DNA of 64,000 nt, from contig NIVC01003056.1 in assembly GCA_002269645.1 (NCBI GenBank), forward strand, positions 1 through 64,000, in the 5' to 3' direction. Positions 1 through 64,000 of the stretch are shown here, one piece after another. Origin of the DNA: Macrostomum lignano. Taxonomy: Eukaryota. How positions within the stretch are numbered: the stretch's first letter is position 1; each line of letters begins with the position of its first letter. The notes beneath the pieces were generated by a model. It was not told where the DNA came from. It ran no database searches and worked only from the letters and a program-made list of their open reading frames with translations. The position numbers were made by a program, and so were the translations under genes.

Positions 1-38
1 TTCAAACAAAATGTCTTCCAAGAAAAATTTGCAACGAC

Positions 39-1973
39 TTGGCAACAAAGCACTTGCTATCTTCATTTGTTGATAAAGAAAAGAGAGAGCAGGACAAGGT
101 CACCACAGAGGCATCAAGCGGAGCGGAAGAACAACGGATGGACGTCGATGAAGGTGACCAGGAAGAGTTAAGTAATGTTGACTTTGATGAGATGGAGTGG
201 AATCGTGATGCAGACGACATCTCCGAAGATGACACCGAAGAAGAGGAGAGAGAGGAAGATAATCGGCCTTTAGAAGTAAAGCTAGAAGCATTGCTTCTTC
301 TATTTCTCTCAACGTACAATATTTCTCGCAGCGCCATGGCTTTCCTTCTCGCCGGACTTCGAGAAATCGGCATTCCTGCTCCAAAATCTGTTTTCCGACT
401 GGAACGGCTTCTGAAGAAAGAATTTCCTGTAGGGGAATTACTGGCCATGGGGGATGGACATTTTAAGTACATCTCAATACTCAATAATCTCCAACTATTA
501 ACTCGTCATGGTTACTGCAACTTGCGCGCTGAAAATCTGCAGAAATCAAGTGGTTCAACAAAAGTGTACACATTTGAGGCCCACCTGAATAGTGACGGAT
601 GTCCTCTTTTCCGTGCGAGTCAATTTGGCTTGTGGCCATTATTAATGACAATTCCAAAAGCATTCGCTAAGCCATTTCCGGTGGCAATTTGGGCTGGTAT
701 AGGCAAGCCACCATTAAAAGAATATTTGCAAGAATTCTGCGCGGAGGCGACGATGTTCTTATCTGAACCCGTTAAAATCTCCGATGAGATAAGCATCATG
801 CTCTCCGCTATTTACTTTATATGCGACACCCCTGCGCGCAACTTCCTAATGTGCACATCCGGTCACACATCTTACGTTGGTTGTCAATACTGTAGAGCCG
901 TGGGTTCACGTGACGACAACAGAGTTGTCTTTTCAACAACCATCGCCGAGAGTCGTTGTGGACAGATATATCGCGAAGGAGGTGAAAGCAATCAAGCTGA
1001 ATCTAAAATATTGTCACCGCTGCTGCACTTGCCGAATATGGACTTCGCGAACTGGTTCCCACTCGATTTTCAGCATGCAATCTGTCTTGGAGCCGTGAGA
1101 AAAATTATGAACTTTTATTTTGGAAAAGGAGGCTGCAAACATTCTAGGAAGACAGTTAAACATCTGTCGGACTACATTGATGAAATTGCCTGCTGGACTC
1201 CAAGCAACTTTCAAAGAAGGCCACGGCGCATTGACAAGTGCTTGTCATTTCTGAAGGCAACTGAATTCAGACAGTATGTTTTGTATCTGGGTCCTGTACT
1301 TTTTAAGAGATACATACCAGAAAAACTTTACAAAAACTTCTTACTTTTGCACTTTGCCGTGTTCTGCTACTCATCCGAGAAGTACTCTGAACTTTGGTCT
1401 CAAGCAAAAAGTTGTATCGAAGTCTTTGTAGAGCAATTGTCCAAAATGTTTGGCAAAAAAGCTATCAGCTACAACATTCACGCTCTGCTTCATTTCGACT
1501 ACTTTGTAAGGAAATTTGGTAATCTGAACAACTTTTCGACTTTTCCCTTTGAGAACTATCTTGGTTCCATAAAGAGGAAAATTAAAGTCACCAGGCATCC
1601 AGCTGCACATGCTGTTGTTCAAGCGCTCAAAGTTCGAAATTTGAATTTGAAGGATCATTGTCTCCCGCCCTTAAAGTACAGCACAAAGAAGGGTGACAAC
1701 TGCTGCTTCGTTGGTTCGCAGTGTGTGCTAATTCAACACGTGACTATTAACGGCAAAGTGTCAGGTAGAATTCTGCGGCCTACTGAAAGCCTCTATACGT
1801 ATCCATTCCCTTCGCTGCTTCTTGGAATTGGTGTATATCACCTGACATCCGAGATCACGACTGGACAACCAAGCCGCAAATGTTGGCTCCTACCCCATGC
1901 GACTTCGGCAGCAGCTGAGGGCGAGACAGTGGACTCATTCTATGTAATTCCACTAGCAGGGCACGATGAATAG
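39..1973 (+). CDS. CACTA/EnSpm (CMC superfamily) DDE transposase, 644 aa, no visible disablement; frame stays open to the window edge, so the true start is uncertain
   Basis: Motif series typical of animal EnSpm/CACTA transposases: LNSDGCPLF..S...LWPL; ICDTPAR.F....GH.SY.GCQYC; D..H.I.LG.VRK; F.RRPR......LKATEFRQ..LY.GP; YNIHALLH....V..FG.L..FS.FPFENYLG.IK. Position 39 is TTG; the first in-frame ATG is ~138. Confidence 0.85.
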   Translation: MATKHLLSSFVDKEKREQDKVTTEASSGAEEQRMDVDEGDQEELSNVDFDEMEWNRDADDISEDDTEEEEREEDNRPLEVKLEALLLLFLSTYNISRSAMAFLLAGLREIGIPAPKSVFRLERLLKKEFPVGELLAMGDGHFKYISILNNLQLLTRHGYCNLRAENLQKSSGSTKVYTFEAHLNSDGCPLFRASQFGLWPLLMTIPKAFAKPFPVAIWAGIGKPPLKEYLQEFCAEATMFLSEPVKISDEISIMLSAIYFICDTPARNFLMCTSGHTSYVGCQYCRAVGSRDDNRVVFSTTIAESRCGQIYREGGESNQAESKILSPLLHLPNMDFANWFPLDFQHAICLGAVRKIMNFYFGKGGCKHSRKTVKHLSDYIDEIACWTPSNFQRRPRRIDKCLSFLKATEFRQYVLYLGPVLFKRYIPEKLYKNFLLLHFAVFCYSSEKYSELWSQAKSCIEVFVEQLSKMFGKKAISYNIHALLHFDYFVRKFGNLNNFSTFPFENYLGSIKRKIKVTRHPAAHAVVQALKVRNLNLKDHCLPPLKYSTKKGDNCCFVGSQCVLIQHVTINGKVSGRILRPTESLYTYPFPSLLLGIGVYHLTSEITTGQPSRKCWLLPHATSAAAEGETVDSFYVIPLAGHDE

Positions 1974-2425
1974 ATTTCTCAGGTAAATATAGTTCATTGG
2001 CCTTTCTACTTACTTGTGTCTGTGTTTTATCAATCAATTTAAATAAACACCTGTCAGTAAATTAAAAAAGTTCTAAATTATTATTTAATTATTTAATTAG
2101 ATTCAATTATCGACTTTCATTTCTAAAATAATTATGTTAACAGGATCGATAGCGTCATCGACATCTTCCGATTCGTCCTGCGCTGTGTCCCAGAGAAGAT
2201 GAAGTAAAGCTGTGATTCCATAAAGCAGCTAGAACAGCTGGAATTCCATAAAGACTGGAGAGGGCTGATAATAAGTAGAGCCATAAGTTTTCATGGAGTC
2301 TTGTGAAAGCCTTCACTTCCTATCCTGTATACCAAAATGAGTCGTCTGTATGTACAGTATGTATGAATGTTATTTTTAAACCCCCATCTCGATCATTTGT
2401 AGAAGTCTGTGTCACTGTCAGTGTA

Positions 2426-2545
2426 ACACAAACACACACATATATATATATTATATATATATATATATATGTGTGTATATATATGTACATATATATATAT
2501 AAAACATATATATATGTGTGTGTGTGTTTGTGTGTATATATATAC
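2426..2545. repeat. Compound (CA)n-(TA)n-(TG)n microsatellite, quasi-palindromic
   Basis: ACACACACA TATATATA...TATATATA TGTGTGTG read directly. Confidence 0.9.
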
Positions 2546-4366
2546 TTGTGTTGTTCCCTTGCTCCCCATTCATATTTTATTACCTTTGCGACTTACTGTG
2601 TATATTCTTGTTAACCTGTGCTTGTGTTGTGAGCCAGCCACAGCACAAGTCGTGCTGGTTTCTACGATATCCCACTATGAAAAATCCATGGAACTAGCTC
2701 TTGTTGAGGCATCAAACTAGCTATCGAGACTTTATTTTTAAGCCTCGTATTCTAATTCTATGCTAGATTTCCAGGAATTCGAGGCTGGTTCGAGAATAGT
2801 TTGCGAAAACGCTACCCTAGAACACCTGGTGTTTCCGTGTCCTTAATATGGCTTGTGTAAAATCCGAGACCTCTCTGTCTCCTTTCTTTATTGCATTTCC
2901 TAAGGGAAGCTAACAAAGGGGAATCACAGTCACTGAACAAAGTAAGCACTAAGGGTTGCGTAAATACTCGTATGAATTGCGTTTTAGACCGCTTTATTAA
3001 TCAAGCCATATTGTTATGAACCCCTTTTCGCGATCGATTCTTCAACTATATAGTTGAGATTATTCTCACTGCTCCCAAAAAATTACTAAGCTAAGGCCCC
3101 AAAGCCTTCAAATTTGTGCAGACCTTGTGCAGTATGTTTACATCCGAATGCTAAATATTCAAATGAGTGCGTTACTAAGTGTCAAGCTAAATATTACTTT
3201 AGAGTTAATCTTCAAGTTCAATGCTTGGCAGGCTTGTCATTTGAGTATTCGAATTCTCAGTAAAGAGTATTGCAGCTTTTATCTAAAGGCAAATTTCTCA
3301 ATGACTCGTAAACTTGTGCACCCAGGTCAAGTAATTTTCCAAGAAATGCCTTTTCTATTCATCCTGTGTGAGCATTTTTGTAAGAATTAGCTGGTAAAAT
3401 AAACTGAGTCTTGCTTTCAATTCCTTGCAATCAATATACATGTACCTATATTTGAAAATGAGGAACCTAATACTTGTGTTGCTTTATTATTGTCAGATTA
3501 TAGTTTTTAGTATATACATGTTAGGACATAGATAACTTTAATGGAGACTCAGATATGAGATTCTAACCGATTATTAGAGCGTGCCAGTCGGTGTCACCCA
3601 CAAAAAGAATGTCTCTATCTCAATCAGCTTTCGACTTCGAGATTTTTGAAGGGCGCTTATGCTTTCGCAGTTTTTGTACAGATGTTAAGAAACGGCGAAT
3701 GCAACTGCTTGTTATTCTGAGTCTGTTTGAAATATCTGATACCATTGTTTTTTCGTAACTTGTGATACGGTATACATGTATATAATTAAGCCAATATATA
3801 CCAAAGCTCTATACGAAAGAACAAAGCAAACCAAACAAAGATTTCCTAGCTCTGCTTCTCCCCTTTTCCCCTTAAGAGTGGTGTGCCACGATTTGCATGG
3901 ATTTGGCCTTAAAAAATCGGGATACCGAACCGAAGCAACTGAAGCAGAAATTCGTTTCTGCGTTGTGCCTCTAACGGGCGACAGTGATTAGATTCAAACG
4001 GATTTGTTATTAGCTCGACTCGTATATAGCCTAAAGTTTATGTCAAGATTTCTAGATTGTATATTGGTATTAATTGAAACGTATATCGTTTCCCACAGCT
4101 GTTTTGGAATCATCAATCAGCTGCTTTGATTTCTCGACTCCGCCCCGAATGCATTTGCCGAAAAAACTACTAGCTTATGCGACTGTGAACTGGCATCATC
4201 GATACACAAAGAGACTGAAACCTCGAGAACGCTAGCTATAAGTCCGTTTTTTGTTCTGCCTTGCTTTCTTGGTTCTGCTTTGTTGAAGGCCTTCCTAATG
4301 TATCAAAACCAAGATTTATATCTGTTTAGCTGCATAGCTAACAAAAATCGTGGAAACCCATTCTAT

Positions 4367-5570
4367 TCATGGTCTGAGAACCCTGATCATGCATGGACGA
4401 CTATATATAAGCACCCGGACAGGAAACGGAAAATACATTATTTTTTTCTGTACAACATGGGGCAAAGTTTCCTTTCTGAGGAAGAGAGGAGTGGGGGCCC
4501 TTCTCCGCAACACTCTTTCCCTCACGGCATCCCAAACAAGCAAACGCGTACATATCGCGTTCCAGCCTGAAGCCAAAGTGAGCAAGTGCATGAAAAGACA
4601 GTGACACAGACTGTGGGGTTGTACATTGACAAGTGGTTTGAATAAGGATAACTGTTGCCTTTTCTCCTCGATTGCACTATAATTTAGTGACTCTAAAACG
4701 TTATTTATCTGCATTTTTTCACCAACTGTTTGCTGATTATTTTAAATTGCCAATCCTGCATAAATAAACAGTGCCGAATTCTGAAATAGTAGTTATTGGC
4801 ATTGGCATGTCATCAATAAATGAGATTCTGTCTTGCGCTCAAAACTTATTTTCCATGATTGATTCTTTTGGTGGCTGAGGAACGGACTGGCTGGGGGAAG
4901 AAAGAATGCCCTCATCTTGTACAGGCGGCAATTTCGCTTTCAGTCCAGTAGAATCTAGGAGTCCATGGATCGTGCCTGGATCAAACAAAGAGGCTGGAAA
5001 AAAAACTTTTTTCTTATCGGGGGAGTATCGGACGAGACAGTAGAAACCTGGTGGCGTGGCAAAAAAGATGTCGGAAGGAGAAGCTCGAGAGGCTAATAAA
5101 TTAGATTTTTGCTTCTAAATGGAAGAAGCAAAAGAGATAAAGGGTTCCGAATGCCGTGGGTATCCTCATGCCCATTTCCAAACATATACAATATAGACAG
5201 GTAAAGTGAAGTAAAAAAGCCTCTAGGACCATAAAAATGGTTTATCTCACCGCTCGATCGATACAGAGCGGGTCTCTTTCTTGGACAGAGCATTTGTCCA
5301 ACAGATACGGCTCTGTTGGACCAATGCTATACTTTTTGCGGCCTCAGTCATACATATCGGGGGAAGAACCTTCTGTGTTGATTTTTCGTCCCGGCAAGCC
5401 TCGAGATTTGGTCTGTGACTCGAAGAATAAGAACAAAGAGGTTCGGTTGTCTCCAGAGCGGCCAGATGTGGGTCTGCGATCTGTGAAGCATCTGCATTTG
5501 GCCCCCTGTCTTTAGCAAACTCAGCATTGCTTTTCCTGTGCCTGGTCCCCTGGGTCCAGGAAACTGCTTT
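4367..5570 (-). pseudogene. Possible degraded reading frame of unknown (probably TE) origin
   Basis: Hand translation of the minus strand gives a long frame broken by only a few stops (EFAKDRGPNADASQIADPHL...GFYCLVRYSPDKKKVFFPASLFDPG...); the 115-aa ORF 4367-4714 lies downstream. No family motif recognised. Confidence 0.2.
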
Positions 5571-5646
5571 CTCCTGGTCAAGGAAGCTGTATTAGTAGAC
5601 CCAAACATGAAATTCTACAGATCACTAGAGCGTATCAGTCGGTGTC

Positions 5647-8600
5647 ATCTGTAGAATTTCATATTTGACTCTAGTAATACAGCTTGGCAATTGCTGATTG
5701 ATTATCCTGGATTTCCCGTATTTTAATGCATAGAAAATTTTCCGGAATCGCCGCCTTGGAATATCTAGAAAGCAGATTAAGCTAGAGACATGATTCTTTT
5801 TGGGGAAGACAGGGACTGACACGCTCTAATGATCTGTAGAATCTCATATCTGAGTCTTCTAATACAGCTTGGCAATTTGTGATTGATTTTCCTGGATTTC
5901 CCTTATTTAAATACATAGAAATTTTCCGGAATCTCCGCCTTCGAATATCTGGAAAGCAGATTAAGCTAGAGACACGATTCTTTCTGGGGAAGACAGGGAC
6001 TGACACGCTCTAATGATCTGTAGAATCTCATATCTGAGTCTTCTAATACAGCTTGGCAATTTGTGATTGATTTTCGCGAATTTCACCATTTGAATGCATT
6101 GCAATTTTCTGGAATCGCCGTTTTTGAGTGAATATCTGGAAAGCAGATTAAGCTAGAGACACGATTCTTTCTGGGAAAGACAGGGACTGACACGCTCTAA
6201 TGATCTGTAGAATCTCATATCTGAGTCTTCTAATACAGCTTGGCAATTTGTGATTGATTTTCCTGGATTTCCCTTATTTAAATACAGAAATTTTCCGGAA
6301 TCTCCGCCTTCGAATATCTGGAAAGCAGATTAAGCTAGAGACATGATTCTTTCTAGGGAAGATAGGGACTGACACGCTCTAATGATCTGTAGAATCTCAT
6401 ATCTGAGTCTTCTAATACAGCTTGGCAATTTGTGATTGATTTTCCTGGATTTCCCTTATTTAAATACAGAAATTTTCCGGAATCTCCGCCTTCGAATATC
6501 TGGAAAGCAGATTAAGCTAGAGACATGATTCTTTCTAGAGAAGATAGGGACTGACACGCTCTAATGATCTGTAGAATCTCATATCTGTGTCTTCTAATAC
6601 AGCTTGGCAATTGCTGATTGATTTTCGCGAATTTCACCATTTGAATGCATTGCAATTTTCTGGAATCGCCATTTTTGAATGAATATCTGGAAAGCAGATT
6701 AAGCTAGAGACACGATTCTTTCTGGGGAAGACAGGGACTGACACGCTCTAATGATCTGTAGAATCTCATATCTAAGTCTTCTAATACAGCTTGGCAATTT
6801 GTGATTGATTTTCCTGGATTTCCCTTATTTAAATACATAGAAATTTTCCGGAATCTCCGCCTTCGAATATCTGGAAAGCAGATTAAGCTAGAGACATGAT
6901 TCTTTCTAGAGAAGATAGGGACTGACACGCTCTAATGATCTGTAGAATCTCATATCTGAGTCTTCTAATACAGCTTGGCAATTGCTGATTGATTTTCGCG
7001 AATTTCACCATTTGAATGCATTGCAATTTTCTGGAATCGCCATTTTTGAATGAATATCTGGAAGGCAGATTAAGCTAGAGACACGATTCTTTCTGGGGAA
7101 GACAGGGACTGACACGCTCTAATGATCTGTAGAATCTCATATCTGAGTCTTCTAATACAGCTTGGCAATTTGTGATTGATTTTCCTGGATTTCCCTTATT
7201 TAAATACAGAAATTTTCCGGAATCTCCGCCTTCGAATATCTGGAAAGCAGATTAAGCTAGAGACACGATTCTTTCTGGGGAAGACAGGGACTGACACGCT
7301 CTAATGATCTGTAGAATCTCATATCTAAGTCTTCTAATACAGCTTGGCAATTTGTGATTGATTTTCCTGGATTTCCCTTATTTAAATACATAGAAATTTT
7401 CCGGAATCTCCGCCTTCGAATATCTGGAAAGCAGATTAAGCTAGAGACACGATTCTTTCTGGGGAAGACAGGGACTGACACGCTCCAATGATCTGTAGAA
7501 TCTCATATCTGAGTCTTCTAATACAGCTTGGCAATTGCTGATTGATTTTCGCGAATTTCACCATTTGAATGCATTGCAATTTTCTAGAATCGCCATTTTT
7601 GAATGAATATCTGGAAGGCAAATTAAGCTAGAGACACGATTCTTTCTGGGGAAGACAGGGACTGACACGCTCTAATGATCTGTAGAATCTCATATCTGAG
7701 TCTTCTAATACAGCTTGGCAATTTGTGATTGATTTTCCTGGATTTCCCTTATTTAAATACAGAAATTTTCCGGAATCTCCGCCTTCGAATATCTGGAAAG
7801 CAGATTAAGCTAGAGACATGATTCTTTCTAGGGAAGACAGGGACTGACACGCTCTAATGATCTGTAGAATCTCATATCTAAGTCTTCTAATACAGCTTGG
7901 CAATTTGTGATTGATTTTCCTGGATTTCCCTTATTTAAATACATAGAAATTTTCCGGAATCTCCGCCTTCGAATATCTGGAAAGCAGATTAAGCTAGAGA
8001 CATGATTCTTTCTAGGGAAGATAGGGACTGACACGCTCCAATGATCTGTAGAATCTCATATCTGAGTCTTCTAATACAGCTTGGCAATTGCTGATTGATT
8101 TTCGCGAATTTCACCATTTGAATGCATTGCAATTTTCTGGAATCGCCATTTTTGAATGAATATCGGGAAAGCAGATTAAGCTAGAGACACGATTCTTTCT
8201 GGGGAAGACAGGGACTGACACGCTCTAATGATCTGTAGAATCTCATATCTGAGTCTTCTAATACAGCTTGGCAATTTGTGATTGATTTTCCTGGATTTCC
8301 CTTATTTAAATACATAGAAATTTTCCGGAATCTCCGCCTTCGAATATCTGGAAAGCAGATTAAGCTAGAGACATGATTCTTTCTAGAGAAGATAGGGACT
8401 GACACGCTCTAATGATCTGTAGAATCTCATATCTAAGTCTTCTAATACAGCTTGGCAATTTGTGATTGATTTTCCTGGATTTCCCTTATTTAAATACATA
8501 GAAATTTTCCGGAATCTCCGCCTTCGAATATCTGGAAAGCAGATTAAGCTAGAGACATGATTCTTTCTAGAGAAGATAGGGACTGACACGCTCTAATGAT

Positions 8601-9415
8601 CTGTAGAATCTCATATCTGTGTCTTCTAATACAGCTTGGCAATTGCTGATTGATTTTCGCGAATTTCACCATTTGAATGCATTGCAATTTTCTGGAATCG
8701 CCATTTTTGAATGAATATCTGGAAAGCAGATTAAGCTAGAGACACGATTCTTTCTGGGGAAGACAGGGACTGACACGCTCTAATGATCTGTAGAATCTCA
8801 TATCTGAGTCTTCTAATACAGCTTGGCAATTTGTGATTGATTTTCCTGGATTTCCCTTATTTAAATACATAGAAATTTTCCGGAATCTCCGCCTTCGAAT
8901 ATCTGGAAAGCAGATTAAGCTAGAGACACGATTCTTTCTGGGGAAGACAGGGACTGACACGCTCTAATGATCTGTAGAATCTCATATCTAAGTCTTCTAA
9001 TACAGCTTGGCAATTTGTGATTGATTTTCGCGAATTTCACCATTTGAATGCATTGCAATTTTCTGGAATCGCCGTTTTTGAGTGAATATCTGGAAAGCAG
9101 ATTAAGCTAGAGACACGATTCTTTCTGGGGAAGACAGGGACTGACACGCTCTAATGATCTGTAGAATCTCATATCTAAGTCTTCTAATACAGCTTGGCAA
9201 TTGCTGATTGATTTTCCTGTATTTCCCTATTAAAATGCATTGGAATTTTCCGGAATCTTCGCATTGGAATATCTAGAAAGCAGATTAAGCTAGAGACACG
9301 ATTCTTTCTGGGGATGACACCGACTGATACGCTCTAGTGATCTGTAGAATTTCATATTTGAGTCTTCTAATACAGCTTGGCAATTTCTGATTGTTCTTAC
9401 TGGATTTCCCATTTA
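5647..9415 (+). repeat. Satellite array, ~20 monomers of 182-187 bp, two monomer types (A 182/184 bp, B 187 bp)
   Basis: Anchor GACACGCTC recurs at 5818, 6002, 6189, 6371, 6553, 6740, 6924, 7111, 7293, 7477, 7664, 7846, 8030, 8217, 8401, 8585, 8772, 8956, 9143 (diverged copy at 9326). B monomers carry TTTTCGCGAATTTCACCATTTGAATGC. Confidence 0.97.
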
Positions 9416-9955
9416 AGAATTGATGACGACACTCATAAAGCAGAAATTTAAAAAATCATCAAAGTTTCATTTCGTAGTTACCTACTTTCAGTAGCATTTA
9501 TTGAAAAATTCTTGGCTGAAAGATTCTGAAAAAGCTACTTTTTTGCCGAGAATGATTTTGATAACATACGAGCGTATTATTTCTTGAAATGAGGTTATAG
9601 ACTTGAAAATTGTTCAACAAATAAAAATGGAGATCCAGGAACATAAAATTACTAATAATAGACCCTAGACTTATGAAAAGCGTGTTTTTTTACACAGTGC
9701 CCCCCACTCTGCGCCCTCTCGATGGTAAGTAGTACAGTGAAAATTGTGAAAAACTCGGCGTCGAAATTTCGATGTTCTGGCGCCCAGCGCCATCTGTTGG
9801 ACCGGGCGCCAGTGCACCACTGGGTTAGAATGTTACTTTTATAAAACTTTTTTCTACTCTGAAATAAAAATAAAAACTTGGTATATTGATACTTTTATTG
9901 CAACTAACCCCTTTTAATTTTAAAGCAATTATTTTTTAATAATTAAAATACCACA

Positions 9956-10207
9956 CTTAGAGACATGGCAACCGTGTCTATAATGCAAAAACTTATAGAC
10001 ACCGCGGCCATGTCTCTAAGTTTCTGCATTATAGGCATGGCCACTGTGTCTACAAGTATGGACCTAGTCACTATTAGAGACATGGTCACTGTGTCAATAA
10101 AACTTGCATGGCAGCTGTATTGTTAATATTGAATGGGTATGGGTTCACACTTTGAGACATGGTGGGTGGCTGTGTTGTTAATATTGAATGGGTTCATACT
10201 TATAGAC
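9956..10207. repeat. Degenerate palindromic repeats (TAGAGACATGG..GTGTCT) that continue past the MULE at 13056-13125
   Basis: 9956-10020 folds as a ~28-bp imperfect stem with a 9-nt loop; related units occur at 10030-10200, 13056-13125 and ~13530-13590. Confidence 0.7.
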
Positions 10208-13055
10208 GGTCCCTGGACATTTCGGTGACAAGACGTTTCGGTGACAACCTTTTCGGTGACACTTTAGGACGTTTCGGTGACAAATTTAGACAATTCGGTG
10301 ACACGCTTCAAAAATGAAAGTTTATTAGTCTGTAAGACAACATACTCATGAACAAGAGTTTAATAGTTAAAACTCGTCATATTTTATTGTTGTGCGTTGA
10401 CTATTGTTGTTGTGTGTGACTGTTATATCTATACACTTAAATAAAGGGTCATTCTGCACCTGTTCAGATAAAAGAGGTTGGCCGAGACTACACATGTATA
10501 TCAGTAATTACCTCCTGAATTATTGCAAATGTTATTTAATGTAATGTTTCGATGCACACCGCAAACTTCAATAATTTTATGGCAGCTACATGTATAATGG
10601 CAGCCTTCTGAATCGATCAACATCAGTTTCACAGATTGCATGTATACATGTACATGTACATATGAACCATGCGAGAAATGACTTCGAGTTTTGACTTTTG
10701 GAAAGATCAGTTACACTTGGTGGAAAAAACTATTTAAAAAGTTAAGGCCCCCGACTATTTCGCGGGGGACAGGCCGGGGGGTTTGGTATGACGATCTATG
10801 ACTATGATCACTATGACTTCATGACATGACTACGAGTATGATGATATGATGCTATGATCATGACTATATGACTATGATCACGTTATGACGACGGCGGGTT
10901 TACATGTATATGGCATGAGCTTTGAAAGCAAAGCAGCGGCTTTTCCATGTACGATTGTGTCCCCCGGGGCGGCCGCCTCCTGTCGGCCCCAAGCTGGTGG
11001 TATATATGGCACTCGCCATGCAAGGGATCGAGTTAATTGCCGCCAATGGTGGCAAGTCTCGCCAGTGGCCCCGATCAGCTATTTTCCTCCGGCCGCGGGA
11101 TGTAGCTGCTCCAATTTTACTCTTTTTTGGTTTGTGCGAGAATCGATGCAAGTTGCTTAATACTGTACACGTGTGAATAACATGCAGCACGCATGGGTAC
11201 AAGGCGATAGGAAGGAAATAAGTGTATATGGCGCGATGTTAAAATTTGCGAAACACGTGTCTAATGGGAAAGGTAAAGTTCGGAAAGGGTCACACGTTAG
11301 AGCTTAGAGAGAAATGAGAGACTAACAGTAATTTCATATACATTCGCTCCGCACTTCGGTTAACCGATAATTGCCTGATTGCTGACCAGAGTGACCAGGA
11401 AAGTCAAAGGAAAGACGAGGGAAGGGACGCGAGGCCACATTAAGCTAAAGATAAGTAGATAAGTAGCAAAGATAAGTAGCAAATTGTATAATTTGCTTTT
11501 CAGAACTTGCTTACGCATGGACAACTTATCCCTGCTTAAACGTTTGTTGCTACATGTACATGCAAATTGGCAAGTCCAGTATTTAATCTTTCTTCATTGT
11601 TCGATCGATATTAGCACCTTTGATGGTTCCATGTTGCAGAACAGTAAAGCTTGTTAAGTGAACCAATTATGCTTACTGGAATTTCAATATCTACATTGCA
11701 TTTACTAACAATGCTAATTCTAATGGCAAGCACCAATGATTTGGTTGCGCGTTTGCTACCATTCTCAAGCAAAATCATTGCTAGCAAAGAAGCATCGCTC
11801 GTACGGTGATATAATGTTTGTTTTTGCCACGCCATTCAAAGTAGAACAACTGATTGCGTATGAAATATGAATGCGCATGCAGACTTTAAGGACTCGGTAT
11901 CCGAGGCGCTAATACGAGTATATAACTTCTAGCAAACTCGAGCGCTAGTTCTTCGAATTCTAGACGCATATTCACAGCGCTGCTGGATGAGGAGGTTGTA
12001 GCTGATGATGGCGGGATGATTCACGATCTCTATGAATCAGTTAGTGACCCAGAACCCAGGCCAATAGTTCAGGGAGGTCGAGAGTTAGAGACTTTTGAAG
12101 TCATGCAAGACGGAGGCAGCCGACGGAACGTTCTTGTAATATCGTCGAATGGGTACTCCTATGGGCTTCATCGTCAGCGTGGTGCTCGTGAACACTATCG
12201 TTGCACTCAACGCAGTCATCATACCCCTTGTTGCGCACTCTAATTCGCAGTGCCGGTGAAGAGTTTAAGCATGGGAAAAGCGGGCACAGCCATGCACGTC
12301 GTCTCGTCTCGTCTTTGGTGCTTCTGCTACTCGGAAGATTTATCGAGACGTAAAATTTGCTGCCTCAACGGATGTTTTTAAATCTGCGGCACAGCTTACA
12401 GATGATGATAGACTATACTGCGCGAACTCACTTCCTCCACGGCAGCGAACTTGCCGAATCCAACAAATCTAATTAGAGCTGCAAACCGGTTTTGCGAAAG
12501 AGGACGGCCAGAGGAGCCTATAGGGATTTAAACTTCCAACTGCAGTTGGAAAGCCTTGCCCAATGGATTTCTCAGAAGTGATGTCCAGGTTGGAGGAAGA
12601 CGGCACTTAGTATTTGCTACTAATAATCAATTGACACTACTGATCAGTAGTGCCCACGAGTTGTTCATGGACGGTACGTTTTCAATTGTCCGACGGCCAT
12701 TTGTGCAACTTTACTCGATTCATGGCTTTCTACGTGATCAAGGACATCTGAAACAGGTAAAGTATGCAATAGGTCAATACGATCTTACTCAGCTCTAATA
12801 CTTTCATAAAAAAATGAAATAATTTAATTTCAGTATAGGGATATAACAAAGTCAGTGATGAAATCACCGCAAATCAATAAAATATGACGAGTTTTAAGTA
12901 TTAACTGTTGTTCATGAGTATATTCTCTTTCACACTAATAAACTTTCATTTTTAAAACGTGTCACCGAATTGTCCAAATTTGTCACCGAAACGTCCTGAA
13001 GTGTCACCGAAAAGGTTGTCACCGAAACGTCTTGTCACCGAAATGTCCAGGGACC
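10208..13055 (+). mobile_element. Mutator-like element (MULE), 2848 bp, non-autonomous/defective
   Basis: ~180-bp TIRs (10208-10389 and 12875-13055) starting GGTCCCTGGACATTTCGGTGAC, with internal TTCGGTGACA sub-repeats; exact 9-bp TSD CTTATAGAC at 10199-10207 and 13056-13064. Confidence 0.93.
12016..12756 (+). pseudogene. MULE transposase fragment: FLYWCH-like zinc finger plus first catalytic Asp region, frameshifted and truncated
   Basis: NGYSY...HYRCTQR....CCAL (frameshift) LIRSAGEEFKHGKSGHSH; then GRRHLVFAT..QL.LL.....LFMDGTFSIV..PFVQLYSIHG. Ends at donor-like AG|GTAAAG at 12757, ~120 bp before the right TIR. Confidence 0.85.
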
Positions 13056-13403
13056 CTTATAGACATGGTGGGTGGCCGTGTCTCTAATATTGGAGCTTAT
13101 AGACACAGCTGCCATTGCCATGTATATAATCATCAATGGGATAAAAAGATCAATTGATTGAAAAGTCAGTTTTTTATTTTTAATTTTTAAAAAATTAGAT
13201 TAAATTAATTCTTAATGAGTAACACAAAATCATTTTAAAGTGCAGCCACAATTATATATGTAGCTACTGAAAAGAAATTTTTTGATACATATCAGCCCTA
13301 CTGTGTTACTCTTATAAAAAAATAAATTTAATTTAATTTAACTTTTTTAAAACTTAAAAAGTTCAAGTTGAAAAATTTTCTGTTTGCTCAAAAAATTCAA
13401 ATT

Positions 13404-13482
13404 AAAAAAAAACTATGACCACTTGGGATTCAAACCTAGCTACTTACAATCACAAGGCAATCAATATACCCACAAAGCCACC
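13404..13482 (-). other. tRNA-derived (SINE-head-like) remnant
   Basis: Minus strand: A-box-like TGGCTTTGTGG, B-box-like GGTTTGAATCCC, then a T run; no complete cloverleaf seen. Confidence 0.45.
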
Positions 13483-15003
13483 ACTTGCTTAAAAGAAAGG
13501 CCCTACAGAACATGCATTTTATATTGATGATTATAGCTGTGCCTATAAGCTCAAATAATTATAGTCACGGCCGCTGTGCCTATAAGTACTCCATACTTAA
13601 AATGGACTAACTCTTACAACAAAAATTATCAAAGGAATTCTTTATTTTAAAATCTAAGCACAGTTCCTTGAATATATCTAAAACATAAAAGAATAAAACA
13701 TGAAAACTTACCCTCTCGTAACAATGCTCGAAATGAAAAATGCTGTTGAATATAATATAATATTCCAACGAAGAACCTTAAAAATCGAGTCATCCTAATG
13801 GATCAAAATAGCTAACTGTGATTTACTGTCTGTTAGGTCATTAACATAAAGTGGCAAAAGCTTAGGCCTAACTTAAGGAGTATCTAGCTAATTAGCTCAA
13901 GCTTAGTGCTAATATGATCTGAGTAACTGAGTGATCATGATTAGCTAGGATAAGCGATATCGCCGATGGGGCCTACCAGTATACCACTACCACCACGAAA
14001 AGTTTTCGAGATACCGAGCAATACAAGTACAACTGATCAAATGCACAAATACAGACACTGCTGAATTGGAACGATTATATAAGGATGTAAAAATTTAGCT
14101 CACGAAGGCTTTCATTCGCCACAGAATTTAAAGGCAAATAGTCCGCCGCTCCACAGCGATTTCTGATAATTAATTACGTTCTTGGAAAAGAACACTCTCA
14201 AAATAGACCACTTTTTTCACAATAAAACAAAGCACAGAATAAACATCAATATTTCCTGATCTCTAAAATGTACGAAACAAAGATACAATATTACATAAAA
14301 GTATTGCAAATAAAACCGATAAAAATTTATATTTATTTTTAAAGATACAATTATTACAGCTTAATAGATTCATATTCTTTTCAGTTTCATTGATTGATTT
14401 CATTTTCAATTTATTTTGTACTTAATTTCAATGGTCTACTTAATGCAATATCACGTCAATTCTCTCAATTTCGCTATGTGAAAATTGCGCCTAAGCTTCA
14501 TACATGTACATGTACATGTATTCAAACCCAAAATAAGCTGAGATCGCGTTTTTTATGAGATAGCATTTTCAGATTGCGTTGCCAGATAGTCTTTCATATA
14601 TTCGAATACCCCTAGCTCATGATCATGCAATCACGTCGAAGCTGGAGCTGCAATGGGTGGGAGATGAGCAGGGGCGACGAACCGGTGGGGACGGGGGACA
14701 TGCCAATGCTATGTCCCCCGCACCTCGCCTTGTTGACGGCCGTTATGGAAATCAATAATTTTGCTTCAGGGCGACAGAACAGCGCCTGCAGCAACTAAAA
14801 TGAGTGTCTGTGGTGCTAAAATGGTGCCTGCGGCACCAAAATGATCGATGACAACACCGACGCAATTCGGAAATCAATAAATTAAACATGTATATATAGT
14901 AGGAATTTGTAGTCATGAACATGTAACCAGTAGAATTTTCGGCTTTGCCCCCCCCACCACCATAAATCCATGGCGACGCACCGCTGGGCATAAGAATTCC
15001 CCG

Positions 15004-15816
15004 CAGACGAATTGCCCATCGAGGTTTACCCAGACAGGAGATTTGCCCGCCGAGCTTTTCCCGCAAGAGATTTGCCGGCCGCCGAGCCTTTGCCGCAAGA
15101 GATTTGCCCGCCGAGCTTTTCCCGCAGGAGATTTGCCCGCCGAGCTTTTCCCGCAGGGGGATTTGCCCGCCGGCGCGAGATCAATTTGCCCGCCGAACTT
15201 TTCCCAGAGGGGATTTACCCGCCGAGATTTGCCCGCCAAGATTTGCCCGCCGAGATCGATTTGCACGCCAAGATTTGCCCGCCGAGATCGATTTGCTCGC
15301 CAAGATTTGCCCGCCGAGATCGATTTGCTCGCCAAGATTTGCCCGCCGAGATTTTCCCGTCGAGATTTGCCCGCGAGTGAATTGGCCGCCGAGGTTTGCC
15401 CGCAATGCTTTTTTCCTGCAGCGCATTATTGCCACGCGCGGCCGATTCCGATTCTGTCTACATTGCCCCCCCCCCCCCCCGCCCAATATGCTATAGTAAG
15501 TCTAATAAAAGAGATTAAGGAGACAAAGCAACATGTCAAACATGCAACATGCTAATTCAGTTGCATGAATTAGTAGCTCACTGATGAGCCCCTGCATGTA
15601 TAATTGATATAAATGAAAACCTACGAGAAAAAATATGCATTTGTTATGCAGTTACTATCGAATGTTTTGATCGGGGTACATGTAAATATATTTTTAAGAC
15701 AATTACTATACGCATCGGGGGGCATGCAGACAGAATCTGCCGTGTGATAAGAAAAAAGCATAGCATTTGCGGGTAAACCTTGACCGGCAGGAAAAGCTCG
15801 GCGGGCAAATCGTCTG
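15004..15816. mobile_element. Putative non-autonomous DNA-transposon fragment with a GC-rich GATTTGCCCGCC(GAG) array and an inverted copy
   Basis: GATTTGCCCGCC-type units at 15040-15410; inverted copy GGCAGGAAAAGCTCGGCGGGCAAATCGTCTG at 15786-15816; no TSD identified. Confidence 0.5.
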
Positions 15817-15985
15817 TATGTAGTACAGTACAACATGTACAGTAAGGTCAAGAACGATTTACATAATGCATATGCTCGACGTTAATAAGGATCCGGATCT
15901 ACACCTTTCTCAAATTGAATTTTTTCTCAAAGCAAAAACCTGCCAAGAGTTCATCATGGGTTTCAGCCAGCAATTATGGCAGATA

Positions 15986-18549
15986 CCCCTAGATGAAGTT
16001 CTGTTTACTCATTCTTGGCAGATCTGTTCTTACTTAAATTTCTTAACAGATCTGTGAATTTTGGTTAACACATTCTTAACAGATCTGTTCTTACTTAAAT
16101 CTCTTAGCAGATCTGTATCTGCTTTTGTCTTACAAGATCTTACAAATCTTTGCAAGCCATTTTTTATTGTTTGGTACGTAAAAAACATTCGTGATTTTTT
16201 AGAAAATACTTATGAGGTAAAGAGAAAACAAAATTTCTAACTGTATATCAGAAAAAAGACTTTCGTATATTTTCACATTTATCTGCTGGATCTTGTCAGA
16301 TCAGTTCTTGCAGATCTGTACAGATCAGTTTTGAAAAGTGTCTGAATTGTTTTTTTCCACAAAATATTTAACATAATAGTAAGTACGTTTTTTTAATGAT
16401 TTGTATTTATTTTAGTTGTTCTTCTGGCAGCCAACAGTAAATGAATTTGTTTAAATATTCTTTCCGCAGTTCTGAACATAGTGGACCCTTATAGTTTGAA
16501 TTCTCGCTCTTGCAATATCCATTCATCTCAGTTCTTTCTTTTGACTTAGCTGAATACGTAATTTTTAATTCCTTAAATTGTTTCATAGTGTAGTATCACT
16601 ATTTTTTACTTTTTTAGCCATAATAACTTTTTTGATTAAGTATAGCTATGGCTTTAAATGAAGGGCAGATTGCGTCATCAATTAAAAAAATTGACATAAT
16701 TGACAGACTGACTATGAAGTGTATGATATGCTATATATATATCTATATCATATATATATCTAGGCTTGTTTCCTACTCCCAGGCCTATAAGTATGAGTAG
16801 GCCTAGGCCTATGACTTTGTTCTATGCTTTAATAGAAACAGAATGCATGTCTAGACCTAGTGATGTTGTCCATTAATAATTCATTAATCCATTAATAATT
16901 CAGAAATTCAGTTACATACATAGATCAGTATTTTTGTAGTCTTTTACATTTCATTATATTATATTTATATATACATACCTAGTTCTAGCCCCTAGGCTAG
17001 GGCTAGGCTAGTTCTAGTGACCTAGCTAGTAAGTAAATCTTAATTAAATAGGTCTATTCTGTTTTTGTTTGTTTTATATATGCTTATCTAGATTTATAAA
17101 TAGGTAGACTGATAGGTAGATAGATTTTATATCTGTAAAACTTGGTTTTAATCCCTCCTTGATTTTAAACACTTAGGTTAAGAGTGTAATGTCTATTTTT
17201 AGTAAATTGTGTTATAACTAGGCTTATCATTTTAATTTTAATTTAATAGGCCCTACTCTACTAAAAATTGTAATTGCTATATAGGGTATAGTTTTTCTGA
17301 ATTAGAATTAAACCTGGATGTTTAAATATAGGCTTGTGGTTGTTAGAAAGTTATCTTAAGCCTTGACCTACTATTTGAAGAATATAGATAGGCATAGCAA
17401 AATCTAAAATTATTTATACTAGATAGGCCTAGATAAATAATATGAAAAATATAGAATAGAAGAAAAACAGGTCTAAATTTAATTAGACCAAAGAACTTTT
17501 ACAAAAGTTATTACTCTGACTATTTAAAAACATAACAATGATATTTGTTTTATGTTTTAGTTATTTTGAATTGAATATTAATGTTTAAAATCCCAGAACT
17601 TTACTACAATTTTCCCTTTCATTGCAGCTACTCTACATGGTCAATATGGCATCGCTACTTATGGGTTCCAAGCTTGTCTTTATACCAAATGGCAAAGTGG
17701 CAAGCATCCTATGATTGCTAAAAGAAAAAATGAAGCCAGCCTAAAGTAAAAATGCAACATGATAAAGAGCCCTAAAGTATTACTAAGAGCTCTTATAGAC
17801 CTACTCTTATTGATAACAAAGTAAGCTTTCTAGCAATATTGACTTTAAAATCTTTCAGTACTGGACTCTTTCAGTTTCAATTATTTGCAAACCAATTTAA
17901 TTGTACATTGTAGTAAAAGATGCACCTGGTTTTTTTCAAATGTTTCTGCTTCTATTTTTTAGTTTCTAAAAGTATTGCTCACCCTAATTTTATTAGTCCA
18001 TTGTACCATTAGTATTTTTTCTATTGAATGTGTGCTTAACTTTTGTTTTGAAGTTGATTTATTTTTTGCTTGTGCTATTTCCCTTGTGCATACAAGTTTT
18101 ATTTCATGAGCATAAATGTGTATTTGTTTACATTTTCACAAATAAATATGTCTACTTTGTTTTAATTGTTCAATGACATTTGCTTTTGTTCTGGCAGCTT
18201 ACTAGCACAATACTAAAATTGCAGAATCAAATAAGAAAGTCCTGTCATAACTCGTGTTCTTTATTGGAATTAAATTAGTGCATTGGGGTTTTATAAATGG
18301 ATTACTAAACAGATCTTGGAAGATTTGATAAGACGGACAATGCATTCAATTGGTAAAGCTTAATACATCTTACAAGATCTGCCCAGATCTCCTAAGATCT
18401 GCTCGTGCAGACCGTGCAAGATCTTCCTGCAGATCTTGTAAGTTCTGCCTATATATTTTAATAGTGCAGATCTGTTACGTTCTTGCAAGAACGTAGCGAG
18501 AAGCTCCAGACAGATCTGCTAAGAAATGGCATGACGATTTCATCTAGGG
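15986..18549. mobile_element. AT-rich element with imperfect TIRs (CCCTAGATGAA...) and subterminal CAGATCTG motifs
   Basis: CCCTAGATGAAG at 15986 and TTTCATCTAGGG ending 18549; CAGATCTG/AGATCT motifs cluster at 16020-16330 and 18310-18520; no TSD confirmed. Confidence 0.55.
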
Positions 18550-19251
18550 ACAGTACAATACAATGTCAATCCTTTGTATTGACTTTCGCCGAAGTAGTTT
18601 GAAACCTATAGGTATGGAATTATGGATAATGGTGTAAAGCTTGACGGTCGTTTCGTCTGCTGCCAGTTCGTCTGTCATTCTTTCGTCTGAAAAAATACGA
18701 TGCAGTCGTCATTCGTCTGCCACAAAATATTAAGACTAAGTATGATGTCAGTACATATAATATTGAAAACAAATATCGGTATATCTTAAAAACTACTAAT
18801 ACTTTAATAAAAATAACAAACTAATTACGCTAGAAGCACGAGCGTACGATCTAAAAAATATTATCCCAAGGGACCCGTGTAGTATGCACACGTAATACTA
18901 ACTTTTTGTTTGTTAAATGAATTTTGGAGGCTGAATAATTGTTCATAATAATGCATCATTATTGGATGGGGTCATAAAAATGCTCATAACAGCCGGCCGA
19001 TCATATTTAACAGCGAACTCCGTCTCTGCCTTTAATATTCGTAACTGCAGCTTCCATCCTATAAGTTCGTTTTTTCAACGGATTTTTAAAATTGATACCA
19101 CGTTTCTTTAAAATATTGCGATAAACAAAATTACACTTAAAAAACTGACAACCCACTTTAACTCTATTTGAATGCCTCGCAATATTTGATTATGAAAAAT
19201 TAGTTTTGCTAGCTATCTAGCTATACCTTATCTTTTTTTCTCAAAACTCGT

Positions 19252-19271
19252 TTCGTCTGCCGGCAGACGAA
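19252..19271. repeat. Perfect 20-bp palindrome TTCGTCTGCCGGCAGACGAA
   Basis: Self-complementary. Related TTCGTCTG motifs at 18660-18720, and GCAGACGAATTG at 15004. Confidence 0.85.
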
Positions 19272-21768
19272 TTGACCGCTCACCGTAAATTTCCACTTCA
19301 TGTTGTCACTAGTCCTTTAACTGATGGGCTAAATATTAATATTTTTAAATCCAAACTAAATATATCTGTCTAACTATATAGTAGGGCTTATGGGGGCCTA
19401 TTATAATAAGGCCCCTTATTTAGTAAAATTATGGCAAAGGCTAGAGTTCTGGCACCGGAACCCATTTTCATCTCAGAAATAATTTAACGAACGATCTATA
19501 TGCAAAAATGGTAAATATATAAAGCTGCACCAAGTCTCCAAGATGGTCATCTACCAAGAAAGCCATGTACAACATATAATCTCCATTATATATATTCTTT
19601 CTAAATTCTATCATGACATTGATTTGCAACTTTATAGACTATAGTACCTAATAATAATATATTAATTAAATGTATAGGCCTAGTTTATTAAATATATAAT
19701 AAATTAATAATATATTTGAAATATTATCTAGGCCTAGGCCTGACTTCTATGTTTTTCAATTTTGTGCCAAATTTTTGTGCATTTTTTGCCCAACAATATA
19801 TCAGATTGGTATGTGTGTTATATTGCTTTGTAGAAAATTTAAAACTGAATTCAAAAAATGTTTTGTTTTGAATGTAATTCAATTGTAAGTTAAAAATTGT
19901 GGTCTCTAAAACAATTCTTTTGCAGACATCCCAAATCAAGAAAAATTCCAAAATGTGTGTTTCTTTAATAATTTCTATCAGTAGGCCTAATGCTAATTTT
20001 TTTGAGTATCTATCAGTATATTGTCAAAACTTTATCTCATTTTGTAGATGAAAATGTTTTCTTTCAAATGATATGTCACTTTTATAGATGGCCTATAGGC
20101 TAGGCCCATGAGATAATAAAAATGAAAGTGACTAGCATGTTTGGTTTTGAAGATCCCTTGTTTGATTGATAAGATCTTACCCTATTCTAATAATGATAAT
20201 TAGGCCTACCTAAAATTATGTTAAATTTAAAGCCAATAATATAGTTCTATTAGTTTATTAAAAAGTCATCATTAATCCTAAGGTGGAGCAAAGAAAGAAG
20301 ATAAAAAAATTTCTAGTTTGAAGTGGGTAGGTTTGGGTTTCTTTGAAACCAGTTGGCATTGCATTCATACGAATAAAGCGGGAAGATCGCGCAGACACAT
20401 CACAACAAAATTTTCCTGTTTTACTCCAACTGCTAGGGTCCTCAAATTCTGGGGGAAGGATAGTTTCAGTTGTAGGCGAGCAGTTTTAGTTAGAAATTGT
20501 CAGTGGTAGGCACCCACCTACCATAATCCTATATAAGAAACCTAGATGCATATGCAACAAGGTATATTAGGCTAGGCCCTATTTGCTTAATTAATAGATA
20601 AATGCTAATAATAAAAGCTATCACCTTAACTTATGCAAATATTTTTTGGTTAATCTAATTCTAATATAGTATATCAGCAATCTTCTAGGTCTTATTTCAT
20701 ATATTTAATTCTTTTTTGAAAATTTAAAAAAAAGTTTTATCAATAGAACAATTGAGAGTTTATTAATAAATTACTAAATAGATAGTTTTAAACACTATAC
20801 TAATGCGCCACCTAGAAAAGGATATTGCTTAAGATGTTGCGCAGCTGGCAATAGCACTATAGAAACTTGTTTAGGTAGTGTCAAAATAGGGCCTTTGATA
20901 TACTAGAGTTGCCAAAGTTGCATAGGTCTACCAAAGGTCATATATATGTCTCTATGGTAAAAATTATATGAGTAGATGGCATGGATGCTATAGGGCATCT
21001 AGCCATGATTGCAACAGAAGAATTGGTATTCAGGATTGACAAGAAAGCAATGCTTCAAGAAATCTCTCAATCCCTATCCTTTCCATCTAGTTTTAGTTTT
21101 TTTTTTAAATAGAGCAATTGCAATTTTAACCATATATAGCCAATAGCCATCTCAAACTAATAGACATATACATAAAATCAATATACTGCCACATCTTCAA
21201 CTCATGCAATTTTAAATATTTACCTGTATTAACTAAGAAAGTTAGACATTTAGAGCTGTGGCCATCTGGTCTTAGTACTAATTATAAAATGGTATTTCAA
21301 ATTATAACCAATTAAATACTGTATAATATATATCACAGGTCTTTTTAGTCTCCTAGTATTACATTGTTTAGTAATCTGAAGGTAAGTTTTAGTCTACACT
21401 TTGGAAAGTTACATGGTATGCTAGAAATTTCTAGTATACCAGTACTAATGGATAGTTTAGCTATTTTGGTTTATCACTTTGGTGTTACCACTTGAGGCTC
21501 AAGTAAATTTTTGGCATACCAATTTATATTTACCAAAACTTTGACAAACACAAAATTAAACATTTCAATAATTTTCCTTTTTAAAAAGCATGTATGCTAC
21601 AAGAGTTTCAAAAAACTAATCTTAGTTTATAATTCAAATGGTACTTTTATAAATGTAAAGTTAACAAAATAGTTAAATAATTGAAAAGTTGTTGGTAATA
21701 ATATTTTTGCATTTGCTAAGTTGTTGTAGAAAGTTTTGTTTAAAAACATTTCTTTAGACTATTTGAAA

Positions 21769-22585
21769 TTCCCCACAAGCCCTTGCATTGCTTTGGAGCA
21801 ATTCCCCACAAGCCCTTGCATTGCTTTGGAGCAATTCCCCACAAGCCCTTGCATTGCATTGGAGCAATTCCCCACAAGCCCTTGTAGCATTGGAGCAATT
21901 CCCCACAAGCCCTTGTAGCATTGGAGCAATTCCCCACAAGCCCTTGCATTGCATTGGAGCAATTCCCCACAAGCCCTTGCATTGCATTGGAGCAATTCCC
22001 CACAAGCCCTTGTAGCATTGGAGCAATTCCCCACAAGCCCTTGTAGCATTGGAGCAATTCCCCACAAGCCCTTGCATTGCATTGGAGCAATTCCCCACAA
22101 GCCCTTGTAGCATTGGAGCAATTCCCCACAAGCCCTTGTAGCATTGGAGCAATTCCCCACAAGCCCTTGTAGCATTGGAGCAATTCCCCTCAAGCCCTTG
22201 TAGCATTGGAGCAATTCCCCACAAGCCCTTGTAGCATTGGAGCAATTCCCCACAAGCCCTTGTAGCATTGGAGCAATTCCCCACAAGCCCTTGTAGCATT
22301 GGAGCAATTCCCCACAAGCCCTTGTAGCATTGGAGCAATTCCCCACAAGCCCTTGTAGCATTGGAGCAATTCCCCACAAGCCCTTGTAGCATTGGAGCAA
22401 TTCCCCAGAAGCCCTTGTAGCATTGGAGCAATTCCCCACAAGCCCTTGTAGCATTGTAGCAATTCCCCACAAGCCCTTGTAGCATTGGAGCAATTCCCTA
22501 GAAGCCCTTGGAGCAATTCCCCACAAGCCCTTGCATTGCATTGGAGCAATTCCCCACAAGCCCTTGTAGCATTGGAGCAATTCCC
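21769..22585. repeat. Minisatellite, 31/33-bp units (TTCCCCACAAGCCCTTGTAGCATTGGAGCAA), ~26 copies
   Basis: Direct reading; explains the Cys/Gly/Leu ORFs in the track. Confidence 0.97.
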
Positions 22586-22762
22586 ATGTCTTATAGTTTA
22601 GTGTGTGTTACAAATACTTTGTTTTAATCATTTCTGTGATTAGAAAACTGCACATCTGTCTAGAGAGCAACTCAATAACTATAACGTGTCTACTTGAGCA
22701 CTTGGAGTTTAAAAACCAAATATTTGTTATTTCTTTTTTCAAGAAACCAACAGCAGAACAGA

Positions 22763-23124
22763 ATGAGCAGTCGCAGTTTAGATAAGCGGCACACCACCAG
22801 TCAGACAACTAGCGAAAGATTCCGTCGCTTAAGTAATCAGCCTAGTCAGCCTCTTACTATTGATGAAGATGTATCAATTGTTATTGAACGTAAAGTGCGC
22901 GGACCGCCAAGCACTGAGCCGCTGGTCCGCCGCTTCGATCCCGACGTCGATGCCATCCGTCTGCCTCGGCGTACTGACGAAGGCAGCGCGCCAGTGTTTC
23001 AACGACCTGAGGTGTTGAAATTTCATCACGACCGACTCACGCCTGAGCCCAGATCGCCGCCTAGAACTTATAGCAGCGTCCGGCACTCGCAGCGGCAGCA
23101 TAGCAACGGGGGTAGCGGCGATAG
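22763..23124 (+). CDS. Coding exon 1 of a predicted RS/RGG-rich BCLAF1/THRAP3-like protein
   Basis: ATG 22763 in the open frame 22694-23155; GC-rich coding-like composition; ends at donor AG|GTTAGT (phase 2); acceptor-like TTCTTTTTTCAAG at 22731-22743. Confidence 0.7.
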
Positions 23125-23219
23125 GTTAGTACATAATACACTTGAGATTTCTTAGTCGGCTGATTTACAATGCTGTTAGCTGCTGATCGAAGATAAGGGT
23201 AGATTAATGATCAGCGATT

Positions 23220-23478
23220 GGGTTTGGATTAGGGATTTGGTAGGTTGGGAATTTAGGGATTAGGTAGGTTTGGGATTAGGGATTGGGTAGGTTGGGATCA
23301 GAGATTGGGTAGGTTTGGGATCAGGGATTGGGTAGGTTGGGGATCAGGGATTGGGTAGGTTTGGGATCAGGGATTGGTTAGGTTGGGGATCAGGGATTGG
23401 GTAGGTTGGGGATCAGGGATTGGGTAGGTTGGGGATCAGGGATTGGGTAGGTTGGGGATCAGGGATTGGGTAGGTTGG
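23220..23478 (+). repeat. Intronic G-rich ~22-23-bp tandem repeat (GGGATTGGGTAGGTTGGGGATCA), ~11 copies
   Basis: Lies inside the predicted 439-nt intron 23125-23563. Confidence 0.9.
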
Positions 23479-23563
23479 GTATTAGTATCGGGTATGTTAT
23501 ATTACTATTGAGTAGTATGCTGTGGATATTTCACAATTTCGTAATACATTTCTCACCTGACAG

Positions 23564-24167
23564 AGAGCGCCGCTCAATCCACATGTCGTCCTCGAATCGT
23601 TATTCTCGCCGGCGCTACTCGTCCCGTTCCCGTTCGCGCTCTGCGTCCCGATCCCGCTCCCCGGTGATCCTCAGGCTGCCGCCTCAGCCGCCTCGCCGGG
23701 TTCACGACAGAATCGGCGGGCGTCGGTTTGCTTCGCTGTCGCCGTCGCCGTCGCCCGAGGAGCCGCTGTCGCCGTTAGCTGGCGGTCAAAATCAACGACG
23801 CTTTCGTCGCCGACCAATCGCCGAACGGCTCGGCGTCCGGCCGGTGAAAAACTTTGCCGAAAGCGGGGGCGGCAAGTTCGACTCGAATCGGTTGTACTAC
23901 AGACCGCCGCCAGCGGCCGCTCTGGACCCGTTGGCTACGCCGAAAGCGCCGTCATATTTTTTGCACGACGATCGAGGAGAGCGCAGGCCTACAGACGGCG
24001 ACGGATATCGTCGGGGCGGGCGCGGCGGCGGCGGCCGCGGTTTTCGTCGCGGTGGCGGCCGCTTCGGCGGGTTCAGAGGCGGCGGCGGTGGCGGCATCGA
24101 AGGCAAATGGCAGCACGATAAATTTGTTGACAACGAGGACGAGGCCATGGGTAGTAGCGAGTTCTAA
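23564..24167 (+). CDS. Coding exon 2 of the BCLAF1/THRAP3-like gene (RS region, RGG box, Btz-like C-terminal motif); spliced product 321 aa
   Basis: Acceptor CTGACAG|A restores the frame (AG+A = Arg). C-terminus DP..TPK..SYFLHDDR...RGGRG..RGFRRGGGRF...GKWQHDKF resembles the BCLAF1/THRAP3 TPKSKKY(F/Y)LHDDR...RGRGRF...KW.HDK(F/Y) tail as I recall it. Confidence 0.75.
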
Positions 24168-24264
24168 GCTGGTGCTACTTTGAGTAGCATTGTGCTGGAG
24201 AAATATTGGATCATGTTTCTTGTTGCTTTAATTTGCTTTTGCCTTTGAATCCCCATAAAAATCG

Positions 24265-24697
24265 CCCTAAATCCTCATCAAGAATCGCCCTCGAATCCCC
24301 ATCAAGAATCGCCCTCGAATCCCCATCAAGAATCGCCCTCAAATCCCCATTAAGAATCACCCTCAAATCCCCATCAAGAATCACCCTCAAATCCCCATCA
24401 AGAATCGCCCTCAAATCCCCATTAAGAATCGCCCTCAAATCCCCATTAAGAATCACCCTCAAATCCCCATTAAGAATCACCCTCAAATCCCCATCAAGAA
24501 TCACCCTCAAATCCCCATTAAGAATCACCCTCGAATCCCCATCAAGAATCGCCCTCAAATCCCCATTAAGAATCACCCTCAAATCCCCATCAAGAATCGC
24601 CCTCAAATCCCCATCAAGAATCGCCCTCAAATCCCCATCAAGAATCACCCTCAAATCCCCATCAAGAATCACCCTCAAATCCCCAAGAATCGCCCTC
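24265..24697. repeat. Minisatellite, 24-bp unit (AAATCCCCATCAAGAATCGCCCTC), ~18 copies
   Basis: Direct reading; 24-bp period produces the spurious LKSPSRI and DGDLRVI ORFs. Confidence 0.97.
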
Positions 24698-25580
24698 CAT
24701 TAACCGTACCAAATTCACAAGTTGAATGTTAGAAAGTGTTTTGTATATTGTACATGTTTTGCAACTTATAAAAGTACCCTTAACATTTTTACGAGTCTTC
24801 TGACTTCTCTTTTTTAGATAATGCATCGGATGCCGAAGGCATTATAATTTCAATTTGGTCTTACTCACCTGTTAAAGATATCTAGTTGTATAAATTCTCT
24901 GTCCGATGATTGAGTACTTGACTCAAGAAAACCGTTACTACGAGCTACTGGCTGTTTGCAGAGGCGCAATAGCTCTTATATGCTACTAACGTAATTATCA
25001 ATAGTAGTAGCTGATAGTAGTATAGTTTGCTTCTTTCTTTTATTTGTAACTTTGCTATTAAATAAGGCCAGTTTAGTTCAAGATATAGTAATAACAGCTT
25101 CTAATGCTATTAGGTATTTAATAATTCTTTGCATGCAAAATTTCAAATTTATTAATAAAGCCGGTGTTTATAATAATCTGGAAAATTTTGAGATTTACTG
25201 AAGTCTCCGTCTGTCTGCCTTAAATCATTTATCTTTATTACGCTCGTAAATTAGGCTATATTTCTTAACCGTTGAAATCGTTCTCATGACAAGAATCACC
25301 GAGGAGCCACTGCAAACAACTGTAATGTTGAGTTCCGAGCTCATCACGCGAGTTGTAGAATTGTAAAACAGTCGCGCAAATTTCGTCCAAGAGTTTTTGT
25401 GTTAACGCTTTACTTTCTACTTGAAGTACTAATTAAGTAGACTACATAGAGTTCTTATAAATGCAAAATTCTAAATTCATGAAGTGACGCAGGCCTAGCA
25501 CGCCTCAAATTAACTCTCGGATGACTCTATTGTCTTTGACGACTTCACCCCGTCCTCGAGAGAAGGCCAAAATACATGCA

Positions 25581-28500
25581 CAGTCAATTGTCACTGACAG
25601 TCAAATGACACTGACAGTCAAATGACACTGACAGTCAAATGACACTGACAGTCAAATGACACTGACAGTCAAATGACACTGGCAGTCAATTGACACTGAC
25701 AGTCAAATGACAGACACTGGCAGTCAATTGACACTGACAGTCGAATGACACTGACAGTCAATTGACACTGACAGTCAAATGACACTGACAGTCAATTGAC
25801 ACTGACAGTCAAATGACACTGACAGTCAAATGTCACTGACAGTCAAATGACACTGGCAGTCAATTGACACTGACAGTCAAATGACACTGGCAGTCAAATG
25901 ACACTGACAGTCAATTGACACTGACAGTCAAATGTCACTGACAGTCAATTGACACTGACAGTCAAATGACACTGGCAGTCAATTGACACTGGCAGTCAAA
26001 TGACACTGACAGTCAATTGACACTGACAGTCAAATGACACTGGCAGTCAATTGACACTGGCAGTCAAATGACACTGACAGTCAATTGACACTGACAGTCA
26101 AATGACACTGGCAGTCAATTGACACTGGCAGTCAAATGACACTGACAGTCAAATGACACTGACAGTCAATTGACACTGACAGTCAAATGACACTGGCAGT
26201 CAATTGACACTGACAGTCAAATGACACTGACAGTCAATTGACACTGACAGTCAAATGACACTGACAGTCAAATGACACTGACAGTCAAATGTCACTGACA
26301 GTCAAATGACACTGGCAGTCAATTGACACTGACAGTCAAATGACACTGGCAGTCAAATGACACTGGCAGTCAAATGACACTGGCAGTCAATTGACACTGA
26401 CAGTCAAATGACACTGGCAGTCAAATGACACTGGCAGTCAATTGACACTGGCAGTCAATTGACACTGACAGTCAAATGACACTGGCAGTCAAATGACACT
26501 GACAGTCAATTGACACTGACAGTCAAATGTCACTGACAGTCAATTGACACTGACAGTCAAATGACACTGGCAGTCAATTGACACTGGCAGTCAAATGACA
26601 CTGACAGTCAAATGACACTGGCAGTCAATTGACACTGACAGTCAAATGACACTGGCAGTCAAATGACACTGACAGTCAATTGACACTGACAGTCAAATGT
26701 CACTGACAGTCAATTGACACTGACAGTCAAATGACACTGGCAGTCAATTGACACTGGCAGTCAAATGACACTGACAGTCAATTGACACTGACAGTCAAAT
26801 GACACTGGCAGTCAATTGACACTGGCAGTCAAATGACACTGACAGTCAATTGACACTGACAGTCAAATGACACTGGCAGTCAATTGACACTGGCAGTCAA
26901 ATGACACTGACAGTCAAATGACACTGACAGTCAATTGACACTGACAGTCAAATGACACTGGCAGTCAATTGACACTGACAGTCAAATGACACTGACAGTC
27001 AATTGACACTGACAGTCAAATGACACTGACAGTCAAATGACACTGACAGTCAAATGTCACTGACAGTCAAATGACACTGGCAGTCAATTGACACTGACAG
27101 TCAAATGACACTGGCAGTCAAATGACACTGGCAGTCAAATGACACTGGCAGTCAATTGACACTGACAGTCAAATGACACTGGCAGTCAAATGACACTGGC
27201 AGTCAATTGACACTGGCAGTCAATTGACACTGACAGTCAAATGACACTGGCAGTCAAATGACACTGACAGTCAATTGACACTGACAGTCAAATGTCACTG
27301 ACAGTCAATTGACACTGACAGTCAAATGACACTGGCAGTCAATTGACACTGGCAGTCAAATGACACTGACAGTCAATTGACACTGACAGTCAAATGACAC
27401 TGGCAGTCAATTGACACTGGCAGTCAAATGACACTGACAGTCAATTGACACTGACAGTCAAATGACACTGGCAGTCAATTGACACTGGCAGTCAAATGAC
27501 ACTGACAGTCAAATGACACTGACAGTCAATTGACACTGACAGTCAAATGACACTGGCAGTCAATTGACACTGACAGTCAAATGACACTGACAGTCAATTG
27601 ACACTGACAGTCAATTGACACTGGCAGTCAAATGACACTGACAGTCAAATGACACTGACAGTCAATTGACACTGACAGTCAAATGACACTGGCAGTCAAT
27701 TGACACTGACAGTCAAATGACACTGACAGTCAATTGACACTGACAGTCAAATGACACTGACAGTCAAATGACACTGACAGTCAAATGACACTGACAGTCA
27801 AATGTCACTGACAGTCAATTGACACTGGCAGTCAAATGACACTGACAGTCAATTGACACTGACAGTCAAATGACACTGGCAGTCAATTGACACTGGCAGT
27901 CAAATGACACTGACAGTCAATTGACACTGACAGTCAAATGACACTGGCAGTCAATTGACACTGGCAGTCAAATGACACTGACAGTCAAATGACACTGACA
28001 GTCAATTGACACTGACAGTCAAATGACACTGGCAGTCAATTGACACTGACAGTCAAATGACACTGACAGTCAATTGACACTGACAGTCAAATGACACTGA
28101 CAGTCAAATGACACTGACAGTCAAATGTCACTGACAGTCAAATGACACTGGCAGTCAATTGACACTGACAGTCAAATGACACTGGCAGTCAAATGACACT
28201 GGCAGTCAATTGTCACTGACAGTCAAATGACACTGGCAGTCAATTGTCACTGGCAGTCAAATGTCACTGGCAGTCAAATGACACTAGCAGTCAATTGTCA
28301 CTGACAGTCAAATGACACTGGCAGTCAATTGTCACTGGCAGTCAAATGACACTGGCAGTCAAATGACACTGGCAGTCAATTGTCACTGGCAGTCAAATGA
28401 CACTGGCAGTCAATTGTCACTGGCAGTCAATTGTCACTGACAGTCAATTGTCACTGGCAGTCAATTGTCACTGGCAGTCAAATGACACTGACAGTCAAAT

Positions 28501-28641
28501 GACACTGGCAGTCAATTGACACTGACAGTCAAATGACACTGGCAGTCAAAGGACACTGGCAGTCAAATGACACTGACAGTCAATTGACACTGGCAGTCAA
28601 ATGTCACTGACAGTCAAATGACACTGGCAGTCAATTGTGAC
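25581..28641. repeat. Minisatellite, 17-bp unit (GACACTG[A/G]CAGTCAA[A/T]T), ~180 copies
   Basis: Period 17 throughout, with three main variable positions. Confidence 0.98.
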
Positions 28642-29420
28642 AGATCAAATTAAATTCTCTTTTGTACTGGCGGTTTTAAAATAAATATTCTCTACGTGAA
28701 TACTTGATAAAGCTTGAACAGTATTATGGGTTGCCATTGTATTTAGCAGTTGCCTATCTTCATGCAACTCCAGAGTGGATCAATGGGTGCCTGCAAGTAC
28801 AGCAGTATTTTATTGCATCATCGATTTTGAATACGCGGGATGCCGCAGCGGAGCCTTGTATTATATATATTAATCTATTTTTATGACTTTCTAAATTTGA
28901 CATGTCAGAAAACGAGGCCCGTCGTAACAATATACGTTAGTGAAGACTAGCGATTGGGGTTAGTTCAGCTTTGCGAGTCCTATGGGATAAATTTCTGTTG
29001 TTGTAGATCTAAATTTAGATGCCTCAATGTAGTCCTTATGGTTATACGAGCGCTCGTAGTATGTAAGCGTTGAGTTTATTGGATTGTTAAGATTTTATCA
29101 TTTTGACTTGTACGCTCGTATGGTGTCGTCTGATGATTCTACAAAATCCCTGTTTGTGGCCCCTAATTTAAATTGGTAATTTCAGTCTGGCCTCATAAAG
29201 ACGCAGTCTACATGTAGACTATTTCTATGCTTTTATAAATCATTATGCCGTCTGCCTTTTGTCGATGAATTTATTTCATATTTTCATTCCTCCTGCAAGT
29301 GCACATCCACTTTTTTACTGGTAGGTATGGCAGATTTTGCATATATTTATAGCTTGTATATATATAAAAAGCATTTGCCTGTCAGCCTGATTCTGCTTAG
29401 TAAAGTAAAACTCTTATATA

Positions 29421-30008
29421 CTGTCCGTCAAAAGTTCCGGAACCCTTGCTACAATGTCTTCTAGCGGACATAATTTCAGTCCGTTTCAATTGTAACTTGA
29501 TTCAAATGAAAGCTGCGGATCTCAGCTCCATGATGTGGTCAAGAAAAAGTTTATTCGAAGGAGCGCGTGTGAACAGGCCAGTGTTATGTACATAAAGGTT
29601 AGAGAAAAAAAGTGAGGAAAAGACAAACAAGCAATTGTCTATGGTTGCTGAGTCTATGGAGCAAACACACATGGGAAGGAATCGGTTTGCGCGCAGTGTT
29701 CAGCCTGGCTAACATTAGTCTATGGCCAAAACTTGTGTTGAAATCAACAGGCTCTTATGGATTCTTGTGCAGTCAGCTTTCATGGGAGAGTCAATTGCTT
29801 GTTTGTCTTTTCCTCACTTTTTTTCTCTAACCTTTATGTACATAACACTGGCCTGTTCACACGCGCTCCTTCGAATAAACTTTTTCTTGACCACATCATG
29901 GAGCTGAGATCCGCAGCTTTCATTTGAATCAAGTTACAATTGAAACGGACTGAAATTATGTCCGCTAGAAGACATTGTAGCAAGGGTTCCGGAACTTTTG
30001 ACGGACAG
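29421..30008. mobile_element. Tc1/mariner-type MITE, 588 bp
   Basis: 217-bp TIRs (29421-29637 and 29792-30008) starting CTGTCCGTCAAAAGTTCCGGAAC, identical by eye; flanked by TA (TATA) on both sides; 154-bp spacer. Confidence 0.92.
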
Positions 30009-30610
30009 TATAGAACAACTCAATGATAAAGAACTTTTAATGGTACATTAGCAGTGTGGCCTGTGACTCAAGCTTTCTAGTTAATTAAAAAATCCACCGC
30101 TTATTGTGATATTTATTTCGCTTACGTAAAACACTTATTTATGAGTTTTCATTGTCTTTTGTTGAAGTTTTATGCATGCTAGCGAGCAATAGAATAAATA
30201 TAGTGCCACTCCCACCTTCGCTATATAAAGTGCAAGCAGTACTATTGTAGTATAAAATATAATAACTCTACCCTGTGCAATTTAATCACGATCTTAATCA
30301 CGAAAATCCGGTGCGGCTAATATTATTGTAAACTATAAAACTAAAAGTTGGTGTTTAATTCTCCCTTAATTCTCTTGGGAGTTCTACTGTTACACGCAAA
30401 CATGATTTTCATGCAATCTCTTCGAAACATCATCGTGTTTGAGAAGTTTCAGAACAAATCTCTTTTAGGCGAAGAAATGAGTTCTTTCCTAAATCTATCT
30501 TTCCAAAGTTAGGAAGTAATTTTAGCGTATATTTCTCGAATGCTGTATGTCTTGAAACTAGCTTAAATAAGCCAGTGTATCAATAACTTGACCTGCGTTG
30601 ACCTGCTGTT

Positions 30611-30931
30611 GGATTAGGGTTCTGGATTAGGGTTTTGAATTAGGGTTCTGGATTAGGGTTCTGGTTTAGGGTTCTGGATTAGGGTTCTGGGTTAGGGTTC
30701 TGGGTTAGGGTTCTGGATTAGGGTTCTAGATAAGGGTTCTGGATTAGGGTTCTGGATTAGGTTTGTGGTTTACGATTCTGGATTAGGGTTCTGGATTAGG
30801 ATTCTGAATTAGGCTTCTGAATTAGGGTTTTGAATTAGGGTTCTGGATTAGGGTTTCTGGATTAGGGTTATGGATTAGGGTTATGGATTAGGTTTAAGAG
30901 TTAGTGTTCTGGATTAGGTTTAGGGTTAGGG
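30611..30931 (+). repeat. 13-bp tandem repeat GGATTAGGGTTCT containing the TTAGGG core, ~24 copies
   Basis: Direct reading. Confidence 0.92.
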
Positions 30932-31429
30932 TCGCAGTAGGCTTAGGGTCCCTGTATTTCGGTTTTCGCTGTTATAGGCAAGACTGGCCTACCTCCTGAC
31001 TGTCTGCGAGCGGACTGTCGCCTTCACATAGTTTGCTTTGTACCAGTGTTATCCCTATACCGATAGCAACTCCAACAAGCAAAACGTGGCCAACTCGAAA
31101 CAAATGCCATTTAGCTTCGGACAATTCGAACTCGATATCGACTTCCAGTTTTTTTCGAGTGAAGCGATACTACGTGCGTAGTTTTCTTAATTAATTTAAT
31201 GTATTTTATTTATTGAAGTGGTTTGAGTTATATTTTTCAACAAGGCTTGGGTTACAATTGAGTTTTCAAGTTTTTATGTTACATTATTGTGTTAATTTTT
31301 TAAAAGACACAATCAATCGATCGGCGAGGCTTGTCTTAACTTGCTTTGGTAGGTTAGTCTTACCATCTGCAATGCAAATGAACGGTGCAGATATTAATTT
31401 GGTGGACATTAATTTGTCATTAACGTCAG

Positions 31430-32330
31430 TCAGTGCAAGCCGCACCTATACCTGATATTGGTTGTGGAATAGCGCATCTCCTTTGCCCAGTCCTTTACGA
31501 AGTCGCTGTACTTTGCTGGCAGCTGCAGACCCGAGGACCGCTTGCCCTGCCGTCTGGCAGCCTTCAGAATCCAAAGTAGATCACCTTCGACACCGTCCTG
31601 GATGCTGCGTTGACTCTCCAGCGCTTGGTTCATGTCGCCATCATCCTCATTGTCGATTGTCGCAGCCATGCCGCAGACTTTGACTGTCGGCACGGTCAGC
31701 AATAGACAGCAGATGGCGACTTCTGTGAAAAACTGCATACTCGATTGGTTCTGTCTGCTGCACTTGTTCTTGAGCTGTCCAACTCTTGAGAGCACTGCTA
31801 CCCAGCTAGATGATTATCGACAGGAATTTGGATTTGTAGAAACTTATTGAATTTCAAGATGCAGCAGTGACGTCTGCGTGGGCGTCTATACTGAGCGTCT
31901 TCTCCACAACTATGACTGCTGCTGGTTGCTTTTCAACTCCTGACTTTCTCAACTCTATCTTGTTGCTGGGAATATTTCTCCTCTGGGACAAGCAGCCGAG
32001 TGGGGGTGAAGCAACTCGTCTATATTAAGACTTGAGTTACTGCATCGGTTGGCCTGAGAGGTTGGAGTTGGCTGGGGTATCAGCTGCTCAAGGATTGGCT
32101 CTCTGAGGATGCCAGGAGAACTCGCATGCCAATTGCTTTAAAGCCTTGAAGCCTTATCACTCTTATTGTTGCTGCGAGATTAGCGACTGGCATTGAAATT
32201 GCACGGCTGGATTCGCATGGGCGGGAGCTGAAGGCTGAGTGTGGGGGTTGCTGGGTGGATGACTTTGTGCTTGGTAGAAGGGCGAGTGTCAGCAGTGGGT
32301 GGATAAATTTGTGTGGGTGGCAGGGTACTT
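31430..32330 (-). pseudogene. Coding-like, GC-richer segment with disrupted frames (121-aa ORF 31430-31795)
   Basis: Composition shift against AT-rich flanks; donor-like CAG|GTATAG near 31452; no recognisable domain. Confidence 0.25.
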
Positions 32331-32376
32331 GACTACGTGTGGGTGGGAGTAGGCTCTCGCGTGGGTGTGGGGTGTT

Positions 32377-33525
32377 AGTTTTGCGTCAGCGAATAGACAG
32401 TTTTGTGTCAGCGAATAGACACTTATGTGTCAGTGAATGAATAGTTTTGTGTCAGTGAATAGACAGTTTTGTGTCAGTGAATAGACAGTTTTGTGTCAGA
32501 TAATAGACAGTTATGTGTCAGTGAATAGACACTTATGTGTCAGTGAATGAATAGTTTTGTGTCAGTGAATAGACAGTTTTGTGTCAATGAATAGACAGTT
32601 TTGTGTCAGTGAATAGACAGTTTTGTGTCAGTGAATAGACAGTTTTGTGTCAATGAATAGACAGTTTTGTGTCAGTGAATAGACAGTTTTGTGTCAGTGA
32701 ATAGACAGTTTTGTGTCAGTGAATAGACAGTTTTGTGTCAGTGAATAGACAGTTTTGTGTCAATGAATAGACAGTTTTGTGTCAGTGAATAGACAGTTTT
32801 GTGTCAGTGAATAGACAGTTTTGTGTCAGTGAATAGACAGTTTTGTGTCAGTGAATAGACAGTTTTGTGTCAGATAATAGACAGTTTTGTGTCAGTGAAT
32901 AGACAGTTTTGTGTCAGTGAATAGACAGTTTTGTGTCAGTGAATGGATAGTTTTGTGTCAGTGAATAGACAGTTTTGTGTCAGTGAATAGACAGTTTTGT
33001 GTCAGTGAATAGACAGTTTTGTGTCAGTGAATAGACAGTTTTGTGTCAGTGAATAGACAGTTTTGTGTCAGTGAATAGACAGTTTTGTGTCAGTGAATAG
33101 ACAGTTTTGTGTCAGTGAATAGACAGTTTTGTGTCAGTGAATAGACAGTTTTGTGTCAGTGAATAGACAGTTTTGTGTCAGTGAATAGACAGTTTTGTGT
33201 CAGTGAATAGACAGTTATGTGTCAGTGAATGGATAGTTTTGTGTCAGTGAATAGACAGTTTTGTGTCAGTGAATAGACAGTTATGTGTCAGTGAATGGAT
33301 AGTTTTGTGTCAGTGAATAGACAGTTTTGTGTCAGTGAATAGACAGTTTTGTGTCAGTGAATAGACAGTTTTGTGTCAGTGAATAGACAGTTTTGTGTCA
33401 GTGAATGGATAGTTTTGTGTCAGTGAATAGACAGTTTTGTGTCAGTGAATAGACAGTTTTGTGTCAGCGAATAGACAGTTATATGTCAGTGAATGGACAG
33501 TTATGTGACAGTGAATGGATAGTTT
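32377..33525. repeat. Minisatellite, 22-bp unit (GTGTCAGTGAATAGACAGTTTT), ~52 copies
   Basis: Direct reading; highly homogeneous core. Confidence 0.98.
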
Positions 33526-33841
33526 AACGCTAAGGTAAAAACGCTTTAGGCGTCACACGCACTGGGTTGTGTTAAAATTATCTATATTTTAAACTGACTG
33601 CCTGACTGATTCTTCAGAAAAAATCTAGCTATAAGTATGCTTTGTTTGACTTGAAGTGTAATTTTTGCTGAAATTGCAGACGCAAAGGTGCATAAGTTTT
33701 TAAGAAATGAAAACCAAATTATTCACAAGATATTAAATTTCTGACTTTGACTTTAAGAGAATCAAATTCGAATATCCCCCACCCAAAGTGCGTTTTCGTC
33801 GAAGCATTGTCAAGCAGTTCTCAAGCAGCTGGAGATGAGGC

Positions 33842-34220
33842 GGCGCCAAATTGAGTTGCCTGCCTACGGCGCTAAAATGAGTGCCTGTCTGTGGCGCCAA
33901 AATGAGTGCCTGTCTGCGGCGCCAAAATGAGTGCCTGTCTGTGGCGCCAAAATGAGTGCCTGTCTGTGGCGCCAAAATGAGTGCCTGTCTGTGGCGCCAA
34001 AATGAGTGCCTGTCTGCGGCGCCAAAATGGGTACGGGTGTCTGGATTCGGCGCCAAAATGGGTACGGGTGTCTGGATTCGGCGCCAAAATGGGTACGTGT
34101 GTCTGGATTCGGCGCCAAAATGGGTACGTGTGTCTGAATTCGGCGCCAAAATGGGTACGTGTGTCTGAATTCGGCGCCAAAATGGGTACGTGTGTCTGAA
34201 TTCGGCGCCAAAATGAGTGC
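33842..34220. repeat. Bipartite GGCGCCAAAATG array: ~7 units of 25 bp, then 6 units of 31 bp
   Basis: GGCGC(C/T)AAAATG recurs at 33868, 33893, 33918, 33943, 33968, 33993, 34018, 34049, 34080, 34111, 34142, 34173, 34204. Confidence 0.95.
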
Positions 34221-34741
34221 TAACAACACCGATTCCCAAAATAATGCATCAAGTTTGTCATTACAGAATTCTTGGCTTTGTCACCCTAACCATAAAAGCC
34301 ATCCATAGTGACACCACTGATGAGGTTTACAGGTGCTGGGAGCTGCTACACTGCAGAGAACCCCCCCCCCCTGGGGGCGGAGCCGGAATCCGAGTTCATT
34401 TCTTTGAATAGAACAGTCTGTGATTGAAGTGGATGCTTGACTCAGACACAAGTAGCTCAAGACTTGACTACTTGAGCAAAGCCAAGGTAGCTCCTATTAT
34501 TCTGGCACAATAGAACAATAGAATCCCAGTTCTGCTTGAGCGATCCTCACTCTGCCTTTACTGATGATAGCTACTGACGGGTCGTGCATCTTTAGGGCGG
34601 TTCTGTCTTCCATCGAATAAATGATATATTCTGTCGATTTTTCCCCACCTGTAGTAGGCCATACTAAGACTCACGGTAAAACAAATTTGCTTTTACTTTA
34701 CTGTTAGTAGTTTCAGTTCAAGAAATGTCAGTTTATAGGTT

Positions 34742-35330
34742 AGTTTAGCTCGGAATCTCACGGTGAGACTAAGCTTGGGATCTCATGGTGAGACTAAACT
34801 CTGAATCTCACGGTGAGACTAAGCTCGGGATCCCATGGTGAGACTAAGCTCGTGATCTCACACTGAGACTTAAGTTCCGGATCTCAAATTGAGACTAAGC
34901 TCTCGGAATCTCACGGTGAGACTAAGCTCGGAATCTCACGGTGAGACTAAGCTCGGAATCGCACGGTGAAATTAAGTTTGGAATCTCACGGTGAAACTAA
35001 GCTCGGAATCCCAAATAGAGAGTAAGCTCGGAATCTAACGTTGAGACTAAGCTCGTGACCTCAGAGAGACTAAGCTGGGAATCTTACGGTGAGAAAAAAC
35101 TCTGGATCTCACGGTGAGACTAAGCTCTAAATCTCAGAATGAGACTAAGCTTGGGATCTCGTGGTAAGACTAAGCTCGGAATCCCAAATTGAGAGTAAGC
35201 TCGGAATCTAACGGTGAGACTAAGCTGCGGATCTTAAATTGAGACTAAGCACGGAATCTCGCGGTAAGACTAAGCTTAGGATCTCACAGTGAAATTGAAA
35301 CTAAGCTCGTGATTTCATTGTGTGGCTCAC
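34742..35330. repeat. Degenerate 25-bp tandem repeat (ACTAAGCTCGGAATCTCACGGTGAG), ~23 copies
   Basis: Direct reading. Confidence 0.9.
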
Positions 35331-35759
35331 AGTCACAGAGAGACTGAACTCATAACTTCAAGTGAGATATAGCTTACAATCTTACGATGTGACTTTAATG
35401 TGAATCATAATTTTATGATTCATATCATAATTATTTGGTTATTATCTCAATGTTTAGGTTGACCTACTAGCAATCTAGTGCGGCCCCCCTTCGGGGCGCC
35501 CAATAAGCAAGGAGCAAAAATAGTTCACGGAAAAAAATAAAAAAGCACATTTTCTTAAACACCAATTCCTTCTTCACTTTTAAAAATCACCTTAGCTTGT
35601 ATTCGGGTAAAATTGTCACGGAAAATGATGTTTAAAAAGTGAAAGAATCACTTTTTCTCTAAAATTAACAAACAGACAACAAAATATAGCTTCCCCTAAA
35701 TATCAATAGAAAATATTCCCAAGACAGCAAGCACCCCCCTCCAAAAGTAAACAACCGCA

Positions 35760-36580
35760 GATAGCAAGCATCCTCTAATGCTCATAGCAAGCATCCTCTA
35801 ATGCTCATAGCAAGCATCTGCAGATAGCAAGCATCTGCAGATAGCAAGCATCCCCCAGATAGAAGCATCCACCCAGATAGCAAGCATCCTGCAGATAGCA
35901 AGCACCCCCCAGATAGAAGCATCCACCCAGATAGCAAGCATCCTGCAGATAGCAAGCACCCCCCAGATAGAAGCATCCACCCAGATAGCAAGCATCCTGC
36001 AGATAGCAAGCACCCCCCAGATATTATCGAAGCATCCACCCAAATAGCAAGCACCCCCCAGATATTATCGAAGCATCCACCCAAATAGCAAGCATCTGCA
36101 GATAGCAAGCATCCCCCAGATAGAAGCATCCACCCAGATAGCAAGCATCCTGCAGATAGCAAGCACCCCCCAGATATTATCGAAGCATCCACCCAAATAG
36201 CAAGCATCTGCAGATAGCAAGCATCCCCCAGATAGAAGCATCCACCCAGATAGCAAGCATCCTGCAGATAGCAAGCACCCCCCAGATATTATCGAAGCAT
36301 CCACCCAAATAGCAAGCATCTGCAGATAGCAAGCATCCCCCAGATAGAAGCATCCACCCAGATAGCAAGCATCCTGCAGATAGCAAGCACCCCCCAGATA
36401 TTATCGAAGCATCCACCCAAATAGCAAGCATCCTGCAGATAGCAAGAATCCCTAAATAGCAAGCATCCCTGGATAGAAAGAATCCCATACTTGTAGCCAG
36501 TACCCCCCCTCCCAAATAGCAAGTATCCCCCCTCTAGAGCAAGCATCCTCCAAATAGCAAGCATCCGCGAGACAGCAAGT
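35760..36580. repeat. GATAGCAAGCA(T/C)CC ~17-19-bp array with a 112-bp higher-order repeat (inside B1)
   Basis: GATATTATCGAAGC recurs at 36061, 36173, 36285, 36397. Confidence 0.9.
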
Positions 36581-36754
36581 AGCTAGTGCAAATGTTACCT
36601 CCGCTAATGCAATAATCGCTTTCTCAGGTTGTGCAACGATCCACGTCTCAGTGAGCGCAATAATCTCTTTTTTAGACAGCGCAATAATCAGCTTCTCAGC
36701 TAGTGCAATAATCCTTTACTCATCAAGTTCAAAAATCGATGTCTCAGCTAGTGC

Positions 36755-37440
36755 AATAGCCCTTTCAAATCTAGTGCAATAATCCTTGGTTTATCAAAGT
36801 GCGATAATCCTTGGCTTATCAAGTGCAATAATCCTTGGCTTATCAAGTGCAATAATCTTTGGCTTATCAAGTGCAATAATCCTTGGTTTATCAAGCGCAG
36901 TAATCTTTGGCTTATCAAGTGCAATAATCTTTGGTTTATCAAGCGCAGTAATCTTTGGCTTATCAAGTGCAATAATCCTTGGTGTATCAAATGCAATAAT
37001 CTTTGGCTTATCAAGTGCAATAATCCTTCGTTTATCAAGCGCAGTAATCTTTGGCTTATCAAAAGCAATAATCTTTGGTTTATCAAGCGCAGTAATCTTT
37101 GGCTTATCAAGTGAAATAATCATTGGCTTATCAAGTGCAATAATCCTTGGTTTATCAAGTGCAAAAATCCTTACAGTAATCCTTGGTTTATCAAGTGCAA
37201 TAACCCTTGGGTTATCAAGTGCAATAATCCTTGGCTTATCAAGCGCAAAATTCCTTGGCTTATCAAGTGCAGTAATCCTTGGTTTATCAAGTGCAATATT
37301 ATTTGGTTTATCAGGCGCAGTAATTCTTGGTTTATCAAGAGCAATAATCCTTGGTTTATCAAGTGCAATATTATTTGGTTTATCAGGCGCAGTAATTCTT
37401 GGTTTATCAAGTGCAGTAATCCTTGGTTTATCTAGCGCCA
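36755..37440. repeat. 24-bp array (ATAATCCTTGGTTTATCAAGTGCA), ~28 copies, inside B1
   Basis: Direct reading; source of the LGLSSAII and ALDKPRII ORFs. Confidence 0.95.
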
Positions 37441-37489
37441 TAATTTAGGTCTTTTTAATTAGTTTTTTAATAAAAGCTAATAAAAAGTA

Positions 37490-37890
37490 CAAGACATTCT
37501 TAGAATACATAGTAGAAGACATTCTTCGAATAGAAAGTAGAATCGATTCTTAGAATACAAAGTAGAAGACATTTTTAGAATACAAAAGTAGAAGAGATTC
37601 TTAGAATACAAAGTAGAAGACATTCTTAGAATACAAATTAGAAGACATTATTCGAATAGAAAGTAGAATAGATTCTTAGAATACAAAGTAGAAGAGATTC
37701 TTAGAATACAAAGTAGAAGACATTCTTAGAATACAAAGTAGAAGACATTCTTAGAATACAAAGTAGAAGACATTCTTAGAATCAACAAAGTAGAAGAGAT
37801 TCTTAGAATAGAAAGTAGAAGACATTCTTAGAATACAAGTAGAAGACATTGTTAGAATGCAAAAGTAGAAGAGATTCTTAGAATAGATTT
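37490..37890. repeat. 25-bp array (TAGAATACAAAGTAGAAGACATTCT), ~16 copies, inside B1
   Basis: Direct reading. Confidence 0.93.
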
Positions 37891-38403
37891 ATATATTCAA
37901 CACTCACACCACGTCAATTGAGTTCAAGTCACACGAAAAGTTAGGACATAATCAATTTCTTAGGCAAGTCAGTACCAGTCTCTATTAAAGTTAGCAATAT
38001 GGTTACGCAATATAAATCAAGTGTTGTGCTATGCTTCCACACTGCGTTTTCAATACTGTGACGCAATTCAATTCAGTGTCAAAATTCTGCCAGTACACAG
38101 ACGATAAATAAAAAGCCTATTGTGATGCAATCTATTTCAGAATCAGAATTCAACCAGTCAGTTTTTTCTCTAGCATTCTTACAATGCATTTCAAGTCGAA
38201 AAGTTTGCTTGACCTTTGCAAAAAAGCATGTTTTTCGAATATTTAATCCCTTTAGCATTTAGAAATTTCTTAGCCAAGATACATGTACCGTCCCGGGAAA
38301 ATTTCTGATCGAACAGTGCAAATTCGAACAAAATCGGTTGAGCCTTTTGGGAGATAATCGATTTCGTACAAACAAACAAACATCACATTTTTAGTATTGA
38401 CCT

Positions 38404-40950
38404 ACTAGCAATCTTCGCCCCCCGATGGGGGACATCTAGATAGAATCTCTGTTCTCTACAAGTATCAATAAGATGGCCAAACAAAGCCTTCACATAGTCA
38501 ATAGAAAAACTGCTCAGATGAAGTGCAATGCAAAAAGAAAACATCCTAAGACAGCAAGCATCCCCCCAGATAGCAAGCACCACCAGATAGCAAGCACCTC
38601 CAGATAACAAGCACCCCCAGATAGCAAGCACCCCCAGATAGCAAGCACCACCAGATAGCAAGCACCTCCAGATAACAAGCACCCCCAGATAGCAAGCACC
38701 CCCAGATAGCAAGCACCCTCAGATAGCAAGCACCCCAGATAGCAAGCACCCCCAGATAGCAAGCACCCTCAGATAGCAAGCACCCCAGATAGCAAGCACC
38801 CCCCCAGATAGCAAGCACCCCCAGATAGCAAGCACCCCCAGATAGCGAGCACCCCCAGATAGCAAGCACCCCCAGATAGCAAGCACCCCCAGATAGCAAG
38901 CACCCCAGATAGCAAGCACCCCAGATAGCAAGCAACCAATTGATAGCAAGTATTGATCCTATACTAAATAGCAAGCATCCACCGGACAATAAGTAGCAAG
39001 TGCAACAATTTCCTTAGCTTTATAATGGCTCCTTTGTGATTGGCATGACGCTTCTTTTTACGTTTGAAATTGCGTCTCCTATGTTTGACATGGTGGCTCT
39101 TTAATGTTCGACATGCTGGCTTTTTACTGTTAGACATGGTGGCTCTTCTATGTTTGACGTGGTGGCTCTTCTATTTTTGACATGGTGGCTCTTTAATGTT
39201 CGACATAGTGGCTCTTTAATGTTAGACATGGTGGCTCTTCTATGTTTGACATGGTGGCTCTTCTATTTTTGACATGGTGGCTCTTTAATGTTCGACATGG
39301 TGGTTCTTTAATGTTTGACATGGTGGTTCTTTAATGTTCGACATGGTGGCTCTTTAATGTTCTACATGGTGGCCCTTTAATGTTCGACATGGTGGCTCTT
39401 TACTGTTAGACATGGTGGCTCTTTTAGGTTTGACATAATGGCTCTATAATGTTTGACATGGTGGCTCTTTAATGTTCGATATGGTGGCTCTTTTATGTTA
39501 GACATGGTGGCTCTTTAATGTTCGATATGGTGGCTCTTTAATGTACGACATGGTGGCTCTTTACTGTTAAACACGGTGGCTCTTTAATGTTTTACATGGT
39601 GGCTCTTTAATGTTTGACATGGTGGCTCTTTAATGTTCGACATGGTGGCTCTTTAATGTTCGAAATGGTGGCTCTTTAATGTTTGACATAAAGTCACATA
39701 TATGTTTGACATGGTGGCTCTTTAATGTTCGAAATGGTGGCTCTTCAATGTTCGAAATGGTGGCTCTTTTATGTTCGACATGGTGGCTCTTTTAGGTTTG
39801 ACATGGTGGCTCTTAAATGTTTGATATGGTGGCTCTTTAATGTTTCACATGGTGGCTCTTTAATATTTGACATAAAGTCACATATATGTTTGACATGGTG
39901 GCTCCTAAATGTTTGACATGGTGGCTCTTTATGTTTGACATGGTGGCTCTTTTATGTTCGACATGGTGGATCTTTTTTGTTCTACATGGTAACTCTTTTA
40001 TGTTTGATACGGTGGCTTTTTAATGTCTGACATGTTGGCTCTTTTATGTTTGACATGGTGGCTCTTTAATGTTCGACAAAGTGGCTCTTTTATGTTTGAC
40101 ATGGTGGCTCTTAATTGTTTGACATAGTGGCTCTTTAATGTTCAAAATGGTGGCTCTTTAATGTTCGAAATGGTGGCTCTTTAATGTTCGAAATGGTGGC
40201 TCTTTAATGTTCGAAATGGTGGCTCTTTTATGTTTGACATGGTGGCTCTTAAATGTTTGACATGGTGGCTCTTTAATGTTCGACATGGTAGCTCTTTTAT
40301 GTTTGACATGGTAACTCTTATGTTCGATATGTTGGCTCTTCTATGTTTGACATTGCGCTTCTTTGATGTTTAGCAGTTTTGTTGTGTTTTTAAGGTGTTT
40401 TAATAAAAAAAATCTTTTTGCACTACTAAGATTCGAACCCAGGTCGCTACATTAGCATTCTAGTCTGTTCGCATCAGGGCTATCTCTTTTCAATTGGAGA
40501 ACATGAATTGTGGCCCTTATAATTCAATTCTTACAGCAAGTCAATTGGAGTAAAAAGTTATGACATAATCAATTTCTCAGTCAGCCAGTATCAGTCTCAA
40601 TTTAAGTTAGCAATATGGTTACGCAATTTAAATCAAGTCGTGTGTGCATTTCTTTGACACTGTTTTCAACTTGTTGTGATGCAATCTTTATCACAATCGG
40701 AATTCAGTCAGTCAGTTTTTTCTCTAGCATTCTTACAATGCATTTCAGGTCGAAAGAGCTGCTTGACCTTTGCAAAAAAGCATGTTTTTCGAATATTTAA
40801 TCCCTTTAACATTGAGCAATTTCTTAGCCAAGATGCATGTACCGTCCCAGGAAAATTTCTGATCGAATGGTGCAAGTTTGAAGAAAATCGGTTGAGCCAA
40901 TTTTTCTGAAATCTATCGCATACCCACAGACAACTCATTTTTAGTATATA
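38404..40950 (-). mobile_element. Non-autonomous Helitron-like element, family B, copy B2
   Basis: Starts TATATACTAAAAATGAG; ends CCCCCATCGGGGGGCGAAGATTGCTAGT; has a 23-bp array (GGTGGCTCTTTAATGTTTGACAT, ~39080-40350) and a 17-bp array (~38530-38945). Confidence 0.8.
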
Positions 40951-40952
40951 GG

Positions 40953-43900
40953 ACTAGCAATCTTTGCCCCCCGATGGGGGACATCTGGATAGAATCCTTG
41001 TTTTTTACAAATAACAAATAGACGGCGAAATAAAGCCTTCAGAAAAAACAACAGACATTTCCTCTTAAAAACAAAACATCCCAAGACAGCAAGCATCCTC
41101 AGACAACATTCAAGCATTGATCCCCAAATAGCAAGCATCCCCCAGACTGCAAGCATCCCCCAGATAGCAAGCATCCCCAGATAGCAAGCATCCCTCAGAC
41201 TGCAAGCATCCCCCGATAGCAAGCATTCCCCCAGACCCCAGATAGCAAGCATCCCCCAGATAGCAAGCATCCCGCAGATAGCAAGCATCCCCCAGATAGC
41301 AAGCATTCCTCAGATAGCAAGCATCCCCCAGATCGCAAGCATCCCCAGATAGCAAGCATTCCCCCAGACCCCAGATAGCAAGCGTCCCCCAGATAGCAAG
41401 CATCCCGCAGATAGCAAGCATCCCCCAGATAGCAAGCATCCCGCAGATAGCAAGCATCCCCCAGATAGCAAGCATCCCCCAGATAGCAAGCATCCCCCAG
41501 ATAGCAAGCATCCCCCCCCAGATAGCAAGCATCCCCCAGACAGCAAGCAACCCCTGATAGCAAGCATAACCTGGATACAAAGATACCTTATAGATATCTA
41601 GCAACCCCCTCTCAGATAGCAAGTACTCTCCACCCCCAAGAGCAAGCATCCCCCTGATAGCAAGTATCCATCCTTAAATAGCAAGCATCCACCAGAGAAC
41701 AAGTAGCTAGTGCAACAATTTCCTTAGCTTTATAATGGTTTCATTTTGTTTGGCATGACACTTCTTTTATGTTTGAAATGGTGTCTCTTTTTTGTTTAAA
41801 AAAGTGGCTTTTTAATGTTTGACATGGTAGCTCTTTTGTGTTTGACATGATAGCTCTTTAATGTTGGACGTGGTGGCCCTTTTGTGTTTGACATGGTAGC
41901 TCTTTAATGTTTGACATGGTGGCTCTTCTATGTTTGCCATGGCGGCCCTTTTACGTTTGAAATGGTGTCTCTGTTATGTTTGACATGGTGGCTTAGTTGT
42001 TTGACATGGTGGCTCTTCTATGTTTGACATGGTGGCTCTTCTATGTTTGACATGGCGGCCCTTTTACATTTGAAATTGTGTCTTTTTATATTGGGCATAA
42101 TGGCTCAATAATGTTTTGACATGGTAGCTCTTTTATGTTTGATATGGTGGCTCCCTTATGTGTGACATGGTGTCTTTTTTATTTTTAATGTTTGACATGG
42201 AGTCATATATGTTTGACATGGAGTCATATATGTTTGACATGGAGTCATATATGTTTGACATGGTGGCTCTTTAATGTTTGACATGGAGTCACGTATATGT
42301 TTGACATGGTGGCTCTTTAATGTTTGACATTGAGTCACGTATATGGTTCACATGATGGCTCTTTTATGTTTGACATGATGGCTCTTTTATGTTTGACATG
42401 GTAGCTCTTTTATATTTTACATGGTGGCTCTTTTATGTTCGACATGGCTGATCTTGAATGTTTGACATGGTGGCTCTTTAATGTTTGACATGGTGGCTCT
42501 TTAATGTTTGACATGGTGGCTCTTTTATGTTTGATATGGTGGCTCCTTAATGTTGAACATGGTGGCTCTTTAATGTTCGACATGGTGGCTCTTTTATGTT
42601 TGACATGATGGCTCTTTTATGTTTGACATGGTAGATCTTTTATGTTTGACATGGTGGCTCTTAAATGTTTGAAATGTTGTCTCTGTTATGTTCGACATGG
42701 TGTCTCTTGAATGTTTGACATGGTGGCTCTTTAATGTTTGACATGGTGGCTCTTTTATGTTCGACATGGTGGCTCTTTTATGCTCGACATGGTGGCTCTT
42801 TAATGTTTGACATGGTGGCTCTTTAATGTTCAACATGGTGGCTATTTTATGCTCGACATGGTGGCTCTTTTATGTTTGACATGGTGGCTCTTAAATGTTT
42901 GAAATGTTGTCTCTGTTATGTTCGACATGGTTTCTCTTGAATGTTTGACATGGTGGCTCTTTAATGTTTGACATGGTGGCTCTTTTATGTTTGACATGGT
43001 GGCTCTTTTATGCTCGACATGGTCGCTCTTTTATGTTTGACATGGTGGCTCTTAAATGTTTGAAATGTTGTCTCTGTTATGTTCGACATGGTGGCTCTTT
43101 TATTTTTGACATGGTAGCTCTTTTATATTTTACTTGGTGGCTCTTTAATGTTTGACATGGTGGCTCTTCAATGTTCAAAATGGTGGCTCTTTAATGTTCG
43201 ACATGGTGGCTCTTTAATGTTTGACATGATGGCTCTTTTATGTTTGAAATGTTGTCTCTGTTATGTTTGACATAGTGGCTCTTTAATGTTCGACATGGTG
43301 GCTCTTTTATGTTTGACATGATGGCTCTTTTATGTTTGAAATGTTGTCTCTGTTATGTTCGACATGGTGGCTCTTTAATGTTTGACATGGTGGCTCTTTA
43401 ATGTTTGACATTGAGTCACGTATATGTTTCACATGGTGGCTCTTTTATGTTTGAAATGGTGGCTCTTTTATGTTTGACATGGTGTCTCTTCTGTGTTCTA
43501 CATGGTGGCACTTTTTTTTGTTTGGCATGGTGGCTCTTTTATATTTGACATTGCGCTTCTTTTATGTTTAGCATTTTGTGTTTTAAAGTGTTTTAATAAA
43601 AAAATGTTTTTGCACTACTAAGATTCGAACCCGGGTCGCTACATTAGCATTCTAGTCTGTTCGCATCTTGGCTATCTCTTTTCAATTGGAGAACATGTAT
43701 TGTGGCCCTTATAATTCAATTCTTATAGCAAGTCAGTTAGAGTAAAAAGTTATGACATAATCAATTTCTCAGTCAGCCAGTATCAGTCTCAATTCAAGTT
43801 AGCAATATGGTTACGCAATTACAATCAAGTCTTGTGTGCATTTTTTCGACACTGTTTTCATCTTGTTGTGATGCAATCTTTATCACAATTGAAATTCAGT

Positions 43901-44153
43901 CAGTCAGTTTTTTCTTTCGCATTTTTACAATTCATTTCAGGTCGAAACAGCTGCTTGACCTTTGCAAAAAAGCATGTTTTTCGAATATTTAATCCCTTTA
44001 AAATTGAGCAATTTCTTAGCCAAGATGCATGTACCGTCCCAGGAAAATTTCTGATCAAATGGTGCAAGTTTGAAGAAAATCGGTTGAGCCACTTTTTCTG
44101 AAATCTATCGCATAGCTAGTTAGTTACAGACATTTCATTTTTAGTATATATGA
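40953..44153 (-). mobile_element. Non-autonomous Helitron-like element, family B, copy B3
   Basis: Starts A|TCATATATACTAAAAATG; ends CCCCCATCGGGGGGCAAAGATTGCTAGT; 23-bp array ~41800-43550 and 17-bp array ~41085-41690. Confidence 0.8.
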
Positions 44154-44286
44154 TTTAAAATGACATCCTATACGCATTCCAGTATGTCAAATATATTCAT
44201 AACAAAAAATTACATTTTGTTAAAAGCAGAAACAACTGCTTTCGCACCTAATTACGCCAATTGTGAGTCTTCTCCTCTCCTCTCTC

Positions 44287-47200
44287 TCCTAATACTAAAG
44301 TTGGTGCGATGATTGTTTGTTTGTTTGTCTGTTTGTTTGTGTGTTGCATAACTCCTCCTAGAATACTTGCAAGTCAGCGTTGAAACTTATATGGGGAAAC
44401 TGCAAATTTTCCGGGGACTGCAGTGGGCTATTTCAATTTTTTATTTTCACATTTTAAGATCCTTAAAAAAGCAGAAAACTGATTTCCTAACCTTCTCTGG
44501 ACACTTTTTCTGCTCGGAGCCGAAAATTTGCATGATTTTGAGCGATTGCGCCACAACTTTCTCCTATCTCTGTAGTGTATTTTCTCGCCAGTGGGGGTTG
44601 GTCGCGTTCTCAGTGGCAGCGTGTGTACAAGCGGACCCCGGCTGAAAAATTGAACTGTGTGTATTTCGTGGGGTGGTGGGTAAGTAAGCGCAATTATATG
44701 GCTATTGTGCTGAGATTCAATTGGTTTTATTATCAGCGCCTTTCAATTGACTGCCCTGTGCATTGGTTAGACAGTGAAATTCAATGAATAAACTTGCGGG
44801 CCTCTTTAGCAGGCAGTGAACGTATGAACGTACACTCAATATTGCAATGCTATAAATCGGCAAATTTCAAACTCAGACTGTTGCTGGAGTTTTTAACTTT
44901 GAGAGGAGAGACTTATATTGCTGGAAAGAACTTGCAACGCTGAGTTCGGGGATATAAATTGTTTGCTTTAAATATGAAAACTAAATGCTCTGCATTGGAA
45001 AAACTATTTCCATACTTTTAACTTATTGCAAAGATTGTACTCATTTTAGGAGTTCAATGGTGTTCGACTGACCCCCCAACAGTTGGGGGGGGGGTTCAAT
45101 TTCTAATTGCCACTGCGTATTGGAAGGGGGTCGGTCGCTGTGTATTGGATGGAGGGTTGATTTAGATTGCGCAATATTTTTGTTAACTTTAACTGAGACT
45201 GATACTGACTGACTTAGAAATACGAGCGTAAATTGCGCAATCTTTTGATTCAATTATCTCATTTTTTATCGGACCTTTTCAACACGCAGCTCTGTGCAGC
45301 TCCAACCCTAACCCTAACCCTAACCACTGAATCCTGAGAGTTTAGTTGTTTGACGGAGAAACTTTCGATTGAGTCCAGTTTCACGGAGAGGATTTCTGTT
45401 TCGCGGAGAGGATTTCGATCGTGTTCAGTTTCTCAGAGAGGATTTTGATGGATTTGGAGAACAGTTAGATAATGGGATTCGGGTCTTGGGATTCAGCTGA
45501 TGGAGTTCAGGGAATGGAATTCCGGTGATGGGAGTTCTTCCCCTTTCTCCTCCATCGGAGGAGTTGGCCTCGTCGTCTAAATACTAAAAGTGGTGCGTTG
45601 TTTGTCTGTGTGATACATATCTCCTCCTAGACGACTTGCAAGTCAGCGTCGAAACTTATATGGGAAAACTGCAAATTTTCCGAGGATGGCAGTGGGCTAT
45701 TTCAATTTTTTATTTTTGCATTTTAAGATCCCGAAAAAAGCAAAAAACTGCAATATTGACCTTTGATAATCTTATTTGTCCCCTCTTTCTGCTTGGAGCT
45801 GAAAACTTGCATGAATTTTGAGTGATTGCGCCATAACTTTCTCCTATCTCTGCAGTGTATTTTCTCTCCAGTGGGGGGTGCTTGCGTTCTCAGTGGCGGC
45901 GTGTGTACACTTGGACCTTGGCGCACGGGCTGACTGTATAGACAATCGCGCAACGATATGTGCTCTGATTTTCAATTAGGCAGCCCGGTGTATTTTTTGC
46001 ACACTGAAATTCAATGCATCAACTTGCGAGCCTTTTTAGCAGGCAGGTGAACGTACACTCGATACTTCAATGCTTTAAATCGGGACATTTCAAACGCAAA
46101 CTGTTCTTCGAGTTCTAAACTTTAAAAGAATATACTTATATTGCTGGAAAGATCTCGCAACACTGAGTTCGGGGATATAAGTTGTTTGTTTTAAATGTGA
46201 AAAGAAAAAACACAGCGATCGAAAACAACTTCCATACTTTTTACTTTCTGGAAATATTGTACTCATTTTGGGGTTCAATGGGGGTTCGACCAACCCCCCA
46301 ACAGTTGGTGGGAGGGGGGGGGCGGTTCAACTTTCAATTGCCACTGCGGAAGGGGGTCAGTCGCTGTGTATTGGAGGGTTGATTTAGATTGCGCAATCAT
46401 TTCGTTAACTTTACCTGAGCCTGATACTGACTGAATGAGAAAACGGTTGCGCAATAAATTGATTCAATTAATTCATATTTTTATCGGCGCCTTTCAACCC
46501 GCAGCTCTGTGCAGCTCTAACCCTAACCCTAACTAATGAATCCTGAAAGTTGAGTTCTCTTTGACGGAGAAAATTTCGATTGGGTCCAGTTTCGCGGAGA
46601 GGATTTCTGTTTCGCGGAGAGGATTTCGATGGTGTTCAGTTTCACGGAGAGGATTTTAATGGATTTGGAGAACAGTTAGATGATGGGATTCAGCTGATGG
46701 AGATCAGGGAATGGAATTCCGGTGATGGGAGTTCTTCCCCTTTCTCCTCCAGAGGAGGAGTTGGCCTCGTCTATATATACTAAAGTTGACGCGTTGTTTG
46801 TCTGTCTGTCTGTGTGTCTGTCTGTCATTTCGACAACTCCTCCTTGAATAGTGGCAACTCAGCGTTGAAACTTATATGGGAAGATTGGAAATTATCCGAG
46901 TTCGGCTATAGGCTATTTTAATTCTGAAATTTTAATTTCTAAAATCCTCAAAAAAGCAGAAAACGGCGGTCTTGACCTTTGATAATCTTAATTGTCCCCT
47001 CTTTCTGCTTGGAGCTGAAAATTTGCATGAATTTCAAGTGATTGCGCCACAACTTTTCCCTATCTCTGCAGTGTATTTTCTCTCCAGTGGGGGGATGGGG
47101 CGTTCTAAATGGCTGCCTGTGTACAATCGGACCCTGGCTCACTGGCTGACTGTATAGACAATTGCGCAAAGATTTGTGTTCTAATTTTCAATAGGCAGCC

Positions 47201-50200
47201 CTGTGATTTTGTTGAACGTTGAAATTCAATGCATAAACTTGCGGGCCTCTTTAGCAGGCAGTGAACGTACAATCGATATTTCAATGCTTTAAATCAGAAA
47301 GTTTCAAACGCAAACTGTTGCTCGAGTTTTTAACTCTGAGAGAAAAAATTTATATTGCTGGAAAGAACTTGCAAAGCTGATTTCAGGGATATAAATTGTT
47401 TGCTTCAAATATGAAAACTAAAAGCTCTGCATTGCAAAAACTATTTCCATACTTTAAACTTTCTGCAAAGATTGTACTCATTTTGGCGAGAGGTGAGAGA
47501 TAAAGTTGGGGGTTTCGACTTCCAACTGGCGCTGTGTATAGGAAGGGGGTCAGTTGCTTTGTATTGGAGGGTTGATTTAGATTGCGCAATGTTTTTGTTA
47601 ACTTTAACTGAGACTGATACTGACTGACTGTGAAATCGGTTGCGCAATGAATTGATTCAATTAGTTCAATAGTTTATCAGTGCCTTTTAACACGAAGCTG
47701 TGCGTAGTTCTAACCCTAACCCTAACCCTAACCAATGAATCCGGAGAGTTGAGTTGTTTGACGGAAAAAATTGATTGAGTCCAGTTTAGCGGAGACGATT
47801 TCAATGTTTTAATTTTGACAAAGAGGATTTCTGTTTCGTGGAGAGGATTTCGATGGTGCTCAGTTTCACGGAGAGGATTTTGATGATGTTCAGCTTCACG
47901 GAGAGGATTTCTGTTTCGCGGAGTTAAATTTATGATTGATTTCTGCTTTATGGAGACGATTTTGATAGATTTAAGTTTCAAGGAGAGGATTTCGAAGGTG
48001 TTCAGTTTCACGGAGAGGATTTCGAAGGTGTTCAGTTTCACGGAGAGGATTTCGATGATGTTCAGCTTCACGGAGAGGATTTCTGTTTCGCGGAGATAAT
48101 TTATGATTGATTTCTGTTTTATGGAGACGATTTTGATGGATTTAAGTTTCAAGGAGAGGATTTCGAAGGAGTCCAGTTTCACGGAGAGGATTTCGATGGT
48201 TTTCAGTTGCACGGACAGGATTTCTGCTTCGCGGAGAGGATCTTGATGGATTTGGCATCTTCAATCAGTCAGAGAAGAGAGTAAAGAGAAGAATGAAAAG
48301 AGAAGAGAGATGAGATGATAGAAAACAGAGTAGAAATGAGTGGAGAGATTAGACATGACAGATGGGAGAGAAGAGGAAAGTAAGGCGGGAACGAAGGAGA
48401 GAGAAGAGAAGAGGAGAGAGGAGATGAAGGGAGAGGATATGAGAGAGGAGATATGAGATTGCAGAGAGGAGACAGGATGGAGAAGAAAGGAGGGACAAGA
48501 GCGTACAGAGGCAATAGAAGAGAGGAAAGAGAGGAGAGAGGTGAGAGGTGAGAGGAGAGAGATGAAAGATCAGAGATCAGAGATTTAAGAGAAGAAAGTA
48601 GTGAGGAGAAAGAAGAGGGTAAAGATGAGAGTGCAGAGAGGAGAGAAACGAGAGGAGACAGGTGGTAGAAAGGAGTGTAAAAACAGCAGATAAGAAAGGG
48701 GAGGGTGAGAGTGAGAGCATATAGGAAAGTGTAAAAGGGGAGCAGAGGAGAGAGAATATATAAGTGAGTAGAGAAGAGATATGAGAGAGGAAAGACGAGG
48801 GGAGAGAGGAGACAGGAGAGAGTAAATTTGAAAGACCTGGGAGAAGAGATAAAAAAGATAGTACAGATGAGAGGAGAGAGAGAGAGGAGAGATGAGAGAT
48901 GCAATGAGAAAAGAGATGAGTGAGAAAATAAGAGAGAGAAGAGATTAGAGATTAGAGAAGAGATGAGGGGAGATGAGAGTAGAGAAGAGAGAATGGAGAG
49001 GAGAGAAAAGAGAAGAGAGGAGACAGTTGATGCAGTAGAAAGGAGGGAAGAAAGATGGGAGATAAGAAAGGAGAGGGTGAGAGCGTATAAGAGATACGAG
49101 AAATGAGAGCAGAGAGAAGAGAGAAAAAAGAAGAGAGAAAGTAGAGCGGAGACGATAGATAAGTGATTAGAGATTAGATATGAGAGAGGAGAGAAAAGGG
49201 GAGAGATAAGATAGAAGATAGGAGAGTAGACAGGATAGGGTACAGACGAAAGACGAGGGAGAAGAGATAAATAAGGGAGTAGAGATAAATAAGAGAGTAG
49301 GGGTAGAGATGAGATGAGAGAGAGGAGAGAGAAGCGAGTCACGATAATAGCGAAGAGAGGAGAGAGTAGATATGAGAGACGTAAGAGTCTTTGAGCTATG
49401 GTCTTTGAAAGATTTTGTAAAGAATTTGGAGACGATTTGGAAGATAGGGTTAAAGACATGGAATTTCAGTTGATGGATATTTCAGGGAATAGAATTCCGG
49501 TGATGGGAGTTCTTCCCCTTTCTCCTCCGAAGGAGGAGTTCCACTTTCTATATATACTAAAGTTGACGCGTTGTTTGTCTGTCTGTATGTCAGTTCGATA
49601 ACTCCTCCTAGAATACTTGCAACTCAGCGTTGAAACTTATATGGGAAAACTGCAAATTTTCCGAGGATGGCTTTAGGCTATTTTAATCTTTCATTTTCAA
49701 TTTTTAAGATCCCTAAAAAAGCAGAAAACGGCGGTCTTGACCTTTGATAATCTTAATTGTCCCCTCTTTCTGCTCGGAGCTGAAAATTGGCATAAATTTT
49801 GAGTGATTACGCCACAACTTTTTCCTATGTCGCCAGTGCATTTTCTCTCCTGTGGGGGAATGGGCGCGTTCTCATTGGCGGCGTGTGTACAATTGGACCC
49901 TGGCTCACTGGCTGACTTTATAGATAATTGCGCAATGATATGGCTACTGATAAGTTTTCCTGCCTATCAATGGGCAGTCCTGTGTATTTGTTGGACATTG
50001 AAATTCAATGCATCAACTTGCAAGCAGGCAGTGAACGTACACTCGATACTTCAATGCTATAAATCAGACAGTTTCAAACGCTAACTGTTCCTCGAGTTTT
50101 AAACTTTGAGAGGAGAAACTTATATTGCTGGCAAGATCTTGCAACGCTGAGTTCGGGGATATAAGTTGTTTGCTTTAACTATGAAAAGAAAAAGCACAGC

Positions 50201-53200
50201 ATTTGGAAAACTATTTCCATACTTTTAACTTTTTGCAAATATTGTACTCAGTTTTGCAAGACGTAATAGATAAAGTTGGGGGGAGGGTTCAACTTCTCAC
50301 TACAGCTGTGGATTGGAGGGTTGATTTAGATTGCGCAATCTTTTGTTAACTTTACCTGAGGCTGATACTGACTGACTGTGAAATCGGTTGCGCAATGAAT
50401 TGATTCAATTAGTTCAATATTTTTATCTGTGCCTTTTAACACGAAGCTGTGCGTAGTTCTAACCCTAACCCTAACCCTAATGAATCTGGCGAGTTGAGTT
50501 GTTTGACGGAAAAAATTCGATTAAGTCAAGTTTAGCGGAGACGATTTCAATGTTTAAATTCTGACGGAGAAGATTTCTGTTTCGTGGAGAGGATTTCGAT
50601 GATGTTCAGTTTCACGAAAGGATTTCCATGGTGTTCAGTTTCACGGAGAGGATTTCGATCATGTTCAGCTTCACGGAGAGGCTTTCTGTTTCGCTGAGAT
50701 AATTTATGATTGATTTCTGTTTTATGGAAACAATTTTGATGGATTCAGGTTTCAAGGAGAGGATTTCGAAGGAGTCCAGTTTCACTGAGAGGATTTCGAT
50801 GGTTTTTAGTTGCACAGACAGGATTTTTGCTTCGCGGAGAGGATTTTGATGGATTTGGCATCTTCAATCAGTCAGAGAAGAGAGTAAAGAGAAGACTGAA
50901 AAGAGAAGAGAGAAGAGATGATAGAAAACAGAGTAAAATTGAGTGGAGAGATTAGACATGACCGATTGGAGATGATAGGAGAGAGAATAGATGAGGGATA
51001 AGAGCGTACAGAGGCAATAGAAGAGAGGGGAGAGTAGAGGAGAAAGAAAGAGTGAGATGAGGAGATGAGGAGATGAGGGATGAGAGAGGAGGGGAGAGAG
51101 GAGACAGGAGAGAGTACAGACGAAAGACTAGGGAGAAGATATAAATAAGGTAGTAAAGATGAGAGGAGAGAGAGGAGAGAGAAGCGAAAGGAGAAGAGAG
51201 TGAGGAGAGAGGAGAGAGATGAAAGGAGCAAGGAAAGGAGAAAAGAGAGAATGGAGAGAATAGAAAAGAGAGAAGAGAAGAGACAGGGGATAGTGAAAAG
51301 GAGGAAGAAAGATGTGAGACAAGAAAGTAGTGTCAGAGCGTATATGAAATATGAGAAATGAGAGCAGAGAGAAGAGAAAAGAGAAGAGAGAGAGAGGGTT
51401 AAGAGAGACGATAGATAAGTGAGTAGAGATGACATATGAGAGAGGAGAGAAGAGGGAGAGATAAGAGTGAAGAGAGGAGACAGAAGACAGGAGAAGGTAC
51501 AGACGAAAGACGAGGGAGAAGAGATAAATAAGGGAGCAGGGGTAGAGATGAGATGAGAGAGAGGAGAGAGGAGATATGAGAGACTTGAGAGTCTTTGAGC
51601 TATGGTCTTTGAAAGATTTTGTAAAGAATTTGGAGACGATTTGGAAGATAGGGTTAAAGACATGGAATTTCAGTTGATGGATATTTCAGGGAATAGAATT
51701 CCGGTGATGGGAGTTCTTCCCCTTTCTCCTCCGAAGGAGGAGTTCCACTCGTTAATACTAAAAGTGGTGCGTTGTTTGTCTGTGTGATACATATCTCCTC
51801 CTAGACGACTTGCAAGTCAGCGTCGAAACTTATATGGGAAAACTGCAAATTTTCCGAGGATGGCAGTGGGCTATTTCAATTTTTTATTTTTGCATTTTAA
51901 GATCCCGAAAAAAGCAAAAAACTGCAATATTGACCTTTGATAATCTTATTTGTCCCCTCTTTCTGCTTGGAGCTGAAAACTTGCATGAATTTTGAGCGAT
52001 TGCGCCATAACTTTCTCCTATCTCTGCAGTGTATTTTCTCTCCAGTGGGGGTGCTTGCGTTCTCAGTGGCGGCGTGTGTACACTTGGACCTTGGCGCACG
52101 GGCTGACTGTATAGACAATTGCGCAACGATATGTGCTCTGATTTTCAATTAGGCAGCCCGGTGTATTTTTTGCACACTGAAATTCAATGCATCAACTTGC
52201 GAGCCTTTTTAGCAGGCAGGTGAACGTACACTCGATACTTCAATGCTTTAAATCGGGACATTTCAAACGCAAACTGTTCCTCGAGTTCTAAACTTTAAAA
52301 GAATATACTTATATTGCTGGAAAGATCTCGCAACACTGAGTTCGGGGATATAAGTTGTTTGTTTTAAATGTGAAAAGAAAAAACACAGCGATCGAAAACA
52401 ACTTCCATACTTTTTACTTTCTGGAAATATTGTACTCATTTTGGGGTTCAATGGGGGTTCGACCAACCCCCCAACAGTTGGTGGGAGGGGGGGGGGCGGT
52501 TCAACTTTTAATTGCCACTGCGGAAGGGGGTCAGTCGCTGTGTATTAAAGGGTTGATTTAGATTGCGCAATCATTTCGTTAACTTTACCTGAGCCTGATA
52601 CTGACTGAATGAGAAAACGGTTGCGCAATAAATTGATTCAATTAATTCATATTTTTATCGGCGCCTTTCAACCCGCAGCTCTGTGCAGCTCTAACCCTAA
52701 CCCTAACTAATGAATCCTGAGAGTTGAGTTCTGTTTGACGGAGAAAATTTCGATTGGGTCCAGTTTCGCGGAGAGGATTTCTGTTTCGCGGAGAGGATTT
52801 CGATGGTGTTCAGTTTCACGGAGAGGATTTTAATGGATTTGGAGAACAGTTAGATGATGGGATTCAGCTGATGGAGATCAGGGAATGGAATTCCGGTGAT
52901 GGGAGTTCTTCCCCTTTCTCCTCCAGAGGAGGAGTTGGCCTCGTCTTAATACTAAAACTGGTGCGATGTTTGTTTGTGTGTTGCAATTTTTCTCCTAGAC
53001 AACTAGCAAGTCAGCGTCGAAACTTATATGGGAAAACTGCAAATTTTCCGGAGCAGGCTTTAGGCTATTTTAATTTTTAATTTTCACATTTTAACATCCC
53101 TAAAAAAGCAGAAAACTGCTTTTTTAACCCCCAATAACCTTCTTTGGCCACTCTGCCTGGGGCTGCAGCCAGTTTGTAAAAATAGCCACCCCAACCTCCG

Positions 53201-56200
53201 CCCGCGGGCCGCTGTGTATTGAGGGGTGGTGGGTGCGCGTGTTCTGGGTTCAATGCAAATAAAACCCCCCGCGTGTTGGGGGGTTGAGTTAAATTTAATG
53301 CTTCCCCCAGAACGGGGGGTTGGGCTTGGGCTGAGTGTACATAGCAGTTGTACAGTGTAAATAGATAGACTGTGTCGAGATTCATTTGGTTTTATTATTG
53401 GCAGCCCTGTGTATTAGTTTGGCAGTGAAATTCAATGAATAAACTTGCGAGCTTCTCTAGCAAGCAGTCGGGAAATCGGTAAATTTCAAACGCTAACTGT
53501 TCCTCGAGTTTTAAACTTTGAGAGAAGAGACTTATATTGCTGGAAAGATCTTGCAGCGCTGAGTTCGGGGATATAAGTTGTATGCTTTAAATATGAAAAG
53601 ATATGAAAAGACTGTGTCGAGATTCATTTGGTTTTATTATTGGCAGCCCTGTGTATTAGTTTGGCAGTGAAATTCAATGAATAAACTTGCGAGCTTCTCT
53701 AGCAAGCAGTCGGGAAATCGGTAAATTTCAAACGCTAACTGTTCCTCGAGTTTTAAACTTTGAGAGAAGAGACTTATATTGCTGGAAAGATCTTGCAGCG
53801 CTGAGTTCGGGGATATAAGTTGTATGCTTTAAATATGAAAAGAAAAAGCACCGCATTTAAAAAACTATTTCCATACTTTTAACTTTCTGCAAAAATTGTA
53901 CTCAGTTTTGCGAGACGTAATAGATAAAGTTGGGCGTATTGGAAGGGGGTCTGCCGCTGCGTATTGGAGGGTTGATTTAGACTGCGCAACCGTTTATTTA
54001 AATTTAAATAAGACTGATACTGTCTGACTGAGAAATGGTTTGCGCAATTAATTGATTCAATTAATTCAACACGCAGCTCTGTGCAGCTCTAACCCTAACC
54101 CTAACCAATGAATTCTGAGAGTTAAGTTCTTTTTGACAGAGAAAATTTCGATTGAGTCCAGTTTCACGGAGTATTCTGATGGTTTTCGGTTTCACGGAGA
54201 GGATTTCTTTTTCGTGGAGAGAATCTAGATGTATTTCTGTTTTACGGAGACGATTTTGATGGATGTCAGTTTCACTCAGAGGATTTCCATGGAGCCCAGT
54301 TTCACGGAGAGGATTTCTGTTTGGCGGATTGGATTTCGAAAGGAGTCCAGTTTCGCGGAGAGGATTTCTGTTTCGCGGAGAGGATTTCTGTTTCGCGGAG
54401 AGGATTTCTGTTTCGCGGAGAGGATTTCTGTTTCACGGAGGGATTTTGATGGATTTGGTATCTTCAGTCAGTCAGTAAAGAGAGTAAAGAGAAGAGTGAA
54501 AAGAGAAGAGAGAAGAGATTATAGAAAAGAGAGTAGAGATGAGAGAGGACAGATTAGACATGACAGATGGGAGAGAAGAGGGGAGTAAGGCGGGAACGAA
54601 GAGGGAGAGAGAAGAAAAGAGGAGAGAGGAGATGAGAGGGAAGATATGAGATAGCAGAGGGAGACAGGAGAGATGAGAGGAGAGAGAAGAGAGGAGCTGA
54701 GAGTAGAGGAGAAAGAAATAGTGAGATGAGGCATGAGGGATGTGAGATGAGAGAGGAGAGAAGAGAGGAGAGAGGTGAAAACAGGGGATAAAGGAGACAG
54801 GAGAGAAAGACGAAAGATGAGGGAGAAGAGATAAATAAGGTGGTAGAGATGAGAGACGTGAGAGGAGAGAAAAGAGAAGAGAGGAGACAGAAGAATCTGA
54901 GTCTGGACAATGGCAGTCAGTTTTTGCGAACAGGGAAAACAAGATATGGTAATGGAAAGGCTTTACAGAGGATTTGGAGATGATTTGGAAGATGGGATTC
55001 AAGTCATGGAATTTCAGCTGATGGATTTCAGGGAATGGAATTCCGGTGATGGGAGTTCTTCCCCTTTCTCCTCCAGAGGAGGAGTTGGCCTCGTCTCTTA
55101 ATACTAAAGTTGGTGCGTTGTTTGTCTGTGTGTGTGTGTGTTTGTTGGATAACTCCTCCTAGAATACTTGCAAGTCAGCGTTGAAACTTATATGGGAAAA
55201 CTGCAAATTTTCCGAGGATGGCTTTAGGCTATTTTAATCTTTCATTTTCAATTTTTAAGATCCCTAAAAAAGCAGAAAATGGCGGTCTTGACCTTTGATA
55301 ATCTTAATTGTCCCCTCTTTCTGCTTGGAGCTGAAAATTTGCATAAATTTTAGTGATTGCGCCATAAAATTTTTCTATCTTGGCAGTGTATTTTCTCTCA
55401 AGTGGGGGATGGTCGCGTTCTCAGTGGCTGCGTGTGTACACTTGAACCCTGGCTCACTGACTGACTTTATAGACAATTGCGCAACTATTTGTGTTCTGTT
55501 TTTTAACAGGAAGCCCTGTGTATTTTTTGCACAGTGAAATTCAGTGCATTTTAATGCATAAACTTGCGAGCATCTTTAGCAGGCAGTGAACGTACACTCG
55601 ATATTTCAATGCTTAAAATCAGAAAGTTTCAAACACTAACTGTTGCTCGAGTTTTGAACTTAGAGAGGAGAGACTTATATTGCTGGAAAGATCTTGCTGC
55701 AATGAGTTCGGGGATATAAGTTTTTTGCTTTAAATATGAAAATTAAATTCACAGCATTCAAGAAAAGATTTTCATACTTTTAGCTTTCTGCAAAGATTGT
55801 GCTCATTTTGGAGTTCAATGGGGGTTCGACCGACCCCCCAATAGTTGGTGGGGGGGGGTTCAATTTCTAGCTGCACTGCGTATTGGAAGGGGGGTCGGTT
55901 GCTGTGTATTTGAGGGTTGATTTAGATTGCGCAATCTTTTTGTTAACTTTAACTGAGGCTGATACTGACTGCCTGAGAAATAAGTTGCGCAATTTAATTG
56001 GTTCAATGTTTTTACGGCGTCTTTCAACACGCAGCTGTGTGTAGCTCTAACCCTAACCCTAACCTTAACCAATGAATTCTGAGAGCTGGGCTGTTTGACG
56101 TAGAAATTTCGATTTAGTCCAGTTTCACGGAGAGGATTTCTATTTCGCGGAGAATATTTCGATGGTGTTCAGTTTCACGGAGACGATTTCTGTTGCGCGG

Positions 56201-59200
56201 AGAGGTGTTGGAAAATGGGATTCCGCTGATGGAGTTCAGGGAATGGAATTCCGCTAATTGGAGTTCTTCCCCTTTCTTCTCCGAAGGAGGAGTTGGCCTC
56301 GTAAATACTAAAAGTGGTGCGTTGTTTGTCTGTGTGATACATATCTCCTCCTAGACGACTTGCAAGTCAGCGTCGAAACTTATATGGGAAAACTGCAAAT
56401 TTTCCGAGGATGGCAGTGGGCTATTTCAATTTTTTATTTTTGCATTTTAAGATCCCGAAAAAAGCAAAAAACTGCAATATTGACCTTTGATAATCTTATT
56501 TGTCCCCTCTTTCTGCTTGGAGCTGAAAACTTGCATGAATTTTGAGTGATTGCGCCATAACTTTCTCCTATCTCTGCAGTGTATTTTCTCTCCAGTGGGG
56601 GGTGCTTGCGTTCTCAGTGGCGGCGTGTGTACACTTGGACCTTGGCGCACGGGCTGACTGTATAGACAATCGCGCAACGATATGTGCTCTGATTTTCAAT
56701 TAGGCAGCCCGGTGTATTTTTTGCACACTGAAATTCAATGCATCAACTTGCGAGCCTTTTTAGCAGGCAGGTGAACGTACACTCGATACTTCAATGCTTT
56801 AAATCGGGACATTTCAAACGCAAACTGTTCTTCGAGTTCTAAACTTTAAAAGAATATACTTATATTGCTGGAAAGATCTCGCAACACTGAGTTCGGGGAT
56901 ATAAGTTGTTTGTTTTAAATGCGAAAAGAAAAAACACAGCGATCGAAAACAACTTCCATACCTTTTACTTTCTGGAAATATTGTACTCATTTTGGGGTTC
57001 AATGGGGGTTCGACCAACCCCCCAACAGTTGGTGGGAGGGGGGGGCGGTTCAACTTTTAATTGCCACTGCGGAAGGGGGTCAGTCGCTGTGTATTGGAGG
57101 GTTGATTTAGATTGCGCAATCATTTCGTTAACTTTACCTGAGCCTGATACTGACTGAATGAGAAAACGGTTGCGCAATAAATTGATTCAATTAATTCATA
57201 TTTTTATCGGCGCCTTTCAACCCGCAGCTCTGTGCAGCTCTAACCCTAACCCTAACTAATGAATCCTGAGAGTTGAGTTCTGTTTGACGGAGAAAATTTC
57301 GATTGGGTCCAGTTTCGCGGAGAGGATTTCTGTTTCGCGGAGAGGATTTCGATGGTGTTCAGTTTCACGGAGAGGATTTTAATGGATTTGGAGAACAGTT
57401 AGATGATGGGATTCAGCTGATGGAGATCAGGGAATGGAATTCCGGTGATGGGAGTTCTTCCCCTTTCTCCTCCAGAGGAGGAGTTGGCCTCGTCTTAATA
57501 CTAAAGTTGGTGCGTTGTTTGTTTGTTTGTTTGTCTGTTTGTTTGTAGGATATCTCCTCCTAGACTACGTGCAACTCAGCGTTGAAACTTATATGGGAAT
57601 ACTGCAAATTTTCCGGAATCGGCTTTAGGCTGTTTTAATCTTTCATTTTTTAATTTTAAGATCCCTAAAAAAGCAGAAATCTGATTTCCTAACCTTCTCT
57701 GGACACTTTTTCTGCTCGGAGCTGAAAATTGGCATAAATTTTGAGTGATTACGCCACAACTTTTTCCTATGTCGCCAGTGCATTTTCTCTCCTGTGGGGG
57801 AATGGGCGCGTTCTCATTGGCGGCGTGTGTACAATCGGACCCTGGCTCACTGGCTGACTTTATAGACAATTGCGCAACTATTTGTGTTCTGTTTTTTAAC
57901 AGGAAGCCCTGTGTATTTTTTGCACAGTGAAATTCAGTGCATTTTAATGCATAAACTCGCGAGCATCTTTAGCAGGCAGTGAAGGTACACTCGATATTTC
58001 AATGCTTAAAATCAGAAAGTTTCAAACGCTAACTGTTGCTCGATTTTTTAACTTTGAGAGACGAGACTTTTATTGCTGGAAAGAGCTTGCAGCGCTGAGT
58101 TCGGGGATATAAGTTTTTTGCTTTAAATATGAAAATTAAATTCACAGCATTCAAGAAAAGATTTTCATACTTTTAGCTTTCTGCAAAGATTGTTCTCATT
58201 TTGGAGTTCAATGGGGGTTCGACCGACCCCCCAATAGTTGGTGGGGGGGGGGGGGTTCAATTTCTAGCTGCACTGCGTATTGGAAGGGGGGTCGGTTGCT
58301 GTGTATTGGAGGGTTGATTTAGATTGCGCAATCTTTGTGTTAACTTTAACTGAGGCTGATACTGACTGCCTGAGAAATAAGTTGCGCAATTTAATTGGTT
58401 CAATGTTTTTACGGCGCCTTTCAACACGCAGCTGTGTGTAGCTCTAACCCTAACCCTAACCCTAACCAATGAATTCTGAGAGCTAGGCTGTTTGACGTAG
58501 AAATTTCGATTTAGTCCAGTTTCACGGAGAGGATTTCTATTTCGCGGAGAATATTTCGATGGTGTTCAGTTTCACGGAGAGGATTTCGATAGTGTTCAGT
58601 TTCACGGAGACGATTTCTGTTGCGCGGAGAGGTGTTGGAAAATGGGATTCCGCTGATGGAGTTCAGGGAATGGAATTCCGCTGATTGGAGTTCTTCCCCT
58701 TTCTTCTCCGAAGGAGGAGTTGGCCTCGTTAATACTAAAGTTGGTGCGTTGTTTGTCTGTTTGTGTGATACACATCTCCTCCTAGACGACTTGCAAGTCA
58801 GCGTTGAAACTTATATGGGAACACTGCAAATTTTCCGAGGATGGCAGTGGGCTATTTCAATTTTTTATTTTCAAATTTTAAGATCCCTAAAAAAGCAGAA
58901 ATCGTAGAACAATAGGGGAATATGCCCATCTTGCGTAATTTGCAATGATTGCGCCACAACAGCTGGCCTATCTGTGCAGTGTATTCTTTCAGCTGAAGGA
59001 GTGTAAGCTGGGCCGGTTGACATCAATTTTTAGCGATTGCGCCACAACTGTGTGCACTGAGAACTTAACCAAACCCCTCTGTGTTGAGGGTGCTGGGGCG
59101 GCAGTGGAATTTAATGAATAAACTTGCAAGCCTTTTTAGCAGGCAGTGCACGCATGCGTACACTCGATAGTTCAATGCTTTAAATTGGGATATTTCAAAC

Positions 59201-59998
59201 GCCAACTGTTCCTCGAGTTTTGAACTCTGAGAGAAGAGACTTATATTGCTGGAAAGATCTTTCAATGCAGACTTCGAGGATATAAGTTGTTTGCTTTAAA
59301 TGTGAAAACAAAAAGCACAGCATTTAAAAAACGATTTCCATACTTTTAACTTTCTGCAGTGTACTCATTTTGGAGTTCAATGGGGGTTCGACCAACCCCC
59401 CAACAGTTGGTGGGAGGGGAGGGGCGGTTCAACTTTTAATTGCCACTGCGGAAGGGGGTCAGTCGCTGTGTATTGAAGGGTTGATTTAGTTTGCGCAATC
59501 TTTTTGTTAACTTTTACCGAGACTGATACTGACTGACTGTGAAATCGGTTGCGCATTCAATGAATTTAATTGGTTCAATTTTTTATCGGCGCCTTTCAAC
59601 ACGCTGCTGCGTTGTAGCTCTAACCCTAACCCTAACCCTAACCACTAAATCCTGAGTGTTGATTCTTTTTGACGGAGAAAATTTCGATTCAGTCCAGTTT
59701 TAAGGAGAGAATTTCTGTTTCGCGGAGACGATTTTAATGGATTTCAGTTTCACGCAGAGGATTTCCATAAAGTCCAGTTTAACGGAGAGGATTTCTGTTT
59801 CTCGGAGAGGATTTTGATGAATGTCAGTTTCACGGAGAGGTTTTTGATGGAGTTATCTTTTACGGAGAGGATTTCGATGATGTTCAGTTTCGCGGAGAGG
59901 AGTTGGATGATGGGATTCAGGGAATGGCATTTCAGGGAATGGAGTTCCGGTGATGGGAATTCTTCCCCTTTCTCCTCCAGAGGAGGAGTTGGCCTCGT
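44287..59998 (+). mobile_element. Head-to-tail array of 10 non-autonomous Helitron-like family-A units: approx. 44287-45573, 45574-46770, 46771-49546, 49547-51752, 51753-52944, 52945-55094, 55095-56302, 56303-57493, 57494-58729, 58730-59998
   Basis: Each unit opens with (TC)..ATACTAAA, a GTTT/GTCT microsatellite and CTCCTCCTAG (unit 6 has TCTCCTAG); carries a (CCCTAA)2-3 tract and TTCACGGAGAGGATTT repeats; and closes with hairpin CTCCTCC-nnn-GGAGGAG (units 7 and 9 have one stem mismatch) plus CTCGT (unit 3 ends CCACTT). No Rep/helicase ORF. Confidence 0.8.
48268..49385 (+). repeat. Polypurine (AG-rich) low-complexity tract in family-A unit 3; related tracts at 50871-51590 and 54472-54900
   Basis: Almost only A/G on the plus strand; shared landmarks such as GAGTAGA..GAG..GAGATTAGACATGAC. 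Confidence 0.92.
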
Positions 59999-62900
59999 AT
60001 ATACTAAAAATGAGTTGTCTGTGGGTATGCGATAGATTTCAGAAAAATTGGCTCAACCGATTTTCTTCAAACTTGCACCATTCGATCAGAAATTTTCCTG
60101 GGACGGTACATGCATCTTGGCTAAGAAATTGCTCAATGTTAAAGGGATTAAATATTCGAAAAACATGCTTTTTTGCAAAGGTCAAGCAGCTCTTTCGACC
60201 TGAAATGCATTGTAAGAATGCTAGAGAAAAAACTGACTGACTGAATTCCGATTGTGATAAAGATTGCATCACAACAAGTTGAAAACAGTGTCAAAGAAAT
60301 GCACACACGACTTGATTTAAATTGCGTAACCATATTGCTAACTTAAATTGAGACTGATACTGGCTGACTGAGAAATTGATTATGTCATAACTTTTTACTC
60401 CAATTGACTTGCTGTAAGAATTGAATTATAAGGGCCACAATTCATGTTCTCCAATTGAAAAGAGATAGCCCTGATGCGAACAGACTGGAATGCTAATGTA
60501 GCGACCTGGGTTCGAATCTTAGTAGTGCAAAAAGATTTTTTTTTATTAAAACACCTTAAAAACACAACAAAACTGCTAAACATCAAAGAAGCGCAATGTC
60601 AAACATAGAAGAGCCAACATATCGAACATAAGAGTTACCATGTCGAACATTAAAGAGCCACCATGTCAAACATTTAAGAGCCACCATGTCAAACATAAAA
60701 GAGCCACCATTTCGAACATTAAAGAGCAACTATTTTGAACATTAAAGAGCCACTATGTCAAACAATTAAGAGCCACCATGTCAAACATAAAAGAGCCACT
60801 TTGTCGAACATTAAAGAGCCACCATGTCAAACATAAAAGAGCCAACATGTCAGACATTAAAAAGCCACCGTATCAAACATAAAAGAGTTACCATGTAGAA
60901 CAAAAAAGATCCACCATGTCGAACATAAAAGAGCCACCATTTCGAACATAAAGAGCCACCATGTCAAACATTTAGGAGCCACCATGTCAAACATATATGT
61001 GACTTTATGTCAAATATTAAAGAGCCACCATGTCGAACATAAAAGAGCCACCATGTCAAACATAAAGAGCCACCATGTCAAACATTTAGAAGCCACCATG
61101 TCAAAGATTTAAGAGCCACCATGTCAAACATTTAAGAGTCACCATGTCAAACATAAAAGAGCCACCATTTCAAACATTGAAGAGCCACCATTTCGAACAT
61201 TGAAGAGCCACTATTTCGAACATTAAAGAGCCACCATGTCAAACAATTAAAAGCCAGCATGTCAAACATAAAAGAGCCACTTTGTCGAACACTAAAGAGA
61301 CACCATGTCAAACATAAAAGAGACAACATGTCAGACATTAAAAAGCCACCGTATCAAACATAAAAGAGTTACCATGTCGAAAATTAAAGAGCCACCATGT
61401 AGAATATTAAAGAGGCACCATGAAGAACATTAAAGAGCCACCATGTCAAACATTTAGAAGCCACCATGTCAAAGATTTAAGAGCCACCATGTCAAACATA
61501 GAAGAGCCACCATGTCAGATATTAAAAAGAGCCACCATGTCGAACATAAAAGAGCCACCATGTCGAACATTAAAGAGCCACCATGTCAAACATATATGTG
61601 ACTTTATGTCAAACATTAAAGAGCCACCATTTCGAACATTAAAGAGCCACCATGTCGAACATTAAAGAGCCACCATGTCAAACATTAAAGAGCCACCATG
61701 TAAAACATTAAAGAGCCACCATGTCTAACAGTAAAGAGCCACCATGTCGTACATTAAAGAGCCACCATATCGAACATTGAAGAGCCACCATGTCAAACAT
61801 TAAAGAGCCACCATGTCTAACAGTAAAGAGCCACCATGTCGTACATTAAAGAGCCACCATATCGAACATTGAAGAGCCACCATGTCAAACATTAAAGAGC
61901 CGCCATGTCAAAACATAAAAGTGCCATCATGTCAAACCTAAAAGAGCCACCATGTCTAACATAAAAGAGCCACCATATCGAACATTAAAGAGCCACCATG
62001 TCAAACATTATAGAGCCATTATGTCAAACCTAAAAGAGCCACCATGTCAAACATTAAAGAGCCACCATGTCGAACATTAAAGAGCCACCATGTCAAACAT
62101 ATATGTGACTTTATGTCAAACATTAAAGAGCCACCATTTCGAACATTAAAGAGCCACCATGTCGAACATTAAAGAGCCACCATGTCTAACAAAAAAGAGC
62201 CACCATATCGAACATTAAAGAGCCACCATGTCAAACATTATAGAGCCATTATGTCAAACCTAAAAGAGCCACCATGTCTAACAGTAAAGAGCCACCATGT
62301 CGTACATTAAAGGGCCACCATGTAGAACATTAAAGAGCCACCATGTCGAACATTAAAGAACCACCATGTCAAACATTAAAGAACCACCATGTCGAACATT
62401 AAAGAGCCACCATGTCAAAAATAGAAGAGCCACCATGTCAAACATAGAAGAGCCACCATGTCTAACATTAAAGAGCCACTATGTCGAACATTAAAGAGCC
62501 ACCATGTCGAACATTAAAGAGCCACCATGTCAAAAATATAAGAGCCACCATGTCAAACATAGAAGAGCCACCATGTCTAACAGTAAAAAGCCAGCATGTC
62601 GAACATTAAAGAGCCACCAAGTCAAACATAGGAGACGCAATTTCAAACGTAAAAAGAAGCGTCATGCCAATCACAAAGGAGCCATTATAAAGCTAAGGAA
62701 ATTGTTGCACTTGCTACTTATTGTCCAGTGGATGCTTGCTATTTAGTATAGGATCAATACTTGCTATCAATTGGTTGCTTGCTATCTGGGGTGCTTGCTA
62801 TCTGGGGGTGCTTGCTATCTGGGGGTGCTTGCTATCTGGGGGTGCTTGCTATCTGGTGGTGCTTGTTATCTGGAGGTGCTTGCTATCTGGGGGGATGCTT

Positions 62901-63052
62901 GCTGTCTTAGGATGTTTTCTTTTTGCATTGCACTTCATCTGAGCAGTTTTTCTATTGACTATGTGAAGGCTTTGTTTGGCCATCTTATTGATACTTGTAG
63001 AGAACAGAGATTCTATCTAGATGTCCCCCATCGGGGGGCGAAGATTGCTAGT
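59999..63052 (+). mobile_element. Non-autonomous Helitron-like element, family B, copy B4 (inverted near-copy of B2)
   Basis: Starts ATATACTAAAAATGAGTTGTCTGTGGG right after the CTCGT of unit 10; ends CCCCCATCGGGGGGCGAAGATTGCTAGT at 63052; 23-bp array ~60600-62630. Confidence 0.8.
60466..60544 (+). other. tRNA-like Pol III box module inside family B (also 40415-40480 and 43605-43675 on the minus strand)
   Basis: A-box-like TAGCC(CT/AA)GATGCG, B-box GGGTTCGAATC about 42 nt later, then a T run. Confidence 0.5.
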
Positions 63053-63221
63053 AGAAAGCTAAAGCCGGATATTTTTATCCAAGCTAAAACTAAAACAGTA
63101 GCTAGTTTTAGCAAATAAGAACTCAAAATGTCGCCAAAAAGTACATGACGCGGAAAATGATCTGTTTACACGCAGGATCAGGAGACAGATGGGTGATCTC
63201 GGTGGTCGGTGGGTCAGAATG

Positions 63222-63365
63222 CAGAGTCAGGATGTTGTGTGACGACAGTCAGGATGTTGTGTCGGGAGAGTCAGAATGTTGTGTCGGGAAAGTCAGGATG
63301 TTGTGTCGGGAGAGTCAGGATGTTGTGTCGGGAGAGTCAGGATGTTGTGTCAGTAGAATCAGAAA
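63222..63365. repeat. 22-bp tandem repeat (GAGTCAGGATGTTGTGTCGGGA), ~6 copies
   Basis: Direct reading. Confidence 0.85.
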
Positions 63366-63616
63366 GTTGTGTCAAGAAGTTAAGTATGTGGTTTCGGGCG
63401 AGTAATTAAGATGTGGAGCTAGGAGTACCGACCGTTTCCTGGAAAATTTTATTTCTGAACTATATACTCGCACGTGATAAGCGGCTACTAACAGTAGCAA
63501 TATTGGCAATTGAAAGCTAATTTTTTGTTGGCTTATGTCACTTATAGATGATGTTAGATTAGAGCGTGTGAGATGAGACCCCGTCTCTGCCATGACCTTT
63601 ATGACTGCCAGATGGT

Positions 63617-63850
63617 TAGGGGCGCCCGATGCTTGGGGGGGGCGCCGATGATAGTGGCGCCAATGTTATGGGCGCCGATGCTTAGGGGGCGCTGATGATA
63701 GGGGCGCCGATGATAGAGGGCGCCGATGATAGGAGCGCCAATGTTATGGTCGCCGGTTCTTGGGGCGCTGATGTTAAGGGCACCAATGTTAGGGGCGCCG
63801 ATGCTTTCGGGGCACCGATGATAGGAGCGCCAATGTAAGACGCCAATGTT
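63617..63850. repeat. Degenerate ~15-17-bp GGGCGCC(G/A)ATG repeats
   Basis: Direct reading; may be the subterminal repeats of an element that extends past the window. Confidence 0.75.
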
Positions 63851-64000
63851 AGCTTTTTTAACTGGGAATGCGATGCCAGACCGTGAGACCCCATCAGGAG
63901 AGACTCCAACCGCGTGCCCATCAACCTAGCCAGCCGCTATTTTTTGTTCGGGTGAGGTCGCATTTCACGCCAGATCTGGTGAGCTGAGATGAATAAAATA

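Follow-up and report, generated by a model that had tools for sequence, protein, structure and literature searches.

Two polar stacks of heterologous Helitrons at neighbouring host sites in Macrostomum lignano, consistent with serial insertion at element ends

Homogeneous tandem arrays of Helitrons are said to have been described in Myotis lucifugus by Pritham and Feschotte in 2007. Such arrays are also formed by Helitron-1_DPe on Drosophila Y chromosomes (PMC9248874), and truncated centromeric Helitron arrays occur in plants (Xiong et al., 2016, summarised in PMC12628747). Transposable element (TE) dimers in Drosophila melanogaster are ascribed to insertion-site preference (McGurk and Barbash, 2018, summarised in PMC12628747). 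In the maize r1 region, two unrelated Helitrons are adjacent and arranged head to tail, which was concluded to reflect consecutive insertions and not tandem replication, with entry at the terminus of an element already present being discussed (Du et al., 2008; PMC2267711). Maize Helitrons are stated to prefer to insert near other Helitrons (Yang and Bennetzen, 2009, cited in PMC12477314). Finally, DINE-1, HINE and Cg_HINE are non-autonomous Helentrons with microsatellites and central tandem repeats (PMC2374699, PMC4067079, PMC7492417), and Paramecium Helitrons, which carry minisatellite cargo, gather at the ends of germline chromosomes (PMC13085455).

Organization and termini of the two stacks

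The window considered here, namely, the whole 64-kb stretch of M. lignano contig NIVC01003056.1 that was analysed (1-64000), contains 14 Helitrons at positions 35467-63051, arranged in two stacks that comprise three family-B elements on the minus strand and ten family-A elements plus one family-B element on the plus strand. The polar block of this composition proposed in the first-pass annotation was thus recovered with all of its elements and junctions, including the exact junctions given at 46770, 40950 and 59998. Likewise, the few-bp gaps reported there correspond to 0-7 nt between the recognisable ends of adjoining units, all of which lie head to tail. Two boundaries were refined. The block had been placed at 35466-63052, yet 35466 and 63052 are host T, such that the stack limits are 35467 and 63051. 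The unique spacer reported at 44154-44286 is present and begins as described but ends at 44267 (114 bp), given that empty paralogous sites assign 44268-44288 (TCTTCTCCTCTCCTCTCTCTC) to the 5' end of A1. This spacer is no more than the host sequence that separates two target sites oriented back to back. The features are as follows:

35452..35466, minus strand: host target context of the minus stack, TAGGTCAACCTAAAC (minus-strand reading), CTAAA 9 nt past the insertion point; in paralogs L004 and L006, joined directly to the spacer
35467..38397, minus strand: B(-)3, older divergent family-B Helitron; 18-mer, 24-mer and 25-mer arrays; 3' hairpin followed by GATTGCTAG
38398..38404, minus strand: TAGGTCA, a 7-nt filler separating B(-)2 from B(-)3, same as the first 7 nt of the host flank beyond B(-)3
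38405..40953, minus strand: B(-)2, young family-B Helitron; 5' TCCTATATACTAAAAATG, 3' CTAG; ~99.7% identical to B(+) outside the arrays
40954..44153, minus strand: B(-)1, family-B Helitron; 5' end TCATATATACTAAAAATG adjoins host A
44154..44267, no strand: host DNA between the insertion sites, uninterrupted and ~98% identical in both paralogous contigs
44268..45572, plus strand: A1, family-A unit; at the 5' end, TC and a TC-rich run followed by TAATACTAAAG
45573..46769, plus strand: A2, young A subtype; 99.5% identical to A8, 99.2% to A5
46770..49546, plus strand: A3, long A unit; 30-mer repeats, GA-rich tract
49547..51751, plus strand: A4, long A unit related to A3; 98% identical to A3 over the last 150 nt, ~82-88% elsewhere
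51752..52943, plus strand: A5, young A subtype; nearly identical to A2 and A8
52944..55093, plus strand: A6, long A unit; perfect 242-bp tandem duplication inside
55094..56301, plus strand: A7, A unit
56302..57492, plus strand: A8, young A subtype; nearly identical to A2 and A5
57493..58728, plus strand: A9, A unit; 97% identical to A7 over the last 150 nt
58729..59997, plus strand: A10, A unit
59998..63051, plus strand: B(+), young family-B Helitron; 3' CTAG adjoins host T
63052..63066, plus strand: host target context of the plus stack, TAGAAAGCTAAAGCC, CTAAA 7 nt past the insertion point

The units, which range from 1.19 to 3.2 kb among neighbours, are all non-coding, and no RepHel ORF or transposase gene was found in the 64-kb window. 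The remaining 36 kb of the window contain no further A or B copies, and ~98 kb of other M. lignano sequence yielded a single A/B copy. The region is very rich in tandem repeats, and a loose period-3 order (x, A2-type, y) can be discerned in A1-A9.

The 5' motif ATACTAAA is found on the plus strand at 44292, 45581, 46777, 49554, 51755, 52949, 55101, 56305, 57498, 58732 and 60001; its minus-strand positions are 44147, 40947 and 38397. At the other end, the hairpin CTCCTCC-NNN-GGAGGAG is followed by TTGGCCTCG or TTCCACT.. in the ten family-A elements, and a hairpin precedes GATTGCTAG in the four family-B elements of the block. The distance from a 3' end to the next ATACTAAA is 3-8 nt at the A and B(+) junctions and 6-10 nt in the minus stack. 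Searching for TATATACTAAA with at most one mismatch returned 10 matches, as opposed to 1.4 expected, and a GC-rich hairpin followed by CTAAA within 36 nt appeared at every stack junction and in just two other places in 64 kb. The junction sequences differ from one another, with most internal junctions reading G|T, not A|T.

Each stack bears 5'-TC and CTAG-3' at its outer termini, without target duplication. A 5' TC was seen where empty sites set the boundary, as in B(-)1 (TCATATATAC), the solo B copy in paralog L002 (TCCTATATAC) and A1 (TCTTCTCC); B(-)2 likewise starts with TCCTATATAC. For B(+), A5, A8 and A10, TC can be read only by taking TCG from the upstream CTCG, an ambiguous assignment; at 59995-59997, for example, TCG could belong to the 3' end of A10 or to the 5' end of B(+). 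The family-B 3' terminus is CTAG in all five copies, the solo copy of L002 included. The family-A terminus reads CTCG (CACTT in A3), the last base being approximate since none adjoins host DNA. The 3' stems predicted for family A (CTCCTCC/GGAGGAG), family B (CCCCC/GGGGG) and B(-)3 (GCC.CCCC/GGGG.GGC) differ in sequence but are constant in position, 9-17 nt from the end, and are of modest energy (z -0.9 to -2.2).

The assignment of these elements as Helitron-like therefore stands and can be sharpened for family B, which is a canonical Helitron by all four sequence hallmarks, namely, TC, CTAG, the 3' hairpin and A|T insertion without duplication. The last was observed at the minus-stack site (site L) and at the solo B site; the plus-stack site (site R), where G|T was used, departs from the canonical A|T, and the apparent family-A terminus, CTCG/CACTT, departs from CTRR. 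Membership in the Helentron/HINE (DINE-1-like) group was also considered. The layout of that group, that is, a 5' microsatellite, central tandem repeats and a 3' stem-loop, is seen in both families as a resemblance of layout only: past the first 20 nt comes a (GTTT/GTCT)n run, followed by 17/18-, 23-, 24-, 25- and 30-mer arrays and the 3' hairpins. Helentron-type insertion in TT was not observed, with the verified targets being A|T, A|T and G|T. Nor were the 12-15 bp subterminal inverted repeats of Helentrons, with family A offering just an internal 5' block (AACTCCTCC, located 44-68 nt from the 5' end) that matches the 3' hairpin arm over 7-11 nt, and no inverted repeat being found between the end regions of family B.

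Empty paralogous sites and recent insertions

Two paralogous contigs, NIVC01000398.1 and NIVC01001973.1, share both flanking genes with NIVC01003056.1; the Btz-like ORF of the window is 100% identical to M. lignano PAA53605.1. Both paralogs are continuous (...GGTTGACCT(A/T)|TTTAAAATG...(spacer)...CCAATTGTGAG|TAGAAAGCTAAAGCC...). As the left flank, 114-bp spacer and right flank are contiguous there, both contigs present precise empty sites for both stacks, and the 27.5 kb are therefore insertional, at two host sites. This shows that the ancestor shared by the three paralogous copies had an empty locus; the flanks of the three copies are 97.4-98.0% identical (~2% divergence). Site L reads A|TCA...CTAG|T and the solo B of L002 reads A|TCC...CTAG|T, the latter having matching empty sites in the window and in L003. 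Of the three host targets verified in this manner, A|T (site L), A|T (solo B) and G|T (site R), none (0/3) shows target duplication.

Unit order and junctions are as read from the assembled contig, and the stacks could in principle have been created by mis-joined repeats, the genome being highly repetitive and partly polyploid and its assembly based on long reads. Although the M. lignano genome is very repetitive, and assemblers can create features such as a perfect 242-bp duplication or three 1.2-kb units that are nearly identical, the boundaries of the stacks against host DNA match the empty paralogous sites to the nucleotide, all units are complete and most are distinct, and the junction sequences differ; chimeric joins would not honour termini 13 times. 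As such, an artefact has very little chance of being the explanation.

Barring the young trio (A2, A5 and A8) and the A3/A4 and A7/A9 tails, identity among the A units is 76-92% in their first 330 nt and 80-93% in their last 150 nt, most units being 8-24% apart from one another. Since the flanks differ by only ~2% and two families are involved, the units were already different on arrival, showing that diverged subtypes were integrated. The earlier observation that neighbouring units differ in subtype and even in family was hence borne out (76-93% identity at ends, two families). The same values, together with the range of unit lengths (1.19 to 3.2 kb), led to rejection of a rolling-circle concatemer of one donor. 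The difference between flank (~2%) and unit (8-24%) divergence also excludes in situ tandem duplication; a satellite or higher-order repeat generated by unequal crossing-over was rejected on the same grounds, the locus having been empty ~2% divergence ago.

A2, A5 and A8 are 99.2-99.5% identical across 1192 nt, yet their flanks show 16-91% identity per 50-nt window, with divergence beginning right at the termini. B(+) and B(-)2 (~99.7% identical) differ at two positions within the first 580 nt and agree throughout the last 170 nt, the shared stretch beginning at TATATAC and ending at CTAG(TAG). In the young copies of both families, identity thus ends within a few nt of the termini, with neighbours being ~80-88% alike. 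These patterns show at least five recent, separate integrations, each (5/5) at the end of a resident element; the chance of all five landing at the ~11 boundaries of an 18.4-kb old stack is p ~1e-13 to 1e-16. The remaining nine insertions are older. Empty paralogous sites, pre-diverged units and identity ending at termini accordingly uphold the proposal of repeated insertion at resident ends and not of single-donor concatenation.

Growth in place by tandem duplication or unequal crossing-over, with A2, A5 and A8 subsequently homogenised by gene conversion, would account for the period-3 pattern (x, A2-type, y) of A1-A9, for the A3/A4 and A7/A9 tails being 97-98% alike and for the abundance of tandem repeats in the region. 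Such growth is nonetheless scarcely credible, given that most units, from two families, are 8-24% apart at a locus that was empty ~2% divergence ago, that the near-identity of A2, A5 and A8 is bounded by termini in 3/3 cases with the adjacent flank nucleotides differing, as conversion tracts would not be, and that B(+) and B(-)2 lie on opposite strands in separate stacks. The similar tails of A3/A4 and A7/A9 could reflect local conversion or duplication.

A further possibility is that each stack was built elsewhere and moved in as one giant composite Helitron, with only two insertions occurring at the locus. Each whole stack does start with TC and end with CTAG without target duplication, and both 3'-end bypass and composite or chimeric Helitrons are on record (PMC5148889). 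However, the enzyme would have had to skip 10 internal 3' ends, all of them intact, and as many internal 5' ends across 18.8 kb. In addition, the host-derived 7-mer TAGGTCA sits within the minus stack, which means that this junction, at least, formed in place. Moreover, two insertions 114 bp apart and in opposite orientation would still demand a site preference, and end-targeted insertion would still be needed at the donor locus to explain stacking. Delivery of entire composite stacks is accordingly considered unlikely; part of a pre-formed stack may have moved en bloc.

The preferred reading, held with a probability of roughly 80%, is instead that the two stacks of non-autonomous Helitrons each arose by serial integration at one host site, with newcomers entering exactly at a resident boundary or adjoining the original host target. 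Two features do not fit clean integration, namely, the TAGGTCA filler and the 5'-truncated B(-)3, which begins at ATACTAAAA and apparently lacks ~6 nt.

Target motif and proposed mechanism

Insertion at boundaries could also be had without end recognition, should a permissive or hot chromatin domain be hit repeatedly and the A|T regenerated at the resident 5' boundary be used by chance. Indeed, where the first element of a stack begins, its 5' boundary restores a canonical A|T, and maize Helitrons are reported to favour sites near other Helitrons (review PMC12477314). Still, the old stack offers TT/AA dinucleotides by the thousand as well as many A|T sites, and yet 5/5 young insertions lie at boundaries, 0/14 elements interrupt another element or the 114-bp spacer, all units of a given stack share one orientation and internal junctions are mostly G|T, not A|T. 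A hot domain by itself is thus highly unlikely to suffice.

CTAAA lies at +6 to +9 of the insertion point in 3/3 paralog-verified host sites, as in the elements' own 5' ends. The background at that offset is 0.73% of N|T sites; CTAAA and the upstream ATT were spotted post hoc on two sites and the third was checked afterwards (p ~0.007), for a total of three naive sites. Host ATTGTGAG, upstream of the plus-stack site, moreover resembles the family-B 3' end, ATTGCTAG. The shared CTAAA suggests that the transposase selects targets imitating the junction of its own ends. Within the old stacks, about a dozen internal CTAAA-motif sites on the same strand were left unused, and the motif alone is therefore insufficient for targeting; we infer that the upstream 3' end would be recognised as well. 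Because naive host sites share CTAAA, the landing pad may be a 3'-end|5'-end junction or any look-alike.

In the mechanism envisaged for serial integration, a Rep/helicase transposase would cut targets resembling the joined 3'-end|5'-end junction that it normally cuts at its own element ends and on the circular intermediate. Junction cutting on a circular intermediate is reported for other Helitrons. The first element would enter at a naive host T followed 6-9 nt later by CTAAA, resembling a 5' end. The chromosome would then hold true end junctions, which, as better substrates, would receive more elements in the same orientation, the outcome being a stack that is polar and reinforces itself. 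A single enzyme probably mobilised families A and B, as argued by their common 5' end, T..ATACTAAA, and simultaneous activity. More tentatively, and with the odds somewhat against it, the transposase may take the chromosomal 3'-end|5'-end junction and its host imitations (ATT..(A)G|T N5-8 CTAAA) for the joined-end junction of the circular intermediate, the site thereby becoming a self-reinforcing landing pad. Were this the case, a first insertion would turn a weak look-alike site into a perfect substrate, and an orientation-fixed pad would gather different non-autonomous elements serially, generating an integron-like cassette array of eukaryotic rolling-circle elements.

Comparison with known systems

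DINE-1/HINE elements share with the flatworm elements a short conserved 5' block, a (GTYT)n-type microsatellite, fast-changing central minisatellite arrays and a 3' stem-loop. Helentrons, however, insert in TT and carry 12-15 bp subterminal inverted repeats, whereas the flatworm elements use A|T or G|T, present TC...CTAG and offered no such repeats; stacks of the flatworm kind are not described in PMC2374699, PMC4067079 or PMC7492417. The Helitrons of Paramecium also contain minisatellite arrays and pile up in a single orientation at particular positions, but do so at telomeric repeats or the ends of chromosomes, form part of a different Helitron clade and are not described as multi-family end-to-end stacks at an internal site. 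In D. melanogaster, repeated use of a preferred site similarly yields head-to-tail multimers able to seed tandem repeats, although these involve other TE classes, a target in or beside the element and mostly single-family dimers.

Bacterial HUH single-strand transposons (IS200/IS605, IS91/ISCR) reuse the recognition of their own ends in target recognition. With these the flatworm elements would share HUH tyrosine nuclease chemistry and the idea of a target resembling the element's own end, albeit by analogy only; the bacterial systems are prokaryotic and use a short fixed target (e.g., TTAC), and we know of no comparable heterologous stacks of them.

Like the flatworm stacks, homogeneous Helitron arrays consist of rolling-circle elements placed head to tail with no host DNA between units. 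There, one donor is repeated, often in truncated form, and read-through or rolling-circle amplification is held responsible; in the flatworm, adjacent units are of different subtypes or families, all are full length and entry into an empty site was serial. Finally, the maize r1 pair resembles the flatworm stacks in that a 3' CTAG is directly followed by the 5' TC of a different element, at a G|T junction. That pair comprises two elements in an unresolved order of insertion, whereas the flatworm locus has two sites that together contain 14 elements from two families, is dated by empty paralogs and adds five demonstrably recent events and a motif common to host targets and element 5' ends.

Architecture of the stacked block

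The first-pass annotation had described a block of stacked elements, a structure that is present in the window, where 5' motifs are paired with 3' ends at the junctions; the three junctions it had quoted are all exact. The block comprises the following features.

35467-38397, minus strand: family-B element B(-)3
38405-40953, minus strand: family-B element B(-)2
40954-44153, minus strand: family-B element B(-)1
44154-44267: host DNA between the two stacks (the spacer)
44268-59997, plus strand: ten family-A units, A1-A10
59998-63051, plus strand: family-B element B(+)

Both families open with T(A/T)(A/T)ATACTAAA and continue into a short (GTTT/GTCT)n run. Examination of the window revealed 11 plus-strand occurrences of the ATACTAAA motif (44292-60001) and three on the minus strand (38397-44147), with a 3' end lying 3-10 nt upstream of every occurrence, bar the two facing the spacer. 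These 3' ends are either of the family-A type (hairpin CTCCTCC-NNN-GGAGGAG, then TTGGCCTCG) or of the family-B type (a GC hairpin, then GATTGCTAG). Matches to the 5' motif numbered 10 in the window, as compared to 1.4 expected, and a GC-rich hairpin followed by CTAAA within 36 nt was found at all block junctions and, across the remainder of the 64 kb, just twice. In a self-comparison of the window, sequence of either family was confined to 35467-63051.

Family-A units span 1.19-2.78 kb and contain 30-mer repeats, with three also containing GA-rich tracts, while family-B elements span 2.5-3.2 kb and contain 17/18-mer and 23-mer arrays, replaced in B(-)3 by 24-/25-mer arrays. The predicted 3' hairpin lies 9-17 nt from the terminus, with three different stem sequences occupying the same position. 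The exact last base of the family-A 3' terminus is ambiguous, and the short TC/TCG runs seen at junctions may belong to either of the two adjoining elements. The GA-rich polypurine tracts (0.5-1.2 kb; 48260-49460 in A3, 50870-51670 in A4 and 54470-55000 in A6) give rise to strong GC and AT skew and, on the strand opposite, to long ORFs that are spurious and rich in Ser/Leu. A6 also holds a perfect (100%) 242-bp tandem duplication (53367-53843) that must either have arisen very recently or have been introduced by the assembly. A tRNA T-arm-like string, GGTTCGAATC, is found in the unique 5' part of family B (~60500-60530), with B(-)1 and B(-)2 carrying it at the corresponding position; ARAGORN called no tRNA there, and scans of the window identified neither tRNA genes nor Rfam families. 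No Rep/helicase ORF was found in the window, and Pfam searches of its larger ORFs returned only Btz and a weak FLYWCH match.

Empty paralogous sites and the class of the elements

The ORF found at 23451-24164 encodes a protein with 100% identity to Macrostomum lignano PAA53605.1. The gene for the latter has identical coordinates in NIVC01003056.1 (Mlig_3_7 assembly, 75,333 bp), such that the window corresponds to 1-64000 of this contig. Contigs NIVC01000398.1 and NIVC01001973.1 encode proteins at least 90% identical to this protein (same 90% cluster), together with an identical 97-aa neighbor gene, and represent the same locus in paralogous (homeologous or allelic) form. M. lignano is a species with hidden polyploidy. 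For comparison, 10 kb past the 97-aa gene were taken, such that the position of the stacks was reached in both contigs. In both, the sequence left of 35466 is contiguous with the spacer, and the spacer is contiguous with the sequence right of 63052, reading ...GGTTGACCT(A/T)^TTTAAAATGACATCC...CCAATTGTGAG^TAGAAAGCTAAAGCC..., with carets marking the points of insertion. Because left flank, spacer and right flank are contiguous in the paralogs, 35467-44153 and 44268-63051 were wholly inserted. As such, what had been annotated as a unique spacer of ~135 bp is indeed a stretch between the stacks, yet measures 114 bp (44154-44267) and is ordinary host DNA between two target sites. Given the orientation of the stacks, any transcript running out of this stretch in either direction would be sense to all of the elements.

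The left insert, in minus-strand reading, lies between A and T, starts with TCATATATAC and ends with CTAG. The right insert is bordered by G and T, starts with TCTTCTCC...TAATACTAAAG and likewise ends with CTAG. Target duplication is absent in both cases. A solitary 3.7-kb family-B Helitron was found in one of the three paralogous copies, at 2053-5763 of the piece fetched from NIVC01001973.1, where it reads A^TCCTATATAC...CTAG^T, again with no duplication, and is followed by CTAAA 6 nt downstream. Its empty counterparts lie at ~19592 in the window and at ~4910 in the piece from the third paralog. Given A^TC...CTAG^T ends and no target duplication at verified empty sites, family B has canonical Helitron ends and target. 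A Helentron/HINE (DINE-1-like) identity, which the microsatellite and central repeats had first suggested together with the T-containing junctions, was rejected on the basis of the A^T and G^T targets, the TC...CTAG ends defined by the empty sites and the lack of subterminal inverted repeats. Additional elements past both block edges, suspected from CTAAA in the outer flanks, were also ruled out, since these flanks are common to all three paralogs and hence host or ancestral sequence; the CTAAA at the edges was then taken as a candidate target feature.

Other copies of the two families were sought. Exact ORF look-ups and pattern scans of metagenomes revealed none, and an ORF that crosses the A10-B(+) junction gave no match when searched against proteins. 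Two further M. lignano loci yielded only one B-like 5' end, TCTAATATACTAAAAATGAAATG with a CTTG-type microsatellite, at ~3240 on the minus strand of a piece of NIVC01000586.1, adjoining a coiled-coil gene, and no 3' end belonging to it was seen. Other paralog-specific indels near the locus proved to be unrelated TIR elements rather than Helitrons. These include a 2.56-kb AT-rich insertion at 15987-18549 with inverted ends CCCTAGATGAAG.../...CATCTAGGG, absent from NIVC01000398.1 and corresponding to a different TIR transposon, and, in NIVC01000398.1 at window-equivalent ~20505, a hAT-like element of ~870 bp with TIRs CAGTGTTGGGCACC and an 8-bp duplication GTAGGCAC. At this same position, the other paralog carries a different insert of ~780 bp and the window carries none.

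Elsewhere in the window, a chain of mutually unrelated minisatellites (31-, 23-, 24-, 17/34-, 13-, 22-, 25- and 31-mers) at 21767-35292 surrounds the Btz-like gene and the 97-aa gene and is shared with the paralogs, several lengths being different. A 184-bp satellite with a 371-bp higher-order period (~20 copies, 88-90% identity) occupies 5647-9410, and a 224-bp inverted repeat (99.6%) has arms at 29417-29640 and 29789-30012, with 148 bp between them. A second inverted repeat, of 200 bp (92%; 10201-10400 and 12864-13061), encloses ~2.5 kb that include the weak FLYWCH zinc-finger match (11926-12240), and may delimit another DNA transposon. Finally, an intact 644-aa ORF (39-1973) is related to M. 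lignano transposase-domain proteins (best identity 61%), with distant relatives bearing DUF4218 and Transposase_21 annotations.

Dating of the stacks and recent integrations

Unique flanks are 97.4-98.0% identical among the three paralogs. The older A units, by comparison, share 76-92% identity over the first 330 nt and 80-93% over the last 150 nt, other than the A3/A4 and A7/A9 tails (97-98%). Because the site was empty ~2% divergence ago and most A units differ by 8-24%, these were already distinct subtypes upon arrival. Fourteen elements of two families thus entered two sites in a short time, in a process of which at least five events are separable. Were the sites empty through loss, each of the two paralogs would have had to shed both stacks precisely and independently of the other, which is less parsimonious.

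The separable events involve near-identical elements. A2, A5 and A8 share 99.2-99.5% identity across 1192 nt. When the three were aligned with 300-nt flanks, identity was ~100% from (T)(A/T)AATACTAAAAG to ...GGCCTCGTC and 16-91% per 50-nt window just outside, with the nucleotides adjacent to the termini already differing. Similarly, B(+) and B(-)2, found in separate stacks on opposite strands, show two differences in the first 580 nt and none in the last 170 nt, with identity extending from TATATAC to CTAG(TAG) and the 23-mer arrays comprising 89 and 56 copies, respectively. A2, A5, A8 and B(-)2 are each flanked by a resident 3' end and by the 5' end of the following resident, and B(+) lies between the A10 3' end and the host. 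With any bond, or any TT/AA, of the older 18.4-kb stack taken as equally likely, the location of all five recent integrations at its ~11 boundaries has a p value of ~1e-13 to 1e-16. A higher-order-repeat or gene-conversion origin was rejected on the basis of boundaries and dating, since conversion tracts would not end at the termini of A2, A5 and A8 three times. Entry of a circular copy into a resident unit by homologous recombination was also rejected, since the identical tract would then cross a junction, rather than run from end to end as observed.

One junction does not fit clean Helitron integration. The host 7-mer TAGGTCA that follows the B(-)3 3' end (35466-35460) is repeated at 38398-38404, between the B(-)2 3' end and a B(-)3 lacking its first ~6 nt. 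The repeated 7-mer could have arisen in a single step, if two haplotypes whose occupants of one site differed underwent non-homologous exchange. Part of a stack may have transposed en bloc; the host TAGGTCA inside the minus stack, however, shows that at least the B(-)2/B(-)3 junction was made at this locus. Taken together, the empty paralogous sites, the divergence of flanks versus units and the five separable integrations support the accretion proposed in the first-pass annotation, and serial end-targeted Helitron insertion is considered to have built the block with a probability of roughly 80%.

Proposed target recognition and comparison with known cases

At all three paralog-verified host sites, CTAAA begins 6-9 nt past the insertion point (TAGGTCAAC-CTAAA, TAGAAAG-CTAAA and TTCTTT-CTAAA), and the element 5' ends share this motif and spacing (TCCTATATA-CTAAA and TCTTAATA-CTAAA). 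Of the N^T positions counted across 134 kb of host sequence, only 0.73% have the motif, such that the fit of the third host site, examined after the motif had been noticed, corresponds to p ~0.007. Post hoc, ATT was seen at -8 to -6 upstream of all three sites, and the G^T site, ATTGTGAG^T, was seen to resemble the family-B 3' end, ATTGCTAG^T. Because about a dozen internal same-strand motif sites in the older stacks went unused, CTAAA alone is not enough, and the neighboring 3' end probably contributes to recognition. The best-fitting model that we infer, offered tentatively and with the odds somewhat against it, is that the target imitates the element's own joined end junction. The HUH transposase would cut targets that look like the 3'^5' junction of joined ends, a first element would land at a weak host look-alike, and true junctions would then raise the attractiveness of the site stepwise and fix orientation. 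In other Helitrons, a joined-end junction of this kind was demonstrated through the detection of circles (cited in PMC5148889). If true, such mimicry would account for one-orientation Helitron clustering, for chimeric or composite Helitrons with new 5'/3' end combinations and for minisatellite-carrying elements seeding larger repeat blocks.

Helitron target choice and cutting are still poorly understood, and whether head-to-tail pairs reflect a by-product of replication or insertion beside a resident has been debated since 2007-2008. The present locus offers a natural experiment, in which polyploidy-derived empty sites date the stack and fix the element ends. Head-to-tail arrays of homogeneous Helitrons have been described, and the accounts of PMC5148889 and PMC12628747 explain these by rolling-circle read-through. 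In Fusarium, 2 bp separate one element from another, and no firm reading was given of a Metarhizium triple (PMC5148889), while in Drosophila, TE dimers arise from site preference, as summarized in PMC12628747. No such stacks of tandem-repeat-carrying Helentrons are described in PMC2374699, PMC4067079 or PMC7492417. In maize, Helitrons are said to insert in one another's vicinity (as cited in PMC12477314), and two unrelated maize Helitrons joined as CTAG^TC were read as consecutive insertions of unresolved order (PMC2267711). In contrast to that pair, the locus considered here comprises 14 elements of two families at two sites, and adds to the maize observation nucleotide-exact dating and a candidate target rule.
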